Of a stretch of 64,000 nucleotides of DNA, positions 1 to 64,000 are shown piece by piece; positions within the stretch are counted from its first letter, which is position 1, and every line of letters begins with the position of its first letter. Source of the stretch: a virus. Taxonomy: Duplodnaviria; Caudoviricetes. Under the pieces are notes generated by a model that worked only from the letters and a program-made list of their open reading frames with translations, was not told the origin of the DNA and made no database searches. The DNA is taken from the IMG/VR virus record IMGVR_UViG_3300027708_000016; one strand, written 5' to 3'. The position numbers were made by a program, and so were the translations under genes.

Positions 1-732
1 TGTATGTTTAAAAATCTTTGATTCTTTTAACTTGAACATCTATTAAATTTAACAGATATGTAACATAAAGCAACAATAAAATTTATAGTTGACTTTTTTA
101 AATAAAAAATTTATAATTTAAATATGAAACTATTAATTTTATTACTTTTTACTATAATTTATGTTGTTGGGTCTCCGTTTCTAGTAATATGGAGCCTTAA
201 TAACCTTTTTAAGCTCAGTATAGAATTTTCTTATATAAACTGGCTTTCGGGTTTTGCACTACTTAGTGTATTAGATATGCTTTTAAATGGTTCCAAAAGA
301 ATATCAAAAAATTGATAAATATATGGTATGGAAAAGCTAGGTAAAATCAAAACTAATAAACTTTATACAAGATGTCTTAATCTAGCCAGAAGAAAACCAC
401 CTGAATTTTTTAATTTCAGAAAAATGAGGGGAACTCATGGTATTTGTAATTGGACGGATTTGGAATTCAATCCTTCGGGGGAATTACTATCAACTGCATA
501 CCACGAATGTATTCATTATCTTGAACCAGATTGGAGTGAAACTCAAGTAATATATGCAGAATCCAGAGTTAGAAACATTGTCACATACTTGGAACATGCA
601 AGATTTTTAAAATACATATCTATGAAACTTTACAAATCCGAACTCCAAAAGCATATTCTAAGCAAACCAAAAAAGAAAAAGAAAAAGCTCGCAACAATTA
701 AAAAAAACTAATACACTTACTAAGTAAACTTT

Positions 733-1704
733 ATGATATTCGAAGAACAAATAAGCCGCAAACCTAACAACTATCCTTGGACAGAAGAATTTATCGAAGC
801 AATGCACAATGGCTTCTGGACAGATAAAGAATTTAATTTTAAATCAGATGTTCAGCAGTTCAAAGTAAATTTGAATGATCAAGAAAGAGAAATTATCATT
901 CGTACTCTTTCTGCAATTGGACAAATTGAAATCGCAGTTAAAACATTTTGGGCAAAGCTCGGTGAGAATCTTCCGCATCCATCACTTTCTGATCTTGGTT
1001 ATGTGATGGCAAACGTAGAAGTTATTCACAATAATGCATACGAAAGATTAATTTCTGCCCTTGGGTTGGAAGATATTTTTGAAAAGAACCTAAAGCTAGA
1101 TTGGATCGAAGGGAGAGTGAAATATCTTAGAAAATATACTCACAGATTTTATAAAGATTCCAAGAAGCAATATCTATATGCCCTCATTTTATTCACATTA
1201 TTTGTTGAGAATGTTAGTTTGTTTTCTCAATTCTATGTTATTAATTGGTTTGCTCGTTTTAAGAACGTTCTTAAAGACACAGATCAACAAGTAAAATATA
1301 CTCGTAACGAAGAACAGATTCATGGTCTTGTTGGCACTAGAATCATTAATACAATTAGAGAAGAGTATCCAGAACTTTTTGATGCAGAACTTGAAGAGAA
1401 GATTGCACATGAAGCAAAAATGGCTTTTGAATCTGAATCAGAAATTGTAGATTGGATGGTTAATGGAATTAAGGAAGAAAACTTAACTGCTCCAATTCTT
1501 AAAGAATTTATCAAGAATCGTATTAATGATTCTCTCATTCAAATTAAATTCAAGCCTGTATTTGATGTTGATAAGGAAATTCTTAAGAAGACAATGTGGT
1601 TTCAAGAAGAACTTCTTGGAAATACGATGACTGACTTTTTTTTCCAAAAGCCAACCGAATACGCAAAAAAAGATCAGTGTTTTGATGAATCTGAATTATT
1701 TTAA
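733..1704 (+). CDS. nrdB: Ribonucleotide reductase class Ia beta subunit
   Basis: Ferritin-like diiron motifs (EIAVKTFW, EVIHNNAY, LFVENVSLFSQF, RNEEQIH); C-terminal DFF..KPTEY; adjacent to nrdA. Confidence 0.95.
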   Translation: MIFEEQISRKPNNYPWTEEFIEAMHNGFWTDKEFNFKSDVQQFKVNLNDQEREIIIRTLSAIGQIEIAVKTFWAKLGENLPHPSLSDLGYVMANVEVIHNNAYERLISALGLEDIFEKNLKLDWIEGRVKYLRKYTHRFYKDSKKQYLYALILFTLFVENVSLFSQFYVINWFARFKNVLKDTDQQVKYTRNEEQIHGLVGTRIINTIREEYPELFDAELEEKIAHEAKMAFESESEIVDWMVNGIKEENLTAPILKEFIKNRINDSLIQIKFKPVFDVDKEILKKTMWFQEELLGNTMTDFFFQKPTEYAKKDQCFDESELF

Positions 1705-1749
1705 GATTGCTATTCATTAGCAATTTGATAAGATAGATATATCAAATTT

Positions 1750-3426
1750 ATGAGTACCGAAACGCAGCAAACAGAGATTTATTGGCTTAACAAAGATTCT
1801 AGAAAATTCCTTCAAAGAGGTTATTTATTAGAGGATGAAACACCAGAACAAAGAATTTCTGACATTGCAAAAACAGCACAAAAACTTTTAGTAGAATTTA
1901 CAGGCGATACAAAGTTTGCAAAAAAGTTTGAGAATTATATGCACAGAGGATTTTATTCTCTTGCTTCTCCCATTTGGTCAAATTTTGGTCGTAAGAGAGG
2001 TCTTCCGATTTCTTGTTTTGGTTCTCATATTCCTGACACAATGGCAGGTATTTTAGAAAAAGTTGCAGAGGTTGGAATCATGACAAAGAATGGCGGTGGA
2101 ACATCTGCTTACTTTGGCAATCTTAGGGCAAGAGGTGAGGCAATTTCTTCTGGTGGTGAATCAACAGGATCAGTACATTTTATGGAGCTTTTTAATAAGC
2201 TCATGAGCGTTGTATCGCAAGGTAATGTTCGTAGAGGATCTTTTGCTGCGTATCTTCCAATTGATCATGGTGACATTGAAGAGTTTTTAAAAATTCGTGG
2301 AGAAGGAAACGAGATTCAGGATCTTTCAATCGGTGTTACTATTACCGATGAATGGATGAAGTCAATGCTTGATGGTGACAAAGAAAAAAGAAGAATTTGG
2401 GGTCTTGTACTCAAGAAAAGATTTGAGTCTGGTTATCCTTATATTTTCTTTACTGATAATGTAAACAAGCAAGCACCACAAGTTTATAAAGATAAGAAGA
2501 TGAAGATTACTCAATCTAATCTTTGCACAGAAATCATGCTTCCTAATAGTGAAGATGAATCATTTGTTTGTGATCTTTCTTCAATGAATCTTGAAAGATG
2601 GGAAGAGTGGAAGGATACTGATGCGGTAGAAACCATGATTTATTTCTTGGATGCAGTAATGTCAGAATTTATTGGAAAAACATATGGTATGGAGTTTATG
2701 GAAGCACCTCGTAAGTTTGCAATCAATCATCGTGCATTAGGTCTTGGTGTTCTTGGCTGGCATTCTTTATTGCAATCCGAGATGATTGCATTTGAGTCTA
2801 TGCAAGCAAAAATTCTTAATACAATTATCTGGAGAACTATTCGTGAGAGAGCAGATAAAGCAACCAAAGAACTTTCTGAATTAATTGGTGAACCAGAACT
2901 ACTTAAAGGTTATGGTCGTAGGAATACCACAACGCTTGCTGTAGCTCCTACAACGTCATCCTCATTCATTTTAGGTCAGGTTAGTCCATCTATCGAACCA
3001 AACAATAGTAACTATTATGTTAAGGATCTGGCTAAAGGAAAATTTTCATATAAGAATCCTTACCTCAAAAAACTCTTGAAAGAAAAAGGAAAGCATAATG
3101 ATGAAGTTTGGATGGATATTCTTAAGCATAGTGGATCAGTTCAGCATTTAGATTTCTTATCTCAAGAAGAGAAAGATGTATTCAAAACTTTTGAAGAAAC
3201 TTCACAAAAAGAAATTATCATTCAAGCTGCTTCTCGCCAAAAGTATATTGATCAAGGTCAAAGTTTAAATATGCTTATCCCTGCTGGTACACCACCAAAA
3301 GCAGTTAATGAACTTATTATTTTTGCTTGGGAGCAAGGTATTAAATCTCTTTATTATCAGAGATCAACTAATCCAGCAAAGGAACTTGCTCGTTCAATTA
3401 TGACTTGCAAATCCTGCGAAGCATAA
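1750..3426 (+). CDS. nrdA: Ribonucleotide reductase class I alpha subunit (short form, apparently no ATP cone)
   Basis: LPISCF, SNLCTEI catalytic motif, APTTSSS, KSLYY, C-terminal CKSCEA. Confidence 0.95.
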   Translation: MSTETQQTEIYWLNKDSRKFLQRGYLLEDETPEQRISDIAKTAQKLLVEFTGDTKFAKKFENYMHRGFYSLASPIWSNFGRKRGLPISCFGSHIPDTMAGILEKVAEVGIMTKNGGGTSAYFGNLRARGEAISSGGESTGSVHFMELFNKLMSVVSQGNVRRGSFAAYLPIDHGDIEEFLKIRGEGNEIQDLSIGVTITDEWMKSMLDGDKEKRRIWGLVLKKRFESGYPYIFFTDNVNKQAPQVYKDKKMKITQSNLCTEIMLPNSEDESFVCDLSSMNLERWEEWKDTDAVETMIYFLDAVMSEFIGKTYGMEFMEAPRKFAINHRALGLGVLGWHSLLQSEMIAFESMQAKILNTIIWRTIRERADKATKELSELIGEPELLKGYGRRNTTTLAVAPTTSSSFILGQVSPSIEPNNSNYYVKDLAKGKFSYKNPYLKKLLKEKGKHNDEVWMDILKHSGSVQHLDFLSQEEKDVFKTFEETSQKEIIIQAASRQKYIDQGQSLNMLIPAGTPPKAVNELIIFAWEQGIKSLYYQRSTNPAKELARSIMTCKSCEA

Positions 3427-3442
3427 GTATATTACAGTTTGT

Positions 3443-4021
3443 ATGAGTCATCTTAATAGGACAACCGTGCTCGTGCTTAATCGTAACTGGCAAGCAATCC
3501 ATGTAAAATCTCCAGCAGAAGCATTATCAATGATGTATACTGATAATGCTACTGGATTGGATATTTTAGGCGAGGATAATATGGTTCCTTATCGTTGGAA
3601 AGATTGGATTAATTTAACAAAAGATGAAACATCAGAATATGTTTCTACTGTTCGTGGAGAAATTAAAATACCAAAGGTTATTGTTCTTTGTAAGTTCGAC
3701 AGAGTACCTCTTAAACGCCCCAAATTCTCTCTAGGAGCCGTTTGGAATAGAGATGAGGGTATTTGTCAATATACGGGTAAAAAGCTTTCTAAAAACGAAG
3801 GTAACGTCGATCATATTATGCCAAGAAGTAGGGGTGGTAAAACTACATGGGATAATTGTGTTCTTACACATAAGGAAGTCAATGCAAAGAAAGCTGATAG
3901 AACACCAGAGGAAGCAGGATTAAAGCTTATTAAAAAGCCCTTAGCTCCAAAGTATATGCCATCTTCTCATTATATTAAGAATAAGCACAATATAAAAGAA
4001 TGGGAATTATTCCTCTCTTGA
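3443..4021 (+). CDS. HNH endonuclease (McrA-like, PVC-type N-terminus)
   Basis: VLVLNRNWQAIHV N-terminus; RDEGICQYTG, VDHIMPRSRGGKTTWDNCV, N.KKADRTPEEAG. Confidence 0.9.
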   Translation: MSHLNRTTVLVLNRNWQAIHVKSPAEALSMMYTDNATGLDILGEDNMVPYRWKDWINLTKDETSEYVSTVRGEIKIPKVIVLCKFDRVPLKRPKFSLGAVWNRDEGICQYTGKKLSKNEGNVDHIMPRSRGGKTTWDNCVLTHKEVNAKKADRTPEEAGLKLIKKPLAPKYMPSSHYIKNKHNIKEWELFLS

Positions 4022-4036
4022 GTGTAAATATTAAAT

Positions 4037-4525
4037 ATGAGAAATAAAGATACAATTTTATTAGAAGAAGCTTATGAACAAGTCTTAATAGAAGAAAACT
4101 GGAAAGGCTTATTAGCTTCAGCAGCAATGGCTTTATCTAATCTATTAGCACCGCAAGCTAATGCAGCACAAGGACCTAATTTAGTTCAACAAGCAGCTTC
4201 AAATATAGAACAAGCTTACACTCAATCTGCTCAAGGTGTTAGCAAAGGTACTAATAATGTAACATTCTATGACGCTGCTAAGAAAGATATCAATCAGCAG
4301 ATATCTCAGAAACTCGGTATACCAGTTGATCAAGTAGAATCTCGTCTCCATAATATATATAATTCAGATCCTGAAAAGTATAAAGGTTTGGAATTCTATT
4401 TCGGTAATGCGCCTGAGCTTAGAGATAATACTACTGCGTCAGTAAGGAATACTGACGCAGTAAGGAATACTGACGCAGTAAGCAATACTGATTCTATAGT
4501 TAATACAATATCTCAAGGTGGATAA
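4037..4525 (+). CDS. Hypothetical late protein with N-terminal EAY motif and NTDAVR repeats
   Basis: MRNKDTILLEEAYEQVLIEE; TAAATA upstream; three 18-nt repeats at about 4447-4500. Confidence 0.7.
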   Translation: MRNKDTILLEEAYEQVLIEENWKGLLASAAMALSNLLAPQANAAQGPNLVQQAASNIEQAYTQSAQGVSKGTNNVTFYDAAKKDINQQISQKLGIPVDQVESRLHNIYNSDPEKYKGLEFYFGNAPELRDNTTASVRNTDAVRNTDAVSNTDSIVNTISQGG

Positions 4526-4530
4526 TTATA

Positions 4531-4902
4531 ATGAACTTTGATATAATTTTAGAAGCAATTAAAAAAGACATGGGTGTTGAGGATAAATTTGATGAATTTC
4601 TCAACAAACGTAAAGCTGGTGCTGAAAAATTAGAAGCACAGACAAGAAAAAAAGGTGGTTATTCTTTACTCACTGCCATCCATTATGCTGCTAAAGAAAA
4701 ACCATACGCTGATGCCTTAAAATGGCAAAACAAGGAAGGTAAAGAAAAACATTTTAAAGAAAAAGCAGAAGAAATTTATAAGAAATTAGCTGATCTAGAT
4801 TCGTTAACCCAACGAGAATTTCAAGATCTTATGGGTAGACTAGAAGTATATGGTGAGGTTTACATTCGTGCTACAAAGCCTAATAGTATTAAGCTTGATT
4901 AA
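4531..4902 (+). CDS. Hypothetical protein
   Basis: Clean ORF co-oriented with neighbours. Confidence 0.6.
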   Translation: MNFDIILEAIKKDMGVEDKFDEFLNKRKAGAEKLEAQTRKKGGYSLLTAIHYAAKEKPYADALKWQNKEGKEKHFKEKAEEIYKKLADLDSLTQREFQDLMGRLEVYGEVYIRATKPNSIKLD

Positions 4903-4928
4903 TTTTTAAAAACATCTATAATATATAG

Positions 4929-5330
4929 ATGACTTGGGAACAATACGCTCTTAAACTTGCAGAAGTTGCTGCACACAAATCTAAAGATCCTTGGCAAACC
5001 GTAGGATGTTGTCTTCTAAGGCATGATAATAGTGTTGCATCGTTAGGTTATAATGGTTTCCCTGCTGGAATGCAAGAAGATTGGAATGATAGAGATGAAC
5101 GCAGAAAGTATGTTGTTCATTCAGAGATTAATGCATTAAGATACGTAAAGCCCAATGAGTGCTATTTAGCGGCAACAACTTTATTACCTTGTAATGATTG
5201 TTTAAAATCTCTTGCTGCTTATGGTATCAAAAAAATTGTCTATAAAGACCTTTATAAATTTGACCCATCAACTCTTGAACTTGCTAAAAAATTCGGAATT
5301 GAATTAATCAATATCGTGACGGTAGACTAA
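4929..5330 (+). CDS. dCMP deaminase
   Basis: KSKDPWQTVGC, GYNGFPAG, HSEINAL, PCNDC zinc motifs. Confidence 0.92.
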   Translation: MTWEQYALKLAEVAAHKSKDPWQTVGCCLLRHDNSVASLGYNGFPAGMQEDWNDRDERRKYVVHSEINALRYVKPNECYLAATTLLPCNDCLKSLAAYGIKKIVYKDLYKFDPSTLELAKKFGIELINIVTVD

Positions 5331-5354
5331 TACGTTAGCTACCTTATCTGATTT

Positions 5355-5603
5355 TTAGGCTTTACCTATAAGACTTTTTGCTTTTCTGATAAGGTCAGAA
5401 ATAAAAGGAATTAAATCCACCACATCACCTTCATCAACTTTTTTTACAGCATCTGTGATATTATCAATTGATGTTTCAAGATTGGCAGAATTTGCTGACG
5501 GGGTTTCCTCTGGTGGTGTTGGTGTAACTTCGGATGAATTAACTTCGTTTGAAGTAACTTCATCATAGGCTTCCATTAAATTAAGGATATCCTTTTTATT
5601 CAT
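5355..5603 (-). CDS. Hypothetical late protein with EAY motif
   Basis: MNKKDILNLMEAYDEV; TAAATA upstream. Confidence 0.6.
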   Translation of the reverse strand: MNKKDILNLMEAYDEVTSNEVNSSEVTPTPPEETPSANSANLETSIDNITDAVKKVDEGDVVDLIPFISDLIRKAKSLIGKA

Positions 5604-5847
5604 ATGGAATATTTACCCACACGAATACCAAAATTAGAAATTTATTTTAAATGTTGTATATGTTCTTACTCTACTAATGCTATTAAAATTATTATAATCA
5701 ATAAAATTTTCCCCACTTAATAGTATCGATTTCGATACCTTTAACCCATAAAGATTTTCTAATTTTTCTCTTGCTATTTCTTTATCTTGTAATCCAATAT
5801 AGTTTATACTATTAGTATCTGCAAAACAAACACTTACAAATAATAAA

Positions 5848-6243
5848 CTACATACGAGAAATAATTTCATGAAATTCCCTAGGGATAATTACATTACTTG
5901 GGTAATTTTTAAACATAGGTGCAACATCTTCTGGTGTCCATCCTGCTAATCCGCAACCAACAGGCGTTAAAAGAAAAGTTTTATCGGGATTTTCTTTGGC
6001 AAAATCCAAAAAATCAATTATATGTCCTTGAATTTCAGTTAAAGGAAGAGTCCATATATTTTCATCTTTAGTAGGAAGAGCATAACATCTTCCTGTCATT
6101 CCAATACCGACTCCAAACTTTGCACCAAATACTTTATGTGCAAATCTTGCTGCTCCTGCTCCATGTATTCCAGCAAGATTGCTTCCAAATACAAATACTT
6201 CATTAGGTTTAAGTTCTATTATGTGATCAGGAGTATATTTCAT
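5848..6243 (-). CDS. A1S_2505-family phage protein (macro-domain-like)
   Basis: VFVFGSNLAGIHGAGAA, YALPTK, VGCGLAG signature. Confidence 0.85.
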   Translation of the reverse strand: MKYTPDHIIELKPNEVFVFGSNLAGIHGAGAARFAHKVFGAKFGVGIGMTGRCYALPTKDENIWTLPLTEIQGHIIDFLDFAKENPDKTFLLTPVGCGLAGWTPEDVAPMFKNYPSNVIIPREFHEIISRM

Positions 6244-7223
6244 ATTTTTTTAAAAACAAATGTTGGCTCGTATTTAAATCCGCCTTTTGTGATACTGGAT
6301 AGTTGGAGTTTAAGAGTTTCAATCAATGTAAAGCCTTCTTCTTGTGCAATTCTAACTGTATCATCTTCCAAGGTTTTATGACTGATTACATTTGCTACAT
6401 TGAGTATCATATGACCATTCCATTTAAGACAACTATAGCAGTTTTGTATCGTCTTACGCAAGAAGTTTTCATTCCAAGAATCAACATTATCATAGGCTAA
6501 ATAACTCTGTGTTGCTTCGTCTGAATACTTTTCAGTATTAAAATAAGGAGGAGAGGTAAAACATAAATCTACATCTTGAGAGAATATAAACTGGTCTTCG
6601 CTACCTCTTTTTTGAATCAATGAATACATTCCTGCGTATTGAAAATCTTTCTGCATTTGTTGTAACCCATTAAAGGTTTCTGTACTGGGATCAGAGCCAT
6701 AATAGAACCTAACAGCACCACTTACCAATGCCCCTAGATATCTACCACCAAAGCCACAAGACATATCCCAAACAACTCCACCACCTGCATAGGTTTGGTA
6801 AATTGCTGCTGCTGCTGACGGTCTGAAGTTTGATACAGCTTGAACACCAGAATAACTTCTGATTGCTTTTCTGATTTGAGAATCTGTCATCGAACCATCG
6901 GGTTTAAGCATGGGAAACCCTCCCCTTTTTAATCTTCTTTCAACGGCTTTTTTAAGTAGATCTTTGTTCTCAAAAACTTCCATAGGAGTTTTCATATTGC
7001 GAGTCTTCACACTCCATGCATGAGGAAAGTATGACCATGCCAATCCCAAACCGTGCATGGTTTGTCTTATCACACCCCCTTGAATAATTTTTGATATATC
7101 ATATTTTTTGATTTTCTCTAATTCTCTTTTCTTTTCATCTAAAGAGAATTCATAGTAAGGAAATCCCCTGCTTAATACATAAGCATAGGCTGTATCCAAA
7201 ACATTACTATCAAATGTGTACAT
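6240..7223 (-). CDS. DNA amino-methyltransferase (m6A/m4C)
   Basis: DMSCGFGGR (motif I) and FTSPPYF (motif IV). Confidence 0.85.
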   Translation of the reverse strand: MYTFDSNVLDTAYAYVLSRGFPYYEFSLDEKKRELEKIKKYDISKIIQGGVIRQTMHGLGLAWSYFPHAWSVKTRNMKTPMEVFENKDLLKKAVERRLKRGGFPMLKPDGSMTDSQIRKAIRSYSGVQAVSNFRPSAAAAIYQTYAGGGVVWDMSCGFGGRYLGALVSGAVRFYYGSDPSTETFNGLQQMQKDFQYAGMYSLIQKRGSEDQFIFSQDVDLCFTSPPYFNTEKYSDEATQSYLAYDNVDSWNENFLRKTIQNCYSCLKWNGHMILNVANVISHKTLEDDTVRIAQEEGFTLIETLKLQLSSITKGGFKYEPTFVFKKI

Positions 7224-7388
7224 TATCCTTTGATATCAAATTGGGATTAGATTCAATAAGTCTAGAAATTATACTGATAATATCTCTAGGTGTAAAGGAA
7301 GAAACCCAATCACATTCTTCACAGATATGATCAACCTCTTCCATATAAAGCTTATAAAGCCTTTCTCTCTCTATCAATTGCTATATTT

Positions 7389-7691
7389 TCAAACATTTTT
7401 ATCTTCCTCCTCAATGTATTTTTTTAAGAGATCTGTTATAATGTCATTTACAGAAATATCTTTATCGCAAGATTCCTTAATAAGCATTTTGAGGACTTCT
7501 ACTGGAAAATCATCCAATTCAATTTCTATTTTTTTATATGGTATAAGCTCAACAGATCCATCATCATGTGTTTTAAATGTAAACTTTTGACCTTTTTCCC
7601 ATCCAAACTCTTTTAGTTCCTCTTCCGTAAATTGAATATAAACATCATCAGAACGTAATACGGATTTTATAAATGTTTTATTTCTTTTCAT
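7389..7691 (-). CDS. AbrB/MazE-like small DNA-binding protein
   Basis: YIQFTEEELKEFGWEKGQKFTF..DDGSVELIP pattern typical of swapped-hairpin proteins. Confidence 0.5.
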   Translation of the reverse strand: MKRNKTFIKSVLRSDDVYIQFTEEELKEFGWEKGQKFTFKTHDDGSVELIPYKKIEIELDDFPVEVLKMLIKESCDKDISVNDIITDLLKKYIEEEDKNV

Positions 7692-8223
7692 TATATGATT
7701 CTATCAATTTTTCAAACGGATGCAAGTTTTTATTATCAACAAAATATGCAGGTTTTTGATTGAACGGGTTATTCGTTTTGGAAAATTTTGTATTACCAAA
7801 AGACAATTCTGTAACTTCTACAGCATCTTTACCGACAATCCAACCCATAATCTCAACCTCAACGGTGTTTGTCACATCAAGATTAACCCGTGTGTAAACA
7901 TATTTTCTTGAAAGATCATCATTATCCCTCAATATTAATTTTTTAAAAGATTTATCAATGCTTGATCTGACTTCAATATCTGGTTCGATGTCAGGAACCC
8001 GATGATAAACCCCAACCTTTGGTTTGAAGTTTTTTATACCAAGTGCACGGGCAACAGCAAATTCACCAGAACAACCCACAAGTTGATTTTCTATTTGATA
8101 TTCTATGGGTTTCCATCCACTATATCTATTAGCATTTAAACCTTTCTTTTCGGAATCTTTAAGGAATTCCAATGCTGATTCCTTTATCCTTTTGTATTCT
8201 TCTTCAGTAAAACGAATTTTCAT
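7678..8223 (-). CDS. Conserved phage protein, possible PD-(D/E)XK fold
   Basis: GCSGEFAVA...PDI..DIEVRS motif. Confidence 0.45.
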   Translation of the reverse strand: MKIRFTEEEYKRIKESALEFLKDSEKKGLNANRYSGWKPIEYQIENQLVGCSGEFAVARALGIKNFKPKVGVYHRVPDIEPDIEVRSSIDKSFKKLILRDNDDLSRKYVYTRVNLDVTNTVEVEIMGWIVGKDAVEVTELSFGNTKFSKTNNPFNQKPAYFVDNKNLHPFEKLIESYNEKK

Positions 8224-8520
8224 AAATCATTTTTATTCTTTTTTGCGTCCTTATAATCTTTCTTTATATCATTTATAGTTTCTTGTTTAAGAACATTGAA
8301 TTTTTTCTTAAATTCTTCATAATTCGTTAGATCATTGAATCTAAATTCAGGTCTATTTTTTGGTTTTTTTTCTGGATGGAAAAAATTGGTGTATATTGCT
8401 AGGACTGCAACAATCACAACTGCTGCAATAATTGTTTTAAAAGCACCAGTAATGATTTTTTCAACTATCCATATTGAACCAAGTATTAAAATTATAGTTA
8501 ATAGAATTTCTAAAGGATTA

Positions 8521-9084
8521 TTAAAGTTCATGAATCCTATTATATATTATATTAACAGCTTTGTCAACTGTCATTTCACCATGATAAGGACTTTTGGGTG
8601 TTATCCAGATTTCTGGATTTATTGGTGCTTCATAAGGAGAATCAATACCAGTAAAATCTTTAATCTCTCCTGCACGAGCTTTCTTATACAAACCTTTAGG
8701 ATCTCTTTCCTCGCAGACTTCTAATGGTGTGTCCATATGAACCTCAATAAATCTTGCATCACAATATTTCTGCAATATTTCTCTTGCATTATCTCTCATG
8801 CATTTAAGTGGAGAAATCATTGCAACAATAACAAGATTAGTATTTTGGAAAGTAAGCATGTTTTTTGTCATATAAATAGCTTCCGATACCATTCTTTGTC
8901 TACTTGTCATATCAAACCCAATAGGCTTATCACGATTTGCTCTTATTGCATCACCATCAACTAATCCTGTTCTGAATTGAAATATACACTTCTCATACAA
9001 AGCAGTAGCAACAGTAGTCTTTCCAGCACCTGATAAACCTGTCAGCCATACAACAGTTGGTTTCATTTTAGTATTTTTTTCCAT
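8521..9084 (-). CDS. cysC: Adenylyl-sulfate (APS) kinase
   Basis: VVWLTGLSGAGKTT, DGDAIR, ISP, CEERDPKGLYKKARAGEIKDFTGIDSPYEAP. Confidence 0.95.
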   Translation of the reverse strand: MEKNTKMKPTVVWLTGLSGAGKTTVATALYEKCIFQFRTGLVDGDAIRANRDKPIGFDMTSRQRMVSEAIYMTKNMLTFQNTNLVIVAMISPLKCMRDNAREILQKYCDARFIEVHMDTPLEVCEERDPKGLYKKARAGEIKDFTGIDSPYEAPINPEIWITPKSPYHGEMTVDKAVNIIYNRIHEL

Positions 9085-9552
9085 ATTAACCCATATCCCA
9101 TATATATGCCTCTTTATCTTTTCTCTCTACCTGTTCAAGCTCTCTAGGAATTTTTTCTTTCATTAAAAAATCTAATATAAAATATATACACCATTCTAGT
9201 ATTTTATCAAAAGTTTTCATATTAATATTCAATCCTAAACCAAAGCCATTCGACAAATTTTCTTAATTTACCACATCTTGTATCCATTACATAGTAAGAG
9301 TCAGGCTTGGATCTAAAATCTGTTATATAAAATTTCATTTGTTTAAATCTAAATTGTATTCTTTCATTAGTCTCCAAAGCTCATCTCTTACCTTTGCCAT
9401 TGTATCAGTAAGAATAGGATCTTCTCTATCGGATGGATACTTGACAAAGTTTCTAAGATATTGATCTAAATCCCAAATAACAGAATAATACTTTGAAGCA
9501 TTATTAGCTGTTTCAAACTCATCTTGTTCTTCAGGGAGGTTATACTCTATGT

Positions 9553-10482
9553 TTACTTTTGGCATAATATAAAATCATTATACGCTAGTTTTATACCTTC
9601 TTCAAGATTTATTTTTGGTTTCCATCCTGTTTTAAATATCTCTGAACTATCTAAAAGCTTACGAGGTGTACCATCAGGTTTTGTTTTATCCCAAATAATT
9701 GTTCCTTTATATTCCACAACGCTTGCAACAATTTCTGTTAGTTCTTTAATTGTAACATCAGAACCATAACCAACATTAATCCAATCTAACGGATCTTTAA
9801 TTAAAAGACTTGTTAAGATAGCTTCAGCTAAATCATCTGCACAAAGAAACTCTCTACTAGCACTACCAGTACCCCATGCTGTTACTGTTGGAGAGTTGTT
9901 TATTTTTGCTTCATGAAATCTTCTAATAAGAGCAGGTAATACATGAGAGTTTTCTGGATGATAGTTATCTCCTATACCATAAAGATTAGTTGGCATTAAT
10001 GAATGAAACATCACACCATATTGTTTACGATAGTATTGACAGAGTTTAAGACCTGCAATCTTTGCAATAGCATATGCTTCATTAGTTGGTTCCAAAGAAG
10101 ATGATAACAGACAATCCTCTTTCATTGGTTGTTCCGCATGTTTTGGGTAGATACAGGAACTACCTAAAAATAAAAATCTCTTCACATTATTTTTATATGC
10201 TGCATGAATTGTATTAGAAGTAATCGCCAAATTATCATAAATGAATTCCGCAGGATATGTATTGTTTGCATGAATACCTCCAACCTTTGCTGCTGCCATG
10301 ATAACAACATCAAGGAGATTTTCAGCAAAGAAATTATTAACAGCTGTCTGATTAGTAAGATCTAATTCATCACGAGATTTAGTTATGATATTACTATAAC
10401 CTTTTTCTTTAAGTAAACGAACCACAGCTGAACCAACCAAACCTTTGTGACCTGCTACATATATTTTAGAATTGAGATTCAT
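9553..10482 (-). CDS. fcl: GDP-L-fucose synthase
   Basis: [52 protein letters not shown]. Confidence 0.95.
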
Positions 10483-11440
10483 GTTTTGCTAATTTTAAAT
10501 CTGCTTCTGTCATAATTTTGACAAGCTCTTTAAATTTGACTTTTGGCTCCCACCCAATCTGTCTTTTGAGTTTTGATGGATCACCGATAAGAAGATCAAC
10601 TTCCGCTGGTCTCTCGTATCTTTGATCATACTTTACATATTCCTTCCAATCAAGATCAAGCAAGCCAAAACATTCTTCACAGAATTCTTTAATTGTATGT
10701 GTCTCATTGGTAGCGCAGACATAATCATCTGGATTATCTTGTTGAAGCATGAGCCACATCACCTCTGCATATTCTTTTGCATACCCCCAATCTCTTTTTG
10801 CATCTAAATTACCAAGATAAAGATCTTTCTGTAATCCCATTTTAATTCTGGTTGCAGCACGGGTAATTTTTCTAGTAACAAAAGTTTCACCACGACGAGG
10901 CGATTCGTGATTAAAAAGAATACCATTGGAAGCATGGATACCATATGACTCTCTATAATTAACGGTCAACCAATATGCAAACACCTTTGCGCAGCCATAT
11001 GGAGAACGAGGGTGAAATGGTGTGGTTTCAATCTGTGGCACTTCATGAACCTTACCAAACATTTCAGAAGATGATGCTTGGTAATAACGAATACCCTTTG
11101 AGTTTGTTTCTTTAATGGCTTCAAGTAATCTTATTGTACTAAGACCAGTTACATCACCAGTATATTCTGGAATATCAAAAGATACTCTCACATGACTCTG
11201 TGCTCCAAGATTATAAACCTCATCAGGTTGCAGATCATATAACAATCTTGTCAATTGAGATGAATCTGATAGATCACCATAATGTAAATGTAATTTATCA
11301 TATATATTTTCAATTCTCTGGGTATTAAAATTAGATGATCGACGGATTACACCATGAACCTCATAACCTTTATCAACCAAAAGTTCCGCCAGATATGATC
11401 CATCTTGACCCGTGATACCTGTAATTAATGCTTTAGGCAT
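10466..11440 (-). CDS. gmd: GDP-mannose 4,6-dehydratase
   Basis: [53 protein letters not shown]. Confidence 0.97.
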
Positions 11441-12549
11441 AGTATATAGTTGTTAAGTTGATCAATCAGTAGTTTGTGAATTTTTAATTGTTCTTCAAGC
11501 TTTGTAACTTTTAAAGCTAAATCAGATGCTGCTTCTTCCCAAGACTTTTCTTTAGGAATTTTATGACCTGTAATCTTACATTCTTCAAATTCTTGGAATT
11601 GATTATATTGTTTTGTTTTCTCATGACAATCACCACAAGCACATTTAAGAAAAGCAGTCTCATCTTCCTTATCACATTGTTCATCTAAAGATTTGTCTAA
11701 GTCTACTTCAACACCCTCTACTAAATCATTAGCCTTTTGAAGTAAATTTCCAATTATATCAGCACTACCAACAACAGGTATCTTATCATATTCTTCTTTT
11801 GTAATAGATTTTAATCTCTTTAACTCTTCTTCAAAAAAATTAACCTGATTATCCTTCTCAAAGACATAATCAACAATATCTTTTTTTAGCTTCTCTACTT
11901 CTTTCTCCAGTTCAAGTCTCTTTTCTAACTCTCTATCAGCACTTTTAGCTTCTTGTTCATAAGCTTTTTTCATACTCTCAAATGACTCTTTATACTCATT
12001 CCTTTCCTTATTAGCTGCATTCAGTTGATGTTTATACTCGTCTCTTTCTTTAGCACACTTTGTATAATTGTTCTGCACGATTTGTAATTTTGCTTCCATA
12101 TACTTTAGACCACCCATTGTAAGAAAACCATTATACTTCTCAAGAAGTTCGGTTTTTTCTTTTTCAAGCTTTTGATTAAGTTCACCAACTGGTTCACAAG
12201 CATAACATGAACCCTGATATCCATCTCTGTATTTTGCAAGTATTTCAATAAGATCAGCATTCTCCTTTTTGAGATCTATAAGAATCTTCTTAAGTTCTAC
12301 ATTTTCTTCTCTGAGTTTAAAAATCTTTTCATTACAAAGTTCTGGTTGGTGAACATCCCTTTTAAGCTCTTGGATTTCTTTTTTAAGATCATGGTTTTCT
12401 TTAAGAAACTGTTCAATTAATTCATTTTGTGCTTGTAACATACTAGGAGTTTGAGTTGGAGTCCAAACGTCTGGAAACCAAGCTGGAGTTAAATTAGAAT
12501 CTTCTATGATCTTATCAAGAGATTTCTTTTTTGGGAATAAATTAAACAT
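11425..12549 (-). CDS. Coiled-coil protein with two short Cys motifs
   Basis: Long heptad-rich E/K sequence; CYAC and CACGDC. Confidence 0.6.
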
Positions 12550-13186
12550 AAATGTAGTATAGATTAATCTGGTGCAATGTCAAGAACTTTCTTCTTAATG
12601 TCTTCAAGTTGTTCTTTATCATAACGAGTATGTTGATCCCATTCAGGATCTCCGTAATGATCAAGAAAGTTATTAATTTCCATTAATATACCAAATTTTA
12701 ATACATTGTGAATGAGCCAAACTTCTGCTTCGTGTTGAGTTTCAAACTCTTCTACATCTCTTAAATAAGGCTGAAGAATATAACCAAAATGTTCTACTTC
12801 CCATTCCACTCTATCACCATAAAGATAATGAGTGCTTATTCTAAAGTGACAATCACGATCTTTGTGGTAATCACCAGCAATTACATCATACCAGATTTTA
12901 TTTAGTTCAATTATCTTTTCGTGATTTGTCATTAAAAAATGATATCACAATAAAAATTAAAGTCAATTAAATTTGAAAGTCTTTTGATTTAGATGCTTGT
13001 TTAAGGTTTTTTCTTTTCTTTGCAAGTTTTTTATGTCTTTTTAGCATCTTTCTAAATTCTGGTGAGATCATAAAAAGGAAAGAAACAAACCCTGCTACTA
13101 ATAAAAAAACGGAGAAGCTTGCAATTAAATGTAAGGCTTCTCCGTTCATAATAATACTTATTCTTGAATGTTACGGAATTGTAACA

Positions 13187-13834
13187 TTAGTATCCCATAT
13201 TAAGCTCTTGAGCTTGCTTTGTCAATTCATTTAAAGTTTCTTCACGATGATAATTCTCTCCAAATCCAAATATTTCTAATTCAATAGCTCCAAGCTCCAT
13301 AGGAGTATAGTTGATATGCTCACAGGAGACACAGAAGTATCTTGGATCAATCTCATTCTTGTATACATATTCTTCCCATCTACTATCTAAATCGGGATAT
13401 CTTGCGGTTCGATATACTTTCTTGTCGTGTATATGACCATGAACATTGATCTTATGAGCATTACCAAAGGTACTAGGATGCACAGGGATGTGACTCATGA
13501 GAATACCATTATCCAAACGATGAGTTGCACGAATATCTTTGAAATACTTTGCATACTCTTTCATCTCATAGATGTCGTGGTTTCCCTTGATAAGAATCTT
13601 CTTACCATTGAGTTTACCGAAGTTCTCAATATCTTTTCTTTTCTGAGCCACATCACCAAGAATATATATTTTGTCACTTGGATGAGTAACAACCTTGTTC
13701 CAGTTCTCAATCAAGGTAGCATCATGCTCCTCTACGCTTTTAAATGGACGCATAGGATGTCCATCCTCTTTAACAAGACTGACCATGTCTGAGTCCCCAA
13801 AGTGGAGATCTGCAATCAGGAATATATTTTTCAT
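13187..13834 (-). CDS. Calcineurin-like metallophosphoesterase
   Basis: ADLHFG, LGDVA, KGNHD, SHIP, HGHIH. Confidence 0.9.
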   Translation of the reverse strand: MKNIFLIADLHFGDSDMVSLVKEDGHPMRPFKSVEEHDATLIENWNKVVTHPSDKIYILGDVAQKRKDIENFGKLNGKKILIKGNHDIYEMKEYAKYFKDIRATHRLDNGILMSHIPVHPSTFGNAHKINVHGHIHDKKVYRTARYPDLDSRWEEYVYKNEIDPRYFCVSCEHINYTPMELGAIELEIFGFGENYHREETLNELTKQAQELNMGY

Positions 13835-14067
13835 CCAAGCATCTTAACAGTATCTCTATATGCTGTCAATGCTTTAATAATAGAATCTAGTTCTGTATTC
13901 TCAAAAGTCATAAATGATTTAGGTCTACGATTAGCATCAAAGTGACCAACATTTATATCAGTATATGTCATTTCAGTCCAATCATAATTGTCTGGTGATT
14001 GTTTAAATGTAACAAGGAATTCATCCAATTTTACATTTACTTGTACGCTTGTATTTTTATTTTTCAT
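13831..14067 (-). CDS. Hypothetical protein, paralog of 18945..19181
   Basis: MKNKNTSVQVNVKLD...LDSIIKALTAYRDTV; start refined to ATG at 14067. Confidence 0.7.
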   Translation of the reverse strand: MKNKNTSVQVNVKLDEFLVTFKQSPDNYDWTEMTYTDINVGHFDANRRPKSFMTFENTELDSIIKALTAYRDTVKMLG

Positions 14068-14272
14068 AAAGTTTACCATGAGGGTTTTTAAAATGCTCCC
14101 AAAGTCTTTCATGTACATAATAGAGAACAATCTTAGCAAAGAAGTCAAAGACTGATACACCTAATGAGATAAAAGGCTTTCCTGTAAAGAATAAACAGGC
14201 TAGAAAAGTAACTAAAGAGCCAAAGATCCTATAAGAGATGGCTTTGAGTAATGATACAGTTCTAGTTTCCAT
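14057..14272 (-). CDS. DUF2061-like small membrane protein
   Basis: SLLKAISYRIFGS...KIVLYYVHERLW signature. Confidence 0.8.
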   Translation of the reverse strand: METRTVSLLKAISYRIFGSLVTFLACLFFTGKPFISLGVSVFDFFAKIVLYYVHERLWEHFKNPHGKLYEK

Positions 14273-14296
14273 TATGCTTTAAGAGGAGGTGTCAAG
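14271..14296 (-). promoter_or_regulatory. Truncated copy of repeated early-promoter unit
   Basis: Minus strand CTTGACACCTCCTCTTAAAGCATA then directly the ATG; canonical -10 missing. Confidence 0.6.
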
Positions 14297-14551
14297 TGAT
14301 TTAGCCAAGCCAAGTTTATCTTGTACCTTACATAAAATTTTATTTAAATTTGCATCTAACTCCCAAGAAGCAATGCTTCTTGGGTCCCAAGAAGCATTTG
14401 ACATACCATCTTTATCATATCTATTACCCAAACTTTCGATATATTGTTTGTTAAAATTCAAATGACATACCCAATTATCATTTTCATCAAGTATAGATAC
14501 ATACACTGAAGAAAACCCATTATGTATTTCTGTCTTATATTTCATAATCTT

Positions 14552-14581
14552 ATTCTATGTGCTTTAGGAGGAGGTGTCAAG
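14552..14581 (-). promoter_or_regulatory. Sigma70-type early promoter (repeated unit)
   Basis: TTGACA-cctcctcctaaagcaca(17)-TAGAAT. Confidence 0.85.
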
Positions 14582-14794
14582 TTTTTGTTGATTCTTTTTG
14601 AATCTTACTAAACAATCAAAGATATAATCCTCTTCTTTATTTTGCATATTCTCTGGTACATTCTGTAAAAACGAACCAATAATCATTAAACAATATTGAA
14701 CAATTTCTTCTCTAGAAATAGAAGAAGTATTGAACTTAACACCTACACCATATTCATCATTAGCTTTAAAAATTTCTAGTATATTCATCATAAT

Positions 14795-14824
14795 ATTCTA
14801 TATGCTTTAAGAGGAGGTGTCAAG
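14795..14824 (-). promoter_or_regulatory. Sigma70-type early promoter (repeated unit)
   Basis: TTGACA-cctcctcttaaagcata(17)-TAGAAT. Confidence 0.85.
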
Positions 14825-14833
14825 CTAAAATGC

Positions 14834-15424
14834 TTAAATCCAAACAAACAATACTCTACGAATAACTTCTATTGGGTATTTAAAGTTTGTTCTATGTTTA
14901 AAAACAAACCATCCTAGTAATACAAAACAAAGCAACAAGACAGCTATAATAGTGTTAGGTTCAGGTAAGGGACAAATCTGATTACCAAAAGCTTGTCCAG
15001 TTCCTAGGAAATTAGTACCACTATAGAATACTATATTTTTTAAGTTACTACTATTTGGGACAGTAGTAAATTTTAAAACCTCTGATGTATTATTAGGATT
15101 ATAGTTAATAATAGATAGAATATAATTATTAATGTTTATAAGACTATAAAAAGTAAGGAGAGTATTACCAGAGATTGTAGTAAAATCAATTGTACTATTA
15201 GCTGTTAGAGTAAGGGTTCCAAATGTTTGACTAATAGTTTTATCAGCAGTCCTATTACCTCCATTGGACAATAATAAGGTTCCCCCATTTAGGACAACAG
15301 CAGTTCCTACAGTCTGTGGATTATTACCCTTTCCAACATTAAAAGTATCTTCAGAATTAACAAGAATTACAGTACCAAAAGTATTACTAACAAAGAGTAG
15401 AAATATAGCAAGGAATCTAATCAT
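14834..15424 (-). CDS. Secreted protein with PEP-CTERM-like sorting signal
   Basis: Signal peptide; beta-strand repeat-like GGTLLL/GTLTLTANSTIDF; C-terminal LPEP + TM helix + KHR. Confidence 0.75.
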   Translation of the reverse strand: MIRFLAIFLLFVSNTFGTVILVNSEDTFNVGKGNNPQTVGTAVVLNGGTLLLSNGGNRTADKTISQTFGTLTLTANSTIDFTTISGNTLLTFYSLININNYILSIINYNPNNTSEVLKFTTVPNSSNLKNIVFYSGTNFLGTGQAFGNQICPLPEPNTIIAVLLLCFVLLGWFVFKHRTNFKYPIEVIRRVLFVWI

Positions 15425-15678
15425 ATAATACTGTATGCTGTACCTCTTACTGGAGGTGGTGTTGGGTAAGGACTCTTTTTTGGCTTAGGAATAGGGGTTA
15501 TTGCAGGTCGAGGGGTAGGTGTGGGTGTTGATGCAATAGGTTTAATTGGTTTGGCATTAGGGAGGGTTTGCTTAGTAACTGGCGTGGGTCGAGGAGTTGG
15601 AGTTGGTGTTGACTTTATACTATCTTCAGCAAATACTGAGGTAGATAAAATTAACATTATTAATATTTTTTTCATAAT
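15421..15678 (-). CDS. Secreted Pro/Thr-rich small protein
   Basis: MKKILIMLILSTSVFA signal followed by PTPTPRPTP repeats; start approximate. Confidence 0.55.
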   Translation of the reverse strand: MMKKILIMLILSTSVFAEDSIKSTPTPTPRPTPVTKQTLPNAKPIKPIASTPTPTPRPAITPIPKPKKSPYPTPPPVRGTAYSII

Positions 15679-15749
15679 ATTATTATAATGATATTTAACA
15701 GGAAGTGTCAATATAATTGTCACTTAATTTATTTTAAGTAAATTATTAC

Positions 15750-15778
15750 AGTCTATATGCTTTAGGAGGAGGTGTCAA
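15750..15778 (-). promoter_or_regulatory. Sigma70-type early promoter (repeated unit)
   Basis: TTGACA-cctcctcctaaagcata(17)-TAGACT. Confidence 0.8.
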
Positions 15779-16430
15779 AAGAATCTTATGAATTATCCAA
15801 AATTGTACTTTAGACATCCAATATAAAAACAACATTCCTAAGATAGTATAAACACATAATGCTTCAAAAGCATTTGGTTCTGGTAAACTATCTAACCAAT
15901 TAATAAATCTTTGTCTCATTTAGATTCCAACTCTTTAATCTTATTCAAAAGCTGTTCATTCTCTTCCTTAAGTGTCATATACTTTCGATTTAGATTCAAA
16001 TAAGCATCAAGTGCTCCACTTAGTTCTTCTTTATGTAAAGAAGTTCTTGAATCATACTCTTTAAGAGTATTGTCATTAATGTATTCTTGTAGGTTTTGTG
16101 TTTCTGTTGTCATATTTTTAATATTATATACTATTAGAAGGACTAGTCAAGAGAATCTTCAGCAACTTCTGGTATAAAGTTTTTAGGAATGTTATCATCC
16201 AACCACTCTTTTGGTCTTTCTGTAAACCTTCCCTCTTCACCCAACAAACTAAAATAAGCTGTCTCCAATCCAATAAGCATACCATACATATACTCATTGA
16301 TGTTATAGTTGCCATTCTGCTTTTGGATGTCAATAAGACCTTTAATCTTTGGCACAGCATAATCTCTAAAGATTTCTTTAACCAAATTATCATTCCATCT
16401 TACTTCTTTTTGTTCTTCATTCATAATCTT

Positions 16431-16460
16431 ATTCTATATGATTTAAGAGGAGGTGTCAAG
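16431..16460 (-). promoter_or_regulatory. Sigma70-type early promoter (repeated unit)
   Basis: TTGACA-cctcctcttaaatcata(17)-TAGAAT. Confidence 0.85.
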
Positions 16461-16464
16461 CAGA

Positions 16465-17181
16465 TTACCAACCCTCCTCTTTCTTTCTTGGTGCTGTTAC
16501 AAATACTCCCCAATCATCTCCACTGAATGAAATCTCATACTTGTCACCTTTAGGAAGAGTTTTAAACTTCTTATCAATGAGATCAAAAGCACCTTTGAAG
16601 TCTCCAACCGAGATCAAATTTTCTAGCTTCTTTTGAATACTCTTCGGAGCCTTGAAAAACTTCCTAGTACTAAATCCTTCTACAACTGGATTAGGAACAT
16701 CAGAATAACTTCCCCAACAAGTATCAAAGTCTCTTCCAGTACCAGCGTATCCATCGTTTCTTTCGTATGCCATATATTGCCTTAGTGTCTTCTGAATCAT
16801 ATATGCTTCCTCTCCACCATAGCCATACTGACCAATTCCCCATGCAGCATTAGGAGAACCAAGATCTTTGAAGTATACAGATCTAATAAGCTTCTCAATT
16901 TCTTTATTATCGCCATAATGATAATATTTTCTATCCTTTAACATCTTGGTTTGCTTATCTGCATAACACTCATCAAGAGCCATATCAATCTGACCACTTC
17001 TCATTCTTTGAAATACTTCCAATGCTCTTACGAGGACAGGAAGATGCCTCTCATCAAAGATAACTGTGACTTTCTTATGTTCTTTTTTCTTTTTAGCTTT
17101 CAAATTTTTAACATGATTTTTCATTTCTTGGACATCCTTTTGGATTTGTTTGTGATCTTCTTTAATGTAATTGTGAATCAT
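16465..17181 (-). CDS. Hypothetical phage protein
   Basis: 238-aa ORF directly downstream of an early promoter. Confidence 0.65.
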   Translation of the reverse strand: MIHNYIKEDHKQIQKDVQEMKNHVKNLKAKKKKEHKKVTVIFDERHLPVLVRALEVFQRMRSGQIDMALDECYADKQTKMLKDRKYYHYGDNKEIEKLIRSVYFKDLGSPNAAWGIGQYGYGGEEAYMIQKTLRQYMAYERNDGYAGTGRDFDTCWGSYSDVPNPVVEGFSTRKFFKAPKSIQKKLENLISVGDFKGAFDLIDKKFKTLPKGDKYEISFSGDDWGVFVTAPRKKEEGW

Positions 17182-17187
17182 TTTTAT

Positions 17188-17217
17188 AGTCTATAGGAAT
17201 CTTTAGGTGGTGTCAAG
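17188..17217 (-). promoter_or_regulatory. Sigma70-type early promoter (diverged unit)
   Basis: TTGACA-ccacctaaagattccta(17)-TAGACT. Confidence 0.75.
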
Positions 17218-17500
17218 CTTCTTCTTCTAATTTTGCAATACAATTTCTTGTTATTATTAAATATCATAAACCAGTGTGATAGAATGCTTCATCAGAAGAA
17301 CCAGTGGCATAACCATCACCATAGCCTTCACTATATTTTTCAAGTTTAATATCTTCTATTTCTTCTATAAATTTATTATATTTTGATTCTAAAGATTTTG
17401 CTAATTCAATAAGACCATCTACCCAAGCATCATATGATTCATATTCATCTCTATTTTTAATATAATTTTCTACAATGGATTCTTTATTCATGATTCTTAT

Positions 17501-17530
17501 ATTCTATATGATTTTTTAGGACTCTTCAAG
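17501..17530 (-). promoter_or_regulatory. Sigma70-type early promoter (diverged unit)
   Basis: TTGAAG-agtcctaaaaaatcata(17)-TAGAAT. Confidence 0.7.
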
Positions 17531-18823
17531 CTTTTTTGCATTTCCACATCAAATAGGCATATGCACTGCGATAATTTTCAAAAGTCTTAGCCTGTCCTTT
17601 CATTAAGATTTTCCTTGCTTCTAGAAATGTATACTCTTTGTTATCTAAGATAAATTTCATAATTTTAGTTTATATGATTCTTTATGATGAAATGTCAATA
17701 ATTAAAATTAATATCATTTGTTTGGCTGGGTAGATCAATATTTTTATTCTTACTCCAATTTTCCTTGACCATCTTGTGCCTAAGCATTTCAGTAACTATC
17801 TGGACGACATTAAACTCATTAAATTTCTTAAAACGGAACTTATCTGCGAACTCTTCTAGGAACTGTTCAATCTCTTCGTTCTTATTTTTCATACTTTTAT
17901 AATGAGGACACTAGTCCTGCTATACCCCATATACCTAATACTATCATTAATATAAACAAAAGAAATTCTCCTATTGTTTTTAATACCTCTACTAGTCCTT
18001 TCCCAACAAAGAATTCTCCAAGGAATTCCATATAAAACATACACCCTAATAGGAATAACAATGGTGCAGCAGCTATTGTATACAAGAAGATCATTTTTTT
18101 ACTGATTTATTTATATGGTTTTTGGTTTTTTATTTTTCATGCTATTAGCATATTCAATTTTTTAATAATTGTCAAGATCCTTATACATATTCCCGAAATA
18201 TGTAGTGGGAAGGTTACAAAATTAAAAATCGGTATCACCAGTAGATCCTAGTGCATCCATGTATTCGTCTTCCTCTTGATAGTCTCTGACTAACCAACGA
18301 CCAAGATCTTGCATGGCTTGGTTGTAACGATTCTGAAGCCAATCTGGAGTTTCATAATATTTTGGATTCTCGTGATGGAAATACAAAGATTCATTCTTTG
18401 CATTGTTCAGATCTTCCAAGAACTGTATACCATTACGAATAAGTTCGTAATTGAATTTTTCTTTATTTTTCTTTTTCATATTCTATTAGGGTCAATTTTT
18501 TTAGGATGTCCTGCATCATGAACTGTTTCCCATAAAGAATCAATAGTGTGGCAAATCTCTACTTTCTTTCTACCAACTTTCTTGTGTGCTTTAAGAATCT
18601 TGCCATTAGGACTTTCTCTCTCATAAAGATACCAATCAATCCACTCAAGTTGATCTGTATTAAATGCTGCTGTAAAAAGTTCAGTAATTACATGTTCATA
18701 GTTCTCTTCGTACTGCATGAGATCAACTCCAAGTTTATACATCTCACGAGATCTCAAACGAGCAGCTTGAAGGTTTAGGATTATTTTTTCAAATGATTGT
18801 TTATTCATATTTTTAAAAGTTGA

Positions 18824-18938
18824 TGACTAGGAACTACTTTTGTGGTAATTCGGACAGGCTACACGTTCATCGTATACTATGCTTCGCTATCACCTGTTGC
18901 GGAAGTTCTTTAGCTTATAAGAACTCGCACCCTAGTCA
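18824..18938. ncRNA. Candidate structured RNA / 5'UTR element (unassigned)
   Basis: 8-bp closing stem TGACTAGG/CCTAGTCA, internal AGTTCTT/AAGAACT and ACAGG/CCTGT helices; GC-richer than its surroundings. Confidence 0.45.
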
Positions 18939-18944
18939 AATTGT

Positions 18945-19181
18945 TTAGGTTAATACTGTAACAGTATCCCTATAAGCTGTCAAAGCATTAATGATTGAAT
19001 CTAGTTCATGACTCTCAAAAGACATAAAATGTATTGGTCTACGATTTGTATCCATGTGACTAGGACAAATATCAGTAGTGAACATTTCAGTCCAATCGTG
19101 ATTGTCTGGTGATTGTCTGAAAGTTACATAAAAATTATCTAACTTTACGTTTACCTGTACGGTTGTATTTGTGTTTTTCAT
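18945..19181 (-). CDS. Hypothetical protein, paralog of 13831..14067
   Basis: MKNTNTTVQVNVKLD...LDSIINALTAYRDTV. Confidence 0.7.
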   Translation of the reverse strand: MKNTNTTVQVNVKLDNFYVTFRQSPDNHDWTEMFTTDICPSHMDTNRRPIHFMSFESHELDSIINALTAYRDTVTVLT

Positions 19182-19215
19182 GATTTATATATAGTAAACG
19201 ATGTTTTAAATTTTG

Positions 19216-19638
19216 TCAAATCAAAATTTTATTAAATTGATCAGCAGTACAATTATTTTTATGTCTTCCATCATCAACTAATAGACAAGGAATTCCTTCT
19301 AATTCGGCAGCAACTACATGATGAAGAATATCATCAACATGTAGAACGCTTTTGATTTTTTTTAAAATTGGTAATTTTGAACCACCAGAGGTATAATGAA
19401 TTTCTTTGATAGGAAGCTGATAGTTATATACAAAACTCTTAACTTCTGGAATAGCCCATTCCTCACGAGCAGTAACAATATGAATTTCATATCCTTCATT
19501 ATGTTTTTCCATTAAAATATCAATAACGTCCTTGATGGGAACAAGTTCATCACTAACAATTCCCCAAAGAAGTCCTTGCTTTTCTTCCGTCATTGATGCC
19601 AAAGTGTCATCAAAGTCAAACGAGACTATACCTTTCAT
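19216..19638 (-). CDS. HAD-superfamily phosphatase-like protein
   Basis: SFDFDDTL, IVTAR, HVDD motifs. Confidence 0.75.
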   Translation of the reverse strand: MKGIVSFDFDDTLASMTEEKQGLLWGIVSDELVPIKDVIDILMEKHNEGYEIHIVTAREEWAIPEVKSFVYNYQLPIKEIHYTSGGSKLPILKKIKSVLHVDDILHHVVAAELEGIPCLLVDDGRHKNNCTADQFNKILI

Positions 19639-20792
19639 GAAGAACGAGGAAGATATACAGCATTAACCATATCTTGCAACCAAGCCATAGTTGGTGCTTT
19701 ATCATACTCTCCATCATAATAAGCTTTATCATCTGGTAACTTTTTAAGTCCAGCAATATATTGTACATGGTGGACTTCATCAAATCCAGTTTCATATCCA
19801 TCAACAACAACAATTTGTTCTGGATCAAATTTTTGAAGTTGTTCTATTAGTTCTTTTACTTTCATATATTCCAAGTTGTTCTTCCTCCATGATGACCACA
19901 AGTCTCACAATTACCTTTGCTTTCCTCATAATCATCCGATTGAAAACATTCCATAAAACTTTGAAAAGAACAAGTACCATCCTTAATTCCTTCTTTTAGT
20001 TTCAATAAAAGATAATCAAGAAGTTCATCATCTTCTTCAGGTTGCTTGACTCCCTCTTCTACTTCTCCACTTCTCCATACATCATTGATAGAAAATCCCC
20101 AATTATAACAGGACATCTCATCATAAACTATCTTGTATTTTGGTTCATCATTTATCTCGTTGAATTTCTGTTCAGTTATGATCATACCTTTAAGTCCATT
20201 GATCTCAGAAAGCCAAACGGTTCCCTGATCAATTTTTTTAACTTCCCAAAATATGTTATCTATTTTTACAGTTCTCATAATAATTTTTTTTGTCGAGTTT
20301 TTTTCTGATTTTCTCAACTTTTTTTTCTTCAATAATCTTTGGAATATCCTTTAATCCTTCTTGGATTCCTTCAATAAATCCAGTCAATAACCACCAACAA
20401 AAAGTAAAAATAAATATAACAAATCCTAATGCTATTATACTAAGAATAATTGCTGCTGATATTTTAATTATTTCTAGTATCATACACTCCAAGTTTTGCC
20501 ATTGTATCCAAGACCAACCTGACCCCAAAATCCAGAATTTTGAACATCGGGAATAATTGAATTTGATTTGTAATCAAATAGATCCTTTTCAATAAACTTA
20601 ACATTCTCTTGAATTGGAATTACAATGGCAGCAAGATCATCTTCAAAGTCAGCTTTGATAATGTTCACACCATTTTTATCATAACCTTCTCTCTTAATCT
20701 GATTCATAAAGTAATCAGAAGACTTCTTGCTAATAAAAATAGCATAGGTATTGTTATTGTTGAATGTTTCGGATTTTAGTTTTGTCATAATT

Positions 20793-21623
20793 TTAGAATA
20801 CACCAAACTTTATAAGTTTGTCAATATTTTCTTTTGCCTTCTTATTTCTTTTTTCTTGTGCCTCAAGATAGAAATTAGGAAGCCCAGTATCAATAGCTGC
20901 ACAGCTTCCATCTTCATCAATCTCAAGAACCTGATGTAGACCACAATCAATGTTGGCATTCAACCCTCCGTTTTCATACCAAGTATTAATTTTACCCATC
21001 GTGGGGGTGTGTCCATAAACTTGACGTAATCCTCTAGTAACGTGACCTTCTTGAAAGTCATCACACCAAAGTATTCCACCAACCTTTTGCACACCACCAC
21101 GACAACGACCTACAGCACCAATGGTTTCGTTCCATGTACGATTAAGGTAATCATCTGTAGCCTTTGCAATCTTATCAATGATAACTTCATTACTCATACC
21201 TTTAATGGGGTGTTCAAACCAAGTTGGATGAATACCAGCATGGGTAAACCATACGCCGTTACCAAGATGTGCAAACTTAATTTTATCCCATGCTTGTTGA
21301 TCCATAACACGATTGATGACATCATCTTTCTTCATATCATAACCAGAACAATTGTATATGTTCTGAATATGACCACTTTCATCCTTGCTATAATTTAAAT
21401 ACGAATAATTGATATCGTGATTCCCCATCAAATGAATACGATTGGGTTTATCAAGCGATTCTTTTAGCCAACGAGCAGTCTGAATTGCATCATTGGCGGT
21501 ATCACCGAAATCATCAAAGTAATCACCAGTAAAAACTACAGTATGAGTCTTATCATACAATGATGCAATTTCTTCAGCTTCTACCCAATGATTATGGATA
21601 TCACCAATAGCTATAATGTTCAT
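20793..21623 (-). CDS. Calcineurin-like metallophosphoesterase
   Basis: GDIHNH, GDYFD, MGNHD, THAG, YGHT. Confidence 0.9.
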   Translation of the reverse strand: MNIIAIGDIHNHWVEAEEIASLYDKTHTVVFTGDYFDDFGDTANDAIQTARWLKESLDKPNRIHLMGNHDINYSYLNYSKDESGHIQNIYNCSGYDMKKDDVINRVMDQQAWDKIKFAHLGNGVWFTHAGIHPTWFEHPIKGMSNEVIIDKIAKATDDYLNRTWNETIGAVGRCRGGVQKVGGILWCDDFQEGHVTRGLRQVYGHTPTMGKINTWYENGGLNANIDCGLHQVLEIDEDGSCAAIDTGLPNFYLEAQEKRNKKAKENIDKLIKFGVF

Positions 21624-21755
21624 CTTTTTATAATAGATGATTTAAAAAAATATGTCAACCTTTAATTAAAAATATTGCTAATTTTATTACCCAATACCAA
21701 AAAATAAAACAACCAATGACAATAAAAAGATTTGGTGGAATGTATTTCATAAAAA

Positions 21756-22052
21756 TTATCTCCGATAACACCCTCCACCATATCCATATCCACCACGATA
21801 ACCGCCATATCCATATCCGCATCCGTAACCCCTACCCCATCCACCATATCCATATCCATATCCACCCCACCCATAGTTTGCATAATATGGGTAAGAATAA
21901 CCATAGTAAGGATAACTATAACCATAACTGTATGGATAAGAATAACCATAATTTACAGATGGTGTAGAAACAACATAATCACCATTCACGGTACAACCAA
22001 CCGTGAAAATGCACATTAATAGAATTGTAAAGTATTTAATCATATTAAGCAA
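21756..22052 (-). CDS. Gly/Tyr-rich putative lipoprotein
   Basis: Lipobox-like FTVGC followed by YGYSYPY and GGYGYG repeats. Confidence 0.6.
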   Translation of the reverse strand: MLNMIKYFTILLMCIFTVGCTVNGDYVVSTPSVNYGYSYPYSYGYSYPYYGYSYPYYANYGWGGYGYGYGGWGRGYGCGYGYGGYRGGYGYGGGCYRR

Positions 22053-22680
22053 TATTTCTGTTAATCCAAATATCTACTTTGGTAAGTTTACTTCCAATTT
22101 TTGAAATAATTCTACCTAGTCTAAACCAGAATTTATTCCAATAACCCCAAGTATATTTTCTCAAAAATCTTCTAGCTTTATTGTTAAACTTTGCTTCTTC
22201 TTCGGCTAGTTTTTTCTTCCAGTATTCATCATTTTTCTTTATTTCTTCTGCGGTTTGCGACAGACGAATCTCAACTTTCCTAAGTTTTCCTTGAATGACA
22301 CCATTTACAAACTTTCCACAAAATTCTGCCCAGTACTCATTCCCTTGTTTATCAAAGAAAGAATCATAAAAATAAAGATCACCAGTAAACTTTTCAAATT
22401 TGTATTTTCTAGATTTCTCCTTGAATTCGTAGGGCCAACAGAAACGACCCTGTCTTTTGATTTTTTTCTCATCTTTTTCAGATATTACACGAACATTTTT
22501 ACCTTCAACAAATAGACCGTAAAGTTTACCGTTTTTTCTAATAACATAAGTTGACATAGTACAATCAGTATCTTTTGTTTGAAAGCTAATATCATTCCAA
22601 TTCATATTGGAAAACTTTTCTTGCTCTTTCTTGTTTAGAGGAAGAGGCAACTCACATTTAATATTATCGAACATTCCCAT
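22045..22680 (-). CDS. Conserved phage protein (MGMFD-type N-terminus)
   Basis: MGMFDNIKCELPLP...FQTKDTDC. Confidence 0.6.
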   Translation of the reverse strand: MGMFDNIKCELPLPLNKKEQEKFSNMNWNDISFQTKDTDCTMSTYVIRKNGKLYGLFVEGKNVRVISEKDEKKIKRQGRFCWPYEFKEKSRKYKFEKFTGDLYFYDSFFDKQGNEYWAEFCGKFVNGVIQGKLRKVEIRLSQTAEEIKKNDEYWKKKLAEEEAKFNNKARRFLRKYTWGYWNKFWFRLGRIISKIGSKLTKVDIWINRNIA

Positions 22681-22730
22681 TTTTTAATCTTATCAGTTTT
22701 TATTTTTTTGTCAAGTATAATTTACCATAC

Positions 22731-22803
<73 letters not shown>

Positions 22804-22807
22804 GAAA

Positions 22808-23258
22808 TGGTGGAGGCGAGGGAGAACTGCCCTCCCTGTCCTTAATATTGGTAACTATATATTCGATACAAGCTTTGACAAAATTCGTACTTTCGTTGTC
22901 TAAAGGTAACTAGGCTTTGCCAACCTATCTATGTTTAGAGACCTACCTGTATGCGTGATTAACGACCACATACCACCGCTTGCACTCTTTTACTAGTGTC
23001 ACAAGACCCACTAAAACCTATTGTTATTCCACTACCCCTAATAGGATCAGGATTGTGGTGTTTATGCTGCCATGAGGCAAAGCTCATCTTCGTTTCCGAA
23101 GAGAGACTCTGCTGCATTTGTCACGAATGACTTGACTGCTTCAACTGCATTGGTTATTGCCTTTGCGTTTATTTTTTAATCCGTTTTAAAGTAGCCACAG
23201 ATCAACTACTGCTTGCATATATAGTTTTCAACGATTAAGTCGAATCTATTACGCCCCC
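22808..23258 (-). ncRNA. ssrA: tmRNA (one-piece, about 451 nt)
   Basis: 5' GGGGGCG..GATTCGAC, 3' CGCCTCC-ACCA with G3.U70; tag ORF 23166->23062 ending LMAA*. Confidence 0.93.
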
Positions 23259-23288
23259 AAATTATACTTATCAAAGAACAAAGACTTT

Positions 23289-23365
23289 TGGTACACGAGG
23301 AGGGATTTGAACCCCCGCTAGGCAGAATGTAAATCTGCTGCTTTACCAGACTAAGCTACTCGTGC
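23289..23365 (-). tRNA. tRNA-Val(UAC)
   Basis: GCAGA-TTTACAT-TCTGC anticodon arm, CCA end. Confidence 0.9.
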
Positions 23366-23366
23366 A

Positions 23367-23906
23367 TTAAGTCCACAAATACTTACGAAGCTTCACAAGA
23401 TCTGCAAGGTATTCAGAATCTCTTTCGTGAATATCTTGTTCGACTTTAGAATACTCTTGCCAGTTATTATCAATAGATTCCAAATAATTTTGCATTTCTT
23501 TTTTACCCGTTTTAACCCATTTATAGATTTCCTGAAGTCTAAGATAATTTTTATAATGAGCATTGTAATATTCCCAAAATAAATCAACACTCCCCCATTC
23601 ATTTTTATTATACTCGTCATCCTTATGGAGAGATTTCATAATCATTTGAATTTGATCAAGACCTTTTTCCTCCTCAACAAATGATATGATAATAGCGGAA
23701 AGAACATTTTCTACGATCCCATCTAGATCTATCCAAGCTTTTGGGATAGCCTTGCGGATGGATTTATGTTGCGGATTAAAAGTATAATAAACATACCAAT
23801 ATGCTTTATCTTTAACTCTAAAAATAGACCAATAAACTTCTTCCCACCAATTAAGCTTGGTAAAAGGAAATTGTATTTTCTTAACCTTTACGTGTTCTAT
23901 ATTCAT
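23367..23906 (-). CDS. Hypothetical phage protein
   Basis: 179-aa ORF, W-rich. Confidence 0.6.
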   Translation of the reverse strand: MNIEHVKVKKIQFPFTKLNWWEEVYWSIFRVKDKAYWYVYYTFNPQHKSIRKAIPKAWIDLDGIVENVLSAIIISFVEEEKGLDQIQMIMKSLHKDDEYNKNEWGSVDLFWEYYNAHYKNYLRLQEIYKWVKTGKKEMQNYLESIDNNWQEYSKVEQDIHERDSEYLADLVKLRKYLWT

Positions 23907-24567
23907 TGTTTAGATTTTTTAGTTGTTCAGATAGTTTGTTGATGATCTTGTTTTCCCTTTCAGAAGTTCCGTTTATTTCAGTGAGATTTTCTGGATCGGC
24001 AGAAAGATAAGCTTGAATCTCATCTTCAATGACTTTAGCAGAGTATCCAATACCAAGCAAGTGTTTTTTGAATTTATTGTAAAGTTTTTCTGGAAGTTGA
24101 CTTGTAATCTTATTAGCAGCATTTTTATATGATGGATACAAATAATAAAAAGCATGGGCAACTTCATGATTTATAGTTGTTTTGTTTCCTGTTTGAGCAC
24201 CTATGAGATAATACTTCGGTGCATTTGTATCACTATTTGTAATCTTATGATCAATTTCTTGAATCACATCATCGTATTCATTTATATCTTTAAAACTATC
24301 ATGATAGCCATAACATTTATCAATGATGTGGCTAGGAACATTAAACCCTGCCCAATCAGAAGGATAGGTAAAGCAATCTTCACCCCTTCTCATAGTATAA
24401 AGTCTTTGAAATTCTGTCATTGAAAAATGCTTTCCTCTGATTTCTTTATATGGAGATTCATAGAATTCTTGAACTCTGCAAAATGTCATTGCAAGATCAT
24501 AAGAATTGTCCATAGTTACCAAGAATATATTGTGGTGAATTTCTTGTAGTTTGTATTTTACTTTCAT
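23881..24567 (-). CDS. Conserved phage protein with HExxH-like motif
   Basis: FCRVQEFYESP, WAGFNVP, NHEVAHA. Confidence 0.6.
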   Translation of the reverse strand: MKVKYKLQEIHHNIFLVTMDNSYDLAMTFCRVQEFYESPYKEIRGKHFSMTEFQRLYTMRRGEDCFTYPSDWAGFNVPSHIIDKCYGYHDSFKDINEYDDVIQEIDHKITNSDTNAPKYYLIGAQTGNKTTINHEVAHAFYYLYPSYKNAANKITSQLPEKLYNKFKKHLLGIGYSAKVIEDEIQAYLSADPENLTEINGTSERENKIINKLSEQLKNLNNEYRTRKG

Positions 24568-24593
24568 CTTTTATAAGTATAGAAGTAATTATT

Positions 24594-25034
24594 ATGCTTG
24601 TCAATCTTAAAGAACTCAGTATTAAATTAGCCGATAAAATTGCGGAGTTTATAGGATCTTGGAGATTTATTATAATTCAATCGACCATACTGACGATATG
24701 GTTAATCGTAAATATATTAGGATTGTGTCATTTTGATCCTTATCCCTTTATTCTTCTGAATCTTTTTCTTTCTTTTGAAGCTGCTTATGCCACGCCTTTA
24801 ATTCTAATGTCATCCACAAGGCAATCAGAAAAAGATAGAGCGCACCTGTTACATGATGTTGAGTTAGATCAAAATGCATACAATCTAATGCTTCAGTTAC
24901 ATGAAGTTTTAATTCAATTAAAAGATGATTTAAGGTTAGATGAGAAAGCACTAGAAGATCATAGTAAATTAAAAGATGATCATAGTCAACTCAAAAAAGA
25001 GTTAGAAGAGATTAAAAAATTACTTCAGAAATAA
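24594..25034 (+). CDS. DUF1003-like membrane protein
   Basis: GSWRFII, FDPYPFILLNLFLSFEAAYATPLILMS signature. Confidence 0.9.
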   Translation: MLVNLKELSIKLADKIAEFIGSWRFIIIQSTILTIWLIVNILGLCHFDPYPFILLNLFLSFEAAYATPLILMSSTRQSEKDRAHLLHDVELDQNAYNLMLQLHEVLIQLKDDLRLDEKALEDHSKLKDDHSQLKKELEEIKKLLQK

Positions 25035-25036
25035 AA

Positions 25037-25121
25037 TGGTGGGCAGAGAAGGACTCGAACCTTCGAACTCCAAGGAGAGGAGATTTACAGTCTCCAGCAA
25101 TTGCCGCTATGCGATCTACCC
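25037..25121 (-). tRNA. tRNA-Tyr(GUA)
   Basis: GGAGA-CTGTAAA-TCTCC, long variable arm, CCA. Confidence 0.92.
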
Positions 25122-25129
25122 ATTAAAAA

Positions 25130-25201
25130 GCTGCCTCGTAAGGACTTGAACCTTAACAAAGAGATTCAAAGTCTCTCGTGCTACCATTACACCACAAGGC
25201 A
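25130..25201 (-). tRNA. tRNA-Gln(UUG), no encoded CCA
   Basis: AGAGA-CTTTGAA-TCTCT; U1-A72. Confidence 0.88.
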
Positions 25202-25899
25202 ATATTTTTAAATTATTCTTTTATCATCATCCAAAGGAATTGGTTCATGCCAAATCCTATTATCTTCAACTTGATATCCTCTTTCCTTTAAATCTTTGAT
25301 TGTTTTATCTTTATTATCATCCCAATTAAGAAAAAACAAATCTTTTAGTTTATCTTCAAACCAATTAATTCTTGGTTTGTTTTTATTGAAATGAACAATA
25401 TGAGTTGGTGTATAATTCCATGACCATTTAATTTCATACCATTGAAACATTACAAATCTTTTAAATCTTTCCCAAGGAGTAGAACTTTTATTTTTAATAA
25501 AATAAAGACCATCTTCTGTATATTTTTTATATGTTTTAAAATCAAATGGACGATAACTACTATATTTTATATTGTTTAAAACAATCCAAACAGATTTAAC
25601 TCTATTTTTCCAAGTGTATTCCATACTTGGATTAAGGCGGCAATCTTGTTCAATCGTATTTCTAAATACTTTAGAAACATCAGCAACAGTTCTGGTCTCG
25701 TTATGCTTTGCAAGATATTCGTTTACATCCACATTATCTTCTTTACAGATTTCAGCGAGGTAATCTTTCACAGTTGGAATTACCATAGTTTCACCTTGTT
25801 TACCAGTTTCAACTGGCAAACTTTTAAATGCACTTGATGTAGAATTGCTCATATCTATACTTTAGCACAATTACTAAAGAAAGCAATACAAATTTAATT

Positions 25900-26268
25900 T
25901 TAAGCGTTATATGCGACTACACTACCACTAGCTAACTTTATTGCACCAAATGAACCATTAATGGTAAAAGATGCGGGAAAGGTTGGAACATTAATTGCAC
26001 TAACAGTAACACCGTTTGTACCAGTTAAACCTGAAATTGTTGTTGCTGCAATTGTTTGAATTGCAGCAAAATTACCAGTTACTGTATTTGTTGTTGCTAT
26101 TACTGTAATTCCATTACTACCTAAAGAGTTTACCTTGTATATTGCCTGTGCAAATAATGGTCTATTTAAATCATTGTTAACATCAACCCAAGAATAATTT
26201 TGAGCCGCATTTGGGTTTGGGATTTGCGTAACACCAGAAACAGTTGGATAGTATGTAGAATAATTCAT
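25900..26268 (-). CDS. Late, probably structural protein
   Basis: TAAATA upstream; T/G/S-rich; shares motif with 40435..41649. Confidence 0.55.
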   Translation of the reverse strand: MNYSTYYPTVSGVTQIPNPNAAQNYSWVDVNNDLNRPLFAQAIYKVNSLGSNGITVIATTNTVTGNFAAIQTIAATTISGLTGTNGVTVSAINVPTFPASFTINGSFGAIKLASGSVVAYNA

Positions 26269-26286
26269 ATATAATATTTACTATAT

Positions 26287-27009
26287 TTAGGCTTTTTTGT
26301 TTTTATTTAACCACTGAGTAGTTAAGAATTGACCAGTTGGGGTTGTTTTATTTGTTAAAGGTGTACTTAACTTTGGTTGTCTTGTTGCCTTATCTGTTCC
26401 CATAACCTGATGCCAGTTACGATCCTTAAACATATACTGTTTTACGGGTTTAGTGTTTGTTGAATATGTTGCATTGTTTGGTATACCACCATTCATTTTT
26501 TCTAATGTTGAAGCAGCAGCTTCATCTGAAGGTGCGTACTCTTCTTTTTCCTCTGTACTTGGTTCAGTATCCGTTGTTAATGGTGTAGTTTCCTTTGGTA
26601 CTTCGGATGTGGGAGGCTTTGTAATTGGTTCTGGTGCCTCTGTTTCTGTTGGTTCAATACCTACCTTTGTGGCAATAAAATCACCAAGCGACTTTGTTAA
26701 AGTAGCGGTATCTTCATCTGTTGCTTTATAATCTTTTCCAAGAACGCCCAATGATACAAGATCGTTTAATGCATTTTTAACTATTGATTTGATAATATTT
26801 TCCCTTTTACCTTGTTTATAAACATCTGATGCACTTATTTCATTACCCTTGCCACCACTAAGAGCACTATTTAATCCCTTTCCGTATTGTTTTGATGCAT
26901 CATATGCTGCTTTTACTCTTGCACCAGTTTGACGAAAAATCCCTTCTTCAAGTGGTTTATTGTAAACTTGTGAATATGCTTCTGATATAGATGTAAACTT
27001 TTCGCTCAT
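26287..27009 (-). CDS. Late protein with EAY motif
   Basis: MSEKFTSISEAYSQVYNKPLEE; TAAGTA upstream. Confidence 0.65.
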   Translation of the reverse strand: MSEKFTSISEAYSQVYNKPLEEGIFRQTGARVKAAYDASKQYGKGLNSALSGGKGNEISASDVYKQGKRENIIKSIVKNALNDLVSLGVLGKDYKATDEDTATLTKSLGDFIATKVGIEPTETEAPEPITKPPTSEVPKETTPLTTDTEPSTEEKEEYAPSDEAAASTLEKMNGGIPNNATYSTNTKPVKQYMFKDRNWHQVMGTDKATRQPKLSTPLTNKTTPTGQFLTTQWLNKNKKA

Positions 27010-27052
27010 ATAGAATATACTTATTCAGTATATTAACATTTTCAAAGTAAAA

Positions 27053-27082
27053 TGGCTGTCGAGGTAGGATTCGAACCTACAA
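27053..27082 (-). pseudogene. Orphan tRNA 3' fragment (T-arm + acceptor 3' strand + CCA)
   Basis: Minus strand GTAGG-TTCGAAT-CCTAC-CTCGACA-G-CCA; no 5' half seen. Confidence 0.75.
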
Positions 27083-27128
27083 CAAAAAAATATTTTATTT
27101 TATGTATTATTTTCGAGTAAATATTATT

Positions 27129-27644
27129 ATGAAAAAATGTTTAACTTGTCAAAAAACTCTCATAGGAAAATATAAAAAGAAATTCTGTAACGCTTCATGT
27201 GCTGCAAAGACAAATAATAAAATACCTAAAAGAAAAAAAGAAGGTGATTTAAAATTTTGTTTAAATTGTAATAAAGAATTTTATATAAGTCCTAGCAAAG
27301 GTAAAGGAAAATATTGTAGCATTAATTGTATGCATGAACATTATAATAAAGAATTTGATAATGAAATAGAAAATCTTTTTAATTTAGGTAAACTAAAATA
27401 TAGAGATAAAATAAAAAGAATTCTTTTAAAAAAAAACGGACATAAATGTTTATCGTGTGGATTAACTGAATGGAATAATCAACCAATACCTTTATGGGTT
27501 GATCATATTGATGGATGTGCAAATAATAATAATCCAGAAAATCTAAGACTTGTTTGTTTAAATTGTGATGCTCTATCTAAAACTTTTGGTGGTAAAAATA
27601 GAGGCAACGGAAGAAGATCTTTAGGACTTAGACCTTGGGATTAA
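27129..27644 (+). CDS. Free-standing HNH homing endonuclease with zinc-binding repeats
   Basis: CxxC/FCxxxC repeats; VDHIDG..NNNPENLRLVCLNC; antisense to tRNA operon; TAAATA upstream. Confidence 0.88.
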   Translation: MKKCLTCQKTLIGKYKKKFCNASCAAKTNNKIPKRKKEGDLKFCLNCNKEFYISPSKGKGKYCSINCMHEHYNKEFDNEIENLFNLGKLKYRDKIKRILLKKNGHKCLSCGLTEWNNQPIPLWVDHIDGCANNNNPENLRLVCLNCDALSKTFGGKNRGNGRRSLGLRPWD

Positions 27645-27649
27645 AAAAG

Positions 27650-27723
27650 CTCCACTGGCTAGAGTCGAACTAGCATGATGAACAAATTAACAGTTTGCTG
27701 GCTTACCATTAGCCCACAGTGGA
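27650..27723 (-). tRNA. tRNA-Asn(GUU), no encoded CCA
   Basis: GCAAA-CTGTTAA-TTTGT; TCCACTG/CAGTGGA. Confidence 0.88.
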
Positions 27724-27730
27724 ATAAAAT

Positions 27731-27805
27731 TGGTCGAGCACCCCAGTTACGCTCCGGGTATATCAAAGTCCCAAACTTTGCGGATTACTATCTTCCTCGT
27801 GCTCG
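27731..27805 (-). tRNA. tRNA-Pro(UGG), non-canonical T-loop
   Basis: CAAAG-TTTGGGA-CTTTG; CGAGCAC/GTGCTCG-ACCA; T-loop AGCGTAA. Confidence 0.8.
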
Positions 27806-27820
27806 TACATATTAATTATC

Positions 27821-28087
27821 TCAACCGCCAGCTATTGCTGGAACTATTGAAATTACATCCTCATCTTTAATCTCCTGTGTATCTAAAAATCTCATATCCT
27901 CATCGTTTACAAAAATATTAATGAATCTACGAACCTCATTATTTTCGTCGTAGATTCTTTCCTTTAGATCTGGATATGACAAGCAAAGAAGTACCAAACA
28001 TTCATCAAGAGTTTTTCCGAAACTTTTGATCTCTTCACTTCCACCTACTAATTTTCTCAAAGGTGTTGGGATTCGTATAATTGCCAT
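27821..28087 (-). CDS. MoaD/ThiS-family ubiquitin-like protein
   Basis: IRIPTPLRKL, FINIFVNDED, ends IVPAIAGG. Confidence 0.92.
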   Translation of the reverse strand: MAIIRIPTPLRKLVGGSEEIKSFGKTLDECLVLLCLSYPDLKERIYDENNEVRRFINIFVNDEDMRFLDTQEIKDEDVISIVPAIAGG

Positions 28088-28138
28088 TTATATATCTTAT
28101 GGAAAACTTAAAATTAATCAAGTAAAAAATAAAAAAAT

Positions 28139-28222
28139 CGGGTGACTGAGGTATCGATCCCCATGCCTTTCAGCACCGCTAGTTTTCAAGACTAGGTTTA
28201 ACGCCAGTTAAATTAATCACCC
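28139..28222 (-). tRNA. tRNA-Ser(UGA)
   Basis: CTAGT-CTTGAAA-ACTAG, long variable arm. Confidence 0.85.
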
Positions 28223-28229
28223 TAAAAAA

Positions 28230-28307
28230 TGGAGCGTCAGACAGGATTTGCACCTGTGGCTTTAGAGTTTTGCAGACTCTTCCTTTGGGCTTCTCAGGCA
28301 CTGACGC
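28230..28307 (-). tRNA. tRNA-Cys(GCA)
   Basis: AGAGT-CTGCAAA-ACTCT; GCGTCAG/CTGACGC-TCCA. Confidence 0.85.
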
Positions 28308-28316
28308 ATTAAAATT

Positions 28317-28405
28317 TGGAAGGAGCGGTGGGATTCAAACCCACGGAACCTTTTGGGTTCTTCCGATTAGTAATCGGATACTTTAAATCACTCAGTCACG
28401 CTCCC
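28317..28405 (-). tRNA. tRNA-Ser-like with ACU anticodon
   Basis: TCCGA-TTACTAA-TCGGA, long variable arm GAACCC-AAAA-GGTTC, CCA. Confidence 0.8.
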
Positions 28406-28698
28406 ACTTTTAATAACTTATCACATTTGGAATATTTGTAAAGAAAAGAAACGTGGTATTCAGAGATTTTATTGCGCAATTCGTTCTCTTATCAACTGAT
28501 CCCCAACGTGGAACGTTAAGTTTCGGTCTAGCTAGATATTTTTCAAATCAGATGTGTCAACACTCTCGTAGCTTCGTTCTACATCCTAGATAAAACTTCT
28601 AATCACCAATCTAGCAACTCGGTTTTACCTTATTCTGGTAATGTGCTACCTACCAGACGTATTAATATCTTATCGAAAATATTATCAATGTAAAGAAA

Positions 28699-29301
28699 TT
28701 AATTTACAATATTATCAGCAAATGCTAATTCACCTAAAAAAGTTACTGAAATATTATAAGAATTGTTTAGTATAAGACTTTGATCAGGATAAAGAATCGT
28801 ATTATCTGCTGGTGTAGCATAATCACCCTCTACAACTCCATTAGATATATAAATGTATGGAATTGATCCATCACCATATGGTATGGAAAGAGCATCTGAA
28901 TAATCAGAAAATCCAGTAGAATTTTTTACAATTTCTCCAAGAGTTACATGGGGTCTTATGCTTATAGAAATAGTCAGTCCTTGCTGACTAATTGGAATAT
29001 TTGAAACCGTTATAATTTTATTTGAATAAGATACTATATCGAATATAGAACCATCGGATAATTCCACATAATAAGGTTGGGATATATCCATTGTAATTTG
29101 ACTATTGATAGTAATGGTAGAACCATTAACTAATCCATTGCCAATGTATATCGGTTGGTTTATAAAGGGAGAATTAATAAAATTAACGCCACCTTCCATA
29201 TGAATAGTATTATAACCAAGTATTGGTGTATATGCAGTTGATGTTTGAGCATTAGCATTTAAAACTAACAATAACAATACTAAAAAATATTTCATTCTCA
29301 T
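28699..29301 (-). CDS. Secreted protein resembling the Verrucomicrobia TIGR02597 family
   Basis: Signal peptide then TAYTPILGYNTI...NFINSPF, YYVEL..G..FDI, HVTLGEI; recalled resemblance only. Confidence 0.5.
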   Translation of the reverse strand: MRMKYFLVLLLLVLNANAQTSTAYTPILGYNTIHMEGGVNFINSPFINQPIYIGNGLVNGSTITINSQITMDISQPYYVELSDGSIFDIVSYSNKIITVSNIPISQQGLTISISIRPHVTLGEIVKNSTGFSDYSDALSIPYGDGSIPYIYISNGVVEGDYATPADNTILYPDQSLILNNSYNISVTFLGELAFADNIVN

Positions 29302-29351
29302 TAGACAATATTAACACTATTAATGCTCATTAAATTACTAAATATTAAAGA

Positions 29352-30284
29352 GTGAAAGATAAAGATACAAATTTAATAGCCGAAGCATATTCAAAAATTG
29401 AGGTTATTTCTGAACAAAGAGATTCTCAATTTTGGTATAAGTGGCTTGAAAATTATAGAAATCCTAGTGGATATAATGATTATAAACATTACACTAAAAA
29501 TGCTGATAACAGCATTAAAATTAATGGTTCTGTTGATTTAAGTGAAATGGGAATCACTTCTTTATCGGAAATACCTTTTAAAATTAAAGAAGTTAACGGT
29601 AACTTTATAGTAAGAGGTAACAATTTAACTTCTTTGGAAGGTTGCCCAGAAATAGTTACTTTTAGATTTGATTGTTCTGAAAACAATTTGAGCAGTTTAG
29701 AGGGTTCACCGAAATTTGTAATTGAGCAACAATATACTTCTTTTAATGAATATAATTGTAGCAAAAATATAAATTTAACATCATTGAAAGGAATGCCTTC
29801 TTCTGTAGGGGGTGAAATAAATGCTGATAAGTGTAATCTATTATCTTTAGAAGGAATGCCCGATTATTGTGGGTGTTTAAAAATTAATAGTAATAGACAT
29901 TTACAATCATTAGTAGGCGCACCTCAAAAAGTAAAATTATATATTGATTGTTCAGAGTGTGATCTTATAAATTTAATAGGGTGTCCACAGGAAGTTAGAA
30001 TTATATTTTGTTCTCTTAATAAAAATTTAATATCATTAGAAGGTGCGCCCAAAAAACTAAAATCAATATCAAAAGACGAAACTCAATTTCATTGTTTTGG
30101 CTGTGATAAGTTAAAATCTTTAGAATTCTTACCAGAAGCAGACAAGTATAACTTAGGCTTTGAATTGGAAAAACAATTAGAAGAAATAAAAAAACAAAGA
30201 AAAATTGATAAAATGGCTGGTGAAATATCAGATGATCCAAATGATGTATTTGTTAAAACATTTAAAGATTTCAGTAAGTTTTAA
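29352..30284 (+). CDS. LRR-like repeat protein (LTSLEGxP repeats) with EAY N-terminus
   Basis: About 9 repeats of N.L.SL.G.P; MKDKDTNLIAEAYSKI; GTG start; TAAATA upstream. Confidence 0.8.
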   Translation: MKDKDTNLIAEAYSKIEVISEQRDSQFWYKWLENYRNPSGYNDYKHYTKNADNSIKINGSVDLSEMGITSLSEIPFKIKEVNGNFIVRGNNLTSLEGCPEIVTFRFDCSENNLSSLEGSPKFVIEQQYTSFNEYNCSKNINLTSLKGMPSSVGGEINADKCNLLSLEGMPDYCGCLKINSNRHLQSLVGAPQKVKLYIDCSECDLINLIGCPQEVRIIFCSLNKNLISLEGAPKKLKSISKDETQFHCFGCDKLKSLEFLPEADKYNLGFELEKQLEEIKKQRKIDKMAGEISDDPNDVFVKTFKDFSKF

Positions 30285-30300
30285 GGTATAAGTATAAAAT

Positions 30301-31077
30301 ATGGCAAGAGACCCAAAAGATATTTTAAAAAGTTACAAATATAAAGTCGATAAAGATGGTATTATTATCTATGGTGACTTTATGTTTAATGGAAACGGTT
30401 GGGGTGGAACTTTGCCTTTTAAAATTAAAGCTGTTCAAGAAACCGATAACGAATATGGTAATTTAAGATTGGTTTATGCGAGTAATTTCACAAATTGCCC
30501 CAAAGAAATTGATGGCGATTTGTTACTCGATCAATGTGTAATAAAAAGCTTTAAAGGTTGTCCTGTGCCTAAAATGGATTATGGTATTGGTACTAATTCA
30601 CATTTGGATAATTTTATTGGTATGCCAACCAAAATAAGTGGATCTATATTTGCGTATCACACAACAATAACGTCTCTTCAGGGTTCACCAAAAGAAGTTG
30701 GTGGATCGTTTTTAGTTGGAAATACTAAGATTACTAGCTTGGTTGGGGGACCAGAAATGGTAGGATTTTCGGGAATTGAAAACAACCCTAAAGGTGACGG
30801 AATTATCTATGACATATCAAATTGTCATGGTTTAACTTCATTTGAAGGAGCACCAAAACAAATTAATGGTACTTTCTGTTTTGACAATTGTAAAGGTATT
30901 AAGTCATTAGCTGGAATACCAGAAGCAAAAAATTATAGTTACAAGAATACAAACTTTACAGAAGAAGACTTCAAACAATTTACAGAAGTTGAAAAATCAG
31001 CAAAAGAACTTGCAAGTTCTGGTACAGAAAATGCAGAAGCGTTTGCTGACGTATTTAGAGACTTTAATAACTTCTAA
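30301..31077 (+). CDS. LRR-like repeat protein (paralog)
   Basis: ITSLQGSP, ITSLVGGP, LTSFEGAP repeats; TATAAGTA upstream. Confidence 0.75.
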   Translation: MARDPKDILKSYKYKVDKDGIIIYGDFMFNGNGWGGTLPFKIKAVQETDNEYGNLRLVYASNFTNCPKEIDGDLLLDQCVIKSFKGCPVPKMDYGIGTNSHLDNFIGMPTKISGSIFAYHTTITSLQGSPKEVGGSFLVGNTKITSLVGGPEMVGFSGIENNPKGDGIIYDISNCHGLTSFEGAPKQINGTFCFDNCKGIKSLAGIPEAKNYSYKNTNFTEEDFKQFTEVEKSAKELASSGTENAEAFADVFRDFNNF

Positions 31078-31547
31078 ATTATCTGCACCAAAAATAAAGG
31101 TGGTGCATTACGCTCATTGGGGTCTTTGCACCTCTGACGCAACCTAATAAGAAATCTTCTGTTTCCTGATTTATTGCTTCTTGATTAGCATAATTCTCAA
31201 TATAACTCTTGAGATTTGCTAAATTTACATCCAAATATTTTCTTGGGCTTGGGTTATCAATATCTAAATTGAATTTCTTTTCGATTTGATCAACGAGGTC
31301 TCTAACCACAGTTTTGTTTACCTTTGAATGATTTGTCATAGGTATACTTTTAGCTGGTTCAAATTCCTTCGGTGCTTCGCTGGTAGCGAGAGCATTTTCA
31401 AAAATCTGATCAAACATATTATCTTCTTTTATTAATCTTTTATACTTTGTCTTTCTTAAAAGATTTCTTTCCTTTAAGGTAAGATTCTTACCAAAGTAAT
31501 AATGTTCTGTTGCTAATTTTTTAATTTCTTTTTCTTTCATAAAATTA

Positions 31548-33254
31548 TTATTTTCTCTTTGCTGCTTCTGCACTTAACATTGATGATGTTTCCTGCATTT
31601 CTTTCATGAATTTTTGTGCAAAATTTGCCTTCTCGGTTGCATCATAATTTCCAGTTTGTAGATATTTAAATACCGTCATTAACGTATCTTTATCCAATCT
31701 GTTTTTCAATTGAATAAAAATATCTTGTGACCATTCAGGATGTAAATTGTTAAACACCTTTGCAATATTTTCAAGGATGTATTGCTCATTTGGTGTAAGA
31801 GGACTATTAGGATTTTTATGTAATAATTTTGAAACGTATGCAAACTTACCAGCCAAGAATTCCGCAATCTTAAACATATCAGCTTGATATTTATCTTCAA
31901 TTTTTCCACCCGTATCAAGATGACCAACTAATGATTTCATGTCATATGCTCGTAAAAGCTTTATGAAATTAACAAACTCATCTGCCCATGCTGAACCCAA
32001 TAACCCAGCAGCCTTATCCCAAATATATCTATAAGGAGGAACTGGTAAAGTTTTACCTTCCTTTTTAGCCTTTGCGTATATTCGATATGCGTGTTTTAAT
32101 TGATCTGAAAATTTCTCAATCTGTCTTGGTACTGGTAATGGATCGCCAGTTCGCGAAGATTTAATTTCACGATCTTCCGTAGGTATAAATATATTTGCCT
32201 TCCCTTCTCTACCTTCCTTACTTGGAGCAACCACTTCGTGTTTTATAAATGCTATAATTCTTGGATCTACACCTTCATGCACAGCAAAATCACACCATGC
32301 TTCGGGATCAGCAACTAAAACACCAGACTCAAATCTTGTTACCAAGGCTAATGGTATTGGCTCGTTTCCAAAAGCAGATGCCAAATTAGCAGCAGCCAAA
32401 ATTGCCCACCCTTCACTGAATTTACCTTTTCCACCTGAACGATCTAAAACTACTTTAAATAAAGCTTTTAATGTTTGTTTATCACCTTGATTTAATTCGT
32501 CCAAAAAGAGAATACCATCCGAGCCTGGTCTTGTCATTAACCAAATCCATAAATCTTGATTGTAACTAACAGGTGCTTCAACGTCTTCGTTTTCACCTAC
32601 TACTTGTTCAAGAGTTTTAAAGGGAATACCCTTGATATCAGAAGGTTCAAGTTCATTTGCTCTTACATCAACTAAAGCAAAATAATTTTGAGGATTTCTT
32701 AAACAATCCATGATTTCCTCTGGTTCTGCCTTTAAGAAATTAATATATTTTCTTTGCTTTCCCGTTCTTTGTTTTGTTTTTGGATCAATCGATTCACTTC
32801 CACCAACAAAAGAAGTCGATGCAAGATCTTTTGCAATACTTGCAACCATTGTACTTTTACCGATACCAGAACCACCGTAAATTAAAAGAGGTTGTTTTGT
32901 TACATAAGAATTTCTTATATACATGTCTATAGTTTTATAACTATATTGTGGTAATTCTGTATCTGCATAACTTTTTACCATCTCTTCGCCAGCCGTACCG
33001 TCACCTAAATCAAGATTATCTAAATCTGCTTCCAAGTCAGGTTCTTCAACTGGTAAAACTAAATTCTCATGATCTTCTGCTGAAGCTGTTGATTTGGTTG
33101 GTGGTTTTGATAATTTTGCAACAGATCCTTTGATTTTATCAAACCCACCAACTTCTGATGAATTATCCTTGAATTTTGCAGCGGACTCATCGGCTTCATT
33201 AAGATAAACAGCACCATAAGCTTCCATCAGTTTAAATAAATCTCTATTGTTCAT
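31548..33254 (-). CDS. MoxR-like AAA+ ATPase with N-terminal EAY extension
   Basis: Walker A GGSGIGKS, DIKGIP, Walker B LFLDELN, AAAN, ALVTRF. Confidence 0.88.
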   Translation of the reverse strand: MNNRDLFKLMEAYGAVYLNEADESAAKFKDNSSEVGGFDKIKGSVAKLSKPPTKSTASAEDHENLVLPVEEPDLEADLDNLDLGDGTAGEEMVKSYADTELPQYSYKTIDMYIRNSYVTKQPLLIYGGSGIGKSTMVASIAKDLASTSFVGGSESIDPKTKQRTGKQRKYINFLKAEPEEIMDCLRNPQNYFALVDVRANELEPSDIKGIPFKTLEQVVGENEDVEAPVSYNQDLWIWLMTRPGSDGILFLDELNQGDKQTLKALFKVVLDRSGGKGKFSEGWAILAAANLASAFGNEPIPLALVTRFESGVLVADPEAWCDFAVHEGVDPRIIAFIKHEVVAPSKEGREGKANIFIPTEDREIKSSRTGDPLPVPRQIEKFSDQLKHAYRIYAKAKKEGKTLPVPPYRYIWDKAAGLLGSAWADEFVNFIKLLRAYDMKSLVGHLDTGGKIEDKYQADMFKIAEFLAGKFAYVSKLLHKNPNSPLTPNEQYILENIAKVFNNLHPEWSQDIFIQLKNRLDKDTLMTVFKYLQTGNYDATEKANFAQKFMKEMQETSSMLSAEAAKRK

Positions 33255-33288
33255 GTTTTAATTATAAATTACTTATCTCTATACAAGG

Positions 33289-34233
33289 TTAATATGTGTA
33301 TTTTATATCAACTTTATAAATGAAATTTGTGTATCTTCCCTTTAAATATTCGTCTGTTGAGTTTCCATGTAGTAATACTACAGTTTGACCTTTAATTTTT
33401 GGTTTTATTAAAGTTCCCATTCCTTCTTCAATTCGTCCATCAGTAAAAATTAAAAGGTTGTCAACATTTACTTTTTCCAATTGTTTTATATCTTGATTTA
33501 CCCACATAGAAACAGGGTTAATTCTCGTACCACCTTCAGCAATTGTAACGTTTTCAAGCTCTTCTTTAATTTGCTCAAAAGATTTTTCTGGTATTTTTAA
33601 ATGAGTAAATTTATAAACTTTTTCAGTAAAATAAATTATGTATATATCAAGATGTTTAAATTTTTTAATTATTGTTAAAATCTGATTTCTTATTGTTCTT
33701 AAAACTGGTTCTCTCATACTACCAGAAGTATCGATTGCAATTACACCAGTAAATTTATTTTCTTCTTTAGATTTGCCAGGTAAAAAGACACCAACCGCAC
33801 CACTTTTTTTATGTCTTTTTGTAAAGTCATATCTTGTGTTAGCAGAATTTGTTAAAAATCTTTGTAAAATAGTTTCCCAATTCATACCAGCTTGCTGCCA
33901 ATTAAGATCTTTATCTAAAGCTTGTTCTTCGCCGTGTCCCGATCCACCTTCACCTTTTGCTTGTTCTGCGGTTTCTTTTCTATTTTTTCTAACTTTATTT
34001 TTTTGTTCTTCGGTTTTTGGGTTGGTTCTATATACAGGATTTTTTGTGTATTTTGAAACGTCAATTATATCATGTTGATGATTACTATTATCGTAAATAT
34101 GAGTATCACCTTGAACGTGTGATCTTTCAATTTTGGGTTTAGTTCCTTCAAATTTAGCAGTACCTTGACCAGTTCCTTCGCTAACTGGTTTTAGTTTTCT
34201 TACTTTATCTCTGTTTAAAATAATATCACTCAT
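33289..34233 (-). CDS. vWA-domain protein (DUF2201 C-terminal type)
   Basis: MIDAS DTSGSM, GGT, FTDG; [10 protein letters not shown]; start overlaps upstream stop (ATGAGTGA). Confidence 0.85.
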
Positions 34234-35428
34234 ATTTTTTTCTATCGTTTTTTGATAATGGTTTAATTTTATAATGACCATCTGGGGTAATTTCAGTTAC
34301 TTCTCCAAAATTACCTCTGTCATCTTCGATTACATCACCTACACTAATATCATTGCCTTGGTCTTTTGTACCCGTACCAGTTGATGAACTAGTACCCGTA
34401 CCAGTTGATGTTCCTCTTCCAGTTTGCGTAGATGTACCAGTACCTGTTTGGGTTCCTGTACCAGTTCCTGTTTGAGTTCCTGTACCTGTCTGAGTACCAG
34501 TTCCTGTTTGAGTTCCTGTACCTGTCTGAGTACCAGTTCCTGTCTGAGTACCAGTACCTGACTGAGTACCAGTTCCTGTTTGGGTTCCTGTACCAGTTCC
34601 TGTTTGAGTTCCTGTACTTGTTTGAGTTCCTGTACCTGTTTGAGTTCCTGTACCTGTCTGAGTACCAGTTCCTGTTTGGGTTCCTGTACCAGTTCCTGTT
34701 TGAGTTCCTGTACCTGTTTGAGTTCCTGTACCTGTCTGAGTACCAGTTCCTGTTTGAGTTCCTGTACCTGTCTGAGTACCAGTTCCTGTTTGGGTTCCTG
34801 TACCAGTTCCTGTACCCTTACTTTTATTTTTTTCTAAAATGTCATATATTTGTTCTGCTTTTAAATCAGTAATATCAACATTATTAAGTTCCCATCTCGG
34901 AGGTGTCATCCAATCTTTTCCGTTAGCTATCCATCTTCCGTTTTTAAGAACAGGAAGTAAAGCCATACGATTTAATTTCAACCCAAAAATTTCCAAATAT
35001 TTGTTAATAACATAATCAGTAGAAACATTCCAGAGAAGATTGTCTCTACCAAGTTGTCTATCAAAAGATGATAATAAATAATGATGAACCTCGTGAGCTA
35101 AAGTTGCGGTAAACTCATCTTCTGTTATTTCATAAGCAGCAAATTTTGGATTTATGTAAAGATTTTCATAACCATCAACTGCCATTGTATCAACAGACCA
35201 ATCAAGATTAATAGCTAATTTTTTAAGGTGAATTCCTATTGTTTTAAAAAATCTCGACAAAAACATTTTAGAATTTAAAAGTCTTTTATCAATTATTTCA
35301 AAAGCTTCTCTTTCGTTAAATTCATCTCCTCCTTTAGAGGTGGGTGTGGGTTCAGGTGCTGGCGAATTTTCGTTATATATTGAAATATAACGCTCCATAA
35401 TAGATTGAAGATCTTTACTATATGCCAT
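34226..35428 (-). CDS. Putative metallopeptidase (DUF2201_N-like) with Thr/Gly repeat linker
   Basis: [30 protein letters not shown]; (TGTQTG)n; C-terminal SH3/KOW-like VGDVIED. Confidence 0.85.
34370..34815 (-). repeat. Coding tandem repeat encoding (GTGTQT)n
   Basis: About 20+ imperfect 18-nt units such as gttcctgtacctgtttga. Confidence 0.95.
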
Positions 35429-35474
35429 ATGAATAAATACTTATACGATTTTAAATTATTTCTACAAAAAAAAA

Positions 35475-35547
35475 TGAGGGGGTAGAGGGAATCGAACCCT
35501 CTCATTAAGTTTGGAAGACTAACAGGCTACCGTTACATCATACCCCC
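35475..35547 (-). tRNA. tRNA-Gly(UCC)
   Basis: Loop CTTCCAA; GGGGGTA/TACCCCC; ends TCA, not CCA. Confidence 0.85.
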
Positions 35548-35551
35548 AAGT

Positions 35552-35626
35552 TGGCATCGATACGGGGATTTGAACCCCGACTACAGCTGTGAAAGAGCCG
35601 TATGCTAACCATTACATTATATCGAC
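35552..35626 (-). tRNA. tRNA-Glu(UUC)
   Basis: CGGCT-CTTTCAC-AGCTG; CCA. Confidence 0.88.
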
Positions 35627-35771
35627 TTATTCATATATCTTAGTGATGTTTTCTTATAAAGTCAACAATAAAAATAATAAGACTTAAAATAATATATCCT
35701 GCAAAAAATAAAATAACCATTACTCCTGTCATAGCTGCTTCTAGTGGATCAAGCACATATATACTTACAAA

Positions 35772-35791
35772 TGGCAGGAGAGGGAATTGAA
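35772..35791 (-). pseudogene. Orphan tRNA 3' fragment
   Basis: Minus strand TTCAATTCCCTCTCCTGCCA; aligns in register with the 3' end of the CAU tRNA at 36471. Confidence 0.6.
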
Positions 35792-35818
35792 AAACGAATT
35801 TCAATTGTAAGTATTAAT

Positions 35819-36544
35819 ATGAAAATGTTAATATCAATTGAAGAATTAGAAAATGTTTCTGTTGTTCCCTGTGAATGTCTTAATTGTAAACGAACATTTG
35901 AAGTTGGAAAGGGTGAAATAAAAAGAGCACTTAAAGGAACAAGGAAAGCTGAATATTGTTCTCATAAATGTAAAAATGAATATTATACTAGAAAACAAAA
36001 TATAAATTGTAAAAATTGTAATAAATCATTTTTAAAATTACCAAATCAAATAAAAAAAACAATAAATCATTTTTGTAATCATTCGTGTTCAGCAACATAT
36101 AATAATAAAAATAAAACACATGGAACAAGAAGGTCAAAATTAGAATCTTGGTTAGAAGAACAATTAACTATTCTATATCCAAAATTAGAAATACATTATA
36201 ACAGAAAAGATATCATTAATAGTGAGTTAGATATTTATATACCATCTTTAAAACTTGCTATTGAACTCAATGGTATATTTCACTATGAACCAATTTATGG
36301 AAAAGATAAACTAAAACAGATTACAAATAATGATAATAGAAAGTTTCAAGCTTGTTTAGAAAGGGAAATAGAACTTTGTATTATAGATGTTTCAAAATTA
36401 AGTTATTTTAAACCAGCTAATGCTAAAAAATATTTAGATATTATTTTAGAAATTTTAAATAAAAAAAAAATGACAGGGGTGGAAATCGAATCCACGACGA
36501 ATGGTTATGAGCCATTCTGGAGCACCAGCCCCGACCCCCTGTGA
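35819..36544 (+). CDS. Homing-type endonuclease (Zn-binding repeats + Vsr/DUF559-like PD-(D/E)XK domain)
   Basis: CxxC/YCSxxC repeats; ELDIYIPSLKLAIELNGIFHY; TAAGTA upstream; C-terminus runs into the antisense tRNA via an A10 tract. Confidence 0.82.
   Translation: MKMLISIEELENVSVVPCECLNCKRTFEVGKGEIKRALKGTRKAEYCSHKCKNEYYTRKQNINCKNCNKSFLKLPNQIKKTINHFCNHSCSATYNNKNKTHGTRRSKLESWLEEQLTILYPKLEIHYNRKDIINSELDIYIPSLKLAIELNGIFHYEPIYGKDKLKQITNNDNRKFQACLEREIELCIIDVSKLSYFKPANAKKYLDIILEILNKKKMTGVEIESTTNGYEPFWSTSPDPL
36471..36543 (-). tRNA. Atypical tRNA with CAU anticodon (Met/fMet/Ile2 unresolved)
   Basis: AATGG-CTCATAA-CCATT; D-arm GGGGC-TGGT-GCTCC; apparent 1:72 mismatch. Confidence 0.65.
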
Positions 36545-36549
36545 TAAAA

Positions 36550-36624
36550 TGGCACGTTGGGTGGGTAACGCTCCCACATAAGGCAGTTTTGGAGACTGCT
36601 GCATTTCTTGTCTGCCACCAACGT
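36550..36624 (-). tRNA. tRNA-Trp(CCA), non-canonical T-loop
   Basis: GCAGT-CTCCAAA-ACTGC; T-arm GTGGG-AGCGTTA-CCCAC. Confidence 0.82.
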
Positions 36625-36640
36625 ATGTTTAATATTTATC

Positions 36641-36711
36641 AGCCTAATAAAAGAATCGAACTTTTGTTTGATGATTACAAATCAACCGTTTTACCATTAA
36701 ACTAATCAGGC
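36641..36711 (-). tRNA. tRNA-Thr(UGU), no encoded CCA
   Basis: Loop TTTGTAA; GCCTGAT/ATTAGGC; one mismatch in anticodon stem. Confidence 0.8.
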
Positions 36712-36927
36712 GTTGTATTAATAACTTATCACAGATACCTCATGATGTCAATTAGTTTCTACGTCTTTTTTTGCAATTCTTAATGTTGGAGCATTGTCAA
36801 AGGGAGCCATAACCCAATAATCTTCACCTTCTTCTGAAATAATATCAATATATTGACCTTCGCTTAGTATAAAGTGTTCTTTTGTTTTTACAACACCTTG
36901 GCGGTAATTAGATCTTTTATTTCTCAT

Positions 36928-37074
36928 TTATGACTTTTTCTTTTTATTCTTAACGCAATTATTTACTCTCTTACCAGTTCTACCACTGGTTTTCATACCT
37001 TTTTTATGGTATCCATCCCAACACTTTATTTTCTTTTCTTCCAATATGGAAGCAACTAAAAGATCGTATTTCAT
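36928..37074 (-). CDS. 48-aa protein with CWxGY...NCV motif (not in ORF track)
   Basis: MKYDLLVASILEEKKIKCWDGYHKKGMKTSGRTGKRVNNCVKNKKKKS. Confidence 0.6.
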   Translation of the reverse strand: MKYDLLVASILEEKKIKCWDGYHKKGMKTSGRTGKRVNNCVKNKKKKS

Positions 37075-37075
37075 A

Positions 37076-37492
37076 TTATTGTGCGGTTAGTGTTGATATT
37101 GGAGCACTTGAACCAACTTTTCTTTCAATATAGATCAAACGCTGATCTAAGTTATCCATTCTTTTATCTAAACCAGCTTCAGTCTGGTTGATATGTTTTA
37201 AATCTTCTGAGAAGATACTTTGATTATTAATAATTGTTTCTAATTTTGCCTGTGTTACCTCAAATCTTTTTTGTGATTCTTGTGCTGAATGTTTATCATT
37301 TTCTATTTGTCTTTCAACGTATATTGCAAACCTATCTTGGGTTACAAAATGTTGACTCAACCATAATGTAATATAACTAAACACTACGAATGCAAATATC
37401 ATTATTGCTGGTTTGATTAAAATTCCATACCATTTATCAGTTTTAAAATCAGGAAGATGGTTAATTGGATCAAGAGGATTTAAACTACTCAT
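37076..37492 (-). CDS. Single-TM protein with coiled-coil tail
   Basis: Hydrophobic helix ILIKPAIMIFAFVVFSYITLWL followed by heptads. Confidence 0.55.
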   Translation of the reverse strand: MSSLNPLDPINHLPDFKTDKWYGILIKPAIMIFAFVVFSYITLWLSQHFVTQDRFAIYVERQIENDKHSAQESQKRFEVTQAKLETIINNQSIFSEDLKHINQTEAGLDKRMDNLDQRLIYIERKVGSSAPISTLTAQ

Positions 37493-37555
37493 ATTATTAC
37501 ATGTATATGATTATACTTACAGTATGTTGTTACACTTTTAGTCTAAATATTATAG

Positions 37556-38227
37556 ATGACACAACCCAAAACATTAGTAATTTCGGACGTTCACCTTGGA
37601 TCACCAGTTTGCCGAACCGATGCACTTTTGAAACTTTTATCAGAAGAAAAATATGACAAACTCATTATCAATGGAGATCTATTAGATAATGATTATTTTC
37701 AAAGATATAAAAAAAAGCACTGGAAAGTTTTAGAACTTATTAGAAAGATTTCCAAGAAAAAGGAAGTTATTTTAATTTTTGGAAACCATGATAGGAAATC
37801 CGAAACATTGTCTCGGATTTTGGGAATAGAATTTGTACCCCAATACGAAATGAAAATTAATGGTAAACACTTCTTATTCTTACATTTAGATATATTTGAT
37901 ACCTTTATTGCTCATTATGGTTTATTAACCACTATTGCTGAAAATATTTATTACTTTTTACAAAAGATTCATGAACCACTAGCAATATGGTTGAAGAAAA
38001 GTAGTAAAACATTCTTAGATGTTAAAGATAAAATAAAATATAAGGCACTAGAGTATATCCACAATACTGAATATGATGCAATATTTGGTGGTCATATTCA
38101 CTATGCTGAAGAGTATCATTGTAATAACACAAGCAAAAGTTATTATAATACTGGATCATTTTGTGATTCTCCTTGTCACTATATCATTATAAATGGTAAG
38201 GGTGAGGTTGTTTTGAAAAAGATTTAA
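37556..38227 (+). CDS. LpxH/YbbF-like metallophosphoesterase (UDP-2,3-diacylglucosamine hydrolase family)
   Basis: SDVHLGS, NGDLLD, GNHD, HLD.FD, GHIH, NTGS. Confidence 0.85.
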   Translation: MTQPKTLVISDVHLGSPVCRTDALLKLLSEEKYDKLIINGDLLDNDYFQRYKKKHWKVLELIRKISKKKEVILIFGNHDRKSETLSRILGIEFVPQYEMKINGKHFLFLHLDIFDTFIAHYGLLTTIAENIYYFLQKIHEPLAIWLKKSSKTFLDVKDKIKYKALEYIHNTEYDAIFGGHIHYAEEYHCNNTSKSYYNTGSFCDSPCHYIIINGKGEVVLKKI

Positions 38228-39354
38228 ACTCTTACAATCTTACCAAGAGAAGGAACATTCGCCACTCCGTTTTGGACTAGAATCTGCTCGACACCAACTA
38301 CGTCATCATCATATGAAATAATTGAGAATCCATTCTGCCAATTTGCATCCGTTACATAATCAGGATTGAGAAGACATGCACAACCATTTTCGTAGTTATG
38401 ATTCTGTATCTCTGGACGATCACCAGCAGATGGAACTCTCTGCATTGTTGATCCCAAACGATGAGTGTGATTGGTCATAGTGGAAGTATGTTTCTTATCA
38501 TACTCGCCTCTTGCTGACATACCACCCATCTTCCTCACAACCGTGCCATGATAAACAATAAAGTTTGTTGGAAGTACGACTTCATCAACTAGTTTGATTC
38601 TTCTCCAACTTTCCTTCGGGAAGAAGAAGTTTTCATAGCTTAAAAGATCCCTACCGAAATCAGATGCGGCAACTTCTCCGAAGTTCTCACTAACATACCT
38701 CCACCATCTTCCTTCAATACTGTTGCCAGAATGGTTTGCATTAGTCTCAAAAAGCTCCGCATCAAAGTCAACTGTGATGTCATGAAGAGTTTTAAGAAAC
38801 TTGTGATATCTTTGTCTCTCGTCCTCCAAAGACTGAACGTGTCTACAATCCTTTGGATACCTACTAATTGCAAACATATCCAAAGTATCTCCGTTGATGA
38901 TAATTTTTTCTGGTTTGGTTTGAGCAACAACCTCAAAGAACACATCAATTGTTTTCTGACACTCTGTACCAAAATGAAGATCACCGATTACCACAGCTTT
39001 TTTAGAAGGCGTTACGCTCATGTTACTTCTAACTGGTGCAGGATACTCAATAGGAGTAATCTGGTCAAGCAACCTACGGATCTCATCCTCGTTGTTGTAG
39101 GTAGGAATATAACTCCTTGGACTAAAAGTATTAGAACTTTCATCTTCGATGATTTGCTCAGTTGTCTCCTTGAAACCATTACTAGTATTCTCAATAATAA
39201 GTTTCGTGACGCTACCACCAATCCAGTTATAGATAGTCTTCCTAGGAACCCTAAGAATGTTAGATATCTCGGTATTACTCTTGCCGAGACTTTTTAGCTT
39301 TTTAGCTTCTACTATAAGTCTTGGTTTATCGTCTTTGTTGTATGTATTTGACAT
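38224..39354 (-). CDS. HTH-fused metallophosphoesterase
   Basis: N-terminal GKSNTEISNILRVPRKTIYNW helix-turn-helix; GDLHFG, NGDTLD, NHS, HTHR, WQNGF. Confidence 0.8.
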   Translation of the reverse strand: MSNTYNKDDKPRLIVEAKKLKSLGKSNTEISNILRVPRKTIYNWIGGSVTKLIIENTSNGFKETTEQIIEDESSNTFSPRSYIPTYNNEDEIRRLLDQITPIEYPAPVRSNMSVTPSKKAVVIGDLHFGTECQKTIDVFFEVVAQTKPEKIIINGDTLDMFAISRYPKDCRHVQSLEDERQRYHKFLKTLHDITVDFDAELFETNANHSGNSIEGRWWRYVSENFGEVAASDFGRDLLSYENFFFPKESWRRIKLVDEVVLPTNFIVYHGTVVRKMGGMSARGEYDKKHTSTMTNHTHRLGSTMQRVPSAGDRPEIQNHNYENGCACLLNPDYVTDANWQNGFSIISYDDDVVGVEQILVQNGVANVPSLGKIVRV

Positions 39355-39555
39355 ATCATCCTATAGTAAGGGATGATCATTAATATGTCAATTACTTTTT
39401 AAAAATATTTTTCAAAGTATCTTTAAAAGATTTCAATCTTGTTTTTTTTAATTCTTTTAGGTTATTAACAACCGTGGAATTACTCTCCAGTGTTTCAGGT
39501 ATATCTTCACAACCTAGATCTCTATAATTTCTGTTTGATGCGTATGGTATTTTTT

Positions 39556-40422
39556 TCATGTTCTATAATTTATAATATTATTTAAATGTTTACGTAATCC
39601 TTTTGGTTTTGGATTCATTAAAGGTGAATTTTTGGAATTTTCTTCTTTAGTTGATTCATTTTTAATTCCATCGAATTCGGGGGATTTAGATTTTCTTTCT
39701 AATAATGAATTATATGCAAGTATAAGTGCAACAGCCAGAGGATCAAAAACAAACACAATCCCCAAAGTAAACCACTTAACAACAGTGTCCATATCCACAC
39801 CAAAAGCTTTGGCAACATATTTGAGAGTTCCGATATCGACTTCCTTTGATCCTTCGATTTTTTGGGTGATCGAATCCTGACTAACTTGAAATAATTCTTC
39901 TGTAAGTTTATCAACTCTTGCTCTTGTTGTGGCGATCTCTTCTCCTGATTTTTTAATATCGTCATATATTGGTTTAGACGATTTTGATGACATACTTGGT
40001 AATCTTTTTTCTTGTGACTTTCTGGCTTCATTTAATGTATTTATTCTAGCATTCAGTTGAGATATTTCAAGATTTAAAAATTCTTTTTTGGAAGTCAATG
40101 CTTCTTGTTTAGTATCTGTTAATTCTACTTTGATATGACTTTGCTGATACGCACCTGTTAAAAATCCAAATATACCCAAGGATGTTATACCCATTAATAC
40201 AATAACAGCTATAGTCAAATATAACTTTAATAACCACCCGATTGTTTTCCAATATCTATGAAGAAAGGAAGCAGCTACGAGTTTTCCTATTTCAAGACCT
40301 CCTGCCATTACACAAACGGCAATATAACGAGCAGCATACAGGGTTGCTAAACCTTGAACCGAAAAGAACGCTGCGCAGCCAGCAACGATAAGCGCAACCA
40401 AACCAACTATTGTAGTGAACAT
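39556..40422 (-). CDS. Conserved T4-like-phage multi-TM/coiled-coil protein
   Basis: AAFFSVQGL, LEIGKLV, TSLGIFGFL, VFDPLAV. Confidence 0.7.
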   Translation of the reverse strand: MFTTIVGLVALIVAGCAAFFSVQGLATLYAARYIAVCVMAGGLEIGKLVAASFLHRYWKTIGWLLKLYLTIAVIVLMGITSLGIFGFLTGAYQQSHIKVELTDTKQEALTSKKEFLNLEISQLNARINTLNEARKSQEKRLPSMSSKSSKPIYDDIKKSGEEIATTRARVDKLTEELFQVSQDSITQKIEGSKEVDIGTLKYVAKAFGVDMDTVVKWFTLGIVFVFDPLAVALILAYNSLLERKSKSPEFDGIKNESTKEENSKNSPLMNPKPKGLRKHLNNIINYRT

Positions 40423-40434
40423 ATATAATACTTA

Positions 40435-41643
40435 TTACAAAGCGGAATTAGAAATCAAAATTCCTTCTACTTGTAAACCTACAATAAGAGTAAATCCTGT
40501 ATCTGCTTTACATTGCCATTGACAATCTGTTTTTTGACTATATGATCTTGGTGATATTCTTACTGATGAATAATTTGAGTAAAAAGGAGATTGTAAAATT
40601 GTGGTAGTTAAACCATTATTGGTTGTATAAGATCTATAACAAGCATTCACTGGACTATTATTATTATTACCTTGATTATTAATTACATAGTTACAAAACG
40701 CATTTACTCTTTCAAGATAAAATGTATAACCATTAGGAACAGTATATACTGTCATTGAACTTCTATCGGTTCCAACTTCAATACTTGCAAGTATATTTGT
40801 TTTATCAGATGTTCCTAAATCAATCTCACCAACTGCCATTGGTGTTCTTGTTAAACTAATTCCATTTATTCTATAATAACTAGAAAGAGTTAAAACCCCT
40901 GTTGTTCCATTTGTTAAAACTAATGTTTCATTTATAGGGTTATAATTTGCATCCAATCCATCGATATAAACAGAGACATTGGTATCAGAATTTGATTTAC
41001 TCCATAAACGAAGTTGTTGAGCAGACGTTAAAAAAGTATAGGTTGAATATTCCCAGATTGGTTGAAATGTTCCACCAACAGCTGAAGCATATCCAGTAAA
41101 ACTTTTTAATGTTGCTCCAGCAATTTTACCTCTCCCAACTTGAAACAACCAATTTGCATCACTTATATTAATACTGCTGATTTGTACAATTCCACTAGAG
41201 GTAACATTTGTTACTGGATTTAAAATAGTAACGGCTGTAACTGGGTTTGTGATAGACACTGCACTAACTGTATTTGTTTGAAATACATTTAATGCATGAT
41301 TGGTAACATATGCATAATTCCCAAATTGATCACCGATTGAAACAGAATCAGCAGTTGCAGTTAAATCTTGAGAAAGTACTCTTAATGCCCCTTGTCCCAC
41401 ACCAATTGGTGCAACGTCTGCATGTAATCCAGTAATCGGATCAGATATATGAACATCACCAATATTAACATTACTGGCACTTAAAGAAATACTTAACCCA
41501 TCAAAGTTTGTTATATAAGATGCTTGAGCATATAAAGGTCTGCCAGCATTATTATCGACTTGAATCCAAGAATTATTGGGAGGTATGTTGGCATTAGCAT
41601 ACCCAGCAGATACTTGGTTACTGAATACATAATTGCCCATCAT
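40435..41643 (-). CDS. Probable virion structural protein
   Basis: T/S/N/G-rich beta-structure; YTVPNGYTFYL; N-terminal motif shared with 25900..26268. Confidence 0.55.
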   Translation of the reverse strand: MMGNYVFSNQVSAGYANANIPPNNSWIQVDNNAGRPLYAQASYITNFDGLSISLSASNVNIGDVHISDPITGLHADVAPIGVGQGALRVLSQDLTATADSVSIGDQFGNYAYVTNHALNVFQTNTVSAVSITNPVTAVTILNPVTNVTSSGIVQISSINISDANWLFQVGRGKIAGATLKSFTGYASAVGGTFQPIWEYSTYTFLTSAQQLRLWSKSNSDTNVSVYIDGLDANYNPINETLVLTNGTTGVLTLSSYYRINGISLTRTPMAVGEIDLGTSDKTNILASIEVGTDRSSMTVYTVPNGYTFYLERVNAFCNYVINNQGNNNNSPVNACYRSYTTNNGLTTTILQSPFYSNYSSVRISPRSYSQKTDCQWQCKADTGFTLIVGLQVEGILISNSAL

Positions 41644-41895
41644 AGACAATTACTTAGCCAACTGTTCTTTATAACCAACAACAAGTTCTTTCCAACTTTC
41701 AAATTTCTCTATTGGTTCTGGTATCTCCCAACCAAAAAACCAAAACTTACCTTTTCTATATTGGGCAATCTCGTAAGTTGGATTACCATCTTTATCTTTA
41801 TCTTTGGAGACAACCAAGTAAAGAAATTCTTCTATTAATTCTGGATTAGTATCGCTCATATTTTAAACTTACCCTGAAAAAAAAAATTTCAAGTC

Positions 41896-42408
41896 TTATA
41901 TCTCACCACTCATCTCACCACTTATAACCTTTCCGTTTAATTTAATTCTTGTAAAAATACGAGAAATGGGGTGATCTTTATAATCAACTAATAGACCTTC
42001 AATTCGCATCTGTCTTGCAAGTAAAATGTTTTCAATTTTATCATCAACATGAAATTGAATTTTTAAATCTTCAAGCCATTGATCTTTGGGTTTGTATTCG
42101 GTGCAGAAAATATTTTCCACTGGAAAATCAACAACACCATTTTTTTTTAAAATTATTAAATTGTTTTCTATACCTACATCTCCGCTACCATTGACAGTCT
42201 CTGCTGAGATAATGTATGTTTTAATTCCCATCTTTAAACATCGTTTAAAGATTTCAAACAAAGGTTTAATAATACTAATATTCTTGGTAACATCATAAAA
42301 ATGATGGTGATCGTGTCTTTCCACTAATGTTCCATGAAAATCAAATGAAACAATTTTTTTGTCAAAAATACCTGTATCTTCTATGGTCACATTACAATTC
42401 CTTGACAA
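41896..42408 (-). CDS. HAD-superfamily phosphatase-like protein
   Basis: SFDFHGTL, IISAE, FHVDD. Confidence 0.65.
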   Translation of the reverse strand: MSRNCNVTIEDTGIFDKKIVSFDFHGTLVERHDHHHFYDVTKNISIIKPLFEIFKRCLKMGIKTYIISAETVNGSGDVGIENNLIILKKNGVVDFPVENIFCTEYKPKDQWLEDLKIQFHVDDKIENILLARQMRIEGLLVDYKDHPISRIFTRIKLNGKVISGEMSGEI

Positions 42409-42913
42409 TACTTAGCTCAAGTATATCAAAATTGCTATCGGTAGAATTGTTTATTTTTGCAATATATTTTTTATTTTCGTAAGAAAATTTTATAATGTCT
42501 CCTATATCAAGTAAAATGTCATTAACCTGTTTCCATTCTGAATTATCCAAATAAAATTTGGAACCATCCTTACTAATATATTTTTCAATGCCTAGCATTT
42601 TTATTTTGGAAAAATATTAAATGTGTAATAAGTCAACCCCACAAAAATTAATAATAATATTACAAGAGCAATATATTTTGGTTTGATCATTTAAATTACT
42701 TATACCTACAAAAGACCGAATCGTTATAGATTTTCTATTTCTTGTTTAATTTCCTCATCCGTTTTCATTCTATAGGTTTCATCAACTGGATTATACACAA
42801 CAAACCCTTCTTTTACGAGATACTGCAATTCAGAAATAAGATCAGTTTCGGTAATTTTTTGGGTATCTTTTTTATTTTTAGCCATAAGTATATAGTATAT
42901 CAACCACTATGAT

Positions 42914-43624
42914 ATGTCAACAATTATGCAAGGACTAAACGATAAAATATGGCAGAACAACGGACGCATTGTTCCAGAAGTCAGAGAAAAATTATTACAA
43001 ATCTCCAAAAGGTTTTTAGATGATTTCATCACACCCGTAACAGTAAAAAATATATACATCGTTGGGTCAATTGCATCTTATCAATGGACACCAACAAGTG
43101 ATATAGATGTCCATATTACAGTAGACATCAATGAACCACATGCTGATAAAAGCACAGATGATTACTTTGATTTGAAAAAAGACTTCTTCAATAGAAGTCA
43201 TAATATTTTTATTAAAGGATTTAAGGTTGAAATCAATATTAATGAAGAAAGTGCAGAGCAAAAACAATTTTGGAAAGATAAACCCGTTTACGACCTTTAC
43301 AATGATAAGTGGATAAAGAAACCAAACTTTAACACGAGAAAACTAAATGACCCTCTGGTTTTAGAAATTTCTTCTTATTTTGAAAAATTAATTAAGAAAA
43401 TGATACGTGATGGAAATCCCTATTATGATTTTAAAAAGTTGAAAGCAACAATAAAAGCATTAAGAAAAAGAGGTTTAGAATATGATGGAGAATATTCCAT
43501 TGGAAACTTAGTATTTAAAAATCTTAGAAACTCTGGAGCAAACGAAAAGCTTTTTACTTATCGAGCAGAATTAGAAGACAAAGAATTGTCTCTTGAAAAG
43601 TTTAAGAACTTTTTTAAGAAGTAA
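42914..43624 (+). CDS. Pol-beta-superfamily nucleotidyltransferase
   Basis: GSIASYQWTPTSDIDVHI, IKGFKVEINI, GEYSIGNLVFK.LRN.G. Confidence 0.85.
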   Translation: MSTIMQGLNDKIWQNNGRIVPEVREKLLQISKRFLDDFITPVTVKNIYIVGSIASYQWTPTSDIDVHITVDINEPHADKSTDDYFDLKKDFFNRSHNIFIKGFKVEININEESAEQKQFWKDKPVYDLYNDKWIKKPNFNTRKLNDPLVLEISSYFEKLIKKMIRDGNPYYDFKKLKATIKALRKRGLEYDGEYSIGNLVFKNLRNSGANEKLFTYRAELEDKELSLEKFKNFFKK

Positions 43625-43874
43625 ATCCGTGTGTTCAATGAAATCAGAAACATGTATTAAAGGACACAAAAACTGATTGTTAACGGGTTCTCCCCATTAC
43701 TCTAGTCACGAATTTAAATTATTCGGGTAAAGAAGAATGAAGGCGTTCCTCCTTTACCCTATCACTGTGTAGCTTTTATTTTAATTCTCATTGGTGATAG
43801 AGTCGAAAGAAAGTGGAAGATATCAGCTTCCACCCCAAGACCCAACAAGAAACCTTACGAACTACTTGGATTAC
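43621..43874. ncRNA. Candidate ~250-nt multi-helix ncRNA (unassigned)
   Basis: Closing GTAA(A)TCC/GGATTAC stem; hairpins GGGTAAAG/CTTTACCC, CTATCAC/GTGATAG, GTGGAAG/CTTCCAC, AATCAG/CTGATT; no ORF. Confidence 0.55.
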
Positions 43875-43877
43875 ATT

Positions 43878-43971
43878 TGGTAGGGTGTATCAGAATTGCA
43901 CTGATGCTCGGCCCTCATCTAGGGCGCACAGATTATAAGTCTGTCGGTACTTCTAATTATACGAACACCCC
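43878..43971 (-). tRNA. tRNA with UAU anticodon and long variable arm
   Basis: ACAGA-CTTATAA-TCTGT; V-arm GCCCT-AGATG-AGGGC; A73-CCA. Confidence 0.8.
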
Positions 43972-43977
43972 AAATTT

Positions 43978-44157
43978 TTAAAGGTCTTCTTCCTCCTTCT
44001 CAGGGTTAATCAAGTTATCGATCTCTTCTTGAATTCTCTTGATCTCATCATTGTATGCCTTTGATGAGGATTTCTTACGATCCTTGATCTCATCCAAATC
44101 CTTGCAGAGTTGGAATACTCTTTCTTCTCTTGTTGTTCTTGCTGTTGTTGTTTCCAT
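43978..44157 (-). CDS. 59-aa coiled-coil protein (not in ORF track)
   Basis: METTTARTTREERVFQLCKDLDEIKDRKK...EEEDL*. Confidence 0.6.
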   Translation of the reverse strand: METTTARTTREERVFQLCKDLDEIKDRKKSSSKAYNDEIKRIQEEIDNLINPEKEEEDL

Positions 44158-44173
44158 ATTGTTTGTTTAAAGT

Positions 44174-44249
44174 TGGTAGCTATGGTCGGATTCGAACCGA
44201 CACTTTACAGATTTTAAGTCTGTTGCCTCTGCCGTTGGGCTACATAGCC
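44174..44249 (-). tRNA. tRNA-Leu(UAA) with short variable loop
   Basis: ACAGA-CTTAAAA-TCTGT; 76 nt; CCA. Confidence 0.9.
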
Positions 44250-45233
44250 ATATTGTTATATGTTTATAATAGTTGTTTCAGAGGTTAATGTCAATACTTC
44301 TTTGTAATCTTTCCCTTAACCTTTACAAAGCCTTCAGTCTTGCCAGAAGTTTTAGGAAAGTTCTGAACAAACTTTTTCATATCAGATACACGAGATTTAG
44401 ATCCTTTTGACATATTATTTGAAGTGGATTTGATATGCTTGGTTTGCAGCGTGAGTAATATAGTGTTTTGCGTTTTTCTTTACCACATCTACAAGATCTT
44501 TTTTAATTGAAGATTTTGTGCTAAACAATGTCTGAGTGTTAATATTTGTTTCCACAAAATGTAGAAAACTATCAAGAGTATCTCTTATGATTTTATCAAT
44601 TTCTAGTTGATCTATTCTTTCTTTATTATTTTCGTTGTTGCTCATAAATTTTTACTTGTTCTTAATAAAGCGACCCTTGTTATCTCTCATGAGTCTTTTT
44701 ACTGGTTTCTTCTTCTTGATAGGGTTAAGGTTAACCGAAGACTTTACATTTTCCCTATAAAACTCAACTGCTTTCTTAAGATTCTTCTTTGTGGTTTTCT
44801 TGGTCTTCTTTGCATACTTCTTAATGATTTCATCCGCTTCATCTGGTGTTACCTTAAATGATGGATTTTTTGAATTAAAGATTTCTGAAACATGCAAACC
44901 TTCATTGGCAAGAAACTCAAGTCTCTTTAAGACATAATTGCCATTGAAACAATGATCACTTGTTGCAAGCTTTAGAATCTCAATAAAGATGTTTGTAATG
45001 TCATCCTCTGAACCATTGTAGTAATCAGAATGAACATACTCATTGAGGTTACTGTGACTATCTAACCATGTATATAGACAGTTAATGCTACTTAGGGTAT
45101 TAACAGGAATAACCTTGTTAATGTTATCAATTACCACACAAAGAGCCTTTGCAACTCTTGAATCTTTATTTGTATTAGTCTCATTCATATAAGACTATCT
45201 TAAGCTTATTTTTTAAAAATGCAAGATTTATTT

Positions 45234-45620
45234 TTACAAACCTGAATTTTCAATATGATCCTCAATCTGGGAAAGCTTTAAATTGTATCCGTGTTCATGA
45301 AGACCCTGTTCAATTTGTTGGGCAAGTTTGTGGTGCTTTACTCCCCATTGCGCCATACCATCGGAATTAGCTCTCTTTGCTTCATAGTCATACATTTTCT
45401 TTGCATGGATAGCATCTTCAATGTCCTTTTTGAATTCATTATCAAAAAGTTTTTGAAGTTGTTCTTGGGACATGTTCTTTAAATAATGATACAAACCACC
45501 TAACCCAGCTGTGAGTGTTCCTGCAACAAGTGCTCCAATTGTTGCCATGTCCTCACTTAAAAGTTGAACTTGGTTATAAGCTTCCTCTAGTTTGATCTGA
45601 TCTTTTTTACTCGTGGACAT
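45234..45620 (-). CDS. Late protein with EAY motif
   Basis: MSTSKKDQIKLEEAYNQVQLLSE. Confidence 0.65.
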   Translation of the reverse strand: MSTSKKDQIKLEEAYNQVQLLSEDMATIGALVAGTLTAGLGGLYHYLKNMSQEQLQKLFDNEFKKDIEDAIHAKKMYDYEAKRANSDGMAQWGVKHHKLAQQIEQGLHEHGYNLKLSQIEDHIENSGL

Positions 45621-45621
45621 A

Positions 45622-45984
45622 TTACTTGCTTTTTTTTATGGGTTTACTTGTAATTTTCTTCCCTGCTTTCTTTGCGCTTTTCTTAATTCCCTTTACAATC
45701 TTTTCTTTTTTCTTGGGGGAGAACTTCTTTCCTGTCTTTTTTTCAACTGACTTCTCCACTGCCCAAGGATTGACATTGGTTTTATTAGATACTGCCTTCT
45801 TCTTTGCCTCTGCAATGATTTCTAAAACCTTTCCCAAAAGGGAAGCTCCTTCTTTTACAAGAGTTGATTTAGCCTTTACCCTCTTACTCTCCTTGAGAAC
45901 TTCCTTTTTCTTCTTTGAAGAATTACTTAAAATATTGGAATATGCTTCGGCTATTAAATCTGAATCGTTGTTTTTCATTTTCAT
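45622..45984 (-). CDS. Lys-rich basic late protein with EAY motif (possible DNA-binding internal protein)
   Basis: DSDLIAEAYSNIL; VNPWAVEKS; about 30% Lys; TAAGTA upstream. Confidence 0.65.
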   Translation of the reverse strand: MKMKNNDSDLIAEAYSNILSNSSKKKKEVLKESKRVKAKSTLVKEGASLLGKVLEIIAEAKKKAVSNKTNVNPWAVEKSVEKKTGKKFSPKKKEKIVKGIKKSAKKAGKKITSKPIKKSK

Positions 45985-46254
45985 ATACTTACTCTCAACT
46001 TTCCAAAACCACCTGTAAATCTCTGAAAAGTTTAAATGCTGCCCCTACACTGAGGTGAAGCAAAATACCCTCAAAGGAAATCTTTATAATGGTGCTCTGG
46101 TTTACTTCTCCACTTTCGTCGAGAATTTCCTCCACCTTGACATTTTTGACAACAAAATTCTGACCTTTCTTTGCCTTGGCAGCAAATTCCTTGGTTTTCA
46201 TTCTCTTATTATAATCTTTTGACATAATATGTAAAGTTAACATTAAAAAAAATT

Positions 46255-46692
46255 TTAGAGTTTTTTCTCTAAAAAGTCCATTTGCCTGAAACCATTGGAA
46301 AGCAATAACTTCAATGAGGCAGAATTATCATGATAGACATCGGCTTTAAGGGTTTTAATTCCCAAGTCCTTAGAGGTATCAAATAAGAAATGAACAAGAA
46401 TATTACCCAATCCCTGACCTCTGAAATCTTTATGCATGACATAGCCAAAAGTTGCCTCCTTCTCCTTTCTCTCGTAAAGGGAAAATCCCCCAATGGGTGT
46501 TTCATTTATCTCTTCCCATTTAAATACGGTGAATCTTTCAACTCTGTTTAAATAATGCCAAAAATCATCATATCTTTCAACAATTGAAGAAATATTCATG
46601 TTTTCAGAAACAAGTTCATCTTCACAGATTTCTTTCCAAAAATCTATATCTTTTTTTTCTATTCTTCTGCATCCGTAGTCGTGGTAATCCAT
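46255..46692 (-). CDS. GNAT (RimJ/RimL-like) acetyltransferase
   Basis: FGYVMHKDFRGQGLG, N.ASLKLL..NGF. Confidence 0.88.
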   Translation of the reverse strand: MDYHDYGCRRIEKKDIDFWKEICEDELVSENMNISSIVERYDDFWHYLNRVERFTVFKWEEINETPIGGFSLYERKEKEATFGYVMHKDFRGQGLGNILVHFLFDTSKDLGIKTLKADVYHDNSASLKLLLSNGFRQMDFLEKKL

Positions 46693-47135
46693 AGGTACTA
46701 ATACTTATGGATAGAGAAATACTAATTTAGAGATGATTTAAAAACTGCTTGGTGTCCATCTCATGATGCACAAGATAATTTTGAAGCTTCTCGGAATTCA
46801 TCAACCCCAAAAGAAAATAATAACGAATTTCCATATCGTTTTTATGATGACGCAAAAAGTTACTAATATGGGTTAAAAGATTCCTCCAATCTTTATAATG
46901 GTCATCTTTTAGATCTATCTTCCAATTGTCATCATCATTACCATGAAGCTCAACGGTAATGACATGATCCTCATCTGGTTCTTCGTCCTCTGTCATCTTG
47001 ATATCCTTCTTCTCATAAAGCATACCATAGAGGTCACCAATCTTTCTGTAATCCAAGTCTTTCACCGTATATTACTTATCGATTAAAAAAATTTTTGTTG
47101 ACTTTTTCAAAAGATAATATAAAATAAAAAATAAT

Positions 47136-47741
47136 ATGAACGAAGAAATATGGAAAGACGTAGTAGGTTACGAGGGATATTATGAAGTTTCAAACATGGG
47201 TAACGTAAGATACTTAAAAAGATATAATAAAAAATGCGAACCCCAACTCATGAAAAAATGGACTAGAAATAAATATCCAGCAGTCACCTTCAATATCAAG
47301 AAAAACGGAGATAAAAGAGCAGTACACAGATTGGTAGCAGAATCATTCCTACCAAACCCAGAAAACAAAAAATGCGTCAATCATAAGAATGGAATCAAAT
47401 CAGATAACAGAGTGGAAAACCTAGAATGGTGTACACATTCAGAAAATAATCTCCATGCCTTTCAAACAGGATTACGAATAAATTCTTGGTTAGGTAAGTT
47501 CGGTCCTGAACACAATTGCTATAAGGGAGACATATTGGCATATAAAAATGGTTTACTAGTTTATACACTTAAAGGAAAGAAAAGCATGGATGAATTTGGA
47601 TTATCTTACAATAGCGTTTTAGAGGTTATTAACAAGATACACAAAAAATACAAAGGTTTAATCTTCATAAGACCTTCGGACTATAAGGGAAACATTTCAG
47701 AAATTTCAGAAAGCTTTTCCATCCAAGGTGAACTCTTCTGA
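47136..47741 (+). CDS. NUMOD4-HNH homing endonuclease
   Basis: EIWKDVVGYEGYYEVSNMG; VHRLVAESFLPNP; VNHKNGIKSDNRVENLEWCT.SEN. Confidence 0.93.
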   Translation: MNEEIWKDVVGYEGYYEVSNMGNVRYLKRYNKKCEPQLMKKWTRNKYPAVTFNIKKNGDKRAVHRLVAESFLPNPENKKCVNHKNGIKSDNRVENLEWCTHSENNLHAFQTGLRINSWLGKFGPEHNCYKGDILAYKNGLLVYTLKGKKSMDEFGLSYNSVLEVINKIHKKYKGLIFIRPSDYKGNISEISESFSIQGELF

Positions 47742-47792
47742 AAAACTTCTGAAGACTTGTAACGACTTGTAACGACTTGTAACGACTTGTAA
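47736..47792 (+). repeat. 10-bp tandem array, left border
   Basis: ttctgaaaaac ttctgaagac then (ttgtaacgac)x3; core AACGACTTGT. Confidence 0.9.
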
Positions 47793-47902
47793 AAGAGTCT
47801 TTATAAGAGGTAGCGCACAAACACACCCCCTATAGGGTACTATAAGGAGTACCCCCCTATATTTTGTATACCCCCTATTTCGGGCATTGCCCCCCATATC
47901 AT

Positions 47903-48059
47903 CGTCTTACGCAAAGGGGTCTATGGGGCATTTTTACGGAGGGGTTCTGCGTCTTACGCACTCCGAAAATCCGAGGGCGTTTTAATGAGACGCTGTTGAT
48001 CGTCTTACGCATCGTAGCAACAGGGGCAAAAAGAAACCCGACCCATTTCTGGATCGGGT
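47903..48059 (-). promoter_or_regulatory. Three direct CGTCTTACGC copies + final intrinsic terminator
   Basis: Copies at 47903, 47950, 48001; hairpin ACCCGA..TCGGGT with T-tract on minus strand. Confidence 0.85.
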
Positions 48060-48079
48060 GACTCTTGGAGTTGGATCGA

Positions 48080-48259
48080 CTACTTCTTCTTTGCCTTGGT
48101 GGGTTTGGCTTGGGCTTCGACCATGTCGAGGATGGTGGATAGTCCTCTGATGCACAGGTCACTCATGTTGAGTTCTGGGTGGGCATCGGTGATTGCCTTG
48201 AGACGGATCTTCACATCGACAGGGCAACGGAAGGTGATGGAGGTGTTACGAGCTTGCAT
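48080..48259 (-). CDS. Ribbon-helix-helix (CopG/Arc-like) DNA-binding protein
   Basis: Beta-strand SITFRC, helix PVDVKIRLKAIT, helix NMSDLCIRGL; basic tail; start refined. Confidence 0.7.
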   Translation of the reverse strand: MQARNTSITFRCPVDVKIRLKAITDAHPELNMSDLCIRGLSTILDMVEAQAKPTKAKKK

Positions 48260-48299
48260 TGTTTTGTTTGTGGTGAGGAGGTTGTGCCTCACGAAAGAC

Positions 48300-48469
48300 A
48301 TACTAGGGAACTGCCCTACTCCGTGCAACTACAATCGTGGGAATCTTTGCGTAAGACGCTCATACTATTCTTGGTCTGGGTATCAGCGTCTTACGCAGCA
48401 GTCTGGGGCAACGGGTTGGTGGAGTCATCGGTGCAGAAAAAAACCCCGACCCATTTCTGGATCGGGGTT
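48300..48469 (-). promoter_or_regulatory. Cassette head 1: terminator - GCGTAAGACG dyad - promoter
   Basis: Dyad 48349/48387 (28-nt gap); TTGCAC-17-TAGTAT with -35 20 nt from motif. Confidence 0.85.
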
Positions 48470-48490
48470 GTCTTGGAAGACGCAGTTATA

Positions 48491-48688
48491 TTATCCCATG
48501 ATGGAGCAATACTTCTTGAAGTCTATTACTCCCTTGAGATAGGAAGCGACAGCGACTTGCTGGGCGATGGGGAATCCCATGAGTTCCGCAGCAGTCAGAA
48601 GTTTCCAAGTGGAATACCTCTTTGCACTCTCTTTGGCATCGGTGAGGTTGCCATTGAGAAGGGAGACGATTGTGTTCCTTGGGTTCAT
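48491..48688 (-). CDS. Small hypothetical protein
   Basis: MNPRNTIVSLLNGNLTDAKE... Confidence 0.55.
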   Translation of the reverse strand: MNPRNTIVSLLNGNLTDAKESAKRYSTWKLLTAAELMGFPIAQQVAVASYLKGVIDFKKYCSIMG

Positions 48689-48689
48689 A

Positions 48690-48893
48690 TTACTTGGAGA
48701 CGAAGGGTGTTTGTGCGAAGGAGACATCGTTCCAATGGAAGGAGACGCATCCCCATGAGTTAGCTTCAAAGAAAGCGGCATGGTGGACAACGGATTGATG
48801 TTGCCAGTAGAGGCTAGTAGCGAGGCAGTCCATCACGCAGATGATGCTGATGGTGAGGATGAGGAGGAGTGTTTCGTAGGTGGATGCTTTCAT
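48690..48893 (-). CDS. Small membrane protein
   Basis: N-terminal TM helix. Confidence 0.55.
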   Translation of the reverse strand: MKASTYETLLLILTISIICVMDCLATSLYWQHQSVVHHAAFFEANSWGCVSFHWNDVSFAQTPFVSK

Positions 48894-48931
48894 TTTAGTG
48901 GGTGGTGAGGAGGTTGTGCCTCACGAGTTAG

Positions 48932-49096
48932 AAGGTAGTGAAAGACGATGGAGGATGCAACAAGAATCGTGGGAATCTTTGCGTAAGACGCTGATATTTG
49001 TCAGGGGTATTAGCGTCTTACGCAGCAGTCTGGGGATGACGGATTTGTTGTCGAGGCACAAAAAAACCCCTACCACTCCGAAGAGCAGTAGGGGTT
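48932..49096 (-). promoter_or_regulatory. Cassette head 2
   Basis: Dyad 48981/49014; TTGCAT-17-TACCTT, 20 nt from motif; terminator about 49060-49096. Confidence 0.8.
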
Positions 49097-49114
49097 CCCC
49101 CTCTACTAAAAGTT

Positions 49115-49456
49115 TTAGGCGACTCCGAGGAGGTATTCCAGTTGAGCCATATACTTGTATGGGACGATGAATGCCCATCCTCCCTCGTGATGAGCATACC
49201 CGACTACTCGCACACCCGAAGCCTTGAAGAGGTTCGTGACGCAGACAAAGGAGTTATTGTCCATAGGGCAGATAACTCGCTTGTTGTTTCCCTGTTGAAG
49301 GGTGATGTATGCAGTTCCCAGTTCGCTCACGCCTGTCTTGGCAGTGACGATGATTCGTGCGTTTGGATCTCCGAAGAGATTGTAGTTCCTTCGCTTGCCA
49401 CCCATGTTCCAGTTGAGGATGGAATCATTGATGGTGTTGTTGTTGTATTGGTTCAT
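49115..49456 (-). CDS. Hypothetical protein
   Basis: Start refined to MNQYNN downstream of promoter and leader. Confidence 0.6.
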   Translation of the reverse strand: MNQYNNNTINDSILNWNMGGKRRNYNLFGDPNARIIVTAKTGVSELGTAYITLQQGNNKRVICPMDNNSFVCVTNLFKASGVRVVGYAHHEGGWAFIVPYKYMAQLEYLLGVA

Positions 49457-49493
49457 TTTAGTGGAGGTGAGAGGGTTGTTTCTCACGAATTGG

Positions 49494-49728
49494 ACTATGC
49501 AGGAAAGTGTGAGGCAGGGCAAGAAAAAAGTTTGGGATCTTTTGCGTAAGACGCTGATAGCTCCAAGGATTTTCAATGCGTAAGACGCTGAATCATAACC
49601 AGAAATCTTTTGCGTAAGACGTTGATATCCAAAACATTACTGGGTATTAGCGTCTTACGCAGCAGTCTGGGGGGTCGCCTAACATCCGAAAAAGACACAA
49701 AAAAAACCCCCACCTTTCGGTGAGGGTT
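49494..49728 (-). promoter_or_regulatory. Cassette head 3
   Basis: Motifs 49544, 49578, 49612 (+) and 49651 (-); TTGCCC-17-CATAGT; terminator about 49699-49728. Confidence 0.85.
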
Positions 49729-49750
49729 TCTTGGAAGTTAGTTGGCGATG

Positions 49751-49999
49751 TTAGTTAAGTGACTCGACCAGATCCTTGACCAGATCGACCCATGTGACTT
49801 CCGACTCGGTCTCCCAAGGAAGGGGCGCACCATGTTGATCCCAATACATCTGGAGGTAATGCTCCTTGGTCAGGTTGGGGTTTTGTCCGTCTCCGTTGCA
49901 CCAATCTTCGATCTCATTGTAGACCTTGGTTTCCAGTTCTGGCGACATCTGGCAGATGTTGCGACAGGCGATGTGGAACAGGATGGTTTGCTTTGTCAT
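49751..49999 (-). CDS. Hypothetical protein
   Basis: Single-gene cassette. Confidence 0.6.
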   Translation of the reverse strand: MTKQTILFHIACRNICQMSPELETKVYNEIEDWCNGDGQNPNLTKEHYLQMYWDQHGAPLPWETESEVTWVDLVKDLVESLN

Positions 50000-50037
50000 G
50001 GTAGTGGGTGGTGAGGAGGTTGTGCCTCACAGACATC

Positions 50038-50229
50038 AATCTAGCAGGGTCTCTGGACAGGGCAAGAACTTTCTGAAGAATCTTTGCGTAAGACGCTAAA
50101 ACCTTTTTGGGCAAGAGGTTGCGTAAGACGCTGTAAGTGTTATCGTCTTACGCATCGTAATGCGACACCATGTGTTATTGTAACACGCTGTTGTGGGGAA
50201 ACCCTCACCCTATTTCTAGGATGAGGGTT
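50038..50229 (-). promoter_or_regulatory. Cassette head 4
   Basis: Motifs 50086, 50121, 50144; TTGCCC-16-TG.TAGATT; hairpin CCCTCA/TGAGGG. Confidence 0.8.
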
Positions 50230-50255
50230 CTTGCTATCACCCCACTACGAGTAAA

Positions 50256-50516
50256 TTAGTAAAGGTGTGCTGTGGTCTCTGTCACCTTGTTGTTATTGAT
50301 CTTGTGTTCAAACATGATCTCCTTTGCAAACCCCCTCATGATGCAACGAGGTTGGCGTTTCTGTGCGTGAGTTTCAATATCCACTCCATGAGTCTTGACA
50401 TGGTGGACGATATGACAGACCTTCTCCCAGTGCATGGTAAGGACATTGCGACCTTGCTTGACGGACTCTGCCTTGTAGTAGTGGAAGAAGAAGCGTTTTG
50501 GTTTGAGTGTTTTCAT
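50256..50516 (-). CDS. Hypothetical basic protein
   Basis: FFFHYYK...HVKTH...QPRCIMRG. Confidence 0.6.
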   Translation of the reverse strand: MKTLKPKRFFFHYYKAESVKQGRNVLTMHWEKVCHIVHHVKTHGVDIETHAQKRQPRCIMRGFAKEIMFEHKINNNKVTETTAHLY

Positions 50517-50539
50517 AGTGGTTGTTGATTACGATTAAG

Positions 50540-50758
50540 AGAATACAACAAGCCTGTTGAAGTGCAAGAGAAATCTTCAGAAATCTTTTCAATCTTTGCG
50601 TAAGACGTTGATAGTAAATAATTTGCTAATAACAGCGTCTTACGCACGTGGCAGCACCCCGCTGCGGGTGGACACTCGTGGTAATGCGACACCATGTTTT
50701 GTTTTTTCAAAGTGTGCTATAAAAACAAAAGCCTCCCACCCCGAAGGATGGAAGGCTC
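50540..50758 (-). promoter_or_regulatory. Cassette head 5
   Basis: Dyad 50598/50636; TTGCAC -35 is 30 nt from motif; terminator about 50726-50758. Confidence 0.8.
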
Positions 50759-50781
50759 TTGCTGAAGGGTTGGAGGTTAGT

Positions 50782-51771
50782 CTATGCCACTAGAAGAATC
50801 TGTTCACCCCTTGCTTTGACTCTGTTGGTTTCCTTGTCATCGGTGAGAATGGAGAACCAATCCCTCTTGCTCTCACTAGCAGAACCGAACTCACTGGAAA
50901 CATATTGCTTCCAAGGATTCTTGTCTCCCCCAGAGGATTCATGGGAGAAGTAATCGGTTGCTCCACTGAAGAGATCAGCCATAGTCTTTCCCCTGTTGCC
51001 TTTGCCTGTCTTATAGAGATCCACTACCCTGTCCACCATGTTGATAGTGCGAGTTGAAACCTTTGTATCTGCTTCAAAGGTTGGAGGAGTGAGGATACCG
51101 AAGGTGATTTTCCTTGCTGTCTCCTCTTCACAATCCATGCTTTCCATAGAGTCCATTGCCATTTGGAACTCTCTTGTCACTCCATAGTGCCTGTCGATTG
51201 CCTCACTCATGCCATCCAATCTGTTTGCGGCATTCTTTGTGTGCTTGATTCTCATGTTGAACTCTCCTTTACGAGAGAGTGCAAGGGTGAGGGTGTTCTG
51301 ACACACGATGCAGGTGAGACCAGAGTTGGCAATCAGAGCAGAGATACCACCATGACCCCAAGTAATGTTGAGCATATTCTCATGCTCTCTGTTCCCTGCA
51401 ACAATGTTGTCGGAGAGTTTGATGGAAACAAATACCTTTGAACGAGAGCAGACGCTTCCCAAGGAAACTACCTTGTTCTGGGTTCCAATGAGTGCATCCT
51501 TGATCATGGATAGAACCTGTTCGTTGGTGATGAGACAATACTTGTCACTCACTGGATTGCCAATGGGCAGACCATTATCTAGAGAGACAATCTGTTTGAA
51601 GGGAGTCTCCACTTCATTCTCTCCGACCTTATAGGTGAGAGGGAGGGTGATCATGGGATAGGAGATTTCGCAATCCTCGTCGAGTTTGATTTCGGGCTTG
51701 ACCTTGGTGAGTCCGTGCCATGCTTGTTCGATTCCTACCTGTATGTCTGTGTCTTCAATCATGTGTGCCAT
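50782..51771 (-). CDS. DUF932 (TIGR03299 phage/plasmid-like) protein
   Basis: AWHGL, VSDKYCLITN, LGSVCSRSKVFV, VCQNTL, IKHT.NA, ATDYFSHE; start refined to MAHM. Confidence 0.8.
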   Translation of the reverse strand: MAHMIEDTDIQVGIEQAWHGLTKVKPEIKLDEDCEISYPMITLPLTYKVGENEVETPFKQIVSLDNGLPIGNPVSDKYCLITNEQVLSMIKDALIGTQNKVVSLGSVCSRSKVFVSIKLSDNIVAGNREHENMLNITWGHGGISALIANSGLTCIVCQNTLTLALSRKGEFNMRIKHTKNAANRLDGMSEAIDRHYGVTREFQMAMDSMESMDCEEETARKITFGILTPPTFEADTKVSTRTINMVDRVVDLYKTGKGNRGKTMADLFSGATDYFSHESSGGDKNPWKQYVSSEFGSASESKRDWFSILTDDKETNRVKARGEQILLVA

Positions 51772-51815
51772 CGTTGTGGGTGTCGGTTTGGTCAGTTGAC
51801 TCTTCTGTATTGCTG

Positions 51816-52022
51816 ATAATAGGGAAAACAAATCCATCTGCAAGAAAAATCTTTCAGCTAGGAATAGATTCTTTGCGTAAGACGTTGAAAGTAAATAGAT
51901 GTCCAGATAACAGCGTCTTACGCAGCCATCGAGGGCGGACGGGTTTGGGTGTCGAGTCATCGAGTTTGATCGAGACACAAAAAAAAACCCCCACCTTTCG
52001 GTGAGGGTCTTTGCGTAAGACG
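51816..52022 (-). promoter_or_regulatory. Cassette head 6
   Basis: Dyad 51875/51914, extra motif 52013 abutting terminator; TTGCAG..TATTAT, 31 nt from motif. Confidence 0.85.
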
Positions 52023-52032
52023 CTAGTAGGGT

Positions 52033-52482
52033 CTAGCCTATGGAGATGATGTTATCCATCTGAACCACGAAACAAGGTTTCGGGTTGGGTTTCTTGTTGC
52101 TCTCGGTGAGCATCCCCTGATACTCCTCCTTGGCAACCTCCTTGCCATCCACAAGGTATGTCACCTTGGGTGCTTGGATCACGCCCCCTGTTGCTGGGTA
52201 GAGGCGAAGGTAATCCTTCTCCTTGTGCGTGATGTGGAAAGGGAACTTTGCCCATGTTCCCCAAGGAAGAGGCTCAACTTCCCCCCTCTCCCCACGAGCG
52301 ATTGCCTCCTTCACTTCAGAGAGATTGGCATAATCAATCCCTGCACGAAACGCCCCAGAGGTGATCTTCTCAAGGGTATGCCCCTTGAACTCTTTGGCTG
52401 GCTTGCTCTCCGACTTGAACTCAACATGAACATGCTGTCCAGTGAGTGAACCGACTACCGACATGACTGCTTCTGATTTCAT
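52033..52482 (-). CDS. Conserved phage hypothetical protein
   Basis: RAGIDYANL, LPWGTW, YLRLYP; start refined. Confidence 0.6.
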   Translation of the reverse strand: MKSEAVMSVVGSLTGQHVHVEFKSESKPAKEFKGHTLEKITSGAFRAGIDYANLSEVKEAIARGERGEVEPLPWGTWAKFPFHITHKEKDYLRLYPATGGVIQAPKVTYLVDGKEVAKEEYQGMLTESNKKPNPKPCFVVQMDNIISIG

Positions 52483-52557
52483 CGTAGGTGATGTCTCCAG
52501 TTGTTCGATTGCTCCTGCCCCTCGTAGGTGATGGGTTGAGTCGCTTTCGATATAGTG

Positions 52558-52754
52558 AATGTAGTGGATCAATTCCCAAGGTGCAAGAAAAACCTTCGGA
52601 ATCTTTGCGTAAGACGTTGAAAGTAAAAAGATGTCCGAATAACAGCGTCTTACGCAGTTTCAGGAGGCACGGACGGGTTCAGGGTTAGGTTTCAGGATTG
52701 GATGAAGGCACAAAAAAACCCCCACCGATTTCTCGGTGAGGGTTGCGTAAGACG
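52558..52754 (-). promoter_or_regulatory. Cassette head 7
   Basis: Dyad 52607/52646, extra motif 52745; TTGCAC-17-TACATT, 20 nt from motif. Confidence 0.85.
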
Positions 52755-52762
52755 CTGGGAGT

Positions 52763-53416
52763 CTAGTGTTGCTTGTAATTCACTAGGTAGACATTCTTAT
52801 CCCAACAGGCTCGACATGATCCGCAGACATTCCCTTGTGAGGGTGCAGGGCAGGTATAACCAACAGCAGAGGAAACGCCCGACACTTGAACGCCTAGTCT
52901 TTTTGCGATTGCATCGGGTGTCTTTCCGTCAATCATAAGAGCAGAGAGACGAATGCAGAGATTTTCTGGGATAGTGTTTCCCTCTTTCTCTATGTAGTCG
53001 CTGACGATGGAGTATTCCCTAGTAGGAAGCCAGAACTTGATAAAGGGAAGATTCTTTGCCACTTGGCAAATCTTTTCCAAGTGCCAAGTGCCTTGCAAGT
53101 CTCCGCTATCGTGCCAGCGAAAGAATCCGCTTTTCTCTTTCTTGGAAATCAGAAAGGTGATTGCCTCCGTCCACCTAGGATCTAAAAGGGAGGCAAAACG
53201 CTTTTCCATAGCTTCAATGACATTCTGGAATATGTAACGCCCCTTGCAAGCATAACACTTCTCGCAAACCGAACCGACGATTTTGCGTAGGATGCTTCCG
53301 ATCTTGCAACGAAAAGCAGGGGTGTTGTATGAGTAGCCTGGCATTTTTGAAGGTGCCGACAGGGTGTGAACGATTGCCTCCGCTTGCTTGGCAGTTTTTA
53401 AGGTAGTGGTTGTCAT
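52763..53416 (-). CDS. GP88-like putative Fe-S protein
   Basis: SKMPGYSY, C..G......VCEKCYA, FRWHDSGD, WLPTRE, CPA......CGSCRACW. Confidence 0.8.
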   Translation of the reverse strand: MTTTTLKTAKQAEAIVHTLSAPSKMPGYSYNTPAFRCKIGSILRKIVGSVCEKCYACKGRYIFQNVIEAMEKRFASLLDPRWTEAITFLISKKEKSGFFRWHDSGDLQGTWHLEKICQVAKNLPFIKFWLPTREYSIVSDYIEKEGNTIPENLCIRLSALMIDGKTPDAIAKRLGVQVSGVSSAVGYTCPAPSQGNVCGSCRACWDKNVYLVNYKQH

Positions 53417-53424
53417 AGGGCATC

Positions 53425-53675
53425 AACATAGCAAAGTCGTTGGAGGGTGCAAGAAAAATCTTCGGAATCTTTGCGTAAGACGCTAATACTCCAATCCTAG
53501 AATCCCCCAGAAGGATTCCCCCTACGGGGGAATCCTTTATGCGTAAGACGTTGATAGTAGGATATTTATAAATAACAACGTCTTACGCACAGGTCTGGGG
53601 TTGCCCGTAGTAAGACGAATTCTTACTCATAAGGCAAAGAAAAACCCCTTGAATAGGGAATATGTATTCAAGGGG
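53425..53675 (-). promoter_or_regulatory. Cassette head 8
   Basis: Motifs 53473, 53541, 53579; 12-bp hairpin aaggattccccc/gggggaatcctt between them; TTGCAC..TG.TATGTT, 20 nt from motif. Confidence 0.85.
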
Positions 53676-54539
53676 TAAGGCAAACTCCTACCGACTAGGA
53701 GTTTATGTTGTTTTTCTTCTATGCATTTTCGTCTTCTGGATGTTTTTCCCTGCAATAAGTTGCTACTCCTGCATCATAACCCCACTTGTATTGAATGTGG
53801 GAGATGGCATTCTTTTCTCCATCGTAAGGATTATTCTCTACTCCTTGGATATACCCATCGTTGAAACCACGGACATATGATTTGGTATTTGGGTTTGGGT
53901 GTGTCATAATCCGTGGATCTTGATGTGGTGTTGGATTGCCTCTACCAATTCCTTTAGTTTATTATTTGGAACTGATAGTGCGTGTTCAAACCTTTCATCA
54001 TCATGCCTAATGTTGAAGTTTGTATATTCATCAAATTCTTCGGAGATTTCGATGACAAGATCTTTTTTTTCTTGGTATCCTATATCCATAATGATACTGG
54101 TTTTGATTTTCATTTAGTGTATTATTGGTTGGGTTTGTTTTTTTGTGGTAATGCCGCACCATGTTCTATTAAAACACACTTTGCATTTGAACTTTAGTTT
54201 GTATTGAGAGCTTTGATATCTTTACCCACAGAGAAGGAGATGAGTAAAGAACCCAATACTACAAGCATTGGATACTTTGACCAGTTCTCTTCTTCATGGA
54301 GGGCATCCAATAGATTCTTGATCTTCTGGGTTTGTTGTTTTGTCATATCTTTGTATTGTCCACAACATTGTCAAACTTGTCAAGCAACTCCTGTAGATCA
54401 GGATCGTTGACGTAAACTCTCTCAATGTATTCATAGAGTTCATTTGCTGTATCGATTATATTTATTGTTTTTGTTTGTAGATGAAAGTATTCACGAATCA
54501 TTGCTTTCCTCGTGAGATCTTTGTATTGGAGTTCTGTCA

Positions 54540-55151
54540 TTATTCATCATCCTCGTTTTCCTCTTGGCAGTCAAGGAAATACTGGACATCCAACTCCTCC
54601 TTCAAATGTTCTGGGCAATCATCAATATCATCATAGCAGTTGTCACTCTCTGATCCATCTGCATTGACAAAGTATTCTCCTCCGAACATCCAACCCTCAT
54701 CGTAGTAACTCATACGAAGGGACTCACCCGTAAGCTTTGCAAGTTCTCTGATGACATTAATCGGAGGACTCCATGCCGTTTGAAATCCAACGTCTGAAAG
54801 ATCATCAATCTCGTTGAAACCATCTTCCAAGGTATAACAAGAGTATGCATTCCATTTGGTGTCCCAGTTGGCAACACTCCAATCATACCAAGATTTGAAT
54901 CCATAATCCTTTTCATTCTGCTCTTGTAAAAGATCATGTGCTTTCTGTCTTGCTTCTACTTCTTCTGGTGTCCTTTCCTTGGTGATCTCTTCAACGGAAG
55001 ATGAGTAACAAGTCTTTAGGATTCCTTCTGGCATGGGGAGGATCTTGTTGAAGTCAATACTCTTGCCATCATCTGTAAGATAAGGTTTGATGATTGATCC
55101 GATGGTCTTTCCACTAGTGCAGGAAAGGAGGTTGGTGCAATGGTTAGGCAT
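54540..55151 (-). CDS. DUF1281/YubB ferredoxin-like domain protein
   Basis: MPNHCTN, WYDW..NWDTKWNA, FQTAWSPP, YYDEG..F.G. Confidence 0.82.
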   Translation of the reverse strand: MPNHCTNLLSCTSGKTIGSIIKPYLTDDGKSIDFNKILPMPEGILKTCYSSSVEEITKERTPEEVEARQKAHDLLQEQNEKDYGFKSWYDWSVANWDTKWNAYSCYTLEDGFNEIDDLSDVGFQTAWSPPINVIRELAKLTGESLRMSYYDEGWMFGGEYFVNADGSESDNCYDDIDDCPEHLKEELDVQYFLDCQEENEDDE

Positions 55152-56652
55152 AGTGTTATTGGGTTGGTTGTTTTGGAGTATTGAATGGTATGATTAAAGG
55201 TTGGTCATTGGCAAGAAGAAAATCTGTAATCATCTGGATTATTTTATTCTTGACTTTATCTTTGCAATGCTCTGGACGAAACTGGATAGTTCTTCTACCT
55301 TGGAAATAATGATTGATTCCGAACTTACCAATATGTTGGTGAACTTCGGTTCTTTTAAATCTTTCCAATTCCTTGGAAGGAAGTTCACCATCTTCAAAGA
55401 TGATTGTCCAATGAACAGATCTTTGTTCATGCAAAGGATCATCAATAAATTCGTGGGAGATTCTTCTGCTATGTATTCTCATTCTGTTGGTATTGGGTAG
55501 GTTTGATTGATAAAGATCTCCACTTCACGATCAAAGGGAGTCATTTGGTTTTTCTTTGCGAAATTGATTCTCACCATATCTCTCTTGATAATGCGAGTCC
55601 ACTTGTTATTGTTCTTCCAACTCTTTCTAGAGTCAATAATCTGATACCATTCCTCGTTAAGATTAGATGTAACAGACGGAGAGATGTTCACATTAAACCA
55701 TCTGTTCTCCTCGCTAAAATGTTTAGCAAGGTTTCCTTGTGCTGGTTTGCTGGTGAAGGTTATCATGATAGTCTCGTATTGTCTTTCATTTGTTGTTGGG
55801 TAGGGTGTCGATTGATTTGAAGGATTGCTCTACTAGTTCATAGAAGTAATACCTGCTGTGCATCAGATCAGTTGTATAGAGATCCTTCATCAAGTCAAGT
55901 GCTTTCTTTTTGTCCTTGGGAATATCTCCTGTCGAGTATAAGTGCTGAAGCATTTCCTTATCACTATACACATGGATAAGGTAATGCGTTGAGTCTCTAG
56001 AAACTTTCTTGGGTTTCTTTGGTTTGGTGGGTTTGGGTTCTTTCATAGTGATCCGTATTTGTTGTAATAGCAACCTACTACAAACAACAGCAATAGGACA
56101 AGCATTATCTGTTCTCGATTTCGGGTAAGACGAGGAAAGTCTTCAAGTGTTTGAAGGCACTTCCAAGGCAGGAATCCAAAGAAAGGAAACCATACTCGGT
56201 TTGCGTAAGACCTTGAACATCATCGTATTCGTATCCATAAAGATTGTGTTCTGTGAAGAAAAGGATGGTAAGAGTTGGAATATGTTTTTGCATTTGTTTT
56301 TTTGTTGAGATGGTTTCTAGGTTGCCCCCCTCTCTTGAACCACTAAGAGAGGGAGGACTTCCCTATGAACTCTATTGAGCCACTACTCTCAATAGATACC
56401 ACCAAATTTATATTATAGGTTTTTAATGATTTGTCAAGAATCTTTGACTATTAGTAAAGATTGTATTTGTAATTTCCGATCTGGTTATTGTTAAACAAAC
56501 GAGTGTGCCAGTTGCTGTGAGTCGTCTCCATGATATGCATGAAGATGAGAGAATTCTTTGGGTTGACTTCCTTTCCGAAGAAACGAAGTAGTAGTGTGAT
56601 TGGATCTTTCATTGGACTTATAGTATGATTGTTTTTGGGTTTGGTGTCAATA

Positions 56653-57234
56653 TCAATCTTTGGATTTCTTTGTAGCGTAAGACTTCCAGATCGTCAAATC
56701 CAAATCGGCAGGAGTCATCTGGTGAATAATTGCTTCTTGCAAGAACAACTTCTCAATCTCTGCGTATTTCTTTTTCGGAGGAGTTGCTTTAGGAATACTC
56801 TTATATCCCTTCTCACTCATCCACTTCAAGATGTGTGTATCAAGCACAGCAACATTGGCATCTGGTCGAGAGTGAAGGATAAAGAAACGAGCAGTCTTTG
56901 ATCCGATACCTTTGATGCTCTCCAGTTGTTCGATGGTGACCTTGGACAAACGACCTTTGAACTTGAGGATCTCCTTGAATGCATGACCGATCCTTTTGTA
57001 TTGACCTAGCTTAAACTCCTTCATCTGGATCTCAAGCCACCCCATGCTAGACAGACGAGAAATAAGAGCAAAGGGTTTGCCTTTCTCCTTATGCATACAA
57101 TGTTTGAGGAAAGCATCTAGCTTCCTTGCCTGTTGCTCTGCTCCTTTGCCAGCAACGAGGATTGCGAACATAAGGAACTCTTCCAGTTCAGCTTCGGTGC
57201 GATTATAGTTGGTGATGGTGGTTGGTGTGATCAT
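56653..57234 (-). CDS. HhH-GPD base-excision DNA glycosylase-like protein
   Basis: LESIKGIGSKTARFF (HhH), VAVLDTHILKW, DLTIW. Confidence 0.85.
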   Translation of the reverse strand: MITPTTITNYNRTEAELEEFLMFAILVAGKGAEQQARKLDAFLKHCMHKEKGKPFALISRLSSMGWLEIQMKEFKLGQYKRIGHAFKEILKFKGRLSKVTIEQLESIKGIGSKTARFFILHSRPDANVAVLDTHILKWMSEKGYKSIPKATPPKKKYAEIEKLFLQEAIIHQMTPADLDLTIWKSYATKKSKD

Positions 57235-57239
57235 AGGTA

Positions 57240-57653
57240 TTAGAAACTAGCGATTGCTTTGATTGTGTCAAGTCTTTTTGATTCGACTTTCCAACTATCT
57301 GTAATTCTCTGGAGAGGAGTATTTGTCAGATGGTCGTATATGATGCCATCAATGATAGCAAAGGCATGACCACGACGACGAACCAAGTAGCGACCAGTTG
57401 GGTATCTTTCAAGGAATTTTTGGATGGTTATAGGTTTGTGTTTCATCTTGCGAAGACTGATACCATGCTTCTTTGCTGTCAAGGCTAATTTTTCGGTATG
57501 AAATCCACGACCAGTTTTTCTTCCTGCGGCTTTTCCTATTTCAAAAGCTTCATTATAGGGAATGCCAGCAGATGTGGACAATGCACAGATGGTGCAGTTG
57601 TTGTTGTCTTTGATACCAGAATCTTTCTCTGGTGTAACTCTGATGTGTTTCAT
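57240..57653 (-). CDS. Conserved phage protein with Cys...His pattern (possible papain-like fold)
   Basis: DNNNCTICALS..., GHAFAIIDG; start refined. Confidence 0.5.
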   Translation of the reverse strand: MKHIRVTPEKDSGIKDNNNCTICALSTSAGIPYNEAFEIGKAAGRKTGRGFHTEKLALTAKKHGISLRKMKHKPITIQKFLERYPTGRYLVRRRGHAFAIIDGIIYDHLTNTPLQRITDSWKVESKRLDTIKAIASF

Positions 57654-57682
57654 TGGTAGTAGTTTGGTTTGGTTTGGAAATA

Positions 57683-57822
57683 TGCCAAGAACTTTCTGCA
57701 CCAACCTTTGCGTAAGACGTTGAAAGTAAAATATATTTAAATAACAACGTCTTACGCAGTTTACGGGCTGCGGCTGCGGGAACCTTTCGAGGCACAAAAA
57801 AACCCGTCGAAATCGACGGGTT
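57683..57822 (-). promoter_or_regulatory. Cassette head 9
   Basis: 13-bp perfect dyad 57710/57748; terminator ACCCGTCG-AAAT-CGACGGGT; promoter weak. Confidence 0.75.
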
Positions 57823-57829
57823 AAAATTG

Positions 57830-57901
57830 TGGGATCGTCGAGACTCGAACTCGAAACCAATTCGTTAAAAGCGAACTGCTCTACCATTGAGCTACGATCC
57901 C
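57830..57901 (-). tRNA. tRNA-Lys(UUU), no encoded CCA
   Basis: GTTCG-CTTTTAA-CGAAT. Confidence 0.92.
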
Positions 57902-58144
57902 ATCGGTATCCTTATATCTTTGGATAAATTGTATTTTTAAGCAATGCCAAAATATCCTCGTTCAATACCTGAAGGAGTATAGGCGCATCAAAAAAAGCAA
58001 AAAGGTGTTCACCAACCAGAAAAACCCTATACTTACCTTTGTATTCATTTTTAAGTTCGACAACGAACTCCTGAGACATTTGACTAGAGATATGTCTTGC
58101 AGTATTCATTTGTCTATTGTAAAGATTTTTTAATTTATTGTCAA

Positions 58145-58219
58145 TGGTGCTTTCAGTAGGAATCGAACCTACATTTGATCTTTAGAAGAGATCAGTCCTA
58201 TCCGTTGAACGATGAAAGC
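58145..58219 (-). tRNA. tRNA-Arg(UCU)
   Basis: GATCT-CTTCTAA-AGATC; CCA. Confidence 0.92.
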
Positions 58220-58227
58220 ATATTGAC

Positions 58228-58300
58228 TGCCCTCGGAGGGATTCGAACCCCCAACCAATCAGTTATGAGCCGACTGCTCTGACCATTGAGCTACAAGGGC
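58228..58300 (-). tRNA. tRNA-CAU (Ile2 or elongator Met)
   Basis: GTCGG-CTCATAA-CTGAT; canonical D- and T-loops. Confidence 0.88.
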
Positions 58301-58823
58301 GAAGGTTCTAAAGTTCTATTGGAATGTCATGGAGTTCTGAACCAATAGGAATGTTTTTATTGTCTGTTCCATTGTTTCCGAACAAGTCATCTGTTGGTTC
58401 AAAGATCCCCCTTTTTGGAGAATAGTAATCATCCTTTGAAGTGATTAGAGATTCAACCCAACTCTCATCTTCCGCCCAAGGGTTGCTCTTTGGAAGATGA
58501 ACCCTGTATGCGTAAGACATAGTTAGGAGAGTAGGAACTCATAAAGGTTTCCAACAATCAGGCGATTGTCATTGGTGATTAGTGCATTCTCCAACTCATC
58601 GTAGAAAATGACTGCTTTGTTTCCACCGATAACAATGTCTGGTAGACCTTCATCGTAGGTTGCATCTCCGTTCCAGTAATCGACTTCAATATCGAAAACT
58701 TTGTTTCCTGCTTCATCGAGAGTATAACCTTGGATGTTTTTTGCTTCCTTGATCTTCTTGACAATCATCTGGGTGTTTGTCAGAAGTTGCTCTCCATCTT
58801 CATCAATTATTGTTGACATTGTA

Positions 58824-59915
58824 TTAGTTCTTCTTTGTGAATTTACCAAGGGCATCCCTCAAGTTGTGGAAGAGAGATCCATCTGGCTTCTTGCCATACT
58901 GGTTGTCATCAGAGTGACAAGATCCACCACAACAAGTTGTCTCCTCGGTTTGAGTGTATCCACACTTCTTGTCAAGGTAATCATTGAAGGTTGGCTCATC
59001 ACAAAGACCAGCATCTTCAACATCCCTGCATGACCCACAACGAGATTTCTCGTAGTCATCATAAGTGTTAGTGAGATCAGTTCCACAGATAGTGCAGAGT
59101 GCTGGCTCATCGTTGTCCTTGTCCTCGTAGTCTCCACCATCGGAGGAGTAGAGATCGGAGTCGAATCCGTTCTCTCCACGACCCAACTTCTCCCTCCAAT
59201 TCTCGGTGTATTCAGCGATCACCTCATACTTGCAAGTGCGACCCTTGGTGTTGTTGTAGTCAGCAGGGATAGCAACTACATCCTTGGGATTGATCTTGAC
59301 GATCATGGTCTTGCCTCCGTTGCTGTCAGAGAAGTGAGGGAGATACTTGATGGAGCAGAAGTGCAAACCATAAGAGCAAGTGCGATCCTTGTCCTCATCC
59401 ACCTTGTAGCGAGGCATCTCACACACCTTGCCAACAGAGTTGTCAAATGATCCAGAGTGAATGTCCTTGTAGTCAGCACGAACATTCTTGAAGGCGAGGA
59501 AGAATCCATCCTCGGTGATAGGCAACTCTCCAACATCAAGGAAGTCATACAACTCATTGACTGCACGATAGGAGGAGTTCTCCATCAAGTTGTAGAGGAA
59601 ATTGAGCAAAGGCTTGAATGGCAAGTCCTGTTGCATGAAGGAGATCACCCTCTTGGTGAGAGTATTGTGAACTGGTTCTCCCTTATAGACGATGATGCCA
59701 TCAAGGATCTGGACATCGGTGTTGAGAACGAAGTCCCTCACCTTACGAGACAGATCGACTGCATCAAGGAAAGCATCCCAATTCTGTGCTTTGACAGCAT
59801 CAAGAGCTTTGGTGTAGTTTGGGTGAGTTTGGTCAATCGTGTAGATTGCCCCGTTGATACAAGCAGAGATTTTTCCCTGTCCTGTAATGGTGACTGCATT
59901 GTTGGTGTTATTCAT
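58824..59915 (-). CDS. rIIB: RIIB-like protein
   Basis: HPNY, FL.NLMEN.S..AV.ELYDFL, PITEDG.FLA.K.V, DNSVG, CS.GLH.CS..Y, K.RTC.YEV. Confidence 0.92.
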   Translation of the reverse strand: MNNTNNAVTITGQGKISACINGAIYTIDQTHPNYTKALDAVKAQNWDAFLDAVDLSRKVRDFVLNTDVQILDGIIVYKGEPVHNTLTKRVISFMQQDLPFKPLLNFLYNLMENSSYRAVNELYDFLDVGELPITEDGFFLAFKNVRADYKDIHSGSFDNSVGKVCEMPRYKVDEDKDRTCSYGLHFCSIKYLPHFSDSNGGKTMIVKINPKDVVAIPADYNNTKGRTCKYEVIAEYTENWREKLGRGENGFDSDLYSSDGGDYEDKDNDEPALCTICGTDLTNTYDDYEKSRCGSCRDVEDAGLCDEPTFNDYLDKKCGYTQTEETTCCGGSCHSDDNQYGKKPDGSLFHNLRDALGKFTKKN

Positions 59916-59953
59916 ATAGTGATACTACTTTGTTTTGTTTGGGTTGTCAATAC

Positions 59954-61936
59954 TTATTTTTCTAGTTTCTTTGCGAGGAGAAGATACATCTGTTGATCGT
60001 CTCCATAAGAACCTAACAGATTAGAGAGAAGGAAGTCAAGTGCTTTATCTGCCATCTTGAAAGTATCTCCCATAACCTTTTGATCCAAGAAGGGAAGAAC
60101 ATTCTGGACTTTCTCATACTTATTACCAAGTGACTTGAGCTTGACAAGCATCTGCTTAATGAGGTTGGAGTCATCAAGGTCTTTATACTCTTTATGAGCA
60201 ACAATGTCATTGATCCTGTGCCTTGCGTAAGACGATATAACCCCTACCTCCTCCATGTCAACCCAAGTAAGGTCATGCTCCCTGTTGAACCATTCAATGA
60301 AGTCTTGACTTCCCCTTGCCTTGAGCTTCTTTGCCTCCTTCTCGGTGACAAGAACAACCTCATTGATATTGATAGTAAATGCTTGACAATAGGTGCGAAG
60401 GCGATCCTTGTCTTGGATCAGGCGAAGATTATTGAGCTTGACATTCAACTCCCATGTCTTTCCCTTGAGAATATAATACTTGGGGATATTTGTGCATGAT
60501 GGTTCGATTGTCCTTGACTCCCAAGAGACATTGTAGGTAGCCCCAATCTCGTAGCAAGTGATGTCCTCTTTAGCCTTGATAACGATTGTTCCGTTCTTGA
60601 GCTTCCTCTTGGCAGTAGGAGAAGGCAAAGAGGAAGCAGATTTGAATACATCGGGGAAACCAACCTCCAACATGGACTGCTTCTGTTCTTGGGTGAACAA
60701 GATAGCACAGGTATCACTTGTATCACGAATGAGCATCTTGATACGAGCAAATGGATTCTTACATCCTCCATCATCGTAATACCATTCAAACTTCTTATCG
60801 AAGCTGAAGGATGTGCTGGTGTTCACCTGCTTCCTGTATGAGTAGCGAGAGAAGGACTGAATAGAAGTCTTGAGAATATCCTTGACAAACTTGTGGGGTT
60901 CACTGATGTCGTAACCTTTATACACGACATCCTTCATCTCAAATGCTTGGTTGCCATAGAAGGAGAACCTCTCTTGGAAAGCTCCTAATGCCCTGATGCT
61001 GTCAAGGATATTATCCTTGGATACGATCTGATCCTTTGCCTTGTGTTTGATCTCTGTCAAGACTTTTTCCATCTTGTCATTGATAGCCTTGATAGTGGCA
61101 TCGTCATAGGAGAGATGCTCACGACTTGGAGCAAAGTCCAACTCACCCATAGCAAACTTGAGAACCACACCCTTGCGAACAATCTGGTTATACTTGTCAG
61201 CAACCTTGTAGTGGTCGATAGGATAGGTGACTCCACCCATGATTGCAAATGCCTCCCATTGTGTAGAGGAATCCAAGAACATCCAATCCTCACCAGAGAA
61301 CATAGGTTTCTCCTCTGACCAATAGCACACTCCACCAGAGGTAGTTGGCTTGACATCGAAGAAACGAAATGCTTTCTGGACTGATTTGATAAACTCATTG
61401 AAGTCTTTCTCCTTGACAGGGATCTGGACAGCAACTCCGTTTGACTCGCTAGTGTTCTCCTGACTCATCAGAGCAATCGTAGGGTTGCCATCTTGAGCAA
61501 AGTAGGCATTGTAGATTCTCTTGACTCCATCATGGATAGAGGTGACAGAGAAGTTGTCCGTATAACAGAAGGGAGACTTTGACCCAAGACCCAAGCATCC
61601 AATCTGATCGTTGGTGTTGGTCTTTGTGGACTCAAAGTAGGTGGAGTAAATGTCGTAGATGTTCTGGTGAGAGATCCCTGTTCCAAAGTCTTGAATGGTG
61701 ATCCAAGGCTCAAGAGAGTTGGGAAGGTGAATATGGAAAGGTTGATCCTTCTTACCAGAGGCAACCATTGAGTCATTAGCGTTGCATCCCAACTCCCTAA
61801 CGATTGCCAGAGGCTTATCGGAGTAGAGGTCAGAGAGGATCTGGAAGGCTTTACGAGAGGACTTCATCTTGAAGGAGGAAGTCTCGGTGATGTTTCCGAT
61901 CTGTTCGATTTGATTAGGTGTGTCGAGTAGTTTCAT
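59954..61936 (-). CDS. rIIA: RIIA-like protein (N-terminal GHKL/HATPase fold)
   Basis: KAFQILSDLYSDKPLAIVRELGCNA.D, QDFGTG, STK..TNDQIG.LGLGSKSPF.YTD; upstream of rIIB. Confidence 0.93.
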   Translation of the reverse strand: MKLLDTPNQIEQIGNITETSSFKMKSSRKAFQILSDLYSDKPLAIVRELGCNANDSMVASGKKDQPFHIHLPNSLEPWITIQDFGTGISHQNIYDIYSTYFESTKTNTNDQIGCLGLGSKSPFCYTDNFSVTSIHDGVKRIYNAYFAQDGNPTIALMSQENTSESNGVAVQIPVKEKDFNEFIKSVQKAFRFFDVKPTTSGGVCYWSEEKPMFSGEDWMFLDSSTQWEAFAIMGGVTYPIDHYKVADKYNQIVRKGVVLKFAMGELDFAPSREHLSYDDATIKAINDKMEKVLTEIKHKAKDQIVSKDNILDSIRALGAFQERFSFYGNQAFEMKDVVYKGYDISEPHKFVKDILKTSIQSFSRYSYRKQVNTSTSFSFDKKFEWYYDDGGCKNPFARIKMLIRDTSDTCAILFTQEQKQSMLEVGFPDVFKSASSLPSPTAKRKLKNGTIVIKAKEDITCYEIGATYNVSWESRTIEPSCTNIPKYYILKGKTWELNVKLNNLRLIQDKDRLRTYCQAFTININEVVLVTEKEAKKLKARGSQDFIEWFNREHDLTWVDMEEVGVISSYARHRINDIVAHKEYKDLDDSNLIKQMLVKLKSLGNKYEKVQNVLPFLDQKVMGDTFKMADKALDFLLSNLLGSYGDDQQMYLLLAKKLEK

Positions 61937-61962
61937 GGGTTGTTTGGTTGGTGTTGAAGATG

Positions 61963-62210
61963 ACAATATACAAAACCATTCCCCATGCAACAAAAATTTT
62001 CACCAACTTTTGCGTAAGACGCTGTTATTAGATGTCCAGTTACCTTGCGTAAGACCTTGAAAGTAGTCATATAATACTAACAACGTCTTACGCAGCGGCG
62101 GATAGAACGCAAATGTTTAGAATTTTTGTTGGTTTGGTTTCTTACATTGTTTTTGAAAGTAATGTAAAAAACAAAAAAAACCCCAACCACCGAGCGAGGT
62201 GATTGGGGTT
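61963..62210 (-). promoter_or_regulatory. Cassette head 10
   Basis: Motifs 62012, 62047 (variant), 62084; TTGCAT..TATTGT, 21 nt from motif; terminator about 62175-62210. Confidence 0.8.
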
Positions 62211-62971
62211 TGCTCTTGCAACCGAATTGTTGCTTATTTCTTCTTCCTATTACAAGTCCACTTACCGAGGCTGTCACGACGATTGTGATAGCGGCACATG
62301 AGCTTCATCTTGCCAAACTGATTGACTGCTCCAAGAAGGCTATACCGAGAAGTATTGATCTCCTCCATGACTACTGCCTTCTTCACATCAGTTGGAAGAG
62401 TATTGAATCCCCCGATATACGAGAAATCTTTAACTACGATTGTGTTATTGGTCATTATTATTTCACCTCCTTTTGTTTGTATTGAAAAATTATCCTACAA
62501 AAGAACCATCCTTGTTCATGGATATGCCCCTTGCCTTTGCTCTCTTGTCAAGTCTCTTGGCACGACAGGTTGCAATCTCTTCCCTCTCCTTTTGTGAAAG
62601 GTTAAGAAGATCATACTTGGTTTCCTTGTCTAGCTTGTGCCAGACGGATTCCGTTTTCATTACATTTTTAGCTCTCCAGATCATTTATATATTATGCACT
62701 AGGTGCGTTAGAATGTCAATAGTATTGTTTTTATTGTTTTAGGGATGGAAGTCCTCTGGAAGTCCATTAGGTAACTGCTCATGCCTCGTCCTCCTCTACT
62801 TCTTCCAAGGTTTCAACCTCGTATTCAGCATTGCCAGATCCCCATAGTGCCTCCATAGCGATTTCAATGGCATTATCGTATGCCTCCTCTTCGTTGTTTG
62901 CCTCCACATCAAAAGACATGGAATCATAGGTTGTGCGAGTGACTTCGACTTTGTATGTTTTCTTCATAGGT

Positions 62972-63313
62972 TTAGGGTTCTAGGTTGATGTAGATTTGCT
63001 CTTTGTTGAGATCCCACAGCATATCGACAAATGCTTTCCATTCCTCCTTGGTGCAAGTATCTATTTCCTCCCCATCCTCATCGTTAATACCAGAAGAGAA
63101 CCACTCATAAGCATCGTCAATGAAACGAGCGAATCTCTCCCCTGCTATCAGAGTCAGATTGTTATCCCCATAGGAGAAATCTGGATTTGCACTCCCTAGC
63201 ATATCCCAGAACCAATCCCATTCCGCAGGGACTAGATCGGTTAGGTCTACTACTTTTACTTCTCTTGGTGTTGGTGTTGTCATGTGTCTAGCTTTTAGTT
63301 GTTCTTCAGCCAT
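62972..63313 (-). CDS. Acidic hypothetical protein
   Basis: D/E/W-rich; FSYGDNNLTL. Confidence 0.6.
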   Translation of the reverse strand: MAEEQLKARHMTTPTPREVKVVDLTDLVPAEWDWFWDMLGSANPDFSYGDNNLTLIAGERFARFIDDAYEWFSSGINDEDGEEIDTCTKEEWKAFVDMLWDLNKEQIYINLEP

Positions 63314-63483
63314 TGGCGAAGAGGTTTGACTCCCAAATCCCCCCTGTGGAAGAGATGGAATGGTTTGGTTGGATCGGAAGGGAACAAGGAGAACTTGTTA
63401 CCCTTACGGACTATTCTGATCCCCCTACTGATAGCAAGATCAATAAGGGAATCAAACTCTTTGGAGTGGTGTTTGCGGCTCAT
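63295..63483 (-). CDS. Small protein with HicA-like (dsRBD-type) pattern
   Basis: LIDLAISRGIRIVRKGNKFSLFP...HRGDLG..PLRQWLK; start refined to ATG at 63483. Confidence 0.4.
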   Translation of the reverse strand: MSRKHHSKEFDSLIDLAISRGIRIVRKGNKFSLFPSDPTKPFHLFHRGDLGVKPLRQWLKNN

Positions 63484-63493
63484 AGCGACTCTC

Positions 63494-63723
63494 ACAATAT
63501 AGAAAACATTCCACAGGTCAAACATTTTTCTGACCTATTTTTGCGTAAGACGTTATTACTAGTGCCGCCAGAAGTTTGCGTAAGACGTTGTTACCCAGAC
63601 AAAGGATTTTACAAAGTCTTTTAACATCTTACAATTACTTGCAATGTCTTCAGATGTCTTCAGAAGTCTTTCGCCTCGGAGCGAATCATTTCTGAAATAT
63701 CCACTATATTTATCGTCTTACGC
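63494..63723 (-). promoter_or_regulatory. Cassette head 11 (first promoter of the module)
   Basis: TTGACC-16-TATTGT, 21 nt from motif 63543; further motifs 63578, 63714. Confidence 0.8.
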
Positions 63724-63807
63724 AAATCTTCAGAAAGCCTTACAACAATTTACAAAATTTTGCCATGCAAGTTTTTGTAAGAATTTGTAGGTTAAACTAA
63801 TTCTAAT

Positions 63808-63889
63808 AAGTCGTTAGAAGTCGTTAGAAGTCGTTAGAAGTCGTTAGAAGTCGTTAGAAGTCGTTAAAAGTCGTTAGAAGTCGTTAGAA
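63808..63889 (+). repeat. 10-bp tandem array, right border
   Basis: (AAGTCGTTAG)x8; reverse complement core AACGACTTCT. Confidence 0.95.
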
Positions 63890-64000
63890 ATTTAGATGTT
63901 AGTTCTTGTTAGATAATTCTTTGGAACAACTCGTCTGAAGTTTTTGGGGTTGCCAAAGATGCCAGAACACAACCAAAAAATCTTTTTTTTATTTTTTTAA

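Follow-up and report, generated by a model that had tools for sequence, protein, structure and literature searches.

Why do otherwise unrelated proteins of a single phage open with the same short sequence, and where would such a sequence send them? The question is raised by a 64,000-nucleotide stretch of viral DNA (the window) from what we take to be an uncultured freshwater T4-like phage. The first-pass annotation had listed a common N-terminal tag on nine of its proteins and interpreted it as a capsid-targeting peptide. All nine N-termini read as quoted (Table 1), and judging from their sequence we think it rather likely that the common leader represents a longer version of the T4 capsid-targeting propeptide, peculiar to this lineage.

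Table 1. Tagged and associated ORFs of the window; in the text, tagged ORFs are named by their start coordinate. Slashes mark candidate cuts.
Feature	Coordinates	Strand	Leader	Upstream box	Remarks
Tagged ORF, 162 aa	4037..4525	+	...DTILLEE/AYEQVLIE/E	TAAATA, 4025-4030	Ala-rich hydrophobic stretch follows
Possible short-form leader, 123 aa	4531..4902	+	MNFDIILE/A...		Basic; by eye only; between two tagged genes
Tagged ORF, 82 aa	5355..5603	-	...DILNLME/AYDEV	TAAATA, 5610-5615	
Tagged ORF, 240 aa	26287..27009	-	...FTSISE/AYSQVYNKPLEE/G	TAAGTA, 27018-27023	No assigned function
Tagged LRR protein, 310 aa	29352..30284	+	...DTNLIAE/AYSKIEVISE/Q	TAAATA, 29339-29344	GTG start
Tagged MoxR-type AAA+ ATPase, 568 aa	31548..33254	-	...DLFKLME/AYGAVYLNE/A	TAAGTA, 33270-33275	
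vWA / DUF2201 partner, 330 aa	33289..34281	-			Untagged; Pfam VWA_2, DUF2201, VWA; overlaps peptidase gene end
Tagged DUF2201_N metallopeptidase, 400 aa	34226..35428	-	...DLQSIME/RYISIYNE/N	TAAGTA, 35438-35443	Pro-rich linker
Possible short-form leader, 48 aa	36928..37074	-	MKYDLLVASILEE/K		Very basic; by eye only
Tagged ORF, 128 aa	45234..45620	-	...DQIKLEE/AYNQVQLLSE/D	CAAGTA only	Gly/Ala-rich hydrophobic helix follows
Tagged ORF, ~118-120 aa	45622..45984	-	...DSDLIAE/AYSNIL	TAAGTA, 45986-45991	Very basic, Lys-rich; pI about 10.5
Doubtful member, 112 aa	46727..47065	-	...DYRKIGD/LYGMLYE/K	TAAGTA, 47073-47078	GTG start

We now read the motif as M-x(2-4)-K-D-x(3)-[LI]-x-E/A-Y-x-x-[VI]-x(2-5)-[LIY]-x-E. 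The six-frame translation contains EAY 14 times; in seven of these cases it sits near the beginning of a long ORF (residues ~10-15), within [LIM]xEAYxx[VI]. In the 77 proteins predicted for the low-GC part (13,776 aa in total), [LIM]xEAY is found seven times, always within the first 25 residues (Poisson P about 3e-13); seven ORFs carry it at residues 8-15, against a mean of 0.055 expected from within-protein shuffles. A profile built from the nine leaders matched exactly the same nine in the window, a circular result; in a leave-one-out test 7/9 leaders were recovered (E 6e-4 to 0.065), that of 35428 (IMERY) scored weakly (E 2.2) and that of 47065 (IGDLY) was not recovered. The proposed set of nine was thus upheld in part: seven members are solid, 35428 is backed by orthology and context, and 47065, with Asp where the other leaders have Glu, is doubtful. 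In T4, Asp at P1 stops processing and leaves targeting unaffected (PMC9026906). Past residue ~22, all-vs-all blastp found no similar pair among the carriers (best E 0.99), bearing out the claim that they are unrelated.

The T4 capsid-targeting sequences (those of IPI, IPII and IPIII, and the propeptides of Alt, gp22, gp67, gp68 and gp21) are removed by the prohead protease gp21. These propeptides, of 10-19 residues, are sufficient for packaging (PMC9026906; PMC3012670), and the T4 record holds gp21-type sites in IPII and IPIII (MKTYQEFIAE/A), gp22 (MLKEQLIAE/A) and gp67 (MEGLIE/A). As in T4, the window has a short putative propeptide at the N-terminus of otherwise unrelated proteins, with (L/I)-x-E followed by a small residue, and the genes lie in variable loci; IAE/A, T4's own tripeptide plus Ala, is present in two window leaders. 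Unlike in T4, the consensus is longer (KDxxx[LI]xEAYxx[VI]...hxE versus MKTYQEFIAE), the leader has two candidate cut sites with conserved residues beyond the first, and the carriers include large enzymes and an LRR protein (AAA+ ATPase, metallopeptidase, LRR). The T4 sequences were proven by fusions and mutagenesis; the window leader is a predicted one. The first-pass annotation placed cleavage only at the second hydrophobic-x-Glu; the best-conserved example is the [LI]xE inside the core, just before A-Y, which has the form of a T4 gp21 site, and the conserved A-Y-x-x-V falls downstream of this first candidate cut. Hydrophobic-x-Glu near the N-terminus is common on its own, occurring in the majority of 120 LRR homologues; what counts as evidence is only that it sits at a fixed position of the conserved core.

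The giant phages phiKZ and SPN3US have small-x-Glu cut sites and long propeptides that do not resemble one another, not one short shared leader; the genome organisation of these phages is not T4-like. The likeness lies in the ejection proteins, whose propeptides are processed by a T4-gp21-like prohead protease: an S77-type enzyme reportedly cuts many head-internal proteins after Glu, ahead of DNA packaging (PMC5694885, PMC7411985, PMC10052503).

A TAA[AG]TA late promoter had been proposed to mark the tagged set. As had been noted for most tagged genes, the box lies within 30 nt upstream of 8/9 tagged starts; it does so for 16/69 untagged genes (Fisher p = 6.5e-4 with the 8 tagged genes kept by the gene caller), and the gap to the start codon is 6-9 nt for most starts, with a mode of 6-7 nt. 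The exception, 45620, has CAAGTA in its place and is probably co-transcribed with 45984. The true start of the 45984 gene is probably the second ATG, at 45978, which stands at the usual distance of 7 nt from the box. Despite this enrichment, the box does not mark the tagged genes, since it also stands ahead of others, including non-structural ones (nrdB, an HNH gene, a GNAT gene and a phosphoesterase gene). TAA[AG]TA is a short AT-rich, promoter-like box, for which we infer late timing.

What do the leaders precede? The 4037 ORF has a homologue with the same leader type, P0365, in the complete 218-kb phage G001. The 5603 ORF is acidic, has a Pro/Thr-rich linker and weakly matches phrog_14971, 'virion structural protein' (E 3.5e-4); tblastn of this ORF against cultured phages gave no match. 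Orthologues of 27009 on L001 and L002 are 91% identical in the tag and 68-71% in the next 38 residues. A tag-bearing orthologue of 45620 is found on L044, and the homologues of 45984 (P0367, P0368) share both its leader and its basic C-terminus. The homologue of the short-form 4531..4902 ORF on L004 begins MKFLLLVE/S. The 29352 protein was rightly labelled LRR-like: it has 816 homologues, some with Pfam LRR_4, and the family alignment has a 22-residue repeat consensus, NxLTSLEGxPxxVGGxFxC, behind a T4-like consensus leader, MKxIKxxExFE.

The AAA+ ATPase and the metallopeptidase named in the first-pass annotation are both assigned by Pfam (DUF2201_N, E 4.5e-15, for the peptidase), the ATPase also by PHROG, and ATPase homologues carry PF20030 bpMoxR and PF07728. 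In the ATPase the leader is followed by a disordered acidic linker of ~80 residues and an AAA+ core from about residue 104; AF2 gives residues 1-104 a pLDDT <50, with a low-confidence helix at 3-30. Group 2.2 jumbo phages encode a similar MoxR/vWA-metallopeptidase pair (PMC7824862), with the same three domains in the same neighbourhood: a DUF2201_N peptidase and a vWA protein, fused or adjacent, beside a MoxR-type ATPase. By comparison with that pair, both enzymes of the window phage and of a clade of uncultured T4-like phages have an added leader and disordered linker. The window also encodes peptidase and vWA as two genes, an arrangement kept in close relatives; on L003-L006 they are fused. 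The homologues in PBECO4, an N4-like Vibrio phage, rV5-like YP-6 and S-TIM5 have no leader and begin directly at the domain (Walker A at about 27-42, versus 127-134 in 33254), so leader and linker are an addition. ATPase homologues of 31-39% identity have different leaders that hold hydrophobic-x-Glu, a criterion weak alone (MLITEQDRIAE/FYKKVLVTE/A and MKFAKLVKE/A, for example), and fused peptidase-vWA homologues of other lineages likewise have other leaders with hydrophobic-x-Glu. On L005 the ATPase pair comes after gp21-gp22-gp23. To our knowledge, the MoxR/vWA pairs of other phages have not been described as virion components.

We found no cultured relative of this phage. In comparison with phages that are 80% identical, identity is 82-100% over the leader and 61-84% over the 38 residues behind it; for the peptidase orthologues the values are 86-100% in the tag and 49-64% in the remainder. 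In three cargo families (ATPase, peptidase-vWA and LRR) the leader has been swapped between lineages. Scanning the genome and relatives with a profile, as had been suggested, extended the set: 13 leaders searched against 1.84 billion proteins gave 12 matches at E <= 1e-3, eight of them new small proteins. The tag is listed from residue 1 in P0361, P0366, P0368, P0369 and P0371. In P0364 and P0367 it comes at residues 25 and 11, behind what is probably a wrongly called start, and in P0370 the best score falls on a second, internal copy; P0361, P0364, P0369 and P0370 have two tandem copies. Close relatives differ in tagged cargo: L043 has three tagged genes in tandem, and the syntenic locus of L044 holds different cargo, among it an ArdcN protein (31 bits against a cut-off of 22.6). 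In G001 the EAY leader is found on the ATPase and on a cluster of four small ORFs, which adjoins about 10 tandem ORFs of the MSFKxFFxE type; these two leader classes could mean two destinations. G001 also encodes a T4-type Peptidase_S77; its capsid-protein site aligns to C-F-E/S, not the canonical L/I-x-E. For the window phage, we infer the prohead protease and its specificity from such relatives.

Every computational test run fits capsid targeting, namely the N-terminal position, the unrelated carriers, the gp21-form core, the exchange of leaders between lineages, the leaderless cultured homologues, Peptidase_S77 in G001 and the differing tagged cargo among close relatives; in the original proposal, the specificity of the promoter does not hold, the ninth member is doubtful and the placement of the cut needs correction. 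The leader might instead be another kind of assembly or localisation helix (a coiled-coil oligomerisation element, or a membrane, tail or baseplate signal), left uncut by the head protease on proteins not packaged with the DNA. The amphipathic spacing of its hydrophobic positions, the AF2 helix, A-Y-x-x-V conservation beyond the first candidate cut and the two leader classes in G001 would all suit such a helix, as would the hydrophobic segment directly behind the leader in two carriers, although the hydropathy of these segments (at most 1.0-1.5 over 19 residues) is lower than is typical of transmembrane segments. However, soluble enzymes are among the carriers, the invariant Glu with Leu/Ile two residues ahead is a protease-site signature, and internal tags in tandem are easier to explain by a cut-here signal than by anchoring at the N-terminus; we regard this alternative as doubtful. 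Less probable still is a handle for the phage's own MoxR AAA+/vWA/DUF2201 metallopeptidase machine, the tagged proteins being its substrates or co-assembling subunits and the metallopeptidase, not the head protease, removing the leader outside the capsid. Both ATPase and peptidase carry the leader, the pair is present in every leader-bearing lineage seen (a biased sample, its loci having been retrieved via the ATPase), and a chaperone with peptidolytic processing of virion proteins was the role proposed for it by Iyer et al. 2021 (PMC7824862). Nevertheless, T4 lacks such a pair and yet has working leaders of this form, cultured phages have the pair without leaders, the conserved core fits a serine prohead protease site, and an enzyme bearing its own substrate tag is not parsimonious.

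The similarity could also lie in the nucleic acid, as a 5' coding region selected for near-leaderless mRNA translation or a promoter-plus-leader cassette copied not long ago. Most starts lie 6-9 nt beyond the end of the box, so that the mRNAs may be nearly leaderless, and the first codons are A-rich (M-N/K-K-D). Yet the Ala, Leu, Ile, Glu and Val codons vary among leader copies (mean nucleotide identity 0.49, 0.59 and 0.45 at codon positions 1, 2 and 3), which largely refutes this view; furthermore, none of the 16 untagged genes with the same box has the motif, and protein-level conservation of the motif extends to phages with an ATPase of only 32% identity. We consider it very improbable. Recognition by a radical-SAM/SPASM modifying enzyme has next to no likelihood: the leader is unrelated in sequence to the phage tag MKIRNGFVSNSSSSS proposed for such enzymes, the tag-bearing loci L001-L007, L043 and L044 hold no radical-SAM gene, and the complete G001 gave no Radical_SAM match where 14/14 control genomes did, which refutes the idea for that phage.

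Returning to capsid targeting, we read the leader as a helix, predicted to be amphipathic and about 20 residues long, joined to its cargo by a disordered linker. During head assembly this helix would bind the scaffolding core, so that the cargo is built into the prohead, where a Peptidase_S77 prohead protease would cut after Glu in the [LI]-x-E/A core, at the second candidate site (a hydrophobic-x-Glu 8-12 residues beyond the core), or at both. The predicted cargo comprises the MoxR-type ATPase and its DUF2201 metallopeptidase partner, the LRR protein, the Lys-rich basic protein, two small proteins with hydrophobic helices and proteins without assigned function; in a close relative it would include the ArdC-like anti-restriction protein. 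By analogy with T4, eight or nine tagged proteins are probably loaded into the phage head; once released, the cargo would remain there with the DNA and may be ejected, the tagged proteins perhaps being injected into the host as the T4 internal proteins are.

On re-reading the window translation, we confirmed all nine N-termini quoted in the first-pass annotation, those of the products of genes starting at 4037, 5603, 27009, 29352 (an LRR protein), 33254 (a MoxR AAA+ ATPase), 35428 (a DUF2201_N metallopeptidase), 45620, 45984 and 47065. Six-frame translation gave 14 occurrences of EAY; in seven cases the triplet belongs to a long ORF, at residues 10-15, and is part of the longer pattern [LIM]xEAYxx[VI]. 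Among the 77 proteins predicted in the low-GC part of the window, all seven occurrences of [LIM]xEAY fall within the first 25 residues; by shuffling, 0.055 were expected where seven were seen (P about 3e-13). Leave-one-out profiles recovered seven members (E-values of 6e-4 to 0.065), barely recovered 35428 (IMERY; E 2.2) and missed 47065 (IGDLY), leaving the latter a doubtful member of the proposed set of nine. As had been claimed, the carriers are unrelated apart from this leader: past residue 22 or so, the best blastp E-value between any two is 0.99. Since, in addition, the conserved leader residues are encoded by codons that differ from copy to copy, the conservation is at the protein level and does not reflect a copied DNA cassette; the same codon differences rule out nucleic-acid-level explanations for the core. 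Against L001 and L002, two loci from phages about 80% identical to the window, the leader is 82-100% identical and the following 38 residues 61-84%.

Aligned on the invariant Tyr, the leader reads M-x(2-4)-(K)D-x(3)-[LI]-x-E-A-Y-x-x-[VI]-x(2-5)-[LIY]-x-E. The protease site had been placed at the second hydrophobic-x-Glu, which is indeed present 8-12 residues downstream in seven of the nine leaders, but the copy in the conserved core, just before Ala-Tyr, is the better conserved: [LI]xE is found there in eight of nine, the exception being 47065 with IGD. Two window leaders contain exactly IAE/A (a slash marks a cut or candidate cut). In the T4 record, the cut sites are MKTYQEFIAE/A for IPII and IPIII, MKTFKEF...ITE/A for IPI, MLKEQLIAE/A for the gp22 scaffold, MEGLIE/A for gp67 and ...QLLIE/T for gp21, the prohead protease. 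T4 propeptides of 10-19 residues suffice for the packaging of foreign proteins, and the residues for targeting are separable from those for processing; Asp at P1 stops cutting and not targeting (PMC9026906; PMC3012670; PMC12373910). By analogy, the IGD core of 47065 could behave in the same way.

The likeness to the T4 capsid targeting sequence has several parts. The window leader is short, lies at the extreme N-terminus, is common to unrelated proteins of one phage and holds a gp21-type (L/I)-x-E site. It is also modular, in that a cargo family stays constant while its leader differs by phage, and cargo sets vary among close relatives. These features of the proteins partly support the interpretation of the leader as a T4-type capsid targeting sequence, with packaging of its carriers predicted. 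Of the capsid-targeting interpretation as first formulated, the N-terminal position and the likeness to T4 sites hold; the late-promoter label is an analogy with T4, the cut may fall at the core site, at the second site or at both, and 47065 is a doubtful member. A Peptidase_S77/scaffold feature was found in G001 (a complete tag-bearing IMG/VR phage of 218.4 kb, which encodes Peptidase_S77), in G002 and in the metagenome locus L005; the window itself is without head genes, and among 120 listed homologues of G001 gp21 none was recognisable as that of the window phage. The cut site of the capsid protein, aligned to that of T4, is canonical in L005 (L-R-E/A) and not in G001 (C-F-E/S), and was therefore given little weight.

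The leader may instead serve as a handle for the MoxR/vWA/peptidase machine, a possibility that stands because the relatives in our comparison were retrieved through that ATPase. However, the conserved core is the site of the serine protease, and T4 uses such leaders without any machine of this kind, which makes the handle the less parsimonious explanation. It is possible, too, that the leader is an assembly helix that stays uncleaved. A recognition leader for a radical-SAM enzyme was ruled out: the Ser-rich, invariant 16-residue tag expected in that case, with its own radical-SAM/SPASM gene close by, differs in sequence from the EAY leader, and G001 gave no Radical_SAM match while the positive controls all matched.

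Returning to a targeting leader, its character as an added module can be seen in the ATPase encoded at 33254, for which AF2 predicts a helix at residues 3-30 (with low confidence) and disorder to about residue 104, followed by the AAA+ core, which is modelled with confidence. Walker A, whose residues are invariant in the ATPase alignment (A1), lies at residues 127-134 in the window protein and at about 27-42 in the homologues from cultured phages. In PBECO4, an N4-like Vibrio phage, the rV5-like YP-6 and cyanophage S-TIM5 the leader is absent, and the ATPase begins directly at its domain, as does the peptidase-vWA protein. Uncultured T4-like ATPases, 31-39% identical, have different leaders, each with a hydrophobic-x-Glu (for example MLITEQDRIAE/FYKKVLVTE/A, MKFAKLVKE/A and MSYKNKDLVNLME/KYDKI...LILE/A), a criterion that is weak on its own because hydrophobic-x-Glu is by itself frequent near N-termini. 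The fused peptidase-vWA proteins of the same lineages likewise begin with other leaders. The first-pass description of 29352 (310 aa) as LRR-like proved correct, since this is a genuine LRR protein with 816 homologues, some matching Pfam LRR_4, and a family consensus with the 22-residue repeat NxLTSLEGxPxxVGGxFxC. The typical leader of this family is T4-like (MKxIKxxExFE), and the window copy bears the EAY leader instead. Leaders that differ by lineage on the ATPase, peptidase-vWA and LRR proteins thus indicate leader exchange in three cargo families. At the window locus the AAA_5/MoxR-type ATPase adjoins the vWA and DUF2201_N metallopeptidase genes. A protein atlas gave no more than weak LRR leads for 29352 and nothing for the 240-aa tagged product of the 27009 gene (26287-27009); when related loci were sought with this 240-aa protein, L042, an unrelated contig, was the sole result.

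The hexamer TAA[AG]TA, previously taken together with the leader as marking packaged proteins, has 89 copies in the low-GC part of the window, both strands counted. About 24 of these precede a gene start by no more than 30 nt, most commonly with a gap of 6-7 nt to the start codon. Its association with the tagged genes is real: it precedes eight of the nine, against 16 of the 69 others. The box alone is no mark of packaged proteins, however, as it also stands before nrdB, HNH, GNAT and phosphoesterase genes, and among G001 genes it stands ahead of gp21 and gp22 yet also of 30% of the full set. By analogy, we infer that it may be a T4-type late promoter, which in T4 is gp55-dependent and has a -10 element like TATAAATA shortly before the points where late transcripts begin. 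Other genes and cassettes of the window and its relatives are listed in the table.

Coordinates of features in the window and in related phages and loci (kb values refer to the genome)
Sequence	Coordinates (strand)	Feature	Observation
Window	14279-17491 (-)	Several small genes	Behind near-identical cassettes ACCTCCTC..TAAA.CATATAGAATAAGATT ending at the start codon; a second, sigma70-like promoter class, separate from TAA[AG]TA
Window	25900-26268 (-), 40435-41649 (-)	Gene pair	Late-type boxes; common N-terminal stretch (...NYSWVDVNNDLNRPLF... / ...NNSWIQVDNNAGRPLY...); probably paralogous; no match in Pfam
Window	33289-35428 (-)	DUF2201_N metallopeptidase and vWA	Two genes in window and close relatives, fused in L003-L006; overlap 56 nt in window, 8 nt in a relative; leader on peptidase half only
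Window	45978-45984	Lys-rich tagged gene	Two in-frame ATGs, 6 nt apart; from the second, the TAAGTA gap (7 nt) and the Met-to-[LI]xE distance are the usual ones
Window	46255-46692 (-)	GNAT acetyltransferase gene	Between tagged genes; TAAGTA box, no leader; other genes at the syntenic place in L044
L044	11140-11565	Gene	Start similar to those of the gene pair at 25900-26268 and 40435-41649
L043	1-7735	Small-gene array, 43% G+C	Upstream of three tagged genes; starts mostly MIKN..; genes behind a repeated CAAGGAAACCTCT.ATACT cassette; similar to the G+C-richer window 47.7-64 kb
G001	192.2-193.9 kb	Four small ORFs in a cluster	EAY leader as on the G001 ATPase
G001 (L023)	194.2-199.2 kb (10211-15224)	About 10 tandem overlapping small ORFs	Beside the EAY-tagged cluster; starts MSFK/MYFN..hxE; every ORF behind the same ...CATT[TC]GGAGG...TTAG Shine-Dalgarno cassette

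We ran a profile built from 13 leaders over 1.84 billion representative proteins and obtained 12 hits at E <= 1e-3, namely two training sequences, eight new small proteins and two probable false positives (P0363, with five internal repeats, and P0372, with low-complexity repeats). In five of the eight new proteins the tag starts at residue 1, in two it follows a probably mis-called start, and in one the best score falls on an internal second copy. Two tandem tags, one N-terminal and one internal, are present in four of the eight (P0361, P0364, P0369 and P0370), which come from other metagenomes. Tandem copies are what one would expect of mini-polyproteins that are processed at every copy, although wrongly called starts or the fusion of ORFs could also account for them.

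Leaders are found in further relatives. In G001 the ATPase begins MKLFKDIMSLQE/AYSNILNE/A, and the array with its own cassette beside the EAY cluster gives this phage two leader classes with differing expression signals. In L004 and L006, arrays of small genes beginning MKF/MNFxxLYxxhxE flank the ATPase pair, and in L005 this pair follows gp21, gp22 and gp23 (the capsid protein). L044, syntenic with window 42-46 kb, has extra tagged genes, each behind TAAATA or TAAGTA, whose products are an ArdC-N protein that scores above the Pfam cut-off, a member of the L5-gp82 family and a protein of 98 aa, and L043 carries three tagged genes in tandem. The cargo of both loci differs from that of the window, so the cargo set is variable among close relatives, and in this they resemble the internal-protein loci of T4, which are also variable.

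The G+C content is 31-34% over window bases 1 to about 47,700 and 42-48% over the remainder, and a 187.7-kb lake metagenome contig (JGI) bears the same DNA, including the LRR gene. A DNA-level search for cultured relatives of the window found no match, near or distant, and tblastn of the ATPase, the LRR protein and the 82-aa product of the 5603 gene against cultured phages gave matches that were remote or absent. An exact 45-mer taken from the window gave no hit in IMG/VR or among the JGI contigs. No entry for a MoxR/vWA protein could be retrieved from the text portion of the supplement on the Atu_ph07 virion proteome. Exact contigs of 151-358 nt cover parts of tagged genes in two lake metatranscriptome runs; as RNA is not separable in them from carried-over DNA, and they are without 5' ends, they carry no inference on expression or habitat.

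Taken as a whole, the following proposal is tentative, and we hold it with less than even confidence. In an uncultured freshwater clade of T4-like phages, a two-site EAY address tag would load into the capsid a changeable set of proteins that can be read from the sequence: a complete MoxR AAA+/vWA/metallopeptidase remodelling machine, LRR proteins, a histone-like basic protein and ArdC-like anti-restriction proteins. The enzymes would either work inside the head as it matures or enter the cell along with the DNA and disarm the host, and proteins with tandem internal tags would be small polyproteins cut in the head. The targeting principle was established with T4 as early as the 1990s, so the gain would lie in breadth and in the type of cargo, with no new mechanism. 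If the capsid-targeting reading is right, the head-packed and possibly host-delivered proteins of an uncultured phage could be listed from its sequence alone, and the list for this clade, with an AAA+ chaperone and its metallopeptidase, LRR proteins and an ArdC-like anti-restriction protein, would be of larger and more enzymatic cargo than the three small inhibitors of T4. The diverged tags would form a natural series for studying recognition of the scaffolding core by cargo, and the prohead would be the first concrete site of action for the widespread, unexplained MoxR/vWA/DUF2201 pair of phages.

Follow-up and report, generated by a model that had tools for sequence, protein, structure and literature searches.

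Two separately inherited structured RNA modules behind tRNA-Ile(UAU) in a T4-like phage, one of them shared with T7-like phages

What is encoded by the open-reading-frame-free DNA that separates the last tRNA gene of a phage tRNA unit from the gene converging on it? Here, we describe the computational analysis of such an interval (43621-43874) in a 64,000-nucleotide stretch of viral DNA (IMG/VR record IMGVR_UViG_3300027708_000016; hereafter the window), an AT-rich segment of a T4-like phage whose minus strand carries all of its 17 tRNA genes and its tmRNA gene. A first-pass annotation, made from the letters alone, had proposed a single multi-stem RNA of about 250 nt. Its description of the interval holds: 43625-43877 is free of ORFs of 60 aa or more, and ORFs touching the interval reach at most 32 aa; G+C content is 0.38, compared with about 0.26-0.33 in the flanks; and the interval adjoins the 3' end of tRNA-Ile(UAU) on the minus strand (Table 1). 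The minimum of four helices that it gave is also upheld, with five counted in the 5' part (module B) and three in the 3' part (module A). The whole interval folds better than its shuffles (z -2.69; 4 of 200 equally good), as do the 3' part (z -2.97; 1 of 200) and the 5' part (z -2.50; 3 of 200). The search against Rfam that had been suggested, run on 43400-44300 with Rfam 15, returned tRNA-Leu and no other match even at E<=10, and blastn in distant mode with the interval region against GenBank phages likewise matched tRNA-Leu only.

Table 1. Features of the locus and of its two RNA modules, in window coordinates
Feature	Position	Strand	Basis and remarks
Convergent nucleotidyltransferase gene (NTP_transf_2)	42914..43624	+	Pfam and homologue searches; stop codon 43622-43624
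Module A, predicted three-way-junction RNA, ~97 nt, core ~65 nt	43622..43718	-	Fold prediction and covariation
A helix P1 (10 bp, closing)	43716-43707 with 43631-43622	-	Fold and covariation
A helix P2, GAGAA loop	43699-43693 with 43687-43681	-	Fold and covariation
A helix P3	43678-43673 with 43647-43642	-	Fold and covariation
Module B, predicted five-helix RNA, ~157 nt	43721..43877	-	Alignment of window, L143, L145 and L157
B helix H1	43865-43860 with 43774-43769	-	RNAalifold
B helix H2	43851-43842 with 43794-43785	-	RNAalifold
B helix H3	43841-43839 with 43804-43802	-	RNAalifold
B helix H4, hairpin	43836-43827 with 43819-43810	-	RNAalifold
B helix H5, 13-bp hairpin	43759-43747 with 43737-43725	-	RNAalifold
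tRNA-Ile(UAU), long extra arm, unusual T loop	43878..43971	-	ARAGORN; CCA 43881-43879
59-aa ORF between the tRNA-Leu and tRNA-Ile genes	43978..44157	-	ORF list; kept in relatives
tRNA-Leu(UAA), first gene of the putative unit	44174..44249	-	ARAGORN and Rfam
Sigma70-like promoter (TTGACA, 17 nt, TATTAT; 11/12), upstream of tRNA-Leu	44266..44294	-	Consensus scan only

Relatives of the locus were collected by synteny from IMG/VR, JGI metagenomes and exact-protein look-ups, using as anchor the nucleotidyltransferase gene, which lies outside the RNAs, and the DNA between the tRNA CCA and the convergent gene was compared. The nucleotidyltransferase has 552 relatives in IMG/VR, its family being very widespread among contigs of aquatic T4-like phages, and tRNA genes adjoin the gene only in the closest relatives of the window's copy; 80 more distant loci have no neighbouring tRNA, and a search of a sample of 44 of these 80 with model R2 (described below) found no module A motif. 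Among the close relatives, the interval resolves into two separate, independently inherited structured non-coding RNA modules on the minus strand. In the window, and in L143/L144, B and A both trail tRNA-Ile(UAU), in that order; B occurs without A in L145-147 and L157; A occurs without B in L001, L002, L119/L152, L150, L155 and L160; and L118, L148 and L149 carry neither. In the A-only genomes A directly abuts the tRNA CCA, and in the B-only genomes the final hairpin of B abuts the stop codon of the convergent gene. The tRNA can do without either module, as both are missing from some close relatives. The proposal of one RNA of about 250 nt closed by end-to-end pairing therefore fails: a short AUCC/GGAU pairing of the ends is present in the centroid fold of the window, and it is not conserved, because its halves are found apart in relatives and because the 3' end is taken up by the covarying helix P1 of A. 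A second proposed pairing, ACUCUA with UAGAGU, joins one module to the other and is thus impossible in relatives that carry a single module, so it was rejected as a conserved feature. AU-rich single-stranded linkers lie between the tRNA, B and A in the window.

The collected genomes also yielded observations on the tRNA genes and on the site itself. A tRNA-Ile(UAU) of the window type, with T loop UGCAAUU, is shared at 100% identity by the window, L143, L150 and L157, lineages whose nucleotidyltransferase genes are only 73-95% identical, and the tRNA-Ile(UAU) of other relatives has a canonical UUCGAUU T loop; together these suggest that the tRNA gene has been exchanged between phages. In one JGI contig (L117), the tRNA-Ile(UAU) lacks its T loop and the module A behind it is intact, which may reflect a deletion variant or an assembly artefact. 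Upstream of tRNA-Ile(UAU) in L148 lies a tRNA-Leu(UAA)-like gene apparently split in the anticodon loop by about 230 nt resembling a group I intron. Behind the nucleotidyltransferase gene, sibling genomes have either an HNH_2 endonuclease gene (P0017 context) or a 189-aa ORF (L158:2304-2873) whose stop codon lies inside a diverged A-like element; the position has the look of a hot spot at which cassettes are exchanged. Elsewhere in the window, directly 3' of tRNA-Cys (28088-28229, minus strand), a U-run comes after a cloverleaf of about 90 nt that has a long extra arm and, centred on UGA, a 7-nt loop; the cloverleaf was called by neither ARAGORN nor the Rfam tRNA model, and it may represent either an additional class II tRNA (Ser-UGA-like) or some tRNA-like RNA.

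Module A was predicted independently as the same three-way junction in the window, L001 and L002. Its closing helix P1, whose 3' strand overlaps the stop codon of the convergent nucleotidyltransferase gene, leads into two hairpins: P2, of 5-7 bp across the variants with a GAGAA or GAGAG (GAGAR) loop, and P3, which varies in sequence and in loop length. The three strands that join the helices are conserved, reading ACUAGAGU, AAC and UUCAUUGAACA in the window and AMUAGAGY, RAC and YCAYUGAACA as family consensus. In a structure-fitted alignment of the 8 variants found by synteny, from which covariance model R1 was built, 94.6% of cells are paired, 12 of 21 pairs have changed on both sides, and 0 of 500 shuffles do as well. 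An alignment of 18 distinct A sequences made with plain MAFFT, free of any structure fitting, retains standard pairs in 90.7% of 376 pair cells, compared with 58.9% in shuffles and at most 43.4% when partner columns are slid, and 19 of the 21 pairs have changed on both sides. A diverged A-like element in L158 was missed by models R1 and R2 and was excluded from these alignments. No second copy of A was found in the window. Comparative support for module A as a new, uncatalogued RNA family is good.

Module B was aligned in 4 variants, with a mean column identity of 92%. RNAalifold places 44 pairs in five helices, none of them broken in any sequence: all 176 of 176 cells are paired, 6 pairs have changed on both sides, and L145 and L157 have new sequence on both strands in the middle of H5. 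Of the 26 variable columns in the B core, 19 are paired. Compensatory base changes are accordingly present in both modules. Two exact-word scans of IMG/VR gave 0 matches to B elsewhere, no second copy was found in the window, and B resembles neither T4 rnaC/rnaD nor the sequences flanking other A copies. Coding potential was considered for B and rejected: an AAGGAGG lies in H5, but there is no conserved start codon or frame, and an AUG in L145 corresponds to ACG in the window. Module B is a new lineage-specific structured RNA, seen only in this phage lineage, with support that is good but thin (n=4).

Both modules bear the mark of RNA from the tRNA strand. In the helices of A, cells with G-U outnumber those with A-C by 14:1 (8 sequences) and 29:8 (18 sequences), and in the helices of B by 26:0; the window's A folds at -24.8 kcal/mol on the minus strand versus -14.0 kcal/mol on the plus strand. 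These counts and energies exclude a plus-strand RNA or a DNA palindrome, and selection has therefore acted on the tRNA-strand RNA and not on duplex DNA or on the nucleotidyltransferase mRNA. Because a sigma70-like promoter lies upstream of tRNA-Leu and no strong terminator was called between it and the modules, it is plausible that B and A are co-transcribed with tRNA-Leu and tRNA-Ile. The terminator scan of the window gave one weak partial site only, inside H5; in the B-only relatives the H5 hairpin is followed by a U-rich run, and H4 is followed by UUUCUUU. Contigs from RNA libraries (three runs; sparse, of low depth, and carrying neither strand nor end information) cover the neighbouring ORF and tRNA-Leu, and one contig of depth 2 covers 43707-43768 and continues into sequence unlike the window. 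The 59-aa ORF of the putative unit has no Pfam or PHROG family.

Module A extends well beyond this locus. A search pattern was written from the three conserved single-stranded elements, with the helices left free except for the two innermost P1 pairs; because the pattern fixed the core, core conservation among the members that it found is by construction, and their helices are their sole independent evidence. Across 185,579 species genomes the pattern found one site, in a Verrucomicrobia single-cell assembly (L163), which R1, built without it, scores at 53 bits (E 2.7e-10); 120 relatives of this genome gave no A match. In IMG/VR the pattern found 14 further A loci. Model R2 was built with the pattern-found loci included; R1 finds 8 A variants and R2 finds 16 loci, and R2 scores for matched family members outside the window are 70-86 bits. 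An earlier form of the pattern gave 33 matches in IMG/VR, which, except for two known contigs, were without P1 pairing or an adjacent tRNA and were taken to be chance matches, and a looser form with the closing P1 pairs relaxed added only 3 matches, all rejected by R2. Carriers of the family are freshwater T4-like phages, marine T7-like phages, other phage contigs and the one Verrucomicrobia genome, and the motif-bearing genomes that were searched (7 phage records and 1 bacterial genome) hold one A copy each.

All A-bearing sites lie at the border of a transcription or coding unit. In the window lineage A directly follows the CCA or follows B. In a T4-like contig (L186) it begins 2 nt past an ORF stop, and a U-run and then the next promoter come after it. 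The Verrucomicrobia copy begins 7 nt past an ORF; a terminator comes about 50 nt further on, and beyond that a convergent gene. In a 35-kb phage contig (L184) A stands at the left end, about 65 nt ahead of a strong terminator, and in a 39-kb contig it lies about 100 nt past a TTGATT-17-TATAAT promoter, read by eye. In at least 6 distinct marine genomes of podovirus size, A fills the short gap directly upstream of a T7-like RNA polymerase gene (PF00940, E 6.6e-93), whose start codon lies about 12 nt past P1, with no U-run between. A sigma70-type candidate promoter of the marine copies (TTGAAC-17-TAGACT; 8/12) is under the scan threshold and overlaps an ORF in one genome, so that a place for A at the 5' end of the transcript is a possibility only. 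The gene upstream of the motif and RNA polymerase in two marine T7-like contigs (L165:4102-4449, L179:1112-1495) encodes a small protein with a DnaA C-terminal helix-turn-helix domain; no Pfam or PHROG clue came from neighbouring proteins. The earlier proposal of a novel class of non-coding RNA allied to tRNAs thus survives in part: the interval is non-coding, structured, on the tRNA strand and outside Rfam, but it is not one class of RNA, and A is not tied to tRNAs, since its members also precede T7-like RNA polymerase genes, follow ORFs and occur in a bacterial genome.

The reading that we favour, and hold to be probable, is that A and B are two RNA modules trailing tRNA-Ile(UAU), with A serving as a transcript-boundary element that has a role in processing or stability. 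Both would be transcribed from the promoter upstream of tRNA-Leu, in a unit that would run through tRNA-Leu, the 59-aa ORF, tRNA-Ile(UAU), B and A and end against the convergent gene. The AU-rich linkers after the CCA and between B and A could let tRNA-processing nucleases free discrete small RNAs, by analogy with T4 RNAD and RNAC. Module A would be a self-contained boundary element, separating an upstream tRNA or cistron from what follows and leaving a folded, nuclease-resistant end, and it may act through recognition by a conserved factor or through self-cleavage; the 13-bp terminal hairpin of B may double as the terminator of the unit in genomes without A. The position of A at borders, its single copy, its spread over unrelated phages and its conserved junction fit a small ribozyme or the site of a conserved factor. 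A metabolite riboswitch fits these less well because several A contexts have no downstream gene, and a plain terminator fits less well because the marine copies have no U-run and would have no need of conserved junctions. A boundary role leaves unexplained why about 17 unpaired nucleotides are kept across unrelated phages. A bolder form of the proposal, which we consider unlikely, is that A represents a new class of catalytic or factor-recruiting RNA that would cut transcripts at borders, namely the 3' end of tRNA-Ile and the marine RNA polymerase message, and that B would be a second new stable RNA with a function of its own.

If A itself were the catalyst, it would be a new small self-cleaving ribozyme, cut at or near its 5' border, that frees a tRNA 3' end or an upstream cistron and leaves a 5'-OH on the downstream product. 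In favour of this, the three-way junction is compact, its stems covary freely and its junction nucleotides are strongly conserved, and the occurrence of single copies in unrelated phage types, behind tRNAs and in sense-orientation gaps, resembles the distribution of theta/HDV-like ribozymes (PMC10879173). Against this, A matched no Rfam ribozyme family at E<=1-10, the hammerhead core and the HDV-like strand order, mapped by hand, misfit the covarying helices, and the tRNA here already encodes its CCA, unlike most tRNAs associated with theta ribozymes; we judge this identity for A unlikely.

We also assign a low probability to the reading of A as a riboswitch-like aptamer that binds a ligand or protein and controls termination or translation of the adjacent gene. 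Its architecture, a closing P1 with two hairpins and conserved junctions, is aptamer-like, and what lies downstream varies in the manner of expression platforms: L163 and L184 have a terminator at 50-65 nt, L186 has a U-run straight after P1, and the marine copies have a start codon about 12 nt past P1. Such an element is generally expected upstream of a same-strand gene, and A is so placed in the marine T7-like contigs; the window lineage and L163, however, have no same-strand gene downstream, the next gene being convergent. Nor do the genes adjoining A copies share a function, and no known riboswitch family was matched.

That the interval holds nothing beyond terminators, or hairpins stabilising the 3' ends of two convergent units, strikes us as very unlikely. 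Its location between convergent genes, the U-rich run behind H5 in B-only genomes, the UUUCUUU after H4 and the long U-run after P1 in L186 would all agree with this, but a single weak terminator is called in the window, and terminators require neither enclosing multi-helix folds with compensatory changes nor junction sequences kept across T4-like and T7-like phages; the marine copies, moreover, directly precede a start codon. Least credible of all is that the modules act as DNA, in a recombination hot spot where mobile elements (homing-endonuclease cassettes, att-like sites) would have left scars or would find their targets, a reading prompted by their presence or absence among close relatives, by the HNH_2 gene (P0017 context) or 189-aa ORF (L158) at the same site in siblings, and by the mosaic tRNA gene, identical across lineages with nucleotidyltransferase genes 5-27% different, but opposed by the strong G-U over A-C asymmetry of both modules (26:0, 14:1, 29:8), which fits selection on one RNA strand, and by the absence of flanking direct repeats, of duplicated tRNA ends and of a second copy in any genome searched.

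Folded RNAs adjacent to phage tRNAs have been known since T4 RNAC and RNAD, and here one such trailer resolves into two units, of which A is a compact and well-supported motif common to T4-like and T7-like aquatic phages and missing from Rfam. Its short core (about 65 nt) is open to direct tests of self-cleavage, ligand binding and protein binding. Should A process transcripts, it would extend the recent finding that small phage ribozymes replace host enzymes in tRNA maturation, and it could serve as a marker for the boundaries of early regions and tRNA units in uncultured phages.

As far as the comparisons reach, neither module belongs to any named RNA family tested (three diverged A members, L165, L169 and L174, also gave no match to Rfam 15 at E<=1), and small structured RNAs at phage tRNA units are of a known kind. 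Among tRNA-operon trailers, the 3'ETS of E. coli glyW-cysT-leuZ (3'ETS-leuZ) is released by tRNA processing and has its own function as an sRNA sponge; it pairs with sRNAs and lacks a conserved fold of several helices. The modules resemble it in trailing a tRNA operon. Like A, the hammerhead ribozyme joins three helices; the two are similar in size, and both combine variable stems with a conserved core at the junction. The YUGA in one junction strand of A recalls the hammerhead U-turn. The junction strands measure 8/3/10 nt in A compared with 7/3/1 nt in the hammerhead, however, and by hand comparison no circular permutation of A fits the hammerhead core (CUGANGA, GAAA, single H17), G8 and GAAA being missing in every permutation tried; Rfam gave no hammerhead match to A.

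The closest analogues are T4 RNAC and RNAD, together with the theta ribozymes. Phage T4, which is related to this phage since the window comes from a T4-like phage, has two small stable RNAs downstream of tRNA-Arg, RNAD of 119 nt (species 2) and RNAC of 139 nt (species 1), in the order tRNA-Arg, rnaD, rnaC with spacings of 1 and 6 nt; no role has been established for either (PMC3014915, PMC9697503), and Rfam has no family for them. Here as there, two structured RNAs of about 100-160 nt stand head to tail behind the last tRNA of the unit: B starts 1-2 nt after the CCA, A follows B, and both lie on the tRNA strand. Both trailers, moreover, begin with AAUG after the CCA. Homology to rnaC and rnaD was not found, with no R1 match in the T4 region (L154), only 8-mers in blastn-short, and different folds. 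The tRNA-like T arm of T4 RNAC and the terminal CCA of RNAD are both absent from A and B, and copies of A, unlike the T4 RNAs, are also found apart from tRNAs and in T7-like phages.

Theta ribozymes are minimal HDV-like ribozymes found at the 3' ends of phage tRNAs and also in intergenic gaps, mostly in gut phages and beside tRNAs without an encoded CCA (Kienbeck et al. 2024, PMC10879173), and they supply a precedent for a cleaving RNA at such a place. They differ from A in fold, which in theta is a nested double pseudoknot with a P1 that does not close the structure and a catalytic C in J4/2, and in A is a plain three-way junction closed by P1. The theta/HDV-like strand order (P1-P2-P3-P1'-P1.1-P4-J4/2 C-P2', cleavage at G1) was rejected for A, whose covarying helices are a closing P1 and two simple hairpins with 3 nt between them compared with the 7-nt P1' strand needed; it was rejected for B also, the first bases of which have no conserved partner in B-only genomes. 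The carriers of A, again unlike those of theta, are aquatic phages, and the tRNA-Ile(UAU) encodes its CCA. [quoted passage not shown]

Follow-up and report, generated by a model that had tools for sequence, protein, structure and literature searches.

The question raised by this locus is what kind of region makes up the last 16 kb of a 64,000-nt stretch of viral DNA (IMG/VR record IMGVR_UViG_3300027708_000016; hereafter the window), which stands apart from the DNA to its left in base composition, gene direction and regulatory motifs. An earlier note, made from the sequence by eye, had proposed a first-injected or terminally repeated host-takeover module. The analysis reported here favours, with a probability of roughly 0.55, an immediate-early host-takeover region at about 47.77–63.84 kb that is most likely a direct terminal repeat of about 16.1 kb, present twice per virion. 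The phage itself appears to be a freshwater T4-related myophage of roughly 218 kb, and T4-type phages are the textbook case in which headful packaging with circular permutation is expected.

Composition, codon usage and gene content of the block

When computed in 2-kb windows, GC content was 0.29–0.36 up to 47 kb and then 0.43–0.49 (47–54 kb), 0.38–0.41 (54–59 kb) and 0.40–0.45 (59–64 kb), by which the sharp rise estimated by eye at about 47.7 kb was borne out (0.30–0.35 to 0.38–0.49). The leftward orientation of the genes was likewise found for all 31 credible ORFs, namely those with a promoter or terminator context or with a homolog in relatives, and for the three tRNAs. The designation of the block as an early-type region, rich in promoters and terminators, is supported.

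The GC excess of the block is almost wholly synonymous (GC3 of 0.51 against 0.22), with GC1/2/3 values of 0.473/0.345/0.509 within the block and 0.434/0.342/0.223 outside it. The codons depleted in the block are TTA, AGA, AAA, GAA, ATA and GTA, these A-ending codons being those matched by the anticodons of the phage's own 17 tRNAs. The split is kept in relatives, with GC3 of 0.46–0.50 in the block and 0.25–0.29 outside. It is suspected that the block would be transcribed by the RNA polymerase of the host and translated with host tRNAs, at a stage when the phage tRNAs are not yet available. Conserved across relatives and mirroring the phage tRNA set, the GC3 split would be a natural example of temporal codon partitioning of unusual clarity and could serve for early-gene prediction in uncultured phages.

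The genes of the block include rIIA, rIIB, a DUF932 gene, a GP88 gene, an Api92-like gene and an Ogg-like gene, together with many orphan ORFs (Table 1), and some 20 of the early genes are orphans, which makes them candidates for roles in anti-defence and takeover. Searches of 20 small block ORFs against Pfam and PHROGs gave essentially no matches, a megablast search of the block against 50,697 phage records gave none, and Rfam gave none at the borders or the heads. The closest cultured rIIA, at about 31% identity, is that of KVP40-like Vibrio phages, and a scan of IMG/VR with rIIA peptides returned no confirmed match. The first gene of the block (63295–63483) encodes 62 aa and is kept in all relatives; a HicA label given to it for its likeness by eye was dropped, with no Pfam or PDB sequence match found. 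Just beyond the block edge lies an endonuclease gene of the HNH_3/NUMOD4 type, which is convergent with the left array. Relatives with rIIA 59–83% identical to that of the window keep the block, the GC3 offset and the head layout.

Table 1. Features in and next to the block (positions in the window; h, cassette head)
Feature	Position	Strand	Evidence or remark
Homing-type endonuclease, HNH_3 + NUMOD4	47136..47741	+	Pfam HNH_3 1.7e-13, NUMOD4 6.6e-11
Left border array, GACTTGTAAC x3.9	47754..47792	.	Depth step
G-rich distal element, GGGGGCAATGCCCC hairpin, then TATAGGGGG unit repeats	47795..47900	-	Conserved
Three direct site copies, 3' of last terminator	47904..48010	-	
Last-cassette gene, 59-aa orphan, predicted ribbon-helix-helix (RHH) fold	48080..48259	-	AF2 pLDDT 71
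Heads h1–h8, each alternating with a single gene	48260..53665	-	
Genes of h1–h8: five orphan ORFs, DUF932, 149-aa orphan, GP88	DUF932 50782–51771; GP88 52763–53416	-	
Lower-GC run of 12 ORFs	53719..57653	-	Sites sparse
Api92-like gene	54540–55151	-	
Ogg-HhH gene	56653–57234	-	
Head h9	57654–57830	-	
tRNA-Lys(UUU), tRNA-Arg(UCU), tRNA-Met(CAU), with intervening 65-aa ORF	57829..58300	-	
rIIB	58824..59915	-	PHROG 609 8.9e-78; Pfam Phage_T4_rIIB in relatives' orthologs
rIIA, 660 aa, likely ATG at 61936	59954..61936	-	PHROG 612 6.4e-120; homologs 659 aa
Head h10, preceding rIIA: terminator, one distal and two proximal sites, TTGCAT-16-TATTGT	61937..62215	-	
Five opening genes of the block	62234..63483	-	
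Head h11, proximal control region: three sites, TTCGC-N4-GCGAA hairpin, TTCAGAA-type repeats, TTGACC-16-TATTGT	63484..63807	-	
Right border array, AAGTCGTTAG x8.2	63808..63889	.	Depth step

Operator-like sites and cassette heads

The motif GCGTAAGAC occurs 38 times in the window against 0.14 expected by chance, and 37 of these lie within the block at 47904–63723. This agrees with the 33 perfect and 4 near-perfect sites counted earlier, the next base being G in 33 of them and another base at 56203, 56675, 58510 and 62047. The accompanying statement that the first 47.7 kb holds no site did not stand, as one perfect TGCGTAAGACG is located at 6450–6460 on the minus strand (GCGTAAGAC at 6451). The full site is 17 bp, TGCGTAAGACGYTGWTA, and its logo shows a conserved core from −1 to +15 with random flanking positions. 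Besides L012, a contig of the same phage, a scan of IMG/VR for the 17-bp site gave lone chance matches only.

Eleven repeated heads organise the approximately 31 leftward genes, each in the order of an intrinsic terminator, one distal and one to three proximal convergent 17-bp sites and a sigma70-like promoter of the form TTGCAC-16/17-TAnnnT. The gap between the end of the proximal site and the −35 region is 20–21 nt in nine heads and 30–31 nt in two, and both classes put the site on the same helix face, centred near −60 or −70. Given this position 5' of the −35 region, an activator is no less plausible than a repressor. The layout of h11 is common to the relatives L030, L032 and L037. Relatives use other dyads within the same architecture (TTGGGYRAA, TTATGCAAA and TTATACAAA), which points to a phage-encoded regulator.

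A candidate for this regulator is encoded in the last cassette. The AF2 monomer of the 59-aa orphan (pLDDT 71, medium confidence) consists of an extended N-terminus followed by helices at residues 14–26 and 32–50. When compared with 48,161 PDB representatives, its best matches (about 30) were nearly all RHH proteins, CopA_SO, omega, ParD, PutA and Arc among them, with Z scores of only 4.4–5.8, and Foldseek gave E >2. The protein has no Pfam match and no homologs outside its own sub-lineage in protein libraries of 5.8 billion and 1.8 billion. Its gene is limited to phages of one sub-lineage which carry the matching motif and is missing in two phages that have other motifs and whose blocks are complete. 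The predicted RHH protein is the best candidate binder of the 17-bp site.

The 17-bp sites may be operators of a fast-evolving phage-encoded regulator that would touch RNA polymerase from about −60, and the predicted RHH protein could bind the direct and inverted repeats cooperatively in the manner of the omega repressor. The role leaned towards is a feedback shut-off of the early promoters, which would hit a superinfecting phage of the same type too and would in this way explain the motif differences between close relatives. It is also conceivable that a host transcription factor binds the sites and is exploited as a class-I type activator, with the relatives differing by host. The position of the site centre near −60/−70 and the one-turn phasing represent the classic class I geometry known from CRP-type promoters, and a pre-existing factor would account for activation at time zero. 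However, phages from similar lake samples with rIIA 78–83% identical use unrelated dyads, and the block holds a motif-specific putative RHH gene in a cassette with its own head and extra sites, and a host factor is considered unlikely.

Sequencing depth, border arrays and a probable terminal repeat

Depth was taken as the per-contig k-mer means of Logan contigs from five lake metagenomes (X2–X6) rather than as read depth, and at this contig level the doubled coverage anticipated for a repeat was found, the block standing at 1.6–2.2 times both flanks in all five metagenomes (about 1.9 times overall). In X2, the flanks were at 19.5 and 17.8 and the block contigs at 30.6–38.6; in X3, the flanks were at 15.9 and 14.1 and the block mostly at 25–30, with two short leftmost block contigs at 19–21. 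Flank and block depths were 5.33 versus 10.8 in X4, 5.23 versus 9.67 in X5 and 5.48 versus 8.84 in X6. The steps coincide with the border arrays, at 47.76–47.78 kb and 63.84–63.87 kb. GC bias was rejected as their cause because GC-rich DNA past the right border (0.43–0.45 GC) is not raised: its depth was 4.0 in X4 and 4.07 in X6, which is not above that of the AT-rich neighbours, and 4.87 for an X5 contig spanning this region. The depth pattern is consistent with a direct terminal repeat of about 16 kb that was collapsed in assembly.

The left border is crossed by the window, by an X3 contig (44443–48408) and by L039, and the right border by the window and by L012, in each case with the same flanks; no alternative flanks at either border were seen among the contigs examined. 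The virion end had been placed near 63.9 kb or just beyond. Assemblies such as L012 continue through this position, as would be expected of a collapsed repeat, and hence no end is visible in the contig itself. It should also be noted that seven of the eight metatranscriptome contigs listed fall in the block, but as the block makes up 80% of the stretch covered they are uninformative on timing.

The inverted 10-bp arrays seen earlier at both borders were confirmed, as the reverse complement of the left unit, AAGTCGTTAC, equals the right unit at nine of ten positions. An additional 27-nt inverted match lies beside the arrays (47740–47766 with 63646–63672). The right array and the 17-bp motif of the window are also present in L037, where the array has about 13 units, and in the close relative L036, in which the copy number of the left array is unlike that of the window. 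A check of related contigs for the same bordered block had been suggested, and the block itself is kept; its distal inverted array was not recovered, with a 9-mer search of the relatives for inverted arrays at both borders giving no clear one at the distal border. The distal element was found to have 34 invariant alignment columns when compared with the equivalent position in L034 and L035. The two-fold-symmetric arrays may be the places at which packaging cuts or nicks the repeat and duplicates it, as has been proposed for T7-type repeats, and the double dose and terminal position would ensure early entry and high expression.

A doubled depth could also result if the phage packages by the headful like T4 and the block is present in identical form on a second co-occurring element, be it another strain or phage, a defective particle or a form that has been excised or amplified. 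Related strains do co-occur, with many contigs matching at 85–99% identity, cassettes move between relatives, contigs break at the arrays, where a branch is possible, and for T4-related terminases headful packaging is the more likely mode a priori. Against this, the ratio is steady at 1.6–2.2 in five samples whose absolute depths are about 4-fold apart, no second flanks of at least 85% identity add depth outside the block, the loose ends listed include no alternative junction and three independent assemblies join the block to the same flanks; such an element is rather doubtful. Packaging from a pac site at the 8-unit right array with one headful per start, by which a redundancy of about 7% would always fall over the same 16 kb, predicts a border that is sharp on one side and fuzzy on the other, without an exact repeat. 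All five runs show a sharp right step, the left-border ratio is weaker in X2 (1.57) and the rise there is graded in X3, and small terminase subunits typically bind repeat arrays. However, on the left the raised depth ends where the left array, the GC/codon shift and the last terminator lie, none of which a headful cut would have reason to respect, which leaves this explanation very unlikely.

Extremely improbable is a recent foreign island or mobile element with terminal inverted repeats, or an assembly chimera, with the depth a product of GC bias. The sharp compositional step bracketed by inverted repeats and the homing endonuclease gene abutting the left border would suit such an origin, but four relatives (rIIA identity down to 59%) keep the block, its position and its GC3 offset, rIIA and rIIB, which are inherited vertically, belong to the block, neither a transposase nor an integrase gene was found and the depth of the GC-rich flank is not raised. 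The relatives, together with independent contigs crossing both borders, led to the rejection of both chimera and foreign island. The preferred direct terminal repeat can be extended to a T4-related lytic lineage whose whole pre-early programme would lie in an exact 16-kb terminal repeat, cut at the symmetric 10-bp arrays and recoded for host tRNAs, with operator/regulator pairs of each sub-lineage evolving in an immunity-like manner and silencing the early genes of superinfecting phages of the same type only; in this full form the proposal is speculative and quite unlikely.

Comparison with known phage systems

The architecture had been described as unlike that of any known phage, which was overstated, as the heads are terminator-promoter cassettes of the PeSL type with an added operator dyad. 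PeSL (promoter-early stem-loop) cassettes are known from the hyperplastic regions of T4-like phages (Arbiol et al., 2010, PMC2839356; Comeau et al., 2014, PMC4122927). The likeness lies in a stem-loop or terminator directly 5' of a sigma70-like early promoter and start codon (here in 11 heads), in the location of the elements between small variable ORFs of a T4-related genome (here rIIA/rIIB and orphan ORFs) and in the gain, loss and replacement of cassettes between close relatives, which map to the elements. The −35/−10 form of the heads also resembles the KVP40/nt-1 consensus TTGYVH-N17-TAWWAT. Between L036 and the window, the break points of cassette swaps fall in heads, with a Zn-ribbon ORF in place of ORF 49751–49999 and ORF 48690–48893 absent from L036, and in L039 the h3 region differs; the heads may double as PeSL-type recombination points for cassette exchange. 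Unlike PeSL cassettes, the heads have a strictly conserved 17-bp site between terminator and promoter, which forms convergent dyads, is present in additional direct copies and is spaced in phase with the helix. From one relative to another the whole site sequence can be exchanged, and all heads are found in one GC3-shifted block at double depth.

With regard to the putative regulator, the omega repressor of pSM19035 (PDB 1irq, 2bnw) is also a small RHH protein associated with arrays of short direct and inverted repeats 5' of several promoters, and omega was among the best structural matches of the 59-aa model (Z 5.6–5.7). The predicted RHH protein has no sequence similarity to omega, Arc or CopG, and the 17-bp site with its GCGT-N3-ACGC core occurs in copies 24–40 bp apart, whereas omega binds contiguous 7-bp heptads. 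The border arrays recall phage T7, in which the short repeat arrays SRL and SRR flank a terminal repeat of 160 bp, but those of the window repeat every 10 bp and are inverted relative to each other, and relatives do not keep the distal one.

Closer in layout are phages with long terminal repeats. The Bacillus phage SPO1 has its host-takeover module in a 13-kb terminal redundancy, and T5 and BF23 have their pre-early genes in 10-kb terminal repeats. The block shares with SPO1 and T5 a long (here probable) terminal repeat in which numerous small early genes, mostly in one orientation, each have terminators and strong promoters for the host polymerase. It differs in that no sequence homology of its genes to theirs was found, in the apparently T4-related backbone of the phage and in carrying rIIA and rIIB; in T4, whose genome is permuted, these two are ordinary early genes. 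The resemblance to T5 is one of layout only, and no PHROG or Pfam match to the T5 pre-early genes (A1, A2 and dmp) was found among 30 block proteins. The terminal repeats of BF23 are described in PMC10644984.

The jumbo phage PA5oct, in the part of the published account cited here, is a large myophage, linked to T4-like viruses in gene-sharing networks, with a long early-gene DTR of 39 kb holding 105 mostly early-transcribed genes, many of them at high levels, and this repeat was detected in read coverage and termini once the genome had assembled as a circle (PMC7318152). The termini of PA5oct were shown by PhageTerm and long reads, whereas the repeat proposed here is read from contig depth, and in the same part of that account no operator code or codon split like those of the block is reported. 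If true, a fixed long repeat with rIIA, rIIB and takeover genes would suggest that the layout of T5, SPO1 and PA5oct arose on a T4-related backbone too. With its operator sequence swapped between related phages and its promoter geometry kept, the block could also provide a tractable system for the study of regulator/site diversification in lytic phages.

Composition, gene content and depth of the block

In sliding windows the GC content is 0.29-0.36 across the first 47 kb of the window, 0.43-0.49 at 47-54 kb and 0.38-0.45 from there to the window end, which bears out a rise at about 47.7 kb claimed in an earlier note on this DNA. The leftward-only gene order claimed for this block was also recovered, with three tRNAs and all ORFs that have promoter or terminator context or homologs lying on the minus strand. 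The GC excess is synonymous: GC1, GC2 and GC3 are 0.473, 0.345 and 0.509 for the block genes (n=31), against 0.434, 0.342 and 0.223 for the genes outside the block (n=33). Within the block TTA, AGA, AAA, GAA, ATA and GTA are used less and CTC, ATC, GTC, ACC, TCC, AAG and GAG more, and the depleted codons are exactly those of the phage's own tRNAs (anticodons UAA, UCU, UUU, UUC, UAU, UAC and others). Foreign origin was considered as the meaning of the GC3 shift and dismissed, since the two largest block ORFs, rIIA (PHROG 612, 6.4e-120) and rIIB (PHROG 609, 8.9e-78), carry it as well (GC3 0.53 for both); the shift is thus a regional property. The simplest reading would be that translation of the block draws on the host tRNA pool, ahead of phage tRNA synthesis, in line with a published example of phage tRNAs serving late genes (PMC12482277).

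Other block genes encode a DUF932 protein, GP88, an Api92-like ferredoxin-like protein and an Ogg-HhH glycosylase-like protein, while for about 20 small ORFs no family was found in Pfam or PHROGs. A HicA-like identity for the product of the first gene was a likeness by eye only and was rejected, as sequence matches gave it no support. Elsewhere the window encodes a ribonucleotide reductase, 14 further tRNAs and a tmRNA. The closest cultured rIIA proteins, those of KVP40-type phages, share only about 31% identity, and the window's DNA occurs in freshwater and lake metagenomes.

About twofold depth, which the earlier note had named as a check, was seen in Logan contigs of lake metagenome runs, each contig having a single mean k-mer value in place of read depth. 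In run X2 the left flank had a depth of 19.5, the block contigs 30.6, 35.1, 33.5, 38.5, 32.5, 35.4 and 38.6, and the right flank 17.8 (a 17.5-kb contig); in X3 the values were 15.9, 19-30 (increasing from the left) and 14.1. For block and right flank they were 10.8 and 5.33 in X4, 9.67 and 5.23 in X5, and 8.84 and 5.48 in X6. The steps fall within the border arrays, at 47763-47783 and 63837-63868. GC bias was ruled out as their cause with a control of 4.7 kb past the right border, taken from L012, a separately assembled contig of this phage, and including a stretch at 0.43-0.45 GC. The depth of this stretch was 4.0 in X4 and 4.07 in X6, on separate contigs, and 4.87 for the X5 contig spanning it, never above the AT-rich neighbours (5.2-5.5), and within the block contigs of 0.40 GC equal or exceed those of 0.49 GC.

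The left border is spanned, with the same flanks, by an X3 contig (44443-48408) and by L039, a second independent contig of the phage (99.7% identity), and the right border, with the same flank, by L012; no alternative flanks were found among the listed loose ends of contigs. Two junctions, no branches and about twofold depth are the expectation for a collapsed direct terminal repeat. For a second copy dispersed elsewhere, or for a terminal repeat in inverted orientation, extra junctions would be expected, and none was seen among those loose ends. A direct terminal repeat is what we infer from contig depth.

Heads, operator-like sites and a candidate binder

The motif GCGTAAGAC is found 38 times in the window against 0.14 expected, with 37 copies within 47904-63723. 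The next base is G in 33 of these and another base in 4, which reproduces the 33 perfect and 4 near-perfect sites counted in the earlier note; its statement that the first 47.7 kb hold none stands but for one copy at 6451. Eleven intergenic regions of the block, here called heads, are built to one plan. Read on the minus (transcribed) strand, each has the intrinsic terminator of the preceding gene, a 20-60-nt spacer, a distal site that a variable loop separates from the one to three proximal sites, which are oppositely oriented, an A/T-rich stretch, and a promoter with a -35 near TTGCAC, a 16-17-nt spacer and a -10 of TAnnnT. The conserved site is 17 bp long (TGCGTAAGACGYTGWTA, core GCGT-N3-ACGC), and neither its flanks nor the loops are conserved, a pattern better explained by selection for the sequence than by mere repeat homogenisation. 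From the end of the proximal site to the -35 there are 20-21 nt in nine heads and 30-31 nt in two, classes which differ by one helical turn and place the site centre at about -60 or -70.

The block also has solitary sites, many more than a 9-mer would be expected to show by chance over 16 kb. Two lie directly against terminator stems and could be half-heads that recombination has left behind; the other four fall within coding sequence, rIIA included. The four most distal cassettes have A-rich leaders at their start codons and lack a Shine-Dalgarno sequence, unlike ORF 62234-62455 with its strong AAGGAGGTG.

The 59-aa product of the last cassette gene belongs to no family in Pfam or PHROGs, and in two very large libraries of proteins its homologs were confined to its own sub-lineage. 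Its AlphaFold model (pLDDT 71) has an extended N-terminus and two helices; the Foldseek matches were weak, but were ribbon-helix-helix (RHH) proteins. In an exhaustive alignment against 48,161 PDB representatives, RHH proteins (CopA_SO, omega repressor, ParD, TacA, PrpA, PutA, TraM, Arc and AmrZ among them) filled almost all of the top 30, with Z of 4.4-5.8. The gene has its own head and is followed by three further sites, and it is not present in the complete blocks of two phages with other dyads. On account of this modelled fold, the sites and that absence, the protein is the best candidate for binding the site.

Related phages and border elements

Metagenomic rIIA homologs are many, several on 213-227 kb scaffolds, and the rIIA region was compared in five relatives. 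The earlier note had proposed looking for the same bordered block in related contigs: all five retain about 15 kb of GC-rich sequence set in low-GC DNA on either side. This block leads from a large non-coding region rich in repeats, by way of rIIA and rIIB, to a G-rich element that is conserved, and GC3 is 0.46-0.50 within it against 0.25-0.29 outside. The motif is GCGTAAGAC in L037 (rIIA 83% identical; 20 sites, none of them in 7.8 kb of DNA outside the block; about 13 units in the right array) and in L036 (rIIA not on the contig; candidate RHH protein 88% identical), TTGGGYRAA-N19-TTYRCCCAA in L030/L034 (rIIA 78%), TTATGCA-N21-TGCATAA in L032/L035 (72%) and TTATACAAA in L038 (59%). In each relative the dyad lies about 18-21 nt upstream of a TTGCAT or TTGACA -35. 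Such a conserved architecture with a replaced recognition sequence is the pattern expected of a phage-encoded regulator/operator pair. A host factor binding the dyads is less probable, as exchange of the dyad while the layout is kept fits the phage-encoded pair better.

The cassettes of the window and L036 differ at heads, with a Zn-ribbon ORF in place of ORF 49751-49999 and one ORF missing, and these sequence differences fit PeSL-type shuffling. In L039 about 355 bp (571-925) adjoining the three-site head h3 are unmatched in the window, the identity otherwise being 99.7% over 4.7 kb, an instance of variation within the population at a head.

The inverted 10-bp arrays said in the earlier note to bracket the block are indeed present; left and right are mutually inverted and identical at 9 of 10 positions, and a second inverted match of 27 nt adjoins them. 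L030 and L032 have phased AAAAATTCAG-type arrays at their proximal border, and no inverted partner was found at their distal one. The G-rich distal element is kept in three phages with differing operator motifs and might serve in packaging, replication or the recognition of ends. In relatives, too, HNH genes are found 1-2 kb or less from the distal border (a 9.4-kb contig and L035). On L035 no SNF2 gene is annotated.

Coordinates of features in the window and in related contigs
Feature	Coordinates	Strand	Remarks
Left array	47754-47792		GACTTGTAAC x3.9
Right array	63808-63889		AAGTCGTTAG x8.2
HNH_3 + NUMOD4 homing-type endonuclease	47136-47741	+	stops 13 bp short of left array
HNH gene	L035 13557-14349
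G-rich distal element	47795-47900; L034 11285-11395; L035 11995-12100		GGGGGCAATGCCCC hairpin and at least three TATAGGGGG-type units
Candidate RHH protein gene	48080-48259		last cassette gene
GTGAGGCACAACCTCCTCAC 5' hairpins	48271-48300, 48905-48930, 49468-49490, 50011-50035	-	four most distal cassettes; anti-Shine-Dalgarno-like CCUCC
Solitary sites	52013, 52745, 56203, 56675, 58510, 60225
Paired TAACATGGTGT / ACACCATGTT-type motif	50158-50195, 50683-50700; L012 ~4490-4540; L030 7175-7215, 7519-7570; L032 7275-7325		recurrent in intergenic DNA of phage and relatives, within block and beyond
First block gene	63295-63483	-	62-aa protein, conserved at 31-90% identity in all relatives; without a sequence match in Pfam, PHROGs or the PDB
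tmRNA	22808-23258	-	full-length; RF00023, 84.9 bits; in tRNA cluster between tRNA-Ala and tRNA-Val
ORF with N-terminal match to HNH endonuclease PHROG	34226-35428
Tandem repeat inside this ORF	34434-34813		18-nt period, ~18 copies; also 96-nt super-repeats
SNF2-family helicase (986 aa) beside 542-aa protein	L034 14635-19229		beyond distal border; 542-aa protein: weak ArdC-N domain match
ArdC-N-type protein, 544 aa	L035 18354-19988		beyond distal border; weak match
Fe_bilin_red gene	L032, ~7.7 kb beyond array

Proposed mechanism and known systems

It is suspected that the block is expressed first, by host polymerase and with host tRNAs. As a terminal repeat it would have its dose doubled, and a copy would sit at the leading end whichever one that is; the symmetric arrays may mark the repeat-generating cuts. 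The candidate RHH protein, or some other factor specific to the lineage, would bind the sites and modulate all eleven promoters jointly. Feedback shut-off is very slightly favoured over activation, because motif replacement between close relatives would be the outcome of selection against cross-silencing; the -60/-70 geometry would suit an activator equally.

The earlier note held the architecture to be unlike that of any described phage, which stands in part. The PeSLs described by Arbiol, Comeau and Krisch in T4-like phages are composites of terminator and early promoter between small variable ORFs (PMC2839356, PMC4122927), and in this the heads resemble them; the operator-like dyad that the heads add lies outside that description. 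The layout also appears to work in the manner of the terminal repeats in which T5, SPO1 and PA5oct carry early genes, the last having a 39-kb DTR with 105 genes, many of them early (PMC7318152). By gene content the block does not belong to the T5 first-step-transfer family. What is new is the combination of PeSL-type cassettes and a probable early-gene terminal repeat on a putative T4-related backbone, together with a GC3 split of this size and conservation, an apparently interchangeable operator code and the inverted border arrays.

Follow-up and report, generated by a model that had tools for sequence, protein, structure and literature searches.

Inverted 10-bp-period arrays at the edges of a 16-kb early-type gene block in an uncultured freshwater phage: candidate boundary signals of a long terminal repeat

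Introduction

How the edges of long exact terminal repeats, such as those of T5, SPO1 and phage K, are recognized and how these repeats are duplicated is still poorly understood, and of the signals no more than short conserved words are known. Here we analyze a 64,000-nt stretch of DNA from an uncultured freshwater phage (hereafter the window; positions count from its first letter), in which a GC-rich block of genes lies between two tandem arrays of period 10 that point in opposite directions. The question raised by this locus is what the two arrays delimit. A first-pass annotation of the window had read them as symmetric terminase, packaging or replication signals that define both ends of the module, with a recombination or inversion site as the alternative. 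On balance we lean, with little more than even confidence, toward the reading that the arrays mark the borders of a long direct terminal repeat, ~16.1 kb in length, that carries host-takeover-type genes.

Results

Two arrays of one word stand in opposite orientation

The repeats at the two borders of the block are as follows.

47746–47756, + strand: CTTCTGAAGAC, a degenerate first unit of the left array, into which it continues
47754–47792, + strand: left (downstream) border array; period 10, 3.9 copies, 100% match, unit GACTTGTAAC (Tandem Repeats Finder)
63644–63670, − strand: small third array of period 10 inside the right border; 2.7 copies, unit ATGTCTTCAG (Tandem Repeats Finder)
63808–63889, − strand: right (upstream) border array; period 10, 8.2 copies, 97% match, unit AAGTCGTTAG (Tandem Repeats Finder)

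The first-pass description of two inverted arrays of 10-bp period lying 16 kb apart is confirmed by Tandem Repeats Finder and by an inverted-repeat search, in which the arrays pair as arms of 48–50 nt that are 86–88% complementary and ~16.0 kb apart. The two arrays and the block between them, measured from outer edge to outer edge, span 16,136 bp. The left unit is TAACGACTTG on the + strand and the right unit is TAACGACTTC on the − strand; the two are inverted copies with nine of ten bases in common. Read on the − strand, the right array contains eight units of CTAACGACTT, one of these being TTAACGACTT, and the + strand reading by Tandem Repeats Finder gives one variant unit, AAGTCGTTAA, among them. 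The 10-bp period would place all sites of an array on one face of the helix.

Smaller elements accompany the arrays. The search also pairs 47740–47766 with 63646–63672 at 81%, which bears out the earlier remark that repeats near 63646–63666 mirror the left side. On the − strand, the third array reads as 2.7 copies of CTGAAGACAT, identical to the main unit CTAACGACTT at seven of ten positions, and GTCTTCAGA repeats lie ~150 nt inside the right array in mirror orientation to CTTCTGAAGAC at the left. The element ACTTCTGAAG, which abuts the left array, matches the right-array unit ACTTCTAACG at eight of ten positions in a comparison made by eye, and is itself one copy of CTGAAGA, the border motif found across the clade. 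Three more copies of TCTGAAGA are found just inside the right border in forward orientation.

The core 9-mer TAACGACTT occurs in 11 exact copies in the window, three on the + strand (all in the left array) and eight on the − strand (all in the right array); no exact copy lies outside the two arrays, either in the window or in the 9.3 kb past its right end (73 kb in total). When one mismatch is allowed, the count rises to 27, against 13.5 ± 3.2 expected, and none of 100 shuffles reaches 27.

Near-identical contigs are present in many JGI lake metagenomes and in Logan assemblies, and six freshwater runs cover 90% or more of the window. We aligned 26 contig loci (JGI, IMG/VR and Logan; a few are one contig counted twice) to the window, and all are at least 99.3% identical to it. 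A scan of IMG/VR for the arrays returned only a near-identical fragment of 5.6 kb. The left array has 3.9 units, identical, in nine independent contigs, and the right array has eight units in the window and in three other contigs and nine units in one contig. Copy number is thus nearly fixed across ~10 independent assemblies. Variation in copy number, which the first-pass annotation had proposed as a check, is seen at the level of contigs in the right array (eight versus nine units).

These counts bear on a reading in which the arrays are neutral slippage expansions of a border regulatory motif and only single copies matter. The two lengths of the right array speak for slippage, as do contigs that break inside the left array in one run, a behavior expected when length variants coexist. 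We nevertheless regard it as unlikely, because it has to accommodate a single 9-mer whose expansions are confined to the two borders and point in opposite directions, and a copy number that is almost constant; its further evidence comes from relatives (below).

The arrays enclose a block with early-type organization

The window encodes 17 tRNAs, a tmRNA, ribonucleotide reductase and rIIA/rIIB; the terminase gene lies outside it. The features of the block and of its left flank that are referred to below are the following.

47136–47741, + strand: NUMOD4 + HNH_3 endonuclease; its stop codon is 12 nt before the left array
47793–63807, − strand: early/host-takeover-type module, a 16.1-kb GC-rich block with all genes leftward
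47822–47895, no strand assigned: C-rich palindromic elements CCCCCTATAGGGTACT and AGTACCCCCCTATA, next to the inner edge of the left array; CCCCTA occurs three times in 50 nt
47903–48011, − strand: three TGCGTAAGACG sites in one orientation, without a partner dyad; the last module motifs before the left border
48080–48259, − strand: last module gene, 59 aa; predicted fold of an extended N-terminus and two helices
57829–58300, − strand: tRNA-Met/Arg/Lys
58824–59915, − strand: rIIB
59954–61936, − strand: rIIA
63714–63734, − strand: the module's first TGCGTAAGACG site, ~75 nt from the right array on its inner side and directly adjoined by TCTGAAGA

The arrays coincide with a sharp step in GC content at both block edges: GC is 38–50% between them, compared to 30–35% up to 47.7 kb and ~30% just past the right array. 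The module amounts to 7.4% of a circle of ~217 kb. Besides rIIA, rIIB and the three tRNAs, it contains an Ogg-like glycosylase gene, genes for DUF1281_C, GP88 and DUF932, and ~20 small ORFs.

The ORFs are arranged as ~11 cassettes, many of them with one gene. Every cassette comes with a sigma70-like promoter (TTGCAC, 17 nt and TAGTAT in one example; in general, TTGCAN at −35 and TAnnnT at −10), two TGCGTAAGACG sites that form an inverted pair and an intrinsic terminator. All cassettes are transcribed inward from the right array. Along the direction of transcription, the eight-unit array stands upstream of the first promoter, and the last gene is followed by the three unpaired motif sites and the C-rich palindrome cluster and then by the 3.9-unit array, which is inverted relative to the direction of module transcription. 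Within the window, 36 of 37 TGCGTAAGACG sites fall in the module, where chance would give 0.2. A scan of IMG/VR for the dyad TGCGTAAGACG-N24-36-CGTCTTACGCA gave no matches. Judged from their sequences, the cassette promoters and terminators, together with rIIA/rIIB, form an architecture that fits an early or host-takeover block.

Two proteins are encoded next to the left border. The model of the 59-aa protein has a pLDDT of 81, and its top VIA-align rows are CopA(SO), omega repressor, ParD, TacA and PutA-RHH, all weak matches with Z of 4.8–5.5. The protein has no match in Pfam, in PDB sequences or in Foldseek, and BLASTP gives no alignment to its positional counterpart in a relative, L047. From its predicted fold, it may be considered a candidate RHH-like binder of the arrays and nothing firmer. 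The HNH endonuclease on the other side of the array is probably a homing enzyme and a non-core part of the border, because its homolog at the matching border of the closest relative, G001, is only 35% identical where rIIA is 80% identical, and because the gene is absent from the corresponding border in two other lineages (L047 and L060).

The organization of the block also gives rise to a different reading, in which the arrays are dense platforms for a regulator (insulators, sinks or loop anchors) that delimit an early transcription domain and have no relation to genome ends. On this reading, the doubled depth described below would need a different origin. Several observations agree with such a role. 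The array unit is a two-substitution variant of CTGAAGA, single copies of which also directly precede −35 boxes in the module; the module is marked by a dense motif code of its own, as the confinement of TGCGTAAGACG indicates; and its last gene encodes the small protein with a predicted RHH-like fold, a class whose members, omega among them, bind short repeats that lie in rows in direct and inverted orientation (title of PDB 2bnw). However, exact TAACGACTT is found only in the arrays and never at promoters, and a regulator platform gives no reason for the mirror orientation at the edges. We judge this reading to be improbable, although by no means negligible; a regulatory role could also coexist with a terminal repeat.

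Sequence depth doubles between the arrays

For three Logan runs (X2, X3 and X4, which may derive from one sampling campaign), we took the mean k-mer depth of each contig, which is a contig depth and neither a read depth nor a copy number, and computed length-weighted ratios between the module and its flanks. The ratio is 1.85 in X2 (left flank 19.5, right flank 17.8, module contigs 30.6–38.6), 1.92 in X3 (left flank ~14.7, and 15.9 for the left-flank contig, which includes 0.65 kb of the module; right flank 14.1; module 19–30) and 1.86 in X4 (left flank 7.05, right flank 5.33, module contigs 10–13.6).

The depth steps lie within ~100 nt of each array. At the left, the X2 contig that ends at 47783 has a depth of 19.5 and the next, which starts at 47763, has a depth of 30.6, a step within the left array. 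At the right, the step falls between 63837 and 63949 in all three runs, and depth drops from 38.6, 26.4 and 10.8 at 63764 to 17.8, 14.1 and 5.33 at 63949 (X2, X3 and X4, respectively). The left 4 kb of the module are somewhat less deep than the rest of it. In a further run, X7, a relative of 95–99% identity has a depth of 4–8, which is too low for judging a step.

We considered GC bias as a cause of the step and rejected it, because inside the module depth correlates negatively with GC (r = −0.69, −0.87 and −0.35 in the three runs) and a linear fit, taken to 34% GC, yields a depth at least equal to the module mean, with no halving at flank GC. A depth of ~1.9 times that of the flanks over a defined block is the standard signature of a terminal repeat. 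The regulator-platform reading leaves this plateau, with its steps at both arrays in three runs, unexplained.

A doubled depth might also be produced if the arrays were replication-origin iterons or polar fork barriers and the block between them were over-replicated in infected cells. In favor of this, most of the DNA in the metagenomes may be replicating inside cells, the origin oriE of phage T4 has iteron arrays, and mirror orientation suits a fork trap. Over-replication, however, gives gradients and not a flat ~1.9-fold plateau with steps of at most 100 nt in three samples. In addition, units of 10 bp are short for iterons, and no initiator gene was recognized among the ORFs scanned. We therefore hold this explanation to be very unlikely and retain the terminal repeat as our preferred account of the plateau.

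Each border joins a single flank

Among the contigs, nine extend across the left border and five across the right one, with one and the same flank on each side, and a contig of 42.5 kb spans the whole block in one orientation. A single flank per edge is what a collapsed direct terminal repeat predicts; with an inverted terminal repeat, one of the edges would be joined to two flanks, and a second insertion site likewise does not predict the pattern. We also examined whether a second genome context carries the module and rejected this candidate: no alternative junction exists among the contigs, and a second genome with the block is unlikely given flanks that are uniform and loci that are all at least 99.3% identical.

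The same junctions bear on the recombination or inversion site that the first-pass annotation had offered as an alternative, that is, on arrays at which a site-specific recombinase would cross over and so invert the 16-kb block. The sole support for inversion is that two similar repeats lie in inverted orientation. All border-crossing contigs and the whole-block contig have one orientation, with one type of junction per border; no strand-changing joint is found among the joints listed for four runs; and no recombinase or invertase domain is present in the ORFs scanned in or beside the block. Moreover, inversion would not double depth, and the genes and promoters are all arranged for one orientation. 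This alternative is not upheld, and of all the explanations considered here we give it the least credence.

Relatives keep the layout of the borders but not the word

The INPHARED phage collection contains no close relative of the phage, the DNA-level match being to the HNH gene only, and rIIA is at most 35% identical to that of cultured phages. A metagenome scan with an rIIA alignment yielded 19 loci at 39–80% identity. The closest relative, G001 (rIIA 80% identical), is represented by an IMG/VR record of 121.6 kb, which is 54% complete, and by a JGI contig of 225 kb. G001 corresponds to Ga0207959_1000001, and the L037/L047 lineage discussed below corresponds to JGI Ga0114958_10001344.

G001 has a GC-rich module of about equal size and equal GC contrast, with its own dyad motif, TTGGGTAAAAT. 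Its left border carries the HNH gene and CCCTATAGGGGGTACT palindromes, and a C-rich palindrome cluster that resembles that of the window lies at the corresponding border (L019, ~9660–9710). Tandem arrays are absent from the borders of G001, and there is no inverted repeat between them; an alignment of the borders for a long imperfect inverted repeat scored 27, compared to 24 for the direct control. Because G001 has the module without the arrays, the arrays are not indispensable for whatever defines the module.

Arrays reappear in more distant relatives. In L037/L047 (rIIA 42% identical), where the genes run in the same order from rIIA to DUF932 and a small RHH-like gene, the upstream border has nine direct copies of CTGAAGATTA with a spacing of 17–27 nt, and the downstream border has four exact inverted copies and a partial one, interleaved with CCCCTATA elements at a GC drop from 45% to 36%. 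These arrays are ~17.9 kb apart. In L034/L060 (48%), the downstream border has four inverted copies of GAAGATTA, and upstream there is a cluster whose copies are mostly forward. The border word of L037/L047 and L034/L060 is GAAGATTA, which differs from that of the window. C-rich palindromes are interleaved with the array in L047 (14402–14550) and in L060 (16700–16830); palindromes of the CCCCTATAGGG type are conserved. Arrays of 24 bp on either side of rIIA in L041/L042 were set aside as not comparable, since they lie inside ORFs and are coding repeats.

The layout of the arrays is thus conserved, with many forward copies upstream and fewer inverted copies downstream, and the border word is not, changing instead at both borders together. 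The conservation in relatives that the first-pass annotation raised accordingly holds, with another word, for the inverted layout in L037/L047 and in similar form in L034/L060, and fails for G001. Its broader claim that the arrays are signals defining both module ends stands in part: the ~1.9-fold depth in three runs and the recurrence of the layout in a distant relative favor it, and the closest relative lacks arrays.

The relatives also bear on two of the alternatives. The absence of arrays from the closest relative is compatible with neutral slippage, whereas the recurrence of the pattern with another 10-mer in L037/L047 speaks against it. Single inverted copies of the array unit stand beside promoters in L037, which fits a transcriptional role and adds to the case for a regulator platform.

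Discussion

We return to the terminal repeat as the reading that we prefer. In this model, the collapsed assembled map would contain a single copy of the repeat, placed where the unique DNA ends and begins again, and the packaged genome would carry it at both ends; the doubled depth would reflect these two copies, and the physical ends would lie at the arrays. Each array would be a phased row, with a period of 10 bp, of sites for one sequence-specific protein, and the opposite directions of the arrays would make this protein act in mirror image at the two edges. It might, for example, nick opposite strands, after which strand-displacement synthesis would duplicate the 16 kb as concatemers are cut, as in the classical nick-and-displacement model for T7-type repeats. 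Candidate readers of the arrays are a small terminase subunit and the protein of 59 aa that the last module gene encodes.

Several points stand against a terminal repeat. The contig data yielded no places at which molecules begin or end, a feature that contigs do not reveal in any case, and contig depth is not a copy number; T4-like phages normally package DNA by a headful mechanism with random ends, which is at odds with a long exact repeat if this phage is T4-like; G001 has no arrays; the single copies in L037 are near promoters; and depth is somewhat lower in the left 4 kb of the module. A full-text literature search returned no report of a long terminal repeat in a T4-like phage, and literature searches on repeats at concatemer junctions returned nothing relevant. 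Either this lineage packages its DNA differently or the doubled depth has another cause. One relative has genes for head, portal and baseplate wedge, as expected of a tailed phage, but they are no test of the T4-like label. The 121.6-kb record of G001 gave no match to the Terminase_6N, gp32 and gp45 families; as it is 54% complete, this result is uninformative.

More tentatively, and with considerable doubt, we raise the possibility that in a lineage of large freshwater phages with T4-type structural genes a sequence-defined terminal repeat of 16–18 kb has replaced random headful ends, that this repeat holds the whole early program and that mirror arrays of one co-drifting word set its edges. 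If so, a single array-binding protein would act in symmetric fashion on the two edges, perhaps with nicks in opposite strands that precede duplication by strand displacement.

A long terminal repeat would be unusual if the phage is really T4-like. In that case, headful packaging with random ends would not be the only mode used by this group, and the finding would bear on metagenome assembly, on estimates of completeness and on the reading of early-gene programs. The multi-copy phased arrays at both edges, built from a word that changes at both together, provide a testable candidate recognition site, and edge words that change in concert predict a single cognate binding protein.

Comparison with known systems places the locus among several precedents, none of which it matches in full. 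It is unlike the invertible segments of the Gin, Hin and Cin systems, as it has no recombinase domain in the ORFs scanned and a single orientation in all contigs and four runs. The first-pass annotation had likened the arrays to the SRL and SRR repeats of T7, and the likeness holds only loosely. In both cases, rows of a short repeated word adjoin a terminal repeat: the T7 record has at least eight CCTAAA/CTAAAG hexamers at spacings of ~13 nt in bases 161–420, just inside the 160-bp repeat. In T7, however, the right-side words point in the same direction as the left-side words, with none inverted, and the word also occurs inside the repeat. The CCTAAAG repeats of T7 are thus direct where the arrays here are inverted, and the T7 repeat measures 160 bp compared to 16 kb.

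Cooperative binding to tandem short repeats, direct or inverted, is known for RHH proteins (omega of pSM19035 and the ParR/ParG centromeres) and for small terminase subunits, which bind phased boxes at pac sites. The locus resembles the RHH systems in that the last gene of the module has a predicted RHH-like fold, with a weak match (Z of 5.5), and it differs from both the RHH and the pac systems in that no partition ATPase or terminase gene lies near the arrays.

The 13-kb terminal redundancy of SPO1 is a host-takeover module, and the 10-kb terminal repeats of T5 contain the pre-early (first-step-transfer) genes; in both phages, many small early genes have their own strong host-type promoter and terminator, and the repeat makes up 6–10% of the genome. 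The block described here likewise packs small early-type cassettes with promoter and terminator, a likeness in layout, and unlike the SPO1 and T5 repeats it includes rIIA/rIIB and tRNAs. We know of no border arrays in SPO1 or T5.

In Kayvirus, the long terminal repeats (LTRs) of ~8 kb carry host-takeover genes, were found by roughly double read depth and meet unique DNA at 12-bp inverted repeats, TAAGTACCTGGG and CCCAGGTACTTA (PMC6022877). In phage 812, a 35-bp tandem repeat whose copy number varies forms the end of the unit genome beside the right LTR (PMC6445280). As in these phages (phage K, 812, B1 and JA1), the freshwater phage has a block of several kilobases with early-type genes behind predicted host-type promoters at about double depth, a short inverted sequence at both block edges and an associated, probable homing endonuclease. 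The differences are that phased tandem arrays (3.9 and 8.2 units, 10-bp period) take the place of a single 12-mer; that the border sequence varies among relatives, in step at both borders; and that the block is twice as long as the Kayvirus repeat and much more GC-rich than the rest of the genome. The freshwater phage, moreover, is an uncultured virus and not a herellevirus, and its block is known from contigs alone. The LTR borders of phage 812 and its Kayvirus relatives are the closest known arrangement to the inverted arrays described here.

GC contrast and putative regulatory sites of the early module

The early module (47.8–63.9 kb in the window; 30–52 kb in G001, the closest relative) lies 8–17 GC points above the rest of the genome. 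We found this GC-richer early module in four phages, namely the window phage, G001, L034 (rIIA 48% identical) and L037 (rIIA 42% identical), and in the more distant relatives compared, L040–L044, the early module has no GC excess.

Between 48300 and 63730, the window contains 36 TGCGTAAGACG sites, most of which lie ahead of the individual promoters as inverted pairs with a spacing of ~29–30 nt. Relatives L034, L037, L046 and L036 retain the core, as GTCTTAC or TCTTAC, and it clusters there before rIIA; in G001 TTGGGTAAAAT takes the place of TGCGTAAGACG. These sites look as if they made up the code of a regulon, evolving together with a putative binder.

Translation-related genes and a coding repeat

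The window encodes 17 tRNAs, spread from 22731 to 58300, of which three (Lys, Arg and Met) fall in the GC-rich module. Thirteen of the 17 have an anticodon starting with U, and these 13 therefore read A-ending codons. Two further features were located:

22808–23258, minus strand, tmRNA (Rfam, 84.9 bits)
34434–34813, minus strand, long tandem repeat (18/24/96 nt) within a 400-aa ORF

The repeat is a coding element, collagen-like and of the Gly-X-Y type; the ORF that contains it also hits an HNH PHROG.

Non-coding elements within and beyond the module

A non-coding element made up of about three AAATACCC-type units followed by three AAAAGTGGG units, with a period of 10–11 bp, occurs as follows:

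L012 (sequence reaching past the right end of the window), 6620–6700, ~2.75 kb past that end
L018, 2056–2120, other copy
L034, 962–1029, other copy

It is conserved in three lineages whose rIIA is 48–80% identical to that of the window; an acetyltransferase-like gene flanks it on one side and a 144-aa gene on the other. In G001 it falls where the region of elevated GC has its far end.

A second element, dispersed and ~30 nt long, follows the pattern GGTAATGC(G/C)(A/C)CACCATGT..TATT(AA). Copies lie within the module as well as outside it, several relatives have the element too, and TAATACAACA repeats often adjoin it:

Window, 50150–50179, 50674–50703, 54141–54170 and 55581–55610
L012, ~8860–8900
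L018, 7068–7457 and 18485–18548
L034, 5670–5730

Genome size and the downstream module border

The window, which ends at 64000, may be the last one of its record, in which case the record would end 110 nt past the right array. From the location of the bilin-reductase cassette, a circle of ~216.9 kb follows.

The downstream border of the module carries a C-rich palindrome:

Window, 47822–47895
L019 (the left-border locus of G001), 9660–9710
L047 (same lineage as L037), 14402–14550

Its G001 form, CCCTATAGGGGGTAC, agrees at 14 of 15 bases with CCCCATAGGGGGTAC in T7 (L057, bases 25–43), which lies within the 160-bp terminal repeat. This sequence likeness was noticed post hoc and is possibly due to chance; if real, it would make the C-rich palindrome a lead towards a common end or packaging signal.

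Follow-up and report, generated by a model that had tools for sequence, protein, structure and literature searches.

The RHH gene and its cassette at the end of the early block

The window, the whole 64,000 nt stretch of DNA that was analysed, is from an uncultured freshwater T4-like phage (IMGVR_UViG_3300027708_000016). It contains rIIA (59954-61993, minus strand) and rIIB (58824-59915, minus strand), together with 17 tRNA genes and ribonucleotide reductase. From about position 47,900 to the end of the window the GC content is 0.40 to 0.49, compared with approximately 0.32 elsewhere, and all of the credible genes of this GC-richer block run leftward. In each of the related phages examined (L113, L115, L124, and L130), the GC content of the rII early block exceeds that of the remaining genome by 6 to 12 points. 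The GC step is therefore a property of the block rather than evidence of recent import. The phage collection contained no DNA resembling that of the early block, and searches of IMG/VR for close relatives with rIIA and DUF932 gave no match.

The final minus-strand gene of the GC-richer block, a place already given to it in the preliminary description of this DNA, encodes a 59 residue protein with a predicted ribbon-helix-helix (RHH) fold. The features of this end of the block are:

47745-47878 (no strand assigned): repeats at the block boundary, consisting of a 10 bp tandem array (47745-47794) and three copies of ACCCCCTAT (47825-47878)
47901-47913, 47948-47960, and 47999-48011 (no strand assigned): three co-oriented 13-mer sites, with one mismatch each and without a promoter-like element
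48036-48059 (minus): intrinsic terminator of the RHH unit, 10 pairs and a T-run, kept in the variant L001
48080-48259 (minus): RHH CDS (P0001), 59 aa, an ORF with predicted fold and dimer and with purifying selection in comparison with L001
48273-48292 (minus): 5' leader box GTGAGGCACAACCTCCTCAC, a 20 nt hairpin with a 6 bp stem, common to three neighbouring cassettes
48300-48328 (minus): weak sigma-70-like promoter, TTGCAC (48323-48328) and TAGTAT (48300-48305) separated by 17 nt
48348-48360 (no strand assigned): proximal 13-mer site from the motif scan, centre at about -61
48385-48397 (no strand assigned): distal 13-mer site from the motif scan, in inverted orientation, centre at about -98
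48442-48469 (minus): predicted intrinsic terminator of the preceding cassette, isolating the RHH unit

The 59 residue ORF is real. It reads from an ATG at 48259 to a stop codon at 48080 on the minus strand, as had been quoted earlier. Longer versions starting at the ATG at 48301 or the TTG at 48328 are unlikely, because both begin inside promoter hexamers. Comparison of the window with L001, in which the gene is an 88% identical variant, shows 8 synonymous codon changes and 5 that are non-synonymous, therefore the frame is under purifying selection. Residues 1 to 12 of the protein are unchanged. The unit is monocistronic and bounded by two terminators, and the idea that the gene has a cassette to itself holds, this being a self-contained unit with terminator, 13-mer dyad, weak promoter, and leader. 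The three further sites said to follow the gene are likewise present; they are spaced by 51 and 47 bp, not contiguous, and have the same spacing in L001. The description of the promoter as dyad-flanked is correct in part. The gene has its own dyad and its own promoter, but the promoter element is downstream of the dyad rather than between its arms.

Transcription of the RHH unit is predicted to start near 48293, and 19 nt separate the proximal 13-mer from TTGCAC. The promoter is below the 9-of-12 threshold of the consensus scan, and was read from the cassette heads rather than called by the scan. The hairpin of the leader has a fold energy of -8.2 kcal/mol and a z of -1.6, so that the structure is weakly supported. 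The GTGAGGCACAACCTCCTCAC boxes are found on the minus strand of the four distal cassettes, at 48273-48292, 48905-48924, 49467-49486, and 50011-50030, one copy being a variant. They contain a CCUCC run and are just upstream of C/A-rich start regions that have no Shine-Dalgarno sequence.

In the RHH cassette alone, the promoter spacer is filled by a palindrome, TAGGGCAGTTCCCTA (48304-48318, minus), for which the counterpart in L001 is TGGGGCAATTCCCTA. A copy with one mismatch is present at 47882-47892, just past the three terminal sites. The palindrome could be a private operator; its 3 matches in the window, compared with 0.9 expected, are weak statistics.

The tandem array at the block boundary is made up of four 10 bp units of the ACTTGTAACG type. 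An HNH endonuclease gene (47136-47741, plus strand) adjoins the boundary repeats, with AT-rich DNA beyond. These repeats may serve as an origin or a packaging site, or may mark a boundary.

Predicted fold and dimer of the 59 residue protein

It is highly probable that the 59 residue protein has an RHH (Arc/MetJ/CopG) fold. In the AF2 model of the monomer (pLDDT 71), residues 1 to 13 are extended and are followed by helices at residues 14 to 26 and 32 to 50. RHH proteins make up nearly all of the best 40 chains in an exhaustive structural search, and the leading RHH chains align over 44 to 56 residues of the protein. The best match is CopA_SO (Z 5.8, rmsd 1.9 Å over 48 residues), with omega second (Z 5.7). 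Arc (Z 4.1) and ArtA (3GXQ, Z 3.7) are among the matches, as are ParD2, TacA, PutA, TraM, NikR, AmrZ, and SvtR, and also PrpA and MazE, where the match is to type II antitoxin DNA-binding domains. The Foldseek list is dominated by RHH proteins as well, but with E-values that are not significant for a domain so small.

Prediction of the homodimer gave a score of 0.46, compared with 0.00 for the best of 3 controls. The mark for this score is reached by 20 of 30 proteins solved as one-chain pairs and by 1 of 23 solved single chains, and, solved structures being well stocked with RHH dimers, a pass may reflect likeness to these and is not proof. The runs have a contact agreement of at least 98% and a partner pLDDT of at least 73. 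Contacts between residues 9 and 9, 8 and 10, 7 and 11, and 6 and 12 form an antiparallel ribbon of residues 6 to 12, and a 39-39 contact places helix B against helix B. In this register N5, S7, T9, and R11 face outward, and I8 and F10 inward. Read from the sequence and the dimer register, N31-M32-S33 form the G/N-x-S/T turn before helix B, after which there is a lysine-rich tail of 9 residues. R4, R11, S33, and D34 are invariant across the 8-member family. The AlphaFold model, the structural matches, and the dimer ribbon all agree, bearing out the RHH pattern that had been recognised in the preliminary description. The protein is very probably an RHH homodimer of the DNA-binding kind, the binding of DNA being expected from the modelled fold.

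Sequence searches were far less productive. No Pfam family was matched at E up to 1 and no PDB sequence match was found; PHROG 19583, of unknown function, is a weak match only (E 0.0065), and a look-alike in the Atlas, DUF3950 at 0.92, is only a lead. Word-based and exhaustive sequence searches returned just the identical protein and the 88% variant as relatives. Residues 8 to 36 also match seven stretches of P0003, a metagenomic protein of 3760 aa, in the exhaustive HMMER search (E 5.7e-6, 31% identity). P0003 may be built of repeats that include RHH-like units, or the match may be spurious.

Many of the best structural matches (CopA_SO, ParD2, TacA, PrpA, and MazE) are DNA-binding domains of type II antitoxins, and early phage blocks often hold counter-defence genes. 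The protein might then be antitoxin-like, working mainly through binding to another protein, for example by neutralising a host toxin or a defence effector. These matches, however, cover only the RHH DNA-binding domain that all such proteins share. The gene forms a one-gene transcription unit, promoter and terminator included, with no adjoining toxin gene, and the 9 residue tail provides no toxin-binding extension. Standing alone between two terminators, and with so short a lysine-rich tail on its product, the gene is unlikely to have an antitoxin role.

The 13-mer sites and their distribution in related phages

With up to 2 mismatches allowed, there are 37 matches to the 13-mer TGCGTAAGACGCT in the window, compared with 0.34 expected, and 36 of these are within 47,901-63,724. 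Each 13-mer contains GCGT and ACGC half-sites 7 bp apart, and the sites lie 32 to 51 bp from one another. Eleven cassette heads follow one plan, in which TTGCA is at a fixed distance from the proximal site. The interval from the end of this site to TTGCA is 19 to 20 nt in nine heads and 29 to 30 nt in two. The centre of the proximal site is near -61 or -71, positions that are one helical turn apart, and the distal site is approximately 37 bp further upstream.

Several other identities for the sites were considered and rejected. The 4 bp stem and AAG loop are suggestive of N4-type hairpin promoters, but the phage is T4-like and each head is followed by a sigma-70-like element. NtcA boxes do not fit, the spacing being GTA-N9-TAC rather than N8 and found in some copies only. 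Against integron attC sites, R'/R'' cores are absent and an integrase was not observed. A promoter inside the dyad would have a -10-like TACTWT but no usable -35. A purely structural hairpin, of RNA or DNA, is at odds with the 15 of the 37 sites that are solitary or in direct orientation.

A scan of IMG/VR with the 14-mer CGTCTTACGCAAAG found single chance-like matches only, and one with the L118-type dyad found no match. The metagenome dyad scan returned this lineage and, in addition, GC-rich contigs in which the core, GGTGCGTAAGACGCACCCTAC, is part of long hairpins. In four such contigs of 57 to 63% GC (L104, L106, L109, and L111) long perfect hairpins, GGTGCGTAAGACGCACCCTAC...GTAGGGTGCGTCTTACGCACC, hold the 13-mer core. 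They were judged to be unrelated to the phage and are probably bacterial REP-like elements.

Related phages were gathered through their DUF932 protein and sorted into lineages A to D. Lineage A consists of the window and the 88% variant (L001, L002), and both the exact motif and the RHH gene are kept. Few lineages carry both features, and in the two sub-lineages of A the ribbon and the motif are both identical. Their co-occurrence is uninformative because the two sub-lineages are too close.

Lineage B (L113/L114/L124 and L118/L119) has many block ORFs that are 50 to 92% identical to those of the window, and in G001/L124 rIIA is 80% and DUF932 67% identical. The heads have the same layout with other site words, TTGGGTAAAAT and TTAGGTAGAAT, and short contigs have intermediate words, TAGGTAAGACGTT in L122 and TGTAAGACCTTAT in L120. 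This graded series across lineages suggests that one homologous reader has co-evolved with the sites. The position of cassettes is not fixed, since the 67 aa/65 aa cassette is before DUF932 in lineage B and after it in the window.

G001, an IMG/VR record of 121.6 kb that is about 54% complete, spans the whole rII block. Of its 13 TTGGGTARAAT sites, 12 are in this block (29.8-44.9 kb), and the RHH family profile finds nothing in the record. Nor is an RHH-family gene detectable in the lineage B block from rIIB to HNH, that of L113, L114, and L118 included, although the rapid divergence of small RHH genes means that one could go unnoticed in relatives. No DNA-binding family was found with Pfam among 36 ORFs of lineage B and 6 lineage-specific ORFs, a negative that is uninformative because the RHH protein itself has no Pfam match. 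An ORF of 196 aa (L114:3787-4374 and L118:3255-3842) is 98% identical between these two lineage B phages, absent from the window, and without a family match. As one of a small number of genes specific to lineage B, it is a possible candidate for the reader of the sites in that lineage.

In lineages C and D (L115, L116/L117, L123, and L127) DUF932 is 47 to 53% identical. A gene for an RHH-like protein of 60 to 66 aa is directly upstream of DUF932 in all of these and in the P0050 contig, and the profile-profile comparison of the window RHH protein with these DUF932-adjacent proteins gives a probability of 71% (P 3.7e-5). The RHH protein belongs to a small orphan family, usually encoded immediately upstream of DUF932 in related freshwater T4-like phages. 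The family is new and often at the end of the early block, while the fold itself is known. In L117 (5805-7232), L115 (9380-10993), and L123 (9860-11295) the RHH gene is preceded by a conserved basic ORF of about 44 codons, of the MKIKPLP... type, and the basic ORF, RHH gene, and DUF932 look as if they form a three-gene operon served by a single conserved promoter region.

The early promoters of lineages C and D are ordinary TTGACA-N17-TAATAT promoters or have unrelated words. No 13-mer sites like those of the window were found in L115, L117, L123, or L127. In the C lineages the ribbons differ and dyads are absent. The ribbon of L127 is close to that of the window, and no window-like site was found in its block, even with 3 mismatches allowed. 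About 1.3 kb downstream of DUF932 in L127 (IMGVR_UViG_3300023245_000006, 12266-12830) there are about nine or ten direct copies of a 37 bp repeat, CTAACAATAGAGTTTAGAGAATGAATATGATTGAGAG, with variable spacers of 17 to 34 bp. This looks like a CRISPR-like mini-array.

The association with DUF932 raises the possibility that the RHH protein is an accessory regulator tied to this gene, once the autoregulator of the small-ORF/RHH/DUF932 operon, since moved by cassette shuffling and still controlling, or cooperating with, the DUF932 unit. The repeated placement of the two genes side by side in the relatives is what speaks for it. In the window, however, 2.5 kb and four cassettes separate them, there is nothing private in the head of the DUF932 cassette, and lineage B keeps DUF932 without the RHH gene. 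Such a continuing tie is quite unlikely.

Candidate roles of the RHH protein

The preliminary description had proposed the RHH protein as the natural binder of the 13-mer repeat. The distribution in relatives is against this. The cassette-site layout is kept in G001, which is close enough to have an rIIA of 80% identity, with no match to the RHH family in 121.6 kb. A relative with the motif retained and no RHH gene detected has thus been found in the nearest available form, its site word being different and its record about 54% complete. More generally, the layout occurs without the RHH gene and the RHH family occurs without the layout. On the sequences compared, a link between the RHH protein and TGCGTAAGACGCT is not supported. 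The suggestion of a master switch for the early genes is disfavoured by the same distribution, and nothing points to tethering or segregation of the incoming DNA; a ParA family was not among the matches of the block ORFs that were scanned.

If the RHH protein were nevertheless the reader, it would bind TGCGTAAGACG(C/T)T sites, with two dimers probably placed on the GCGT/ACGC half-sites, and feed back on all of the cassette promoters including its own. This would be a shut-off timer or a concentration-dependent switch, and the three promoter-less sites would act as a sink or a boundary. Of about 31 block ORFs, it alone has a recognisable sequence-specific DNA-binding fold, and its gene is under the same type of cassette head, from which autoregulation would follow. 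The exact motif and the RHH gene are both confined to lineage A, with the ribbon residues invariant in the 100% and 88% variants, and half-sites 7 bp apart suit adjacent RHH dimers, as on the omega heptads. The incompleteness of G001, and the shifting of cassettes between relatives, also speak for this reading. Set against this are the lineage B phages G001, L113, and L118, which have the layout with related words and no RHH-family gene, the RHH homologues found where such sites are absent, and L127, with its similar ribbon and no window-like sites. The helical phasing at -61 or -71 fits an activator in contact with RNA polymerase, already present at infection, better than a repressor produced by these very promoters. 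Early promoters need an activator at the moment of infection, and a product of the same promoters cannot supply it. In addition, at 32 to 51 bp the sites are too far apart for the usual cooperativity between RHH dimers. Taken with the comparative data, this role is doubtful.

A variant of this reading is that the RHH cassette is a mobile plug-in specificity module that in this lineage replaced the ancestral reader of the heads, with all of about 12 early promoters re-coded afterwards to its 13-mer and other readers and words retained by the sister lineages. If this were true, one protein of 59 residues would set the address code of the whole early regulon, including its own gene and the terminal three-site boundary. 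Such a replacement is unlikely.

The reading preferred here, with a probability of about 0.5, is that the RHH protein is an accessory early regulator with a narrower target, and that another factor reads the 13-mer sites. The RHH homodimer would be an early product of a self-contained cassette of the standard type, placed at the far end of the rIIA/rIIB block. It would be a passenger of the cassette system, transcribed from the same type of head as its neighbours. Its two-stranded ribbon, with N5, S7, T9, and R11 outward, would act on a narrower DNA target, which may be its own promoter or another site in the phage or host. The 13-mers would be read by a different, co-evolving factor that is shared with the relatives that have no RHH gene. 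We infer that the RHH target is other than the 13-mer; the ORF, cassette anatomy, fold, dimer geometry, and distribution come from in silico analysis. The accessory-regulator reading has its own difficulties. No alternative target was found beyond the weak spacer palindrome, no other block protein has a recognisable sequence-specific DNA-binding fold, and the RHH gene and the exact 13-mer do occur together in both of the sampled sub-lineages, with the strand residues unchanged.

Comparison with known systems

Arc and Mnt of phage P22 and CopG of pMV158 are the classical RHH autorepressors, of 45 to 60 residues and obligate dimers. The window protein is like them in size, in its strand-helix-helix fold, in its predicted dimer, and in its phage or plasmid origin. 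It differs in that no Pfam RHH model matches it, and the operators of Arc, Mnt, and CopG overlap their own promoters, whereas the repeated sites here are upstream, at about -61 and -98.

The omega protein (w2) of pSM19035 (PDB 1IRQ, 2BNW; PMC4627068, PMC9499535) is also a small RHH dimer. As a global regulator it reads short repeats, direct or inverted, at several promoters, with activation or repression as the outcome (PMC4627068). The T-x-R motif by which its strand reads DNA has a counterpart in T9-F10-R11 of the window protein, although there is no sequence similarity between the two. Omega binds contiguous 7 bp heptads and has a ParA partner (delta), whereas the 13-mers here are isolated, 32 to 51 bp apart, and no ParA was seen. 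Binding of these sites by the window protein is hypothetical and comparatively disfavoured.

ArtA of pSK41 is an RHH protein proposed as the master regulator of many promoters of a mobile element, and its binding has been shown experimentally (PMC2777438). For the window protein, binding to multiple promoters is a hypothesis that the comparative data lean against.

The cassettes themselves are most readily compared with the PeSL cassettes of T4-type phages, composite terminator/promoter heads that flank small, variable early ORFs (PMC2839356, PMC4122927). Here too there is a hyperplastic region next to rIIA and rIIB, and cassette order varies between relatives. The difference is that the heads in the window add a pair of sharply conserved, lineage-specific 13-mers that are phased to the promoter. 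This points to a protein reader, which is absent from the PeSL description. Some reader must co-evolve with the lineage-specific site words of the cassette heads. The RHH protein does not pass the distribution test among the closest relatives available, so the reader should now be sought more widely, among proteins conserved in all of the site-bearing lineages, virion-delivered proteins, and host factors. Its identification would explain how the early regulon remains coherent while its genes are shuffled.
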